From IMG/VR virus record IMGVR_UViG_3300029258_002279, positions 1-25,858 of that record: 25,858 nucleotides of DNA; one strand, given 5' to 3'. Within the stretch, counting starts at the first letter, position 1. Every line of letters begins with the position of its first letter. Under the pieces are notes generated by a model. That model had not been told where the DNA came from and did not search any database. It saw only the letters and a list, made by a program, of their open reading frames with translations. Both the position numbers and the translations under genes were made by a program. Shown piece by piece: positions 1-25,858 of the stretch. Source of the stretch: a virus (taxonomy: Duplodnaviria; Caudoviricetes).

Positions 1-1143
1 CACGGCTGGGACGCTATGCGATATGGCCGTGGAGAAATCAAGGTAATGGGCGGCACAGATTCATCTGCCGATCATTGCACTTTTGTTGGCATGGCTGCAG
101 CAAATGATAGTCAGAATAATAAGTGGGGGTTATTTCAGGAACAGGGCGGAGCTTACTTGTGGAAAGGGTTGATGTCAATCGGAGCTATCGGAGACAGTTC
201 AACAGGGACAGTACCGGTAGATTTCTATGATTCAAACAGGGTTATCTTCATAGATGATACTCCAGTAACATATCCTGATTTCAATAAAATCGAAATAAAC
301 GATGAGGATTCAATAGTCATATGGAATTCAATATCATTCATTGCGCTCGGAACTTATGCACCGGGCAACTTTGAAGTCGTTGACAACGCCGATGTCAACT
401 TTGACGGATGTTCATTTACCGATATGGGGACATTCATCTTCAAGTCAAACAGCTCAATTTTAAATTGCATTTTTCGCGGATGTAATCAAATTACTGCAAA
501 TGGCGCTGATATGACCGGAACAAAGATTTTAATTCCGAACATATCTGAAGAAGACAGCTCCTCAGCATCGCCGGAAACTGCAGCCCTGATATGGAATGTG
601 GCTACAAATCCTGACGGGTATCTTGACAATATGACATTCAGCATCGGAGACGAGCCGCACCATGCCATCGAATTTGGGACACTTTCTCCGACCTCAATGA
701 CGCTCAGGGGAATGACAACAATAGGATTCAGCGCGTCAAACAACGCAGAAGGTTCGACATTTCATGTTAAACGCACGAGCGGAACAGTAACAATAAACGT
801 GGTCGGCGGCATTGGGAACTTTACATACAAGTCCGAAGGAGCCACTGTGGTTATAAATACGGGGAAAACGTTAACTCTAATAGGAATTGAATATGGATCA
901 GAAGTGACAATTGTCAAAACGGGGCAGGACAGTTCTGCAGCTGTCGTGCACCATGAGGAAACCATCGACAGTACCGGGGAAACGGTATATTCGTACGATG
1001 CAGAGATGCAGGGAGAGGGCGTTGATATCTTGATTATGAACTTAGATTTTGAGCCGTTCCTGATCGAAAATTATATCCTGCCAACTTCAGATACGGAATT
1101 ACCTATATCTCAGATCGAAGACAGAGTTTACAGAAACCCGTAA
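1..1143 (+). CDS. Large acidic beta-rich virion protein (5'-truncated; putative head fibre/decoration)
   Basis: Frame 1 is open from base 1 (HGWDAM...), so the true start is probably upstream. Asp/Ser/Thr/Gly-rich, with beta-helix-like stretches (VNFDGCSFTDMG, ILNCIFRGC). Ends DRVYRNP, like the next gene. Confidence 0.7.
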   Translation, partial: HGWDAMRYGRGEIKVMGGTDSSADHCTFVGMAAANDSQNNKWGLFQEQGGAYLWKGLMSIGAIGDSSTGTVPVDFYDSNRVIFIDDTPVTYPDFNKIEINDEDSIVIWNSISFIALGTYAPGNFEVVDNADVNFDGCSFTDMGTFIFKSNSSILNCIFRGCNQITANGADMTGTKILIPNISEEDSSSASPETAALIWNVATNPDGYLDNMTFSIGDEPHHAIEFGTLSPTSMTLRGMTTIGFSASNNAEGSTFHVKRTSGTVTINVVGGIGNFTYKSEGATVVINTGKTLTLIGIEYGSEVTIVKTGQDSSAAVVHHEETIDSTGETVYSYDAEMQGEGVDILIMNLDFEPFLIENYILPTSDTELPISQIEDRVYRNP

Positions 1144-1155
1144 AAGGAGGAAACC

Positions 1156-2736
1156 ATGGCAAAAATTGTAGATCCAGATCAGTTGAACCAGGCAACTGAG
1201 GTAACGATCGATACAACCAACAAGGTTATCGAACTTTCGATAGCCGGAAACCTGGACAACAACTCTCCGGGTAAAACATCCGGTGTGACGATGCAGGCCC
1301 TGTATTCATTTCTCAAAGAAGAATGGCAATCAGATGCATCGTTGAACAAGTTTAAATTTCCACTAAAAGCCCTCACGAAATTTAAATTCGATTTTCAAAA
1401 CGACTGGGGGCCAAGCGAGGATTCTTCAAGCGGAGATACAAGACATCTGATCAGAGATGCTGGCTGGAAGGAAATAGATGATAAAGAATTCGCCTGCATA
1501 ATCTCACTTGGTGACATTGACAATCCAGCTGCCGACCAGGCTTATTATCAGCAGGTCGCGGGATTCGACCAGACAATCACGGATTTTGACAAAACCGGTG
1601 AGCTGAACGAAGCCATTATGACATATGACGGCACATCGGTTGACTACAGGGACTTCCTCAAGATATTCATCCGTGAGCAGGGCAAAACATATCTTGAAGG
1701 CAACCTCATTGTAGATCAGGGCTGGGCAAGCATTGAATATGATGCTTACCGTATGCCGCTTTACAATGAATCTGACCCGAACATATCCACGGCCGACGCA
1801 ACAATCGATTCAGACGCTCCATTTACGAACATGACTCTGGACTTCCTTGTCGGAGATTTGTTTGAAACATGGAATGGATCAGATTCTTATGTCGCAAACA
1901 ACGTCGTTCAGGGAAGTGACGGCAGGTGGTATAGGGCTGTATCGTCATCTACAGGTGTTGATCCAGTTAATTCGTCATCCGGGCCACCGTCTGCAGACTG
2001 GGAAGTTTATCCCGGTGAACGCCTCATCGGTACGAATTACTACGCATTCAACAGAATCATCGATGCTGGCGGGGAAGACAGCGCAGGAGCTGGGACACTT
2101 ACCCAAATTTACGAGTGGGCGCAGCGAATATTAAGAAAATCAACCGACGTCAATGATGATGTGAACGGAGACAGCTACGGAACCGTCTACGGAAAACTTG
2201 CCAAGGATCTCCTATCATTCGTAGGAAGCACTCTGGTCACGCAGCCGGGCGTGTTCATTGATAACTACAATATCAATGACCAGAACGACATGGAGTTTTA
2301 CGACATCACCGTCGACGGCGGCGGGCTGGACACGGAAGACGTGCCGGTAACATCTACCAAGCGCACATTCCCGTTCGTTGCTGCCGGTACGATGGTATTT
2401 TCATCTAACCTGGTTGCAGATGCAGACGCGAAATACTGGATGTATTTTGACAATGCGGGTGGAAATCAGTTCGATACAGCGAATGCCATTCTGGTTGATG
2501 ATAATAATGGAGATGACATCACCGGAAACATCACCCAGCAGAACATTACGTTCGATTTTGATTATACGAACAACGAGCAGGGCGGCAGGACAAAAGGAAC
2601 AGATGCTTCTGTGTGGGTCGTTGCAATGGGCCTTGATGATGCAGAGTGGGTTGCATCTCAATTCTTGATTACTCAGGCAACTGGACTCAGCTTTCCGGTC
2701 AACGCTGCTGATGAAAGGAATTATAGTAATCCCTAA
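1156..2736 (+). CDS. Virion structural protein, 526 aa, with an internal CBM5/12-like segment
   Basis: Strong SD AAAAGGAGG about 6 nt upstream. Very acidic. WNGSDSYVANNVVQGSDGRWYRA...DP...W (about 1870-2010) resembles a small carbohydrate-binding module. N-terminus is similar to ORF 3076. Confidence 0.75.
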   Translation: MAKIVDPDQLNQATEVTIDTTNKVIELSIAGNLDNNSPGKTSGVTMQALYSFLKEEWQSDASLNKFKFPLKALTKFKFDFQNDWGPSEDSSSGDTRHLIRDAGWKEIDDKEFACIISLGDIDNPAADQAYYQQVAGFDQTITDFDKTGELNEAIMTYDGTSVDYRDFLKIFIREQGKTYLEGNLIVDQGWASIEYDAYRMPLYNESDPNISTADATIDSDAPFTNMTLDFLVGDLFETWNGSDSYVANNVVQGSDGRWYRAVSSSTGVDPVNSSSGPPSADWEVYPGERLIGTNYYAFNRIIDAGGEDSAGAGTLTQIYEWAQRILRKSTDVNDDVNGDSYGTVYGKLAKDLLSFVGSTLVTQPGVFIDNYNINDQNDMEFYDITVDGGGLDTEDVPVTSTKRTFPFVAAGTMVFSSNLVADADAKYWMYFDNAGGNQFDTANAILVDDNNGDDITGNITQQNITFDFDYTNNEQGGRTKGTDASVWVVAMGLDDAEWVASQFLITQATGLSFPVNAADERNYSNP

Positions 2737-3092
2737 TGAAAATATCTGACCTGCCAAGACGAAAAGTTAGGTACTGGCTTTTTCGATTCAGGAACGAAGT
2801 CATTGAGGGAGTGTCATCAAATGGCGCGCCGCCCGGACTGAAAAAGCATTTTGAGAGTTTACCTCAATTTACGGGATGGGAAGACTTCGGGGTGAGATGG
2901 GACTTGCCTCACCTCGAAGACTGTTCCCATGGCGGGTGGTACAAAGTCGGAGAGTCATGCTCATGCGCCAATAAAAAAGTTCCACTGATATGTTCACCGA
3001 TCAGGCGATCAATATGGGGCGAATGGCGCAGGACGATTAAAAACGAAGCACCAGTATTTCCGGTAAAGGTGATAAATGGCAGCGAAAGTTAA
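2736..3092 (+). CDS. Hypothetical protein, 118 aa (basic, Cys cluster)
   Basis: Coupled to the upstream stop (TAATG) and overlaps the next start. No family recognised. Confidence 0.65.
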   Translation: MKISDLPRRKVRYWLFRFRNEVIEGVSSNGAPPGLKKHFESLPQFTGWEDFGVRWDLPHLEDCSHGGWYKVGESCSCANKKVPLICSPIRRSIWGEWRRTIKNEAPVFPVKVINGSES

Positions 3093-4497
3093 TTTCAATT
3101 ATACTTCAAAAATAATTGAAGTAACGCAGACTCCAGAGCTTGAAGTCGATTCAGGAGAGTCGTCCGCTACCGGCCAATGGGTTGTCGATATTGATGTAAA
3201 AATTGATATCTACTCAGACGGCAAGGAAGATTGGTTGTCTGATCCGACGTTAAATAAGTTTAATTTTCCGGTTCGGGCAATTGGTGGCCAAGAATTGCCT
3301 GGTGAAAAACAACTCGGCACTACATTCTTTTTGGATTACGGCTGGCGCATCCGCCCATATGAAGGCAACCATGTGCTCAGGGTAAATGGCAATCTGTATA
3401 CCGAAGAAGGCGACAGCCCATTTGTTCAAACACTCGGATCGTATAACGTCATGGTCATTAACACGGTTTCCTCCCTTGTTGATTCCACGGTCCAGCAGCT
3501 TGCAGAAATTGAATTTGCTTCATTCAGCGGCGGCGTGACGGTAGATGTGATCAATGGTTATCCCGGGACTGAATATGGAGACAAGCCCGTAGGAACAGCA
3601 ATCTATCCGTCAAACAACATGACAGACGCTCTATCCATAGCAGTTTCAAGGGGACTCACGACATTTTATATCATTGGAGACATTACCCTCGATTCAGGAA
3701 CAGACTTCCTTGAAATGAATTTCGTCGGAGAGTCCCCGACAAAATCGGTAATAACGATAGACGCAAATGCGGACGTAAAAAACTGTGAATTCTATGATGC
3801 TGAAATTCAGGGGACGCTTGATGGCAATAACGTTCTTCAGAACTGTATGATCGGAACCCTTAACTATGTAAATGGATTTGTAAGACAATGTATTCTGACA
3901 ACAGGGACAATTACATTAGGCGGGAGCGAAGAGGCCCATTTTCTGGACTGCTGGTCAGGTGTGGTTGGAACGGCCACCCCAATCATAGATATGGGCGGGT
4001 CGGGCCAGGATCTCGGGCTCAGAAATTACAACGGGGGCATTCAAATAAACAACCTCACGGGAAGCAGCAAGGCAAACGTGGATCTTAACGCCGGACATAT
4101 AATTATCGACAGCACCGTGTCAAGTGGTGAAGTCGTCGTGCGCGGTGTCGGGCAGATCACAGACAACAGCACCGGAGACGCATCAGTAGATACGGACGGG
4201 CTCTTAAATCCGGACGTTATCACGACAAGAGTGTGGGATGAAGCTACGGCCGACAGGCAGACACCAGGCACGATCGGCGGCGATTATTACAACCTTCTTC
4301 AGGGCTTTTCTTGGATGAACAAAATAATTACCAACAAGAAAACTCTCGAAAAAACCGGCAGCGTCTGGGAACTGATTATTTATGACGATGATAACGTCAC
4401 CCCGATTCTCAGGAAGGACATCAAGGACAAGGATGGAAACAATATCACGGATCTCGAAGCTGGTACGCTGGCGCAGGAGCTGAAATCAGATGTTTAA
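3076..4497 (+). CDS. Virion structural protein, 473 aa, with a beta-helix-like middle region
   Basis: SD AAAGGTG upstream. N-terminal motif shared with ORF 1156. Repetitive beta-strand pattern (VKNCEFYDAEI, LQNCMIG, VRQCIL, FLDCWSG). Confidence 0.75.
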   Translation: MAAKVNFNYTSKIIEVTQTPELEVDSGESSATGQWVVDIDVKIDIYSDGKEDWLSDPTLNKFNFPVRAIGGQELPGEKQLGTTFFLDYGWRIRPYEGNHVLRVNGNLYTEEGDSPFVQTLGSYNVMVINTVSSLVDSTVQQLAEIEFASFSGGVTVDVINGYPGTEYGDKPVGTAIYPSNNMTDALSIAVSRGLTTFYIIGDITLDSGTDFLEMNFVGESPTKSVITIDANADVKNCEFYDAEIQGTLDGNNVLQNCMIGTLNYVNGFVRQCILTTGTITLGGSEEAHFLDCWSGVVGTATPIIDMGGSGQDLGLRNYNGGIQINNLTGSSKANVDLNAGHIIIDSTVSSGEVVVRGVGQITDNSTGDASVDTDGLLNPDVITTRVWDEATADRQTPGTIGGDYYNLLQGFSWMNKIITNKKTLEKTGSVWELIIYDDDNVTPILRKDIKDKDGNNITDLEAGTLAQELKSDV

Positions 4498-4660
4498 CAT
4501 TCAGCCAGGGACAGGACTCGGATTCACAGCCTCAAAGGAAATTGCACTCGGGCTCGGGACTCCGTTTGAAATTGGAGAGGTTATCGTTGAAGTTTTTGAA
4601 AGTGCGTATAGTTTTATAAAAGCATTTATACAAAAAGGTTTTACAAGAGAAACGGTATGA
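4490..4660 (+). CDS. Small hypothetical protein, 56 aa (not in the ORF track)
   Basis: MFNIQPGTGLGFTASKEIALGLGTPFEIGEVIVEVFESAYSFIKAFIQKGFTRETV. AGGAG at 4475-4479. Fills the gap exactly, with ATGA coupling to the next gene. Confidence 0.65.
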   Translation: MFNIQPGTGLGFTASKEIALGLGTPFEIGEVIVEVFESAYSFIKAFIQKGFTRETV

Positions 4661-4986
4661 TAAATAAAATAAACCAGTCGATAAGATTAATGGAATTAAA
4701 TTATCCACTTATCTCTATTCTTAAACATTCACGGTCAAAAAAAGAAGTAGATACGTGTGTCAATGATTTTATTGCCAAGGTAAAAAAACAGAGAAGGTTT
4801 CTTGCAAAAAAGTATCATCCAGACATTTGTAATAACGGAGAAGAAATGATGAAATCAATTAATGCGGCATATGATTTCCTGACAACACTCAAAATAAATT
4901 TCACTCCGCCACGGCCACAGACTGTTTTTTATTATACATATTCGACATATGCATATGATACTACAACCTCAACAGGATATTTTTAA
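4657..4986 (+). CDS. J-domain (DnaJ-type) co-chaperone
   Basis: KKQRRFLAKKYHPD...EEMMKSINAAYDFL is the canonical helix II-HPD-helix III J-domain signature. Confidence 0.85.
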   Translation: MINKINQSIRLMELNYPLISILKHSRSKKEVDTCVNDFIAKVKKQRRFLAKKYHPDICNNGEEMMKSINAAYDFLTTLKINFTPPRPQTVFYYTYSTYAYDTTTSTGYF

Positions 4987-5169
4987 ATGGCAGAGTCAGC
5001 TAAATCGGTAACAAGGACAGAGGAAACCCGCGGGTTTGTGGAAGAAGTTCAGGTTACGGGTTTTTTGAAGCAAGAAACCACACGTGGTTTCTTGCTTGAA
5101 CAAAAACTCATAGCTTTCCTTGTCCCAAAAGAAATCACAGGTTTTTCAAGAGAGGAAACAGATGGCTGA
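4987..5169 (+). CDS. Small 60-aa protein made of 9-aa GF repeats
   Basis: Starts immediately after the upstream stop. ETRGFVEEV/QVTGFLKQE/TTRGFLLEQ/KLIAFLVPK/EITGFSREE periodicity. Confidence 0.65.
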   Translation: MAESAKSVTRTEETRGFVEEVQVTGFLKQETTRGFLLEQKLIAFLVPKEITGFSREETDG

Positions 5170-5551
5170 TATAACTAAACAATCATACGAAGAATTTCGG
5201 ATCCATGCCGACTTCGGGCTGAACATGGAAGCCGGCGAATATCTTCTTCCGCTGGATTCCGGCGGAGATTCGTCAGCCGCAGAAGTGTGTACCGTAAAAT
5301 GCTGGGATGTCAATGGCAATGATGTGACAAACGAAATGCTGGATTACGACACCCTTGCAATCATTGACGGCAATGCAACCGACGATGAAGACAATCCTGG
5401 TTCCGGCATGACGAACGCTGCTTTGCAGGTATTAATCAGGGGCGGGACTGAAGCATTGTCAAATTATAAATACACATTTTATGGCGTCACCACCCTTGAT
5501 CCGCCGAACAAATGGGAGAAAGATATAACCATGAGGGTAAAGGAGATATAA
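5162..5551 (+). CDS. Putative fibre/adaptor virion protein (Ig-like fold suspected)
   Basis: ATG at 5162 with GAGG upstream, preferred over the track's 5120 start. The pattern K..YEEF..HADF....GE.L ... VLIRGG....Y resembles small phage fibre-adaptor proteins (from recollection). Confidence 0.6.
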   Translation: MADITKQSYEEFRIHADFGLNMEAGEYLLPLDSGGDSSAAEVCTVKCWDVNGNDVTNEMLDYDTLAIIDGNATDDEDNPGSGMTNAALQVLIRGGTEALSNYKYTFYGVTTLDPPNKWEKDITMRVKEI

Positions 5552-5552
5552 A

Positions 5553-6068
5553 ATGGCACTCGTAGCAACAGCCGGTGCGTCCAATGCTAACTCATATGCA
5601 ACGCTCAATCAAGCAGAAAGCTACATGGAAAACAGGCTGCATTCGGATAACTGGGATGATTCAAACGATACCGACCGTGAGGCTGCGCTGATCTGGGCAA
5701 CGCAACTGCTCGATCGACTTTGCAACTGGGAAGGCTCAATTGCATCTGAGACGCAAGCGTTGAGGTGGCCGAGATTCTATGTCTATGATCCGGATGGAAA
5801 CTCTGTCGATGAAACTACAATTCCTCAATTCCTGATTGAAGCAACGGCGGAGTTTGCTCTATTCCTAATCGGCTCTGATCTGACAATTACATATGACAGA
5901 TCGACGGCACCGTATAAGCAGCTTGAAGCGGGGCCGTTAAATGTCGTATTCAACACGGGCAGCAATACTGAAATCGTGAAAGATTCGATCATGCCGGTGT
6001 CCGTGTGGGTCATCGTTCGTCCGTATTGCTCAAGGATCGGTGCCAAAAAAATGCTCATAAGGGTGTAA
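5553..6068 (+). CDS. Head-tail adaptor (DnaT-like family phage connector protein)
   Basis: ANSYATL..A..Y...R, E.ALI.AT..LD and QAL.WPR motifs are typical of this connector family. SD AAGGAG. Position precedes head closure. Confidence 0.8.
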   Translation: MALVATAGASNANSYATLNQAESYMENRLHSDNWDDSNDTDREAALIWATQLLDRLCNWEGSIASETQALRWPRFYVYDPDGNSVDETTIPQFLIEATAEFALFLIGSDLTITYDRSTAPYKQLEAGPLNVVFNTGSNTEIVKDSIMPVSVWVIVRPYCSRIGAKKMLIRV

Positions 6069-6069
6069 C

Positions 6070-6429
6070 ATGGGACTTCAGGACACATTCAAAGCGGCCG
6101 CCCAGACCATATTCACGGCACTGGGCGATGTGAAAATATCGGTTACATATCGAATAAGAACGATGGGTTACAGCCCTGCCACAGGGAGAACTTCGCCATC
6201 GGATACCGATTATGCAATCACAAACTGTATCCGAATAGATTACAGGGCGGATGAAATTGACGGCGTTGCGGTAAAACCGAAAGATTTCAAGCTGATGATA
6301 CCCGTTGACGACCTGACACCCACTCCTGAAGTCGATCATTTCATACTGATTGACTCAGTAATACATAATGTTGTAAGCTTTGAAAAAGATCCTGCCGATG
6401 CGGTGTGGACGATACAGGTGAGGGCGTGA
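6070..6429 (+). CDS. Head closure / head-tail joining protein
   Basis: Y.P.TG...D, Y...EIDG..V...D.KL and DPA...W.IQVR motifs; synteny. Confidence 0.75.
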   Translation: MGLQDTFKAAAQTIFTALGDVKISVTYRIRTMGYSPATGRTSPSDTDYAITNCIRIDYRADEIDGVAVKPKDFKLMIPVDDLTPTPEVDHFILIDSVIHNVVSFEKDPADAVWTIQVRA

Positions 6430-6854
6430 TGTTTGAGAAGCAGAAAGAAAAGATAGATCAGATTATTCAGAATAAAATGGTTCGAGTTGCAAATCATATT
6501 TCTAAAAGATTGACAGATAGCGAGGTTCCAGTTGTATCTGGAGAATATCTGTGGTCACATGAGGTAGCAACACATGCACGATCATATCCGAGAGCACAAG
6601 TTGCTGAAATGGAACCACATAAAGCGGACACTGCATTATCCTCAGCGAGTGCATCGGCGTTTAGAGAGCAAAGACACCAAGAATTAAAAGCAAACGCATC
6701 AAGATTAATTAATGCTGGAAACAAGCAAATTGCATTTAACAATAAAGCAAAACATGCAAACTTTGTTGAACATGTTGGATGGAAAAAAACTCCACCATAC
6801 CATGTGTTTAATAAAGCATTTGTATCAACAATGGAAAGAAAAAAATCACTATGA
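6429..6854 (+). CDS. Neck / tail-completion protein (HK97 gp10-like position)
   Basis: TGATG-coupled ATG at 6429. PV.SG.Y..S and FNN.A.HA.FVEH.G motifs; synteny. Confidence 0.65.
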   Translation: MFEKQKEKIDQIIQNKMVRVANHISKRLTDSEVPVVSGEYLWSHEVATHARSYPRAQVAEMEPHKADTALSSASASAFREQRHQELKANASRLINAGNKQIAFNNKAKHANFVEHVGWKKTPPYHVFNKAFVSTMERKKSL

Positions 6855-7243
6855 GCTACGAAGCAGAATCCATAGCGATAGAAAGCAGGTTTGCAACGGC
6901 GTTCACGGGGTGCCCGGTGAAGTATGCAAATGTGGATTACACACCGACAAAGAGAGAGATATTTGCAGAATTGCATGTCATCGTTGCAGATTCAATGAGG
7001 GCAAGTATCGGAGATACGAATCTTCACAGAAATGTCGGGATTATTTCCGTAAATATATATGTGCCGCTACATACGGGGACAGCTGAAGGCAAGGCTTTGG
7101 CGGACACTGCAGCTGCGGTTTTCAGGTCGCAGAGTTTTAATGGCATCACCTGCAGGAGCCCAAAGGTTGTTGAGGTTGGTGAGGTCGGCGAGTGGTATGT
7201 TATTAATATGAGCGTTCCTTATTACCGTGATGAAAGCTTCTAA
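6851..7243 (+). CDS. Tail terminator protein
   Basis: ATGA coupling. V.Y.N....P, SIG....R..G...V.IYVP..TG and LAD....F motifs. Lies just before the tail tube. Confidence 0.75.
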   Translation: MSYEAESIAIESRFATAFTGCPVKYANVDYTPTKREIFAELHVIVADSMRASIGDTNLHRNVGIISVNIYVPLHTGTAEGKALADTAAAVFRSQSFNGITCRSPKVVEVGEVGEWYVINMSVPYYRDESF

Positions 7244-7373
7244 AAAAAACAAATGCAGAGGTTGCGGCAATCCATGTGAAAAAGAATATTGTGACACATG
7301 TGAATCGTGGCTTGCTATGAAGCTTGACATCATAAAGGAACAAGAAACCAAAGGAGGAAACAACAATGAGTGA
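7230..7373 (+). CDS. Small zinc-ribbon protein, 47 aa (not in the ORF track)
   Basis: MKASKKNKCRGCGNPCEKEYCDTCESWLAMKLDIIKEQETKGGNNNE has two CxxC pairs. Bridges the terminator-tube gap, overlapping both genes. Confidence 0.55.
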   Translation: MKASKKNKCRGCGNPCEKEYCDTCESWLAMKLDIIKEQETKGGNNNE

Positions 7374-8307
7374 TGCTAACCGAGTAGGACTTCGTTACAT
7401 CGAAGAAACAACCTGGAATTCACTGCCAGCAGCACCGGCCATGACCCCGATTCGGTACACAGGTGAATCCATGATTCCGTCGGTGGAGAATATTGTATCC
7501 GCTGAAATTCGGGACGACCGGATGATAACGGATCTCATCCAGGTTTCACGGTCAAACACCGGCGGGTTCGAAATTGAGCTTTCCGCTGGCACATTCGACG
7601 AGCTGATTGCAGGTGCCCTGTTTTCCGACTGGGTAGGCGACAGTTCTTCATCCGGAGATATAATCAGAAATGGCGTAACGCGCCATTCGTTCAGTATTGA
7701 AAAAGCTTTGCTGGACATTGATGAATATTTCCTTTTCACCGGCATGATGGTCAATTCAATGACATGGACGCTTGCCACCAGCTCCATTGCCACCGGGTCT
7801 TTCGACATGCTCGGGAGCGGTGCGACGCTCGGACAGACCACAAACGCGAACAGCGTCAACGCCGCGTCCACCACTGCGGTTCTGAACTGTATGGGCAACG
7901 TTGCATCATTGAAGGAAGGCTCTTCGCTCACCACCATGGCGGGCATTTATGTGCAGGAACTTTCATTCACCGTTGCCAACAACCTGCGTCCGGTCCACCA
8001 GATCGGATCAAACACCATTGCTGAAATTGCGGTAGGTAAATGCGACATCACGGGGACGCTTAACGCTTATTTCACCAATGACCGTTTGTTCGATCAGTTC
8101 CTCGCCGGAACTGCCACACAGATCGAATTCAAAATCATGGATGGCGCGGGCAATTATTATACCGTCCTGTTTCCTGAAGTTAAATTCGAGACCGAAAGCG
8201 TGGTGGCTCCAGGGCAGGATCAGGATGTCATTGAGAACTTGACATGGCGTGCATTACGGGATGCGACTGAAGATGCCATGATCAAGATAACTCGAAACTT
8301 AGTCTAA
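7366..8307 (+). CDS. Major tail tube protein
   Basis: Strong SD AAAGGAGG. LRYIEETTW, R.TGES, SAEIRDDR, SFSIEK and ITGTL.AYF motifs of siphovirus tube proteins. Upstream of chaperones and tape measure. Confidence 0.85.
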   Translation: MSDANRVGLRYIEETTWNSLPAAPAMTPIRYTGESMIPSVENIVSAEIRDDRMITDLIQVSRSNTGGFEIELSAGTFDELIAGALFSDWVGDSSSSGDIIRNGVTRHSFSIEKALLDIDEYFLFTGMMVNSMTWTLATSSIATGSFDMLGSGATLGQTTNANSVNAASTTAVLNCMGNVASLKEGSSLTTMAGIYVQELSFTVANNLRPVHQIGSNTIAEIAVGKCDITGTLNAYFTNDRLFDQFLAGTATQIEFKIMDGAGNYYTVLFPEVKFETESVVAPGQDQDVIENLTWRALRDATEDAMIKITRNLV

Positions 8308-8330
8308 CATGTCCAACGGACATGTTAGAC
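8302..8330. repeat. Perfect 13-bp inverted repeat overlapping the tube stop codon
   Basis: GTCTAACATGTCC-AAC-GGACATGTTAGAC, followed by CAATTTT. Confidence 0.85.
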
Positions 8331-8336
8331 CAATTT

Positions 8337-8405
8337 TAGGGCCAGGATAACCTTGGTTTACCCCGTGCCAGAAATGTTCCAATATTGAATGGTGTCCTGG
8401 CCCTA
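8337..8405. repeat. Second long-range inverted repeat in the tube-acetyltransferase intergenic region
   Basis: TAGGGCCAGGA (8337-8347) pairs perfectly with TCCTGGCCCTA (8395-8405) and extends inward with a G-U pair. Confidence 0.75.
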
Positions 8406-8422
8406 TACCCAAAGGCCACTAC

Positions 8423-8980
8423 ATGGAAGTAAAAGAAACCGTGAGGCATGTGTCCATAGAGGAAGCAATTGCCGTAATGGCAAAAGACAATATCGATTTT
8501 ATCGAAATGCACAAAGGGTATTTTATGGCAGCAGATCTTCCATTCAGGCCACCGCTTCATATTGGATCCATTATTGTATGGCCGCCTGTCGACATTCACC
8601 CATCTGCTAAAATCGGCGAGGGTGTTGTTATCGGCAGGTACACGAACATATGCGGACCAATAGAAATCGGGGCACACACAAGAATTCAGGGATTCTGTTT
8701 CATCCCTGACAACATTAAAATCGGAGAACGGGTATTCATCGGGCCGAATGTGACATTCACGAATGTCAAACGTCCGAGGATACGTGAGAACGCAATGAAA
8801 ATCAGGGACGGCGTTACCATTGTTGAAAATGATGCCAATATTGGTGCCGGGGTGGTCATCTGCCCCGGCATCAAAATCGGAGCGCGCTCATTAATCGGCG
8901 CAGGCGCAGTCGTCACAAAAGATGTGCCACCGGATACGATCGTAATCGGTTGTCCCGCAACACACTACGGGGGTGTCTAA
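8423..8980 (+). CDS. Hexapeptide-repeat (LbH) acyltransferase, WbpD/QdtC/WxcM-like sugar N-acetyltransferase
   Basis: IHPSAKIGEGVVIG, IGERVFIGPNVTFTN..RPR, IGAGVVICPGIKIG..SLIGAGAVVTKDVPP...GCPA. Start codon uncertain. Confidence 0.85.
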   Translation: MEVKETVRHVSIEEAIAVMAKDNIDFIEMHKGYFMAADLPFRPPLHIGSIIVWPPVDIHPSAKIGEGVVIGRYTNICGPIEIGAHTRIQGFCFIPDNIKIGERVFIGPNVTFTNVKRPRIRENAMKIRDGVTIVENDANIGAGVVICPGIKIGARSLIGAGAVVTKDVPPDTIVIGCPATHYGGV

Positions 8981-9441
8981 TGAAAAGCTTAGAAAAACTT
9001 TATAAGTCAGACGAAAATCTTTCGATCAACGGGGTGCCGATCACTGTCGGATTCAATGAAAAAGACGAACCGATCACAATGATTGTGTGTGAGGCAGGGA
9101 ATCCGAACCATGAAAAGGCACAGCGCAGGCACAGCAGGGCACTGGAAGCATCCAGAAACAATTTCAAACGGCGCAAGCTCGTGATGGCTGAAATTATTCT
9201 CGACGGAAAGATCCTGAAAGACTGGAGTGGTGTGCTCGACAGTGATGGCAACGAAGTTCCTTTTACCCGAGAAAATGCAATCAAGGCTCTGACAAAGTAT
9301 GACCGGTTGATGAGTGATGTGATTAGCGCGGCGGATGATCACTTAAATTTCAAGAGTGAAGAAGAAATCATCGAAGGCGAGGAATCGGAAAAAAACTCCG
9401 GGAAGTCCTCGAGTGGGCAGTCAAGTACGGAGAACAGTTAG
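8980..9441 (+). CDS. Tail assembly chaperone (gpG-like)
   Basis: TAATG-coupled ATG at 8980, preferred over the track's 8950. ILKDWSGV.D.DG.EVPFT.ENA motif. Lies between tube and tape measure. Confidence 0.85.
   Translation: MKSLEKLYKSDENLSINGVPITVGFNEKDEPITMIVCEAGNPNHEKAQRRHSRALEASRNNFKRRKLVMAEIILDGKILKDWSGVLDSDGNEVPFTRENAIKALTKYDRLMSDVISAADDHLNFKSEEEIIEGEESEKNSGKSSSGQSSTENS
9390..9396 (+). other. Programmed -1 ribosomal frameshift slippery site A AAA AAC
   Basis: In-frame X XXY YYZ heptamer near the end of the chaperone. The -1 frame is open to 9737. Confidence 0.85.
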
Positions 9442-9737
9442 AATTTTTTGACAACCTGCGAAAGGACGGAATAGAAGATGATCTTCCTGCATACGATGAC
9501 AGGCCAATTCTATATGAAGATTTGTATAAAGACTACATGGCTTTTGTAGAACTTTCAGCACATAGGAATATTGACGGGATGTCGGGGTATATATTTCCAA
9601 TACACTTTTCTGAGATTGAAACGTATATGCGAATCAAACAAATCGAAGATTTGTCCGATCGGAAACACTTCATTGCTCGAATCAAGTTTATGGACAATGT
9701 GTACTGCAAGGCCATGAACGAGAAGAGGAAAAAATGA
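9393..9737 (+). CDS. Tail assembly chaperone gpT-like portion (translated as a G-T fusion, 8980-9737)
   Basis: -1 frame reads KLREVLEWAVKYGEQLEFF...AFVELSAHR..GM....PI.FSEIETY...MDNVY. Includes track ORF 9522-9737. ATGA-coupled to the tape measure gene. Confidence 0.8.
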   Translation, partial: KLREVLEWAVKYGEQLEFFDNLRKDGIEDDLPAYDDRPILYEDLYKDYMAFVELSAHRNIDGMSGYIFPIHFSEIETYMRIKQIEDLSDRKHFIARIKFMDNVYCKAMNEKRKK

Positions 9738-12700
9738 GCGACATAAATATTACCTTAGATGCAAAAAATGCGATCCGTGATGCCAATATACTAAAAGACG
9801 CGATGGTTGCGCTTGAAAACTCTGTGGTAAGTTTAGAGTCCAAAATGAACAAGCTGTTGCTGCGTGCCAACCTTGACACAAAGTCCGCAAGGGACAAAAT
9901 CAGGTATCTTTACAACCGCATCAAAGGAATATCCACGCTCAAACCAACTGTTGACATCGACACATCAGCTGCAACGCTCGCCCTCGACAAAATACTCGCA
10001 AAATTGAAATTAATAAAAGCTGAATCTGCAGGTCGCTGGACAGATACAATGTTTTCCGGAGGTACGTTTGAACATCCCGGGGTTGGTGTTGAAACTTCTG
10101 GTGCTGTAGAAAAAAGAGTTGCAGGCGAAGAAAAAATAATTCAAAAATTAAAAAGACAGGATGCTGCATACAAAGGGCATGAGACAAGGGCTAAAAACCT
10201 TGCAGCAAAAGCGGCAGAACGCGAACGACTGCTTGCCGGGCAGACAGCTCAAGAGAAAAAATTGATCGCTGAGTTGAGAGCTGAGGATGCTATCCAAGCT
10301 TCAATCCTTGCAAAAAAACGGGCAGCAATGGCACCGGGTGGAGCACATGCGCCTTCCAGGAAGGGAATAACAACTCAATTAAAGAATGAGGAGAGCATAC
10401 AAAAAGGAATAGAATCACACATTGCAAGGCAGAATGCGCTGGTAGAAAAAACTGTGGCACAAAGGAAAGTTGCATCTGCACTTCAAAGAGCAGAATCTCA
10501 GGAGCAGATGAAAATTGCTGCAGGTCAAAAGTTCATTCTTGACCGTGAGAAAAGCAGAAACCTTACAATGAAAGATATAAATGTTGAGGCTGCAAAAGAA
10601 TCTGTACTTGCAGGAAAAACATCTGCATTGAGAAGACAAGTTGTCAAAGAAATGTTAACAGCAAAAAATGCCGGAAAGCTCACAACTGCAGAACTACAAC
10701 GCCAAGAAGCGATTTTGATGAAGCATCTGGCTCTTATGAATCAAAAAAAGAATGCTGAAATTGCATCATTGCTTGCATTAAAAAAGGCAACAACAGGCAA
10801 AGCTCATGAATGGGATTGGGATGCTATCCCCGGTGGTGAAATTCCAACTGGAAGAGAATTAGACAAACGAATTGCACAAGCAAGTGGCGCTACACAAGAA
10901 AAACTTTCAATGATGAAAGAGTTTGAAGGAATGGATTTCAGTAAACCAAGCAGTGGGATAAAAAACATGGATAGCAACATGGAAGCTCTTAAAAATAGAA
11001 TTCGTGGGACTACAACACCATTGCGAAGATTCGCTGCATCACTGCTCGATCCGTTAAAATCCACTACTGGTATGACAAAGCTTGACGGTATTATAAGTAA
11101 CTTGCAGGGTAGTATCTTGGGCACTGCTAAGTCAGCAAAAAACATGGGTGCATCATTTCAACAGGCAGAAAAACAAATGAAGACTGCTGAAGATCTGATG
11201 AGATCATTGTCTGAAAAAGAAAAAGTTGCAGGGCGAACAATTGGCGGACTTCAGGCAGCAAAGCAATATGGAACAATGGCAGAAGGTCTTGGAAAATACA
11301 AAACTCAATTATTAAAAGGCGAAATTACACAAAAACAATTCAACAAACATGTCGCAGATACAGAAACAAGGATGAAGAAACTCGACAAATCCATTGGCGG
11401 AACAAACAAAACCGTCCGCCAAGGCCGTGGATTCTTTATGAACTTCACCATGGCATTGACCGCTGTAGCTGCTGCAATGTTTATCTGGCAGAAAGTCAAG
11501 CAGGTAATTACGGAGGTTGTTGATAAGGGCAAAGAGCTGTCAACCACTTTTGCAAAAATGCGTGCTGAAACGGACATACTCACGGATGCAACAGGCGGGT
11601 TTGCTTCACAGTTTCAATCCATGTCAAAAGGAACGATATGGGGTATAACAGATATGTATGAAGCATATAAAGAATTGCAACGTCAGGGTTTAGGTGCAGA
11701 TGCAGCAATGAAGCAAATAATCCCGACGTTAAAGATTGCGCGCAATGAAGACATGGAGCTTGCAGACGCAGCGAATATGGCTGCGTTTAATACGATGGGA
11801 TTAAGGGATCAGTATCTCAGGCTTGACGATGAAATGCAGAAAACAGGCGGTGAAGCATGGGATAGACTCAAACGGTCAATATCTGGTGTATTTGAATCCG
11901 CATACATGAGAGCAGAACCGGCAATCATAAAAACTTTGGAAAGTCTGTCAAAATGGGTAGATGATAATGCGGATGAATTAATTAAATTCTTTAAACGCAT
12001 CATAGAAATAGGAACCGATCTTTTATATTTTTTCACACGCGTTGGCGGAGCAATAGCAAAATTTATTGGGAACTTAATAGACCTTCAAAACGCAGAAGAC
12101 AAACTTACAAAAGCTGAAAAACTCGAAAAAAAGTTAGCACAATATGAAAGGATGGAAAAAGACATACTGGCTCAGATAAATATTCAAGCCAGCTTCAAGG
12201 TTAAAGAACCTGACATGGAAGCTGCAAAAAAATCATTATCAAACAGCTTAACTGTTGAAGACATGACTATAAGCCCAAAAGTAACTGTGAAGCCAGATAT
12301 TGTGCCACCTGATGAAAAGGTTGTCAGGGAAATTGTAGATCAGTTTTCCACAATGGAAGACACATTTACTCCAGCTACAATAAAATCAGCTGGTGATCTT
12401 GAAAAACAGTTGAGCAAAGTCAGAACTGAAATCATAGCGATAAAAAAAGAACTTGCTGCCGAGGCACCAAAAGAAACGGGCGTGCTCAAACCAAAGGTCG
12501 AAGACATAACAAAAGCTTGGCAATATGTGTACGATCAAACCGGGAGAATGACAGAAAGATTTTACCAATCACAAATGGACAAGGCAGTTGAAAGCGGTAA
12601 TACTCATATATCCACGCTCAAAAAAATAGGGGATACCGGCGGCGCAAGGCTCGCATTACTTGCCCAAAGAACTGCCGTATACAATCTCGAATGGCAAAAA

Positions 12701-14257
12701 CTTGCTCCATACATGAAGGAACATCAGGATTATTTTGAGACTACGAGCAGAATGTCTGACAAATATTTTGACTTGCTTGTCAAAAAAATGACAGATGAAA
12801 TTAGGCTCTATGATGATTTAAGTATTGCAGAACAGCAAGAACTCATAAACATCAAAAAGAAGGGGATCGAAATACAACGGCTCGAAGCCTCGATAAAACC
12901 TCAAAGAGAAATATTCGAACAGACCGGAGAAATGACGGATGCACTGTATGACAGGATGATTAACAAGGCAAAAAGTGCATATCGGACACGGCTAAACATC
13001 ATTAAAGGTGGTGCAAAAGAAGAAGCTGCCGCACTGAGGGCACTCGCTGTTGAAATTATTCAAATAGAAAAAGACAAGTGGGCCAAAGCCCTTGATCTTG
13101 CAAATGAATATTTTGATGTAATGGGAAAGCCGTCAAAAGACTTTGAAAAATTAAATCTTCAAGACATGGCAATGACGACCATGCAGAATATTCAAAGTGG
13201 AATGCCTAAAGATGAAGCGATAGAAATGTATTACAGGATGGTAGATAGAATGCACGATGAAGTCCTTCAGCCAATACTTGAAGGATGGGAAAATTATTAT
13301 GACATGACACATAAAATGTCGGAAAAGCATTATGCAACACAAGTGGATCTGCTAACAAACGAGTATAAATACATGAAAAGCACGCTCGACGACGAGCTTG
13401 CCGCGAGGGAATGGCTCCATCAAAAGGTCATAGAGCTTGATATTCAAAAGCTTGAATCAACAGAAAACGCATGTGACGGAATCAAAGCAGCGTGGGCGAG
13501 GATGATCGAGGACACAGAAACGCTCGCTGAAACGATATCCGATGTATGGCAGGACGGATTTGCAGAAATGGACGATGCATTGCGCGAAGGATTCTTTGAT
13601 CTCGTAAAAGGCGAGTGGGACGATCTCGGCGACCACGCCATGAATGTGCTTTACGCCATACAGGACACACTGAATGCGACCGTATATGAAATGATTAAAA
13701 ATTGGACAAAAAGCAAAATCAAGGACATATTCGGAAACATGCTCGGAGGATCGACGGAAGAGGACATAGTAAAAAAAGTCAGCAATGAGGCCAAAGAAAG
13801 AACCAAGCTCACAGCTGTTCTGTCAGGGCAAACCGCAGCAGTCAAGATATTGAACGCTGCATATCAGGAATTACTGATTACTCTTACTGCATTGCAGGCT
13901 GTCGGTGGCGGAGGAAGTTATGGCTGGGGAGCAACTGGATATGTAAGCTTTCACAGAGGTGGAGTTGCTGGAATTGATTCAGCACCGACACGTCAAATGC
14001 CGACTGGCTTGCTCTTGGGTGCTCCGCGTCTTCACACCGGATTAATGAGCGATGAGTATCCGGCGATCTTAAGAAAAAATGAATCCGTGCTAACACCGGG
14101 ACAGATGAAGGCTTTAGGCGGACAGACAGCACAAACAACAAACACGCTGAGTATAAACGTACCGGTGAATGTGGACGCAAACACAAAACTTGCCAGCAGA
14201 TTGAGGACAGAGGTTGAGGAGCTTATCAAAAATGTAATGGACGAGGAGATGCGCTAA
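9734..14257 (+). CDS. Tape measure protein, 1507 aa
   Basis: Long helical Ala/Lys/Glu-rich ORF after the frameshifted chaperones. Hydrophobic segment FFMNFTMALTAVAAAMFIW. C-terminal FH.GG...PRLHTG..SDE.PAIL...E.VLT motif. Confidence 0.92.
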   Translation: MSDINITLDAKNAIRDANILKDAMVALENSVVSLESKMNKLLLRANLDTKSARDKIRYLYNRIKGISTLKPTVDIDTSAATLALDKILAKLKLIKAESAGRWTDTMFSGGTFEHPGVGVETSGAVEKRVAGEEKIIQKLKRQDAAYKGHETRAKNLAAKAAERERLLAGQTAQEKKLIAELRAEDAIQASILAKKRAAMAPGGAHAPSRKGITTQLKNEESIQKGIESHIARQNALVEKTVAQRKVASALQRAESQEQMKIAAGQKFILDREKSRNLTMKDINVEAAKESVLAGKTSALRRQVVKEMLTAKNAGKLTTAELQRQEAILMKHLALMNQKKNAEIASLLALKKATTGKAHEWDWDAIPGGEIPTGRELDKRIAQASGATQEKLSMMKEFEGMDFSKPSSGIKNMDSNMEALKNRIRGTTTPLRRFAASLLDPLKSTTGMTKLDGIISNLQGSILGTAKSAKNMGASFQQAEKQMKTAEDLMRSLSEKEKVAGRTIGGLQAAKQYGTMAEGLGKYKTQLLKGEITQKQFNKHVADTETRMKKLDKSIGGTNKTVRQGRGFFMNFTMALTAVAAAMFIWQKVKQVITEVVDKGKELSTTFAKMRAETDILTDATGGFASQFQSMSKGTIWGITDMYEAYKELQRQGLGADAAMKQIIPTLKIARNEDMELADAANMAAFNTMGLRDQYLRLDDEMQKTGGEAWDRLKRSISGVFESAYMRAEPAIIKTLESLSKWVDDNADELIKFFKRIIEIGTDLLYFFTRVGGAIAKFIGNLIDLQNAEDKLTKAEKLEKKLAQYERMEKDILAQINIQASFKVKEPDMEAAKKSLSNSLTVEDMTISPKVTVKPDIVPPDEKVVREIVDQFSTMEDTFTPATIKSAGDLEKQLSKVRTEIIAIKKELAAEAPKETGVLKPKVEDITKAWQYVYDQTGRMTERFYQSQMDKAVESGNTHISTLKKIGDTGGARLALLAQRTAVYNLEWQKLAPYMKEHQDYFETTSRMSDKYFDLLVKKMTDEIRLYDDLSIAEQQELINIKKKGIEIQRLEASIKPQREIFEQTGEMTDALYDRMINKAKSAYRTRLNIIKGGAKEEAAALRALAVEIIQIEKDKWAKALDLANEYFDVMGKPSKDFEKLNLQDMAMTTMQNIQSGMPKDEAIEMYYRMVDRMHDEVLQPILEGWENYYDMTHKMSEKHYATQVDLLTNEYKYMKSTLDDELAAREWLHQKVIELDIQKLESTENACDGIKAAWARMIEDTETLAETISDVWQDGFAEMDDALREGFFDLVKGEWDDLGDHAMNVLYAIQDTLNATVYEMIKNWTKSKIKDIFGNMLGGSTEEDIVKKVSNEAKERTKLTAVLSGQTAAVKILNAAYQELLITLTALQAVGGGGSYGWGATGYVSFHRGGVAGIDSAPTRQMPTGLLLGAPRLHTGLMSDEYPAILRKNESVLTPGQMKALGGQTAQTTNTLSINVPVNVDANTKLASRLRTEVEELIKNVMDEEMR

Positions 14258-14622
14258 TGGCTACCATGATGACACTGGGTGGATATGCATTCACTCTAAA
14301 CCCGGAAGAAGCTAACATGCCAATACCGGCAAAACGCGCTGATTTTCTGGAAACATTTGGCGGAGTGGCATATTTTTCATGGGGCACATTCATAGAAGGT
14401 TCTGAGATAAAATTAAAATGGTCATATATGTCTGTTGCAATGTTCGAAACTCTCCAGACAAAATTCGAGGCAGACACGCAAATTGTGTTTACTCCGGGAG
14501 ATGGAAACAGTTACAACGTCGAAATAACAGACCTGAAAGGTAAATGGTTTCTTGATCAGACAGCAGGAGCACAATTCAGAGGAGACATAGAAGCAACACT
14601 TCTTATAATGTCGGAGGTATAA
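14257..14622 (+). CDS. Distal tail protein
   Basis: 121 aa immediately after the tape measure gene (TAATG). Beta-rich, with an I.LKWSYMS...F..L pattern. Confidence 0.65.
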   Translation: MATMMTLGGYAFTLNPEEANMPIPAKRADFLETFGGVAYFSWGTFIEGSEIKLKWSYMSVAMFETLQTKFEADTQIVFTPGDGNSYNVEITDLKGKWFLDQTAGAQFRGDIEATLLIMSEV

Positions 14623-17600
14623 ATGTCTATCACTCTCGACCCAACTTTAAAGACAGCTCAGGACGGTGTTAGCCATCGTCCGATCTTCAAACTCACAAGT
14701 TCTCCAATGGGTGAAATAATCCCAACATCTGGCAATTATTTTAATACCCTGTCAACAACGGAAGAAGAGCCGCATATTACACTACTTTCAAGTGGCAGGC
14801 TGGCTGTAATCTTGGAAAGAGCGAATGCGTTAAAATATCTTTATACACCGACAGATAGAAGTGAATTTACTGAAGTTTCAATCTCAATTCCATCCACACA
14901 CAATGCTTCAGGGGCGTGCCTGTGCGAACTTACTGATGGAAATGTCGGCATCATATTTGCTACAAACAACAGATATCTTTATTATAAAATCATAACGCCA
15001 ACAGGAACGACTGTCACAGAATACACACAAATTTATGATGCCGGATCTGGAGCTTGGGTAGCAAATCCATATGTTATCACGCTGGCAAACAATACCTATC
15101 TGCTTGTGTATCCCGAAGGAACCGGAACCCCGCCAAGTGAATCAAACACATATTATCTACAGCAAAGAACCTCAAGCAATTTTACTTCATGGAGTGCGGC
15201 AACAAATATCACGCCGGGGGCATTCGCATCTTTAAGGTATTGTAATAATCCACACCTGCTTCAAATTGCAAGTGGCAGAATCATACTGCATGTTGATTAT
15301 CTGTCCCAATATATCAATAATGTTGAATTGAATAATGTTTTTTATATGACATCTGACGATAACGGATCAAGCTGGTCGGGCGCAACCAACGTAACAAATA
15401 TAACCGAAATAGGAGAATCGGCCATCCATCCAACAGCTGCGGAAAAAGAAAACGGCGATGTTACATTCATGTATGCATTTAAATCTGTTGTCAAAATGCT
15501 TGATGAAAACATGGACGGGTATCCATATGGAGAAATAAAGACTGGTGGATTTATTGAGTTTGATCCTGATACAAGAAAAATCATCTGGCATCATGGCATT
15601 CATAGTGTTGGGTTACCACATGTTGGCATGACAACAATAAATGTCGATGGATGGGAATGGAATGAAACGTTGACAGAACAAACGATCCCTGCTCTGTGGT
15701 CACAAGGGTATGACATTTACGGTGAATCACATTGTGAGTGGACGGTAGCCAGATTGTCATATGGAAATCCTGCAGGAATTCATGCAATAAATCATAACAC
15801 AAATGAAATTAAACTGTATATGTTTGGCCAATATGCCGGAAATGGTGTTACATATGCTTTCAATTATGCTTGTGGCTATGCAAATCAGAATCAAAAGTGT
15901 TTCATGGCGGTAGAACATGATGGATTACAAAAATTATTTATTCTTCATCAATGTTCTGGTTATGGCTCTTATGATGCCAACCTTGGCTGGATTGATTTAA
16001 ACCAGGTTGCAGATCCGATAAGTGGATTATATGACTATACTGAACTTTGGAGAGACGCTGGATCTAGTAGTATAAGCACGGCAATCGTGGGAACTGTTCT
16101 TGGTGCAGGATCATCAAGGTGGGATTATGTCCATGATTATTTCTGCACACATACATGGAATTATCGTCACACAAATCCAGGACTGGTGTGCTGGAATACT
16201 AATGGAACAATTGTCCTTGAATTAAGCAGGGCTACTTTAACTGAATTTCCTCGTTGTGGGGTTAGAAGTTTTATGTTCGTTGAAAATGATGTGTATTTTT
16301 CATTTCCATACTGGGAAGACGAGCCAGACAGAAGGGGTCTTGGTCATTATCAGGCATCAACAGGGACAGTCATATTTCATCAGCCGACATGGGCAACAGT
16401 TAATGATTTCGAGTTTGACCATTTTGTTGACATGGGTGATGGGCGTATATTGATGACTAGTAATAATACGCTGGCAAATGGCGGTGGAATTGCAATCTTT
16501 GATACGACTACTGGGTCATGGCAAATAATAAATGATGATACATATCCAGGTTTTGGAAGAACAGGGGCATATTGGTCTAGTCTTGCATACGATCCGGTAA
16601 CAAAAACAATTTTTGCAATATATAATGATCAATTAATTGCATTTTCGGAATACGGCCCATATAGTTCATTGATGAGCACAGATATTACTAGTGTTAATTC
16701 AACATTTGATTATGGCGATTACTATACGTTCACGGCAAATTTCTTTGAATATCAATCAAACATTGTTTATGATCCTGATGGAGTGCTCTGGGCTGTGTGG
16801 CAACACCTTGAAGCTGGAACCGAATATTCTGCAAAATGGGTTAACCTTCTTGATGATCTTGAAATCACAGACGATGTGTCAATAAATACAAACATCGAAA
16901 TCAAATGGGACATTGAAAAGCCAACCCAGTTAAAATTCGGGCTTGCGCGTGGACATCTGTTCGATCCACAAAACTTTATGTCAACGCTGTCTCCATTTAT
17001 GAGAAAGGGCCGAAAAATAGTGGTTGAATTTGGTGAAAAGGTTAGTGATACGGACTACTATCAACCACAAGGAGAATTTTGCATAAAAAAAACCGCCATG
17101 TCATACTCGACAAGAGATTACCCAGAACTTAAAGTAACTGGAGAAGATTTCAGGGTGCTTTGGGAAGACAATGAAGTCGTTGCAACAATGTATTATGAAA
17201 ATCAAACCCCTTATAACACGCTTTATCATATATTAACCAACCATGGAGACATGGAAGATACAGAATTAGACATCCCAAGCCCTTTTGAAAATGCTCATAA
17301 TCTGCATGCTCAGTGGGTCGATATGACGCTTGAAGATATCGTGAAAGAAATACTCGACCACTTCGGATATTTTCCGTTTGTAAATGTAAGCGGTGATTTT
17401 GAACCAAGGTATATCGACATGGATAAAGCAACTGATCATGCATATACAAATGTTACTCAGCTCACGGAATACAGCCCGAACGATTCATACTCAACATTCA
17501 TTAATCGGGTCATTGTAAAGGGCATTTCACATGTATACACCGAAGTTCTTTACGGCGAAGAATGTGTTACAAGCTTGAACGGAACGACAGGTTTCTGGGG

Positions 17601-18318
17601 TAAGGAAAACGATGAAGTTGTCTGGTATTCGAATGATCATCAGGATTCATGCAGATATCCAAGGCTTGAAATCATAGAAAGCGTTGCCAATGCTGGTATA
17701 TTCGGAATTCAAATGGGCGGTGGCCATGAATCAATAACGGATGTTGATGAAGATGAGCATTATGTAATTGTTACGATTGTTGCTCCGGATCTCACCGGTT
17801 TGTTCATACTGACATGTTCTTCATTGGTTACTTTGGGAGTAGCGGCACTTATGTGCGATGGAGCTTTTACTGGCAATTGCGGCTGGTACATCATGGGCTG
17901 TATGATGCTTGTGAATGTAATTGTATACATCCTCGGGGCAGTCGCTTCATATAATTACAATATATGGGCTCGTCCTATTGGCCACGAAAAAAGTACTTTT
18001 CAAGCAAATGCAGATGATGAAGATTTTCAGCGTGAAATCGGAAATAAAATCATACCAACAACCATTGACGATCCAATGGCATATACAATTGCAATTTGTC
18101 AATCGGTTGCGGATCATGAACTTTCAATCGTTATGGCACAAAGAAGAAGGTTAAAATTTAAAAAGACTGCACATTTAATGGACGAGATCGGCGATGTGCT
18201 TGAGCTGATACATCCGTATTCAGGTGAGGTTTTAAAGGTATTTGTGCCAACCATGACACGAAAAATGACGATAGGCAAAGAATTCATTGATGAGATTGAA
18301 GGCTGGAGAATCATGTAA
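14623..18318 (+). CDS. Tail tip/hub protein with N-terminal beta-propeller (BNR/Asp-box) domains, 1231 aa
   Basis: Asp-box motifs YMTSDDNGSSWS and RTSSNFTSWS. C-terminal hub-like part (QGEF.I, LKVTGED, INRVIVKG, EIGDVLEL). Position after the distal tail gene. Confidence 0.75.
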   Translation: MSITLDPTLKTAQDGVSHRPIFKLTSSPMGEIIPTSGNYFNTLSTTEEEPHITLLSSGRLAVILERANALKYLYTPTDRSEFTEVSISIPSTHNASGACLCELTDGNVGIIFATNNRYLYYKIITPTGTTVTEYTQIYDAGSGAWVANPYVITLANNTYLLVYPEGTGTPPSESNTYYLQQRTSSNFTSWSAATNITPGAFASLRYCNNPHLLQIASGRIILHVDYLSQYINNVELNNVFYMTSDDNGSSWSGATNVTNITEIGESAIHPTAAEKENGDVTFMYAFKSVVKMLDENMDGYPYGEIKTGGFIEFDPDTRKIIWHHGIHSVGLPHVGMTTINVDGWEWNETLTEQTIPALWSQGYDIYGESHCEWTVARLSYGNPAGIHAINHNTNEIKLYMFGQYAGNGVTYAFNYACGYANQNQKCFMAVEHDGLQKLFILHQCSGYGSYDANLGWIDLNQVADPISGLYDYTELWRDAGSSSISTAIVGTVLGAGSSRWDYVHDYFCTHTWNYRHTNPGLVCWNTNGTIVLELSRATLTEFPRCGVRSFMFVENDVYFSFPYWEDEPDRRGLGHYQASTGTVIFHQPTWATVNDFEFDHFVDMGDGRILMTSNNTLANGGGIAIFDTTTGSWQIINDDTYPGFGRTGAYWSSLAYDPVTKTIFAIYNDQLIAFSEYGPYSSLMSTDITSVNSTFDYGDYYTFTANFFEYQSNIVYDPDGVLWAVWQHLEAGTEYSAKWVNLLDDLEITDDVSINTNIEIKWDIEKPTQLKFGLARGHLFDPQNFMSTLSPFMRKGRKIVVEFGEKVSDTDYYQPQGEFCIKKTAMSYSTRDYPELKVTGEDFRVLWEDNEVVATMYYENQTPYNTLYHILTNHGDMEDTELDIPSPFENAHNLHAQWVDMTLEDIVKEILDHFGYFPFVNVSGDFEPRYIDMDKATDHAYTNVTQLTEYSPNDSYSTFINRVIVKGISHVYTEVLYGEECVTSLNGTTGFWGKENDEVVWYSNDHQDSCRYPRLEIIESVANAGIFGIQMGGGHESITDVDEDEHYVIVTIVAPDLTGLFILTCSSLVTLGVAALMCDGAFTGNCGWYIMGCMMLVNVIVYILGAVASYNYNIWARPIGHEKSTFQANADDEDFQREIGNKIIPTTIDDPMAYTIAICQSVADHELSIVMAQRRRLKFKKTAHLMDEIGDVLELIHPYSGEVLKVFVPTMTRKMTIGKEFIDEIEGWRIM

Positions 18319-19967
18319 TGCCTAAATTATACGGCAGAAAATTCGCTCACAGATTTGTCGATAAAAAGATGAAGCCGAAGGCTGAAACGCGTGATGCTAT
18401 CATTTTTGAAGTTGATGAAGACTATTATGTCTGCAAATGCCGCATACAAGGATCAAGCGAATATGTTGATGCTTATTATCCACGGAACAGGGCAACAATT
18501 CCAAAATGGATGAAGCCGGGGAATGCTGTTCGTATTCTACATAGGACTGGTGTGCGTGGCTATGCTGAAGTCATAGGGCATGGCGGTGCCATTCCAATGC
18601 CAATGGCAGGATATCCGTCACATCCACCTATCTCTGGTGTCGGGAATCATATTGAATCAGGTTTAGAAATAACGGTGGTTGGTTGTCTGACTGTACACAT
18701 AGGCTCGGGCACGGTTGTCATTGAAGGCGAAACGATAACCATGACAGGCAGCGAATCTGGATATCCAATAATGGATGAATCTAATCCAGAAATGACAATG
18801 CATGAAATTTATCCGCCAGCTGACATGGGTGATCCTGCGGGCACAGATTACTGGACAATGAACGAAGAAGATTCATCTGGAGATGCATATCCAGAAGCGG
18901 TAACAATGAGTGAAGTGTTTGCGCCAATGACCATTGGGGTTGGTGGTGGGTACTTTGACATTGATCCATTAGATCTCGGCGGGCAGGCACATTTCAGATA
19001 TGACACATTTCAAGTTGGATCAGATGGCATTATTGATTATGTCAAAGGCGAAGAAAGTTATGGATCTGCGCCAACACCACCAGCAGTTGACGGTGGCCAT
19101 GTCCAAATAGGGCCATACATTCTTATTGTAGGCGACCCAGACGGCGGAACACAATGTCTGACCGATGCCAATGTCGGATGGGTATGGACTGAACCCATAG
19201 CATCTGGCGTTGAACTTGACTATAATCCAGAAATGCAATGGGCTACATCATATGCCAGTATTTCAGTAAACGTTATCAACCAATATGGATATACATATGC
19301 AGATCCGCGAACATACACCGCAACACTTGTTCGCGGAACCGGACAAATCTGCACTGCATATGGCGGAACATGCGATGACGATAGCATAGTAGTGAATTCA
19401 TCATCTGGTGGTGCAGGTTTTCAATATAATCGGGATTATTCAGCGTATCCAGAATCAGAAGGACAAATAGATCCAACAAATATTACTCTTGAAACTTGCC
19501 CGCACATTGCTATTACAGTTACAGGCACCGGTGGGATGCCATCGTGGTACGGATTTGCTTTCTTTCAGCTTTATACAATCGGTGATTTTCCGATTCAGGT
19601 CTTTGGCAGTGGATCATGGGATCCCGGGTCAACAGGCTATAATGTAATTGAACCAGATTCAAGTGGTGGTGCAGAGTTTACGATTGACTGGGGGGATTGG
19701 AAAAATGCTGAGATAATGCTAACACAAGATTCAACGCTTTCCTTTAGCGGTGCATCCGATGCAGACAAGCTCACATTACTGATAAGGCAGAATGGAACTG
19801 GGGGCTGGACACCATCTCTTCCGGCAAACGTCACATATGGCGATCAAATAACGGAAGCCAATCTAAGCATATCAACAGATCCATATAGCAGAACATATCT
19901 TGGATTTATTTACGACCTTGAAACAGACAGTTACGATCTTGTAGCAAATGTTTCTGGATATGTATAG
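18318..19967 (+). CDS. Tail fibre/spike-like protein, 549 aa
   Basis: OB-fold-like N-terminus (CRIQGS...KPGNAVRI). C-terminal TIDW...LT....F....LTLLIRQNGTGG..P...ST....LGFIYD module, common at the ends of phage tail proteins. Confidence 0.65.
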   Translation: MPKLYGRKFAHRFVDKKMKPKAETRDAIIFEVDEDYYVCKCRIQGSSEYVDAYYPRNRATIPKWMKPGNAVRILHRTGVRGYAEVIGHGGAIPMPMAGYPSHPPISGVGNHIESGLEITVVGCLTVHIGSGTVVIEGETITMTGSESGYPIMDESNPEMTMHEIYPPADMGDPAGTDYWTMNEEDSSGDAYPEAVTMSEVFAPMTIGVGGGYFDIDPLDLGGQAHFRYDTFQVGSDGIIDYVKGEESYGSAPTPPAVDGGHVQIGPYILIVGDPDGGTQCLTDANVGWVWTEPIASGVELDYNPEMQWATSYASISVNVINQYGYTYADPRTYTATLVRGTGQICTAYGGTCDDDSIVVNSSSGGAGFQYNRDYSAYPESEGQIDPTNITLETCPHIAITVTGTGGMPSWYGFAFFQLYTIGDFPIQVFGSGSWDPGSTGYNVIEPDSSGGAEFTIDWGDWKNAEIMLTQDSTLSFSGASDADKLTLLIRQNGTGGWTPSLPANVTYGDQITEANLSISTDPYSRTYLGFIYDLETDSYDLVANVSGYV

Positions 19968-19975
19968 GAGGCAGA

Positions 19976-21046
19976 ATGAGTCTTTTATGGTTTGACAGCT
20001 TTGGCACTTATAATACTTTTTTAGAGCCAATAAAGATTAACAAGTTGTATGCAAATTCTGGCTGTTATTTCTATGCGAGTGGTGGAAGGGGTGACCGTGG
20101 ATATTATCGCGGGAGCCATGGCACGGACTTTAAAATTGACATTAGTGATGTAAATCCAACTACAGTTATATGTGGATGGGCACTATATATAGACAGTTCA
20201 ACTGTTCCCGGATATCAGGCCAGTTATCCATTAATAAGATTTATGGATAGGTTTGCAAGGGATACCAGCTATACAGGATCACACATCTATGTCTACATAA
20301 ATTCTTCAAGATATTTTGAAGTGCGTAATTATTCTAATACAATACTTGGAACAGGCACAACTCCTATTCAGCCTTATACTTGGTATCATATACAAATGAA
20401 GGTATATATCCATGATTCAAACGGAACCGTTGAAATAAGGGTTGAAGGTGAAACAGATGTCGATCTTTCAAGCATTGACACCTGCAATGGTAGCAATGCA
20501 TATGTTGCATGTGTAGATTTAAGGGGGCTGCATTCATATATACAGACGTGGTGGAGTGACTTCTGGCTTGTTGATCTAAGTGGAAGCCATAATAATGACT
20601 GGCTTGGTGATCGCAGGGTAGATTGCATAAGACCGAATGCAAATGGAACGCATAACGACTTTGCTTCACATGACGAAGGCGACAGTTCTGGTGCCGCTGG
20701 CGATTATACCAATGTTGATGAAAACTATTCAAACCTTGATACAGATTATGATTATGCAGATGACGTTGGTTCAAAAATATCTTACAACATGGAACCGCTT
20801 GATGTTCTCGGTGCTGAAATAAACGCCATCAAAACGATTGCGACTGTTCGCAGGGAAGGTGTTGGGTATAAAAAAACAAAGACGTTCAATATAATTAACA
20901 GCGTTGAAGATTCTGGTGATGAATTCACGCTCCTTGGCAGTTATACAACAGATATTAAAATGGATGAATTAAATCCAAATGACAGTTCTGCTTTTGATGA
21001 AAATGATATTGCATCAATTGAAGCTGGGATAGAGATAACAGAATAA
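19976..21046 (+). CDS. Virion protein with a ConA/LamG-like lectin domain
   Basis: SD AGGAGG. TWYHIQMKV.I.DSNGTVEIRVEG jelly-roll motif. Confidence 0.65.
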   Translation: MSLLWFDSFGTYNTFLEPIKINKLYANSGCYFYASGGRGDRGYYRGSHGTDFKIDISDVNPTTVICGWALYIDSSTVPGYQASYPLIRFMDRFARDTSYTGSHIYVYINSSRYFEVRNYSNTILGTGTTPIQPYTWYHIQMKVYIHDSNGTVEIRVEGETDVDLSSIDTCNGSNAYVACVDLRGLHSYIQTWWSDFWLVDLSGSHNNDWLGDRRVDCIRPNANGTHNDFASHDEGDSSGAAGDYTNVDENYSNLDTDYDYADDVGSKISYNMEPLDVLGAEINAIKTIATVRREGVGYKKTKTFNIINSVEDSGDEFTLLGSYTTDIKMDELNPNDSSAFDENDIASIEAGIEITE

Positions 21047-21714
21047 TGGCAGAAAATCTTTGTTTAGATTCATCAGTTATTGTCGATCAAAGTTCAGATT
21101 ATGGCGGTGGGACATATCCTGCTGAAAATGCCATTGACGGTAACACTTCTACGTGGTCTCTTACAAATGGGGGGGCTGGTGAATGGTGGAAGGTTGATCT
21201 TGGTGCCATTTATGAAATTGCATGGATAAAGATAGTCAAAAGATCGGGTTATGGAACAAGACCAAAAAATTATTATATTCAAGTTTCAGACATGTGGGAT
21301 TTTGAAGATTCTGCGGCAGTCGTTAGAACGTTAATAACGGCAACGGATGAAGATTCAGAACTTAATGAATATGGGCCAGACGAATACGAAGATTCTTCAA
21401 CAGGTATTATAAAAGCAAGATATTTAAGAATATTATGTCATACAACAAATCAATACATAAATCTTGCAGAAGTAGAAATTTATGCAGAAGCAGATGATGC
21501 AAATATCAGACTGTCAACAATTTCTATTGAAGCACTTAGGGATGGTGCCCACAACGCCAGGCTGTCAACAATTTCTATGGAAACACTTAGGGATGGTATC
21601 CACAGTACCAGACTATCGACAATTGCAATAGAAGTTTTACGTGATGTTGAAGCGCCGATATCGGCACAAAGGACTTCAATGTTTCTGGTCTTTCCAAACA
21701 TAATTATTAGTTAA
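21046..21714 (+). CDS. F5/8 type C (discoidin/CBM32/F-lectin-like) domain protein with C-terminal 17-aa repeats
   Basis: QSS.Y....PAENAIDGN..TW...EWWKVDLG....I..I...R, ARYLRI and INLAEVEIY. Confidence 0.8.
   Translation: MAENLCLDSSVIVDQSSDYGGGTYPAENAIDGNTSTWSLTNGGAGEWWKVDLGAIYEIAWIKIVKRSGYGTRPKNYYIQVSDMWDFEDSAAVVRTLITATDEDSELNEYGPDEYEDSSTGIIKARYLRILCHTTNQYINLAEVEIYAEADDANIRLSTISIEALRDGAHNARLSTISMETLRDGIHSTRLSTIAIEVLRDVEAPISAQRTSMFLVFPNIIIS
21508..21645 (+). repeat. Three 51-bp tandem repeats encoding RLSTI(S/A)xExLRD
   Basis: Units start at 21508, 21559 and 21610 (AGACTGTCAACAATT / AGGCTGTCAACAATT / AGACTATCGACAATT). Confidence 0.85.
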
Positions 21715-21724
21715 CGGGGGTAAC

Positions 21725-21982
21725 ATGGAACAGGTTTTAAAGGAAATCCAGAATACAAATCGGTTATTGGTTGAAATTTCAAAACAGCTTAATCAGAACT
21801 GGAAATTACTTGAAGAGTTGTTTTTGAAAAAAGATGAAAAAAATTTTGAACAGCAGCAAAAAATTAATAACATAAAGACAATGATGGCTGGAGTGCAGGG
21901 ACAACTTAAACTTAATCCTGCCCTTAAAAATAACCCACAAATTATGCAAATAATAAATGCAATGACAGCTTTTACAGAATAA
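21725..21982 (+). CDS. Hypothetical helical protein, 85 aa
   Basis: SD GGGGG. Coiled-coil-like, Gln/Asn/Lys-rich. Confidence 0.65.
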   Translation: MEQVLKEIQNTNRLLVEISKQLNQNWKLLEELFLKKDEKNFEQQQKINNIKTMMAGVQGQLKLNPALKNNPQIMQIINAMTAFTE

Positions 21983-21994
21983 AGGAGGTACGAC

Positions 21995-22210
21995 ATGGCG
22001 TTCGGTGAAGCAACAGATTATCACGATCCATATGAAGATGAAGTGACGCAATTTAAGCCGTCACACATGAACCTTCCTATCGATCAGCTTGATTATCAAA
22101 TTGGAGTAAATGTAACGGCTATTGCATTAAGGTTACAGGTTAGCGATTTCCTTGTATATGATGGAGAAATTGTAACTTATGAAAATGAGCCAGTGGTCAG
22201 CTGGCTATAA
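21995..22210 (+). CDS. Hypothetical acidic protein, 71 aa
   Basis: Perfect SD AAAGGAGGT. Confidence 0.7.
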   Translation: MAFGEATDYHDPYEDEVTQFKPSHMNLPIDQLDYQIGVNVTAIALRLQVSDFLVYDGEIVTYENEPVVSWL

Positions 22211-22225
22211 AAAAGGAGGAAAACA

Positions 22226-22630
22226 ATGGCTGATTTAAAAGAATGTTGCGAGTCGTTACTCAGCACAACGACTGTTACCTTGGCAGGTACCGGCCAAACT
22301 ACGCTTTATACGGTCCCAACCGGAAAGACCTGCGTGTTAACAAAAGCAATTATCCGCGTAGCTGCAGATGCCGGGGCATCCGTTATCAGAATTGGAAGGA
22401 GTACAAACCTTGACGACTTCCTCAATTTGCAAAACCTTGGCAATTTAGACGCTTCCGGAGATGCTGCAATCCTGAAGCCGTCAACACCAGACTATGTTGA
22501 TTCTTCTGCAGATGCTGCAGGAGTCGAATGTCTAAAAACGTATGCAGCGGGGGTTGCTATACAAATTGACGTTCTTTCCGCACTTGGTGGGGCCACCAAC
22601 TACGTCGATTTGTTTGGATATTTATTATAA
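22226..22630 (+). CDS. Small beta-rich probable virion protein, 134 aa
   Basis: Strong SD AAAAGGAGG. TTLYTVPTGKT motif. Carries a DSSA motif. Confidence 0.7.
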   Translation: MADLKECCESLLSTTTVTLAGTGQTTLYTVPTGKTCVLTKAIIRVAADAGASVIRIGRSTNLDDFLNLQNLGNLDASGDAAILKPSTPDYVDSSADAAGVECLKTYAAGVAIQIDVLSALGGATNYVDLFGYLL

Positions 22631-22642
22631 GGTGGTGAAAAA

Positions 22643-22990
22643 ATGGTTGAAAAGCTGCACGTCACAATGAATATGAGTCGTTTTAAATCACTTGGTACAA
22701 TCGATGAAAAACTTGAGATAATATTTGGAGCATTGATTGACAGCCAAGCGGAATGCGACGCAAGGCGTAAAAAATATGATAACCATTTTAACGAATGTAA
22801 TGACCTCATCGAAACGTGCAATGATGCAGTAGAATTGCTGCAGTCCAAAATAAAGGAACTAAAAGCTCCCGAAATCAACAAGAAAAAATTTTTTGCTGGT
22901 GGTGCCGGACTTGGTGGCATCAGCGGTATTGCATTTTGGGAGGCAGCCAAAAGCTTTTTTGATTTTTTAAAAGCAAAGTTTGGGGGGTAA
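22643..22990 (+). CDS. Coiled-coil protein with a C-terminal Gly-rich hydrophobic segment (holin-region membrane protein candidate)
   Basis: SD AAGGTGG. FFAGGAGLGGISGIAFW near the C-terminus. Two genes upstream of the endolysin. Confidence 0.6.
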   Translation: MVEKLHVTMNMSRFKSLGTIDEKLEIIFGALIDSQAECDARRKKYDNHFNECNDLIETCNDAVELLQSKIKELKAPEINKKKFFAGGAGLGGISGIAFWEAAKSFFDFLKAKFGG

Positions 22991-22991
22991 C

Positions 22992-23318
22992 ATGAATTCT
23001 TTTGCAAAGATTCTTGGAGTAATTATCTCCTTTGGGGTTATTGCCAGTGCTGTTGCAGGAACGCTATATCATTTCGAAAAAACAAAAGTCGGTATTGAGG
23101 AATATCAGACATTTGTAAAAAACCATAAACAGTATTGTGCATACACGGATATCAGATTCCTTGAGCAATACCGGCGTACACTTCAGCAGCGCATTTGGGA
23201 TCTGCAAAGACGGTATCCGTCTACATACAATCGTCTTCCGGAATATCTGAACTTAATTCAGGAATTGCGCAATGTTGATATGAAAATTAAGGCGTTCTAC
23301 AGCAGGGGAGGCAGGTAA
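22992..23318 (+). CDS. Membrane protein with an N-terminal TM helix (holin/spanin candidate)
   Basis: ATG at 22992 after GGGGGG. ILGVIISFGVIASAVAGTLY. TAATG-coupled to the endolysin. Confidence 0.65.
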   Translation: MNSFAKILGVIISFGVIASAVAGTLYHFEKTKVGIEEYQTFVKNHKQYCAYTDIRFLEQYRRTLQQRIWDLQRRYPSTYNRLPEYLNLIQELRNVDMKIKAFYSRGGR

Positions 23319-23737
23319 TGGATGATATCGAAATTCAGGAGCGAATAAAAAAAGATGAAGGATACCGTCCCTATGTTTACTTTGACACCAAGGGCATCCC
23401 AACCGGCGGATATGGCCATGCATTCCTTCCTCACTCAACAATCCCACACGAAATTGCCGAAATGTTTTTCGAGAGAGATTATGCTGAAGCTGCAAGGCTG
23501 TATGAAGAATTCATAAAGAAAAACGGACTGTTCTATCTCAGCAGCACAAGGCGCGGGGTTATAATCAATATGATTTTCCAAATGGGGTGTGGTGGAGTAT
23601 CAGGGTTTAGGGAAATGATAAAGGCTTTAAAGAAAAAAGACTATGAAAAAGCTGCTGACGAAATGTTGGATTCACAATGGGCAAGGAACCATAAAGCAAG
23701 GTCAGGACGTCTTGCAAAGATGATGCGTGATGGCTGA
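23318..23737 (+). CDS. Endolysin, GH24 T4-lysozyme-like muramidase
   Basis: IKKDEGYR..VY.DT.G.PTGGYGH carries the E-x8-D-x5-T catalytic triad. Also NM.FQMG..GV..F..M and AA.EMLDS.WA...R..RL...MR.G. Confidence 0.92.
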   Translation: MDDIEIQERIKKDEGYRPYVYFDTKGIPTGGYGHAFLPHSTIPHEIAEMFFERDYAEAARLYEEFIKKNGLFYLSSTRRGVIINMIFQMGCGGVSGFREMIKALKKKDYEKAADEMLDSQWARNHKARSGRLAKMMRDG

Positions 23738-23832
23738 TATAATATTTGCATATAGAATCCCTGAAACAAACTGGCTCAATCCAACGTGGAGAAAATACGA
23801 AATGAAACGATTAAGAGAACTGGAGAAAAAAA

Positions 23833-24543
23833 ATGAAAAAAATACTAACATTAATGATAATGATAATATTCCTGGCAGCACCAAACGTATTCGCAAAAAA
23901 CGTTAAGTATACCCTTACATGGAGTCCAAACACAGAGCCTGATATGGCTGGATATAAAATATATATCCGGCTGAACGACAATCCATACAACTATGACGAT
24001 CCGCAAGATCCCGTATGCACAATCAAGGATGGCAAATGCTGGGTTGATCCGACAAATGAAAACTGTGACTGGGAAACCCCGGACATACCGATACCGGATG
24101 GAGAGCTGACAACCATATGCTTTGTCGCTCGCGCTTATGATACAGGCAATAACTACTCTGAAGATTCCAACGAAGTATGCGACACTGTGGATCTGCGGAT
24201 ACTTCCTGCATCATTAATTACGGCAAGCATTTACAACGATGCAACGAAAACAATTGACTTCGTGTTTACACAGGAGCAGTCCGATCGTGTCATACGATGG
24301 GAGCTTTACATGGGACCCGCATCCGGCGGACCATATAACAAAATTAAAGAGCTAGTGAACAGCGAAGGACTGACAAGCCCATATTCAATATCGTGGGATG
24401 TACCCGGAGACGGTGACTACTATTTCGTAATTGTCGGATTTACGGATGAAATAAATTCCGTAGATTCGAACGAAGTGTATGTAAATGTAAAAGTACATCC
24501 GTCACCGATGCATAATTTTAAGATTAAGGCGAGGATACAATAA
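23833..24543 (+). CDS. Exported protein with two fibronectin type III-like domains
   Basis: Signal peptide MKKILTLMIMIIFLAAPNVFA. LTWSPNTEPDMAGYKIY...FVARAYDT..N.SEDSNEV, and a second unit ending YYFVIVG....NSVDSNEV. Confidence 0.8.
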   Translation: MKKILTLMIMIIFLAAPNVFAKNVKYTLTWSPNTEPDMAGYKIYIRLNDNPYNYDDPQDPVCTIKDGKCWVDPTNENCDWETPDIPIPDGELTTICFVARAYDTGNNYSEDSNEVCDTVDLRILPASLITASIYNDATKTIDFVFTQEQSDRVIRWELYMGPASGGPYNKIKELVNSEGLTSPYSISWDVPGDGDYYFVIVGFTDEINSVDSNEVYVNVKVHPSPMHNFKIKARIQ

Positions 24544-24640
24544 TAAAGGTGGTGATGCCCTGTGTACATTTATCCACAACCCATTGAGATAATATCGGGG
24601 GGTGCGCATCCGATCTTTAAAACACGCAATGGGGGTAAAA

Positions 24641-25180
24641 ATGCCCGACATAATTACAACAAACCCGAATGAAGTTCTGAATATTCCAGAAAAGGACTGC
24701 CCGATGATGGTGTTCAGTGACAACATAAGGAGTTTCTTTTCATGGGGCATTAAGCTGCATCAACATGGAGTATACAACCATTTCATGTGGCTTGTCCGCC
24801 CTGGAATTCTGGCTACTCAGGACACGACATTCAAGGAAGTACCTATTGAAAAATATCTGGAGGGGAACCACAGGCTTAAATTTATCCGCGGGAAGTGGGA
24901 CAAAGCGACCCGCATTGCCATTGTATTACTTTTAAAAGAACAATTAAACCTCCCGTTTATCCAGCGCCTGTATGATCCCCTCCAGATTGTTGGAAAATTC
25001 TTACACTTAAACTGGCTGCAGATTCCCGGCCACAGTAGGATATGCAGCGATTTTGGATATATTCTCGGCAGGTTGGATCAAGAGTATGATTTAAAACATC
25101 CAAGCCCGACAGAGGTAAATTTATATACAAAGGCACACCCGAATAAATACGAGGTGTATTTGAGGTTTATACCAGACTAA
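24641..25180 (+). CDS. Permuted papain-like NlpC/P60 enzyme (YiiX/YebB-like)
   Basis: S..I......YNH early, then YD, then ICS and SP near the C-terminus (His before Cys). ATG at 24641 after GGGGG. Confidence 0.75.
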   Translation: MPDIITTNPNEVLNIPEKDCPMMVFSDNIRSFFSWGIKLHQHGVYNHFMWLVRPGILATQDTTFKEVPIEKYLEGNHRLKFIRGKWDKATRIAIVLLLKEQLNLPFIQRLYDPLQIVGKFLHLNWLQIPGHSRICSDFGYILGRLDQEYDLKHPSPTEVNLYTKAHPNKYEVYLRFIPD

Positions 25181-25192
25181 AAAGGGGGTAAC

Positions 25193-25378
25193 ATGGAAAA
25201 ACTTAGTTTTTACAAAATCCTATCAGCAATTTCATTAATGATAAATTGGTTCACAGTCGCAATAGCTCCGGACGAAACAGGGAAGGTACGAATTACTTTG
25301 GACGAAATGATCGAGCTTGTTGAGGGGGTGTGCGGGTTAATGGGGGTAAAACCAGAAATTGATATTGGAGACCAATAA
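25193..25378 (+). CDS. Small protein, 61 aa, with a hydrophobic N-terminus
   Basis: SD AAGGGGG. ILSAISLMINWFTVAIA. TAATG-coupled to the next gene. Confidence 0.65.
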   Translation: MEKLSFYKILSAISLMINWFTVAIAPDETGKVRITLDEMIELVEGVCGLMGVKPEIDIGDQ

Positions 25379-25560
25379 TGGCTAAAAAGAAATGGATACA
25401 GGGTGCCATCAAAAATCCGGGAGCTTTGACCAGACAGGCCAAAGCTGCCGGTATGACGGTCGCCCAGTTCTGTGCATCCAGTAGAAAAAAAAGCGCTACC
25501 ACCAAACGCCGCTGAAATCTCTACCGAACTCTGCGCAGGATGCGCAAAAAAGCCCGGTGA
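25378..25560 (+). CDS. Small basic protein with an in-frame TGA at 25513-25515 (candidate selenoprotein, or 45-aa truncated gene)
   Basis: MAKKKWIQGAIKNPGALTRQAKAAGMTVAQFCASSRKKSATTKRR*NLYRTLRRMRKKAR*. SD GGAG and TAATG coupling. Not in the ORF track. Confidence 0.65.
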
Positions 25561-25576
25561 GGCAACCGGGCTTCTT
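25546..25576. terminator. Intrinsic terminator-like hairpin, with the better U-tract on the minus strand
   Basis: AAGCCCGGT-GAGGCA-ACCGGGCTT (25550-25573). A6 run at 25546-25551 on the left; CTT on the right. Confidence 0.7.
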
Positions 25577-25621
25577 CAGAGGAGAATTGGTAACAAGGCA
25601 TTAGTTACCAGTATTTACTGC

Positions 25622-25650
25622 AATTTAACACCACTTCAAAAAAGTGTCAA
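25622..25650 (-). promoter_or_regulatory. Leftward sigma70-type promoter
   Basis: Minus strand TTGACA (25650-25645), N17, TAAATT (25627-25622), with an extended -10 TGn. Confidence 0.6.
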
Positions 25651-25658
25651 GAAATTAC

Positions 25659-25686
25659 TTGACAATTTTTCCCTGTATGATAAATT
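25659..25686 (+). promoter_or_regulatory. Rightward sigma70-type promoter for the next (replication/early) module
   Basis: TTGACA (25659-25664), N16, TAAATT (25681-25686), with an extended -10 TGn. Confidence 0.65.
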
Positions 25687-25766
25687 GTATTTCACCTCTG
25701 AGGCAAAAAACAAATTTTAAATATTATTCCATAACTTTAATTTTTTCAACATGATAGGAGCATTGC

Positions 25767-25858
25767 GTGCAATATCCACCGTCTAAAACTGTTCCCTGGA
25801 ATCATCAAATTGAAGCATGGAAACTCATAGAAAAAAATCCTGCATTTTACCTTGCACA
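25767..25858 (+). CDS. N-terminus of a probable SF2 (SNF2/DEAD-like) helicase, 3'-truncated
   Basis: AGGAG at 25756-25760 and a GTG start. MQYPPSKTVPWNHQIEAWKLIEKNPAFYLA resembles a Q motif leading toward Walker A, which lies outside the window. Confidence 0.55.
   Translation, partial: MQYPPSKTVPWNHQIEAWKLIEKNPAFYLA

Follow-up and report, generated by a model that had tools for sequence, protein, structure and literature searches.

The window analysed here is a stretch of 25,858 nucleotides from an uncultured, marine, tailed phage. The initial annotation had pointed to an Asp-Ser-Ser (DSS) tripeptide that recurs across unrelated virion proteins, and a recount places it in frame 15 times, in eight genes and at the same coordinates (Table 1). 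The proteins that carry it belong to the tail or neck or are fibre-like. The next residue is Ala in five cases, Ser, Thr and Gly in three each and Val in one, as first reported, and all five near-variants listed at that time are present. A capsid gene is absent from both the window and sister contig G001, which is 96-98% identical to the window in its left half.

Table 1. DSS sites and one variant tag in the window, with their state in homologous proteins
Feature	Position	Strand	Comparison
g01, beta-helix/lectin-like protein, 5'-truncated	1-1143	+	sister copy 548 aa
DSS site 1, g01	58..66	+	span 19 vs mode 18 (67 homologs); DSS in 1/67; coil
DSS site 2, g01	193..201	+	~6-aa insertion; span 19 vs mode 13; DSS in 1/67; coil
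DSS site 3, g01 (EEDSSSAS)	553..561	+	~10-aa insertion; span 19 vs mode 9; DSS in 2/67
DSS site 4, g01	928..936	+	span 19 vs mode 17; DSS in 0/55; coil-helix boundary
DSS, 526-aa protein (1156-2736)	1420..1428	+	4-aa insertion; missing in 7/7 homologs outside the lineage
Variant tag DSGESSA, 473-aa protein (3076-4497)	3148..3168	+	inside 11-aa insertion; missing in 6/6 outside homologs
DSS, small protein before head-tail adaptor (5165-5551)	5267..5275	+	10-aa insertion; missing in G006, G009, L049
DSS, tail tube protein (7366-8307; PF18906)	7639..7647	+	6-aa insertion after helix
DSS, 549-aa tail protein (18318-19967)	18870..18878	+	with 7-aa insertion; 0/15 outside homologs
DSS, 549-aa tail protein	19656..19664	+	mainly substitution of near-motif; homologs PDVSG, QDSVG, QDSGG, SSGG
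DSS, 356-aa tail-tip protein (19976-21046)	20192..20200	+	span 17 vs mode 15; 0/142 homologs
DSS (EGDSSGAAG), 356-aa tail-tip protein	20681..20689	+	7-aa insertion; span 17 vs mode 10
DSS, 356-aa tail-tip protein	20981..20989	+	substitution in family-wide P-x-D-S-A-type turn; no indel
DSS, F5/8-type lectin protein (21046-21714), N-terminus	21067..21075	+	homologs are distant lectins only
DSS, F5/8-type lectin protein	21391..21399	+	gapped stretch vs distant lectins
DSS, 134-aa protein (22226-22630)	22499..22507	+	8-aa gap in L118; DMSS in L117

The excess of DSS persists after correction for composition. From each protein's own composition (31 ORFs, 8,287 aa), 2.71 occurrences are expected against the 15 observed (Poisson p 1.9e-7), and DSS stands first among the 8,000 tripeptides. 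Across 300 shuffled proteomes no tripeptide attained so small a p-value (minimum 4.5e-7), and DSS occurred at most 7 times in these. When residues were shuffled within blocks of 10, 20 or 40, none of the 2,000 runs for each block size gave 15 or more DSS, the maximum being 11. Other orders of the same letters are scarce (SDS 1, SSD 1), as is ESS (1), and among the D-S/T-x forms DSS alone is enriched in the window (observed/expected: DSA 3/2.9, DST 4/3.1, DTT 4/3.7, DTS 2/3.1, DSL 0/2.7). The codons do differ between sites, as had been noted, but they fall into just two pairings, GAC-AGY (7) and GAT-TCN (8), a bias shared by the remaining Asp-Ser pairs (21 GAT-TCN, 8 GAC-AGY, 3 GAT-AGY and 1 GAC-TCN). 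Likewise, the tape measure protein (TMP), hub, chaperones and lysis proteins are indeed free of DSS in the window, but the contrast is weak, with fewer than one expected there. The view of the hub as tag-free does not hold in the sister, whose hub carries DSS twice, each time in a stretch that is shorter in the window's version.

Comparison with homologs shows that the tags are lineage-specific and mostly short, recent insertions, 8 of the 13 comparable sites being insertions of 4-10 residues missing from most relatives. The model of g01 (pLDDT 91.7) is a tailspike-like beta-helix (Z 15.8, rmsd 3.2, 225 aligned), with all four DSS in predicted coil or at a coil edge, and site 3 is its sole segment with pLDDT <50. 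The tube tag lies at residue 92 of 313, away from the C terminus; it occurs in 3 of 120 homologs, these being 92-98% identical and one reading GDSSVAGD, and is missing in those at 80-81%. Solved tube homolog 8XAN_B lacks the insert. Other homologs carry 60-190 aa inserted at the tag point, on which basis the loop would face outward. The site at 20681 has DSS in 1 of 148 homologs, that one matching the sister's sequence. At 20981, none of 146 homologs has DSS, 28 have DS, and two homologs from the compared loci have DDSS or DDSN; we regard this as a weak site.

The sister contig has 17 DSS against 4.3 expected, and DST is also in excess (12 vs 4.0). Of the nine DSS in its tail-tip proteins, which are its own and divergent, six lie at places untagged in the window, and at the 5267 site the sister reads DSSEDSSAA. 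Its allele of the 549-aa protein has DDSSSGD at the 18870 loop with a different indel. The window's protein is nearer to untagged homologs (45-51%) than to this tagged allele (37%), which points to convergent gain of the tag. Among loci L001-L118, DSS reaches p <0.01 only in pieces of the window and G001.

A search for transferase genes, suggested at the outset, found predicted glycosyl- and sulfotransferase genes directly upstream, in the sister contig; none of these enzymes lies within the window itself. Positions 1-4143 of G001 encode a GT2-TPR protein, a GT2, a GT-like protein, two PF01973-like (Maf-like) domains, a GT8-like domain and a sulfotransferase. The last three kinds form a module of two Maf-like proteins, one fused to the GT8-like domain, and the sulfotransferase, just upstream of the position of the window's first gene. 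In four runs holding both strains, the depth of the island approximates the summed depth of the two, from which we infer that the module is also present in the phage of the window. The Maf-like proteins are single domains of ~200 aa that score 26.8 and 20.6 bits against PF01973, below the curated cut-off of 34.6, and an identical protein, P0121, has a precomputed PF01973 assignment. The GT8-like domain has no match in Pfam; PF01501 clusters are among its Atlas neighbours at 0.93-0.94, its homologs are annotated as glycosyltransferases, and it reads TGLDT where relatives read LDLDT. Extension of G001 upstream through its first ORF matched only itself, a metagenome search returned close contigs, none reaching further upstream than G001, and a GTDB search gave no close prophage or host, only one 34% fragment.

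Across relatives, the transferase genes track the tags. The closest tag-free relative, G006 (tube 80%), has the first three island genes in common with the sister (two of them at 73% and 68%), and its capsid gene precedes the GT2-TPR gene by ~0.5 kb; it is missing the module and has 1 DSS vs 3.0 expected. This comparison of the tagged with the untagged sister lineage narrows the candidate enzymes to three genes. Complete outgroups G002, G004, G007 and G008, also without the module, have 7/7.3, 11/10.6, 5/5.9 and 4/10.3 DSS (observed/expected). Possession of any glycosyltransferase island as an explanation of the tags is ruled out by G006 and by G002, which has a GT2 gene.

Beyond this lineage, 55 other contigs found through the sulfotransferase have 99 DSS vs 58.7 expected, compared with 211 vs 220.9 in 159 control loci; after redundancy removal the counts are 72 vs 51 and 168 vs 184, and DSS ranks 265th of the 8,000 tripeptides in the deduplicated sulfotransferase loci. 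DSS falls within the last 12 residues in 7 of 759 proteins from the sulfotransferase loci and 2 of 1,820 from the controls (p 0.004). The excess goes with the GT8-like gene. With nine near-duplicate loci removed, GT8-like-positive loci of an unrelated siphophage family show a modest enrichment, with 59 DSS vs 29.5 expected (51 vs 28.5 when the cement family is left out), compared with 10 vs 10.8 in the 13 GT8-like-negative loci, most of which are short fragments; the search for GT8-like genes had no positive control. An x-Ser-Ser loop in the cement protein is found in 14 of 14 GT8-like-positive genomes and in none of three others, namely L271 (Maf-like and sulfotransferase only), L099 (Maf-like only) and phage MaInes (no island); Fisher p is 0.0015 for genomes that are phylogenetically non-independent, the three negatives being divergent members.

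Several genomes with such genes show no genome-wide excess. All three module genes are present in G011 and G012, both complete, which have only 6/4.7 and 7/5.9 DSS, although their cement proteins do have DSS. Phage P1, with homologs of the Maf-like (PmgO, 29%) and GT8-like (PmgQ, 31%) genes, has 7 vs 8.3; S20, with both types, has 0 vs 2.9; and D3, with the Maf-like gene only, has 1 vs 2.3 in its first 26 kb. For this motif, a Maf-like gene alone is ruled out as the explanation by L099, L271 and D3. A candidate case of DST tags, L056, was also rejected (DS[ST] 12 vs 6.9, not significant).

Taken together, the DSS tags are probably acceptor sites for phage-encoded serine O-glycosylation, with a glycan likely primed by the GT8-like domain and sulfated. 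The initial annotation had likewise read them as acceptor tags; enrichment, lineage-specific insertion, location in coil and the nearby transferase genes sustain that reading, whereas its links to a Bacteroidota sequon and to a tag-free hub find no support. We propose that this lineage acquired Asp-Ser-Ser(small) tags in the loops of many tail, neck and fibre-like proteins, for the most part through short insertions that keep the reading frame, and that the particle would be coated with an acidic, probably sulfated glycan. The module may have arrived by horizontal transfer from the siphophage family, whose cement protein has a native x-S-D-S-S-G loop. The GT8-like domain, as the best correlate of the tags, would be the priming enzyme, the Maf-like domains would add nonulosonic-type sugars and the sulfotransferase would add sulfate. 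Once the enzymes are present, selection could add acceptor tags elsewhere on the virion, with a benefit that might lie in shielding from proteases, or from binding surfaces and non-host cells.

The tag serine might instead carry something other than a sugar, most likely sulfate placed directly by the neighbouring sulfotransferase, much as tyrosylprotein sulfotransferase acts on acidic peptides, or else a phosphate or acyl group. We consider this unlikely. The tag contexts in the window are acidic, the DSS-enriched loci were found through the sulfotransferase gene, and the best solved-structure matches of that enzyme, although weak (E 0.009-0.3), are protein-tyrosine sulfotransferases in 7 of 9 rows. 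Yet the GT8-like-negative sulfotransferase loci show no DSS excess, and in the complete genome of L271, with sulfotransferase and Maf-like genes and no GT8-like gene found, the cement and tube loops lack Ser-Ser. Neither the window nor the sister contig, with about half of the genome missing, shows a kinase.

Improbable, too, is that the tags work unmodified, as acidic hydroxylated loops that alter surface charge or bind calcium or sediment minerals. The holders are sediment and seawater metagenomes, hundreds of tube subunits could provide avidity, and DSS repeats are reported as bone-targeting peptides, (DSS)n peptides binding hydroxyapatite. However, charge or mineral binding would need neither the D-S-S order that prevails here nor single copies, nor co-occurrence with one enzyme module.

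A neutral origin, whether from insertions or repeats arising at the DNA level or from what Ser/Asp-rich beta proteins favour in loops and N-caps, is largely refuted. Some sites do derive from common turns and GACAGTTC accounts for 6 of the 15, but a DNA-level motif is ruled out: GACAGTTC occurs in the DSS frame only (6/6), as does plus-strand GATTCNTC (7/7; the minus strand adds 2). Nor do the inserts have any longer DNA sequence in common, and in same-fold homologs DSS is not in excess (16 vs 20.2 in 67 homologs of g01, 21 vs 28.0 in 148 of the 356-aa protein).

Virion proteins, those of the tail tube and tail tip included, are expected to assemble in the cytoplasm. We give least credence to modification by the host, through O-glycosylation of the Bacteroidota type or through a kinase or transferase, with the phage module serving another target: P1 and S20 have module-like genes without tags, and the Bacteroidota motif D-(S/T)-(A/I/L/V/M/T/S/C/G/F), in its extended Tannerella form, allows DSS, which is also observed there, but that host-encoded system requires protein export (PMC8550257), the tags accompany the phage module in families that are unrelated, and the sole hint of a host comes from a tube homolog (74%) bearing the name of a Desulfobacterales MAG. 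The tags resemble that system in being a three-residue Asp-Ser-x motif and differ in that DSS alone is enriched (DST too in the sister) rather than the broad motif, in proteins presumed cytoplasmic. The DSS tags are probably not of the Bacteroidota system.

Phage-encoded serine O-glycosylation, the reading we favour, has known parallels. Mycobacteriophages Che8 and Rita glycosylate their virions with phage-encoded glycosyltransferases, for which a shield function was proposed, and the glycans lie at the C-termini of capsid and tube proteins (PMC11256854; PMC12619734). Phage-encoded glycosyltransferases, found here in the sister and inferred for the window's strain, and the tail tube as presumed acceptor are common to both, whereas here short internal tags have been gained by insertion in at least eight unrelated proteins and the genes are Maf-like, GT8-like and sulfotransferase. 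C-terminal DSS tags are also seen among the sulfotransferase loci, in the related family.

Maf nonulosonate O-glycosyltransferases (PF01973) modify Ser/Thr of flagellin in the cytoplasm (bioRxiv 10.1101/2020.06.03.131540), and known Maf enzymes have no recognised sequon (PMC12645811). The sister's two PF01973-like copies resemble them in domain and in having a polymeric surface structure as predicted target; unlike Maf, they fall below the Pfam cut-off as small single domains, and the Maf-like gene alone does not predict tags. P1 pmgO/pmgQ (P7 hdmB/hdmD) and D3 orf7 are distantly homologous (26-31%) to the Maf-like and GT8-like genes, pmgO/pmgQ being non-essential in P1 (PMC10695390). Unlike the sister module, the P1 and D3 genes come without DSS excess, and the module sulfotransferase matches no GenBank phage. 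Animal proteoglycan attachment sites combine acidic residues, Ser-Gly and flexible loops with a sulfated glycan. The tags, with an acidic residue, serine and small residues in loops and a predicted sulfated glycan, are analogous to these; homology is not implied.

A more specific proposal, which we put forward only tentatively, is that a mobile module of GT8-like primer, Maf-like sialyl-type transferase and sulfotransferase recognises Asp-Ser-Ser as a strict sequon and assembles a sulfated coat resembling proteoglycan, the sequon then being inserted by selection into every exposed virion protein, anew for each tail module swapped in. If so, it would offer a portable three-residue cytoplasmic glycosylation tag, and glycan-coated phages could be predicted from sequence alone. 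Glycosylated virions are documented in a few mycobacteriophages, at protein C-termini, and a literature search, with most subscription journals outside its coverage, listed none that describes a DSS tag or other sequon tag on the proteins of phage particles. If the tags are indeed acceptors, an inserted, strict, internal sequon would mean that virion modification drives the sequence evolution of structural proteins in phages. It would also name acceptor sites for very common, uncharacterised phage glycosyltransferase islands, including those with the distant P1 homologs, and supply a small tag-plus-enzyme pair for cytoplasmic glyco-engineering.

Individual tags persist as the sequence around or beneath them changes. 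The tube DSS is retained in the 92% homolog while its flanks change, and the sister protein, at 66%, retains the 22499 DSS through synonymous changes in each of its three codons.

By gene annotation, the whole record is a siphophage late region. It starts inside a gene, lacks a capsid gene, and runs from fibre-like genes through the head-tail adaptor, head closure, terminator, tail tube (PF18906), hexapeptide acetyltransferase, chaperones, tape measure, hub and tail-tip proteins to lysis genes. The metagenome runs containing it come from sediment and seawater, and a host is hinted at only by a tube homolog (74%) whose name comes from a Desulfobacterales MAG.

The 15 Asp-Ser-Ser (DSS) tags listed in the initial annotation are confirmed position by position, and the excess persists after correction for per-protein composition (15 observed against 2.71 expected; p = 1.9e-7). 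DSS ranks first among 8,000 tripeptides, exceeds the best tripeptide from 300 shuffled proteomes, and reaches 15 in none of 2,000 local shuffles at each of three block sizes. The reordered forms SDS and SSD occur once each, and DSA, DST, DSG, DTS and DTT are at chance level in the window. The signal lies at the protein level, as the annotation had held, because GACAGTTC, found six times in the window, always falls in the DSS frame (6/6), the codon pairing of DSS matches the window's general Asp-Ser bias, and all three codons of the tag at 22499 are synonymously different in the sister contig, G001.

The search for glycosyltransferases that the annotation called for found them in G001, whose 5.1-kb upstream extension encodes a GT2-TPR protein (C-terminal part), a GT2, a GT-like protein, a PF01973-like (Maf-like) protein, a PF01973-like/GT8-like fusion, a sulfotransferase and a small Cys-rich protein. 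Both strains occur in four runs, with depths in X1 of 15.7 (HNH-less joint) and 17.1 (HNH-bearing contig). Since the island is 24-41-fold deep in these runs and one 34.6-fold contig spans from its edge past the window's first base, the window's own strain very likely carries it. The closest outgroup, G006 (80% in the tube), keeps the gene order and the first three island genes, which are followed by a different set, and has 1 DSS against 3.0 expected; in four complete outgroups the profiles for Maf-like, GT8-like and sulfotransferase genes gave no match, and DSS is not in excess. In a FastTree topology whose support values were not examined, the sulfotransferase of the sister falls within those of another siphophage family with lambda-like tubes. 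The simplest reading of these sequences is that module and tags were gained together.

We favour, with some reserve, a horizontally acquired module that would act in the cytoplasm while the particle assembles, O-glycosylating the serine of D-S-S-small loops. Priming would probably fall to the GT8-like domain, the Maf-like domains would extend or cap the glycan, which would also be sulfated, and selection for a denser acidic coat would then have introduced tags into the tube, neck, fibre-like and tail-tip proteins. That the serine is instead sulfated or phosphorylated directly is unlikely, even with the weak resemblance of the sulfotransferase to tyrosylprotein sulfotransferases.

The tags were gained recently. 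Thirteen of the 15 sites were testable against homologs (two lectin-protein sites were left out); the suspected lineage-specific insertions, of 4-10 residues, account for eight, whereas five are small gains or substitutions. In the tail tube, a six-residue insert is confined to the window, G001 and a 92% homolog, which reads GDSSVAGD with the same core and an altered flank; 80-81% homologs lack it, and distant ones have 60-190 residues inserted at this point. In g01, the truncated first gene, two tags came with inserts of ~6 and ~10 residues, and the spans at the other two exceed the homolog mode by 1-2 residues, with DSS at each site in 0-2 of 55-67 homologs. The 526-, 473- and 129-aa proteins have inserts of 4, 11 (the variant DSGESSA) and 10 residues, and the 549-aa and 356-aa tail and tail-tip proteins one 7-residue insert each, their remaining sites arising by substitution (that at 20981, in the 356-aa protein, from a family-wide turn). 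Homologs of g01 and of the 356-aa protein show no DSS excess (16 against 20.2 and 21 against 28.0). The model of the sister's full-length g01 (pLDDT 91.7, 68 sequences) predicts a tailspike-like beta-helix in which each of the four tags lies in coil or at its edge, one of them being disordered, in keeping with the loop placement first supposed. That such loops act unmodified, binding minerals or charge, is more doubtful still than direct sulfation.

G001 (36 kb) is 96-98% identical to the window in its left half and 30-37% in the tail tip, and has 17 DSS against 4.3 expected. Six of its nine tail-tip tags lie where the window has none, two of them in the hub, and the window's 549-aa protein is 45-51% identical to ten untagged homologs but only 37% to the tagged allele of the sister. 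It follows that tagging probably took place independently in different tail modules, a pattern that implies selection on the motif; a neutral origin of the tags is a shade less credible than unmodified loops.

Among 55 further contigs found by sulfotransferase alignment, DSS is in excess (99 against 58.7), whereas 159 control loci give 211 against 220.9; DST, DSA, DSD and DSG are flat in the former. After 70% clustering the counts are 72 against 51 (p = 0.003) and 168 against 184, with DSS only 265th in the sulfotransferase loci because shared families inflate many tripeptides. Proteins ending in a DSS tag number 7/759 there and 2/1,820 in controls. With nine near-duplicate loci dropped beforehand, 33 GT8-like-positive loci hold 59 against 29.5 (51 against 28.5 once the cement family is removed), and 13 loci without the gene, mostly short fragments, 10 against 10.8. 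The cement-like protein, which adjoins the capsid gene and matches PF09956 weakly, has a tagged loop (e.g. MSDSSGADP) in 14/14 genomes with a GT8-like gene. The loop lacks paired serines in L271 (Maf-like plus sulfotransferase, the GT8-like absence coming from a genome-wide check run without a positive control), L099 (Maf-like only) and the cultured phage MaInes (no island), three divergent negatives that are not independent. This contrast suggests the loop as a candidate native acceptor and the GT8-like domain as its putative reader.

Possession of the module does not entail tagging throughout the genome, given DSS counts of 7 against 8.3 in phage P1 (PmgO and PmgQ homologs), 0 against 2.9 in S20 (both gene types), 1 against 2.3 in D3, and 6 against 4.7 and 7 against 5.9 in the complete module-bearing genomes G011 and G012. 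The window's lineage is an extreme case of tagging. P1, where pmgO and pmgQ are non-essential (PMC10695390), and D3 are laboratory phages open to a test of virion glycosylation.

The proposed mechanism resembles mycobacteriophage virion glycosylation, although the acceptors there are C-terminal sites (PMC11256854, PMC12619734), whereas the window's tags are internal and in many proteins. The phage proteins are PF01973-like, resembling Maf enzymes in that domain (bioRxiv 10.1101/2020.06.03.131540), and Maf enzymes have no known sequon (PMC12645811). As to the suggested Bacteroidota link, DSS agrees with the extended Tannerella motif at every position (PMC8550257), but the window does not show that system's broad motif use; Bacteroidota O-glycosylation also requires export of the acceptor (PMC8550257). 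Modification by a host enzyme is the least probable alternative. A literature search, supplements not covered, found no paper on DSS-type tags in phage virion proteins. The new elements are the strict DSS form, insertion gain in a siphophage, the apparent convergence in swapped tail modules, the tagged/untagged sister contrast isolating three genes, and the cement-protein loop as a candidate native acceptor.

Coordinates of additional features in the window and compared loci
Feature	Position	Observation
J-domain gene (PF00226)	window 4657-4986	small, amid virion genes; also in L121; no ORF called there in G001
Hexapeptide-repeat acetyltransferase	window 8423-8980	between tube and chaperone genes; common to tag-free G006 (73%)
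Swapped tail tips	window 14623-21714; G001 (L019) 1826-10284	co-occurring strains; 96-98% in neck and tube genes, 30-37% in tail tips
HNH/AP2 endonuclease gene	L018 10382-11101	before head-tail adaptor, in sister only; forms with and without coexist in four runs
P1 pmgO-pmgQ	L284 31592-34150	distant homologs of Maf-like and GT8-like genes
D3 orf6.5/orf7	L282 5691-6409	orf7 between capsid and adaptor genes; distant Maf-like homolog
Lambda-like tubes	L220 3059-3493; L239 12508-12936; others	loop after first strand varies around acidic Ser-Ser (NEDSSSSAG, GTEDSSSQ, GTDESSGA)
Maf-like gene, complete genome	G012:C1:29285-29887 (L221 806-)	one internal TGA; broken or read through
Poly-Ser C-termini	L056 7521-8633; 19338-21302	long tracts; SSS 41 against 7.1; beside own sugar-enzyme cluster

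Locus L056, from another phage, also has many DST (11 against 2.8), and some lambda-like tubes carry a terminal tail of the DSDSGS type or GDSSSG. In G001 the 356-aa protein is represented by two paralogs, and the tape measure is ~1,737 aa long, against 1,507 in the window. Relatives of the window's hexapeptide acetyltransferase were found in nine sulfotransferase islands, and this enzyme could acetylate the putative glycan. The window as a whole has 18 copies of GACTC/GAGTC and 80 of GATTC/GAATC (raw counts, without computed expectation), a scarcity of the former that possibly reflects restriction-site avoidance.

Follow-up and report, generated by a model that had tools for sequence, protein, structure and literature searches.

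The stretch of DNA analysed here, which we call the window, comprises the 25,858 nucleotides of a Caudoviricetes record (IMGVR_UViG_3300029258_002279) and covers that half of a tailed-phage genome which holds the tail and lysis genes. The last gene of its late module, at 25378-25560, was proposed in a preliminary description to run through an in-frame TGA, and we found each part of that reading: the TGA at codon 46, the 14 open codons that follow it and the final TGA at 25558-25560 (Table 1). The database annotation of the product is a 45-residue fragment. Purine runs like the GGAG upstream of this gene also precede most of the other family members that have a TGA at the same codon (hereafter TGA members).

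Table 1. Features of the selenocysteine candidate gene and its surroundings in the window
Feature	Position	Strand	Remark
Upstream 61-residue gene	25193-25378		stop overlapped by the ATG of the 25378-25560 ORF
Shine-Dalgarno-like GGAG	25367..25370	+	7 nt before the ATG; read from the sequence
Predicted selenocysteine gene, 60-residue basic protein	25378..25560	+	residue 46 is the predicted Sec
Cys32 codon	25471..25473	+	predicted partner of residue 46
In-frame TGA, codon 46	25513..25515	+	conserved Cys column; predicted Sec codon
Possible weaker lower stem of the predicted SECIS	25522-25559		may extend the 25532-25546 hairpin
Predicted bacterial SECIS, upper stem and G-starting loop	25532..25546	+	6-bp stem; loop of 3 nt, its G at 25538
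Second and stronger hairpin, spanning the true stop codon	25550..25573	.	terminator-like; U run on the minus strand

Judging from the translations, five TGA members have the gene flanked by a terminase-like and a portal-sized gene, and three have it as the last gene of the late module. Where the DNA continues, the terminase-adjoining members are followed by a gene of about 500-540 codons, which we read as the portal gene from its translation. The predicted structure of the 25378-25560 protein (pLDDT 79.8) has helices at residues 6-10, 16-23, 28-33 and 40-59, such that residues 32 and 46 fall in the third and fourth of the four. We also noted a hexapeptide-repeat acyltransferase gene among the tail genes of the window (8423-8980) and, in a related phage, a sulfotransferase gene in the structural module (L371:3478-4140).

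A cysteine pair and a recurrent TGA

A single query with this protein returned 64 homologs, and a profile search gave 5,685 family matches among 8,000 scored; the family amounts to 1,026 clusters at 50% identity. The protein is matched over its full length by phrog_20603 (E 7e-6), and NCBIfam has no match to it above the cut-off. The preliminary description had expected Cys or Ala where the TGA stands, and the residue found there in homologs is indeed Cys, Ala or Ile. Among 386 distinct members without the TGA, 191 have Cys at both columns 32 and 46, 195 have it at neither, and none has it at one only (an earlier regex count gave one Cys32 member with another residue at 46, probably owing to a misplaced anchor). 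The two columns form the top coupled pair of the family (z 8.2), and members lacking these cysteines mostly have Ala/Ala, Lys/Ala, Ile/Ile or Met/Ile in their place. Cys thus occupies column 46 in 49% of the whole family (191/386), just below the 50% Cys-column filter described in PMC1088965, and in 191 of the 191 members of the Cys32 subfamily.

A second coupled pair, Gln20-Arg45 (columns 20 and 45, z 8.1), adjoins the Cys/Sec site. The Cys-free form of the same domain is also found inside charged proteins of 200-770 residues in other phages (L079, L091, L103, L118, L162 and L166, among others), and many of the best 150 cluster matches are long charged proteins of this kind.

TGA stands at column 46 in ten distinct DNA sequences: the window, L001, L127, L223, L264, L332, L346, L350, L364 and L365. 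All ten have Cys32, the residue that had been put forward as an available partner. Their proteins are 40-97% identical to one another (median 55%), and the phages that carry them often share only few genes. After the UGA, each has 11-15 open codons with a conserved last helix, like the members with Cys. A comparison with homologs, as had been recommended, returned both Cys at the column and TGA in divergent phages with continued coding. Since the TGA members are related, they do not represent ten independent events; on a tree from which 80% of the "other" members had been dropped at random, the TGA state requires five changes, and the AU test does not reject a single origin (p 0.113).

A scan selected on Cys32 only yielded 119 loci with 73 distinct proteins, of which 68 have Cys at the column, four have TGA and one is cut off; in none of the 73 does the first stop fall 1-9 codons after the column. 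Scans directed at TGA returned 43 stretches, 11 of them family members with TGA at the column, and mirrored scans for TAA returned 53, none with TAA there. Six stretches with a C directly after the TGA, also obtained by scanning, included no family member; no TGA member was among the best 80 loci of a metagenome scan (6 of 64 parts), and a search of genome contigs gave four family loci, none of them with TGA.

The same column marks the end of many annotated proteins. Ten database representatives with Cys32 (P0002, P0011, P0032, P0039, P0061, P0164, P0165, P0169, P0250 and P0280) end just before column 46; two of the ten match loci read here, and it is for these two that the stop codon itself was seen. 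Among 20 short homologs, the five with Cys32 in the family register all end at the column, and the other 15 end elsewhere, a group in which we counted P0175 and P0180 (Cys near 32, tails unlike the family, ends elsewhere).

Base 25515 had been singled out for a check, and no variant was found there. Four public DNA runs, from sediment and seawater by their records, each gave two contigs over 25452-25575 at a depth of 14-19. In each pair, one contig equals the window and the other differs from it at five letters, none of them within 25513-25515. No RNA record with the stretch was listed, which has no bearing on whether the gene is expressed. The DNA comparison is one of contigs, not raw reads, and covers at most three studies, one of which is possibly the source of the window. 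With TGA kept by two haplotypes in four runs, we rejected a sequencing error at this codon. The TGA is also retained at the column in L001, an IMG/VR variant that is 96% identical; both changes between L001 and the window after the UGA are synonymous, and one of them turns a stem G-C pair into G-U.

The hairpin downstream of the TGA

The preliminary description had reported a hairpin with a G-starting loop 22 nt after the UGA, and this hairpin (25532-25546) is present in the minimum-energy fold. The 45 nt after the window UGA have an energy of -12.9 kcal/mol. Compared with dinucleotide shuffles the hairpin alone is not significant (z -1.07 and -1.68); compared with shuffles of synonymous codons, in which the protein is kept, it reaches p 0.007-0.015.

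A SECIS-type scan, also suggested at the outset, separated the TGA members from the rest. Our model asked for a loop of 3-9 nt, a stem of 4-16 bp, a G in the first two loop positions, a distance of 16-37 nt from the UGA and an energy of -7.5 kcal/mol or lower, and is our own reimplementation of constraints given in PMC13188914, not bSECISearch. It was satisfied by 9 of 10 TGA members and, among Cys members, by 1 of 93 (1 of 28 in a set matched for G+C), by 13 of 140 other members and by 28 of 335 ordinary stops, an enrichment with a Fisher p of 4e-11 that is overstated because the members are related (of 278 rows, the 19 that lacked a regex anchor did not enter the Cys and other counts; four of these are TGA members, which were added by hand). 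Synonymous shuffles gave p<=0.05 for 8 of 10 TGA members and 4 of 93 Cys members. The 25532-25546 hairpin is weak when taken alone, but in the family comparison it goes well beyond what chance would produce.

The loop G is present in all ten TGA members, and in eight of them its distance from the UGA is 22 nt. In L264 the distance is 19 nt; here another fold is better than the hairpin once the UGA is taken in, there are competing folds, and the shuffle p is 0.14-0.19. In L127 the loop is at 17 nt, and the energy of -7.3 misses the cut-off. Because the stem registers differ, RNAalifold gave no consensus for the ungapped alignment. When one fixed structure is imposed on all, 67% of cells pair, a value reached by 13 of 500 shuffles. 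Among five members that share one stem register, two third-codon positions pair as G-C, G-U, U-G, C-G and G-C. The related phages G004 (L127/L233) and G002 (L223), with 23 shared ORFs at a median identity of 48%, both have the TGA, and their different hairpin distances (17 versus 22 nt) hint that the SECIS was built separately in each.

G-loop hairpins at SECIS distance also occur in three members with a Cys codon (L012:1483-, L020:1483- and L213), and these could be either chance structures or relics of a lost Sec codon. Other TGA-ended ORFs in these phages have hairpins at about the background rate.

Archaeal and eukaryotic SECIS elements lie in the 3´UTR, behind the gene, and have an archaeal bulge or a eukaryotic quartet. 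The second hairpin, 25550..25573, has a z of -3.73 and no internal bulge, and weak Rfam alignments contain a minus-strand hairpin followed by U6; a simple terminator scan did not flag it, and an Rfam search of the window gave no family over the cut-off. Divergent sigma-70-like promoters with a common palindrome (25645-25664) lie in 25546-25686. The minus-strand promoter (25650-25622) points at this hairpin, and an antisense RNA of roughly 70 nt over the 3´ end of the gene is possible.

How UGA codon 46 may be read

In bacteria, UGA can be decoded as selenocysteine by SelB acting with a SECIS element. We consider this very likely to be what happens at codon 46, through a putative host SelB, and assign it a probability of roughly 0.87; every computational check that the preliminary description had proposed supports the Sec insertion first suggested there. 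In the proposed mechanism, host SelB and Sec-tRNA would bind the hairpin 22 nt downstream and decode the UGA, and the product would be a 60-residue basic protein with Sec46. None of five phage records, one of them complete, has a tRNA-Sec over the cut-off; the host would therefore have to supply it, and the full-length protein would be made only in selenocysteine-using hosts. The closest cultured phages, at <40% identity for helicase and tail tube, give no pointer to a host, and the integrase of G003 is uninformative in this respect.

Alternatively, a near-cognate tRNA (Cys or Trp) might read the UGA, with the hairpin as a general stimulator, yielding little full-length protein, much of the 45-residue product and no selenium. 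Such readthrough would account for the open, conserved tail and, TGA being one change from TGY, for the TGA-only pattern, and it would need neither a special host nor Sec machinery in the phages, where we found none. We nevertheless regard it as improbable: the hairpin fits the geometry expected for SelB, its loop G always present and its spacing mostly kept while stem sequence and register vary, and UGA occurs in 0 of the 141 members whose residue at column 46 is Ala or Ile.

An even smaller chance attaches to the UGA being a true stop, with a 45-residue product or a recent pseudogene and some other role for the hairpin. Truncation would take most of the longest and most confident helix of the predicted model. 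Moreover, the codon always falls at the same column and is always TGA, with no TAA or TAG (TAA in the mirrored scans), while TGA accounts for 108 of 335 ordinary stops; the probability of a TGA-only pattern by chance is 0.003 for five origins. The tails are open and conserved across proteins that are 40-55% identical, which also speaks against a stop, even if TGY to TGA is a single change, the short form is the one called in databases, and the second hairpin and the possible antisense promoter overlap the 3´ end.

As had been noted early on, TGA is an ordinary stop elsewhere in the window, for example in 9522-9737 and in the lysozyme gene (23318-23737), where it comes after a complete domain. 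TGA-ended ORFs abut the next gene, mostly through ATGA overlaps, in 8 of 11 sequences examined, and coding cover under table 11 is already 0.73-0.95 across them; we therefore rejected genome-wide UGA recoding, and since TGA is not sense throughout, these phages do not fall with those that have a recoded stop (tables 4, 15 and 25). The idea that all UGA is sense in phage or host (tables 4 or 25), or that the base is an assembly error, is largely refuted by these observations and by the two haplotypes, even though phages with recoded stop codons have been described (PMC9523058) and reading through TGA raises the coding cover of G003 and L364 by 0.07.

If selenocysteine is inserted, the strict coupling of Cys32 and Cys46 across the family suggests that Sec46 bonds to Cys32, in agreement with the partner role first proposed for the upstream Cys. 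A Cys32-Sec46 selenylsulfide would then probably replace the disulfide or the hydrophobic pair of other members; an alternative to this bridge is a metal site shared between chains.

Known selenoproteins and a possible role in the particle

The family resembles bacterial SECIS/SelB genes as described in PMC13188914: an in-frame UGA falls where homologs have Cys, the UGA forms are scattered among more numerous Cys forms, and a G-loop hairpin follows 16-37 nt downstream. It differs from them in being phage-encoded and in the nature of the protein, which is helical, Lys/Arg-rich and 60 residues long; unlike most selenoproteins, it has neither a CxxU-type motif nor an enzyme fold. BSepDB holds 111 bacterial selenoprotein families (PMC13326102). 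The words phage, virus and viral are absent from the main text of PMC13188914 and PMC13326102, and a term search of the BSepDB supplement (PMC13326102) for phage, virus and capsid was likewise empty.

Known viral selenoproteins are the glutathione peroxidases of poxviruses, homologs of GPx1 in molluscum contagiosum virus and of GPx4 in fowlpox virus (PMC8310308). They share with the phage family a viral location and dependence on the host selenocysteine system, and the fowlpox SECIS also lies in the coding region. However, as described there, the poxvirus genes are captured cellular enzymes with a eukaryotic SECIS, whereas the phage family appears virus-native, with a bacterial-type hairpin. 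For huge phages, three of which have tRNA-Sec genes, possible selenoproteins are suggested only (PMC10747093). Our literature search, of sources other than subscription papers and bioRxiv supplements, found no phage selenoprotein. The 25378-25560 gene very probably encodes a phage selenoprotein, and its family would be a new addition to the selenoproteome.

What the protein does is much less certain than the recoding. Another small basic viral protein, VP2 of the fusellovirus SSV1 (PF25632), offers a comparison: 32 of 65 family members match PF25632 at E<=0.01 (best 2.4e-5), P0064 carries this domain, and an atlas neighbour cluster (score 0.87) is 36% PF25632. For the protein of the window itself the match covers residues 4-19 only, with 14.1 bits against a cut-off of 27. 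VP2 is described as a dispensable DNA-binding protein of the virion, and unrelated viruses of archaea and bacteria have homologs of it (PMC4158269, PMC9608457); unlike VP2, the present family occurs in tailed phages, and the descriptions of VP2 in these sources include no Cys/Sec pair.

Predicted folds gave likenesses that all lie above E 0.001: to A7XXU2 of Thermus phage P74-26 (TM 0.78, E 0.02) and to segments of four proteins from crassviruses that carry the label cargo protein 1 compact domain (TM 0.56-0.69, E 0.19-3). Cargo protein 1 of crAss001 lies inside the capsid (PMC10172136). Solved structures gave no significant match by sequence or by fold. We took a match to 40S protein S30 (E 0.045) as compositional and set aside matches to NikA-like proteins in Pfam and to MbpA/MobA in NCBIfam as weak and under the cut-off. 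Together, the very basic protein, its gene context and the weak likenesses to VP2 and to these folds point to a role inside the particle, on the DNA, and we lean slightly towards a virion DNA-binding role like that of VP2.

A broader model, which we offer tentatively and at somewhat less than even odds, is that of a virus-native, non-enzymatic selenoprotein family, in which phages would repeatedly have replaced Cys46 by Sec in the Cys32-Cys46 bridge of a protein that binds DNA in the virion. In this model the choice of synonymous codons would have created the SECIS hairpins, with three or more stem registers in use, and the selenylsulfide would either stay closed in anoxic hosts or act as a redox latch for DNA release, tying the full-length protein to the selenium status of the host.

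If selenocysteine decoding is correct, phage genomes would join those that use the 21st amino acid, here in a role that is probably structural and non-catalytic, and the gene would provide a sequence marker for phages of selenocysteine-using hosts. It would also mean that gene callers truncate such genes, as the ten database entries that stop at the UGA column would illustrate. With a single 60-residue fold available in Cys/Cys, Cys/Sec and Cys-free forms, the family would be a small, directly testable model for why selenium is preferred to sulfur.

The TGA member L332 has a neighbour of a different kind. Record G003, a complete 108-kb phage with an integrase, encodes an RF-1-domain peptidyl-tRNA hydrolase (L376:252-608, minus strand), which we take to be ArfB-like, and this gene adjoins L332. 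Genes similar to it occur in mycobacteriophages. The same phage encodes a protein with a Cas_VVA1548 domain, putatively CRISPR-associated (L376:5891-6649, minus strand).
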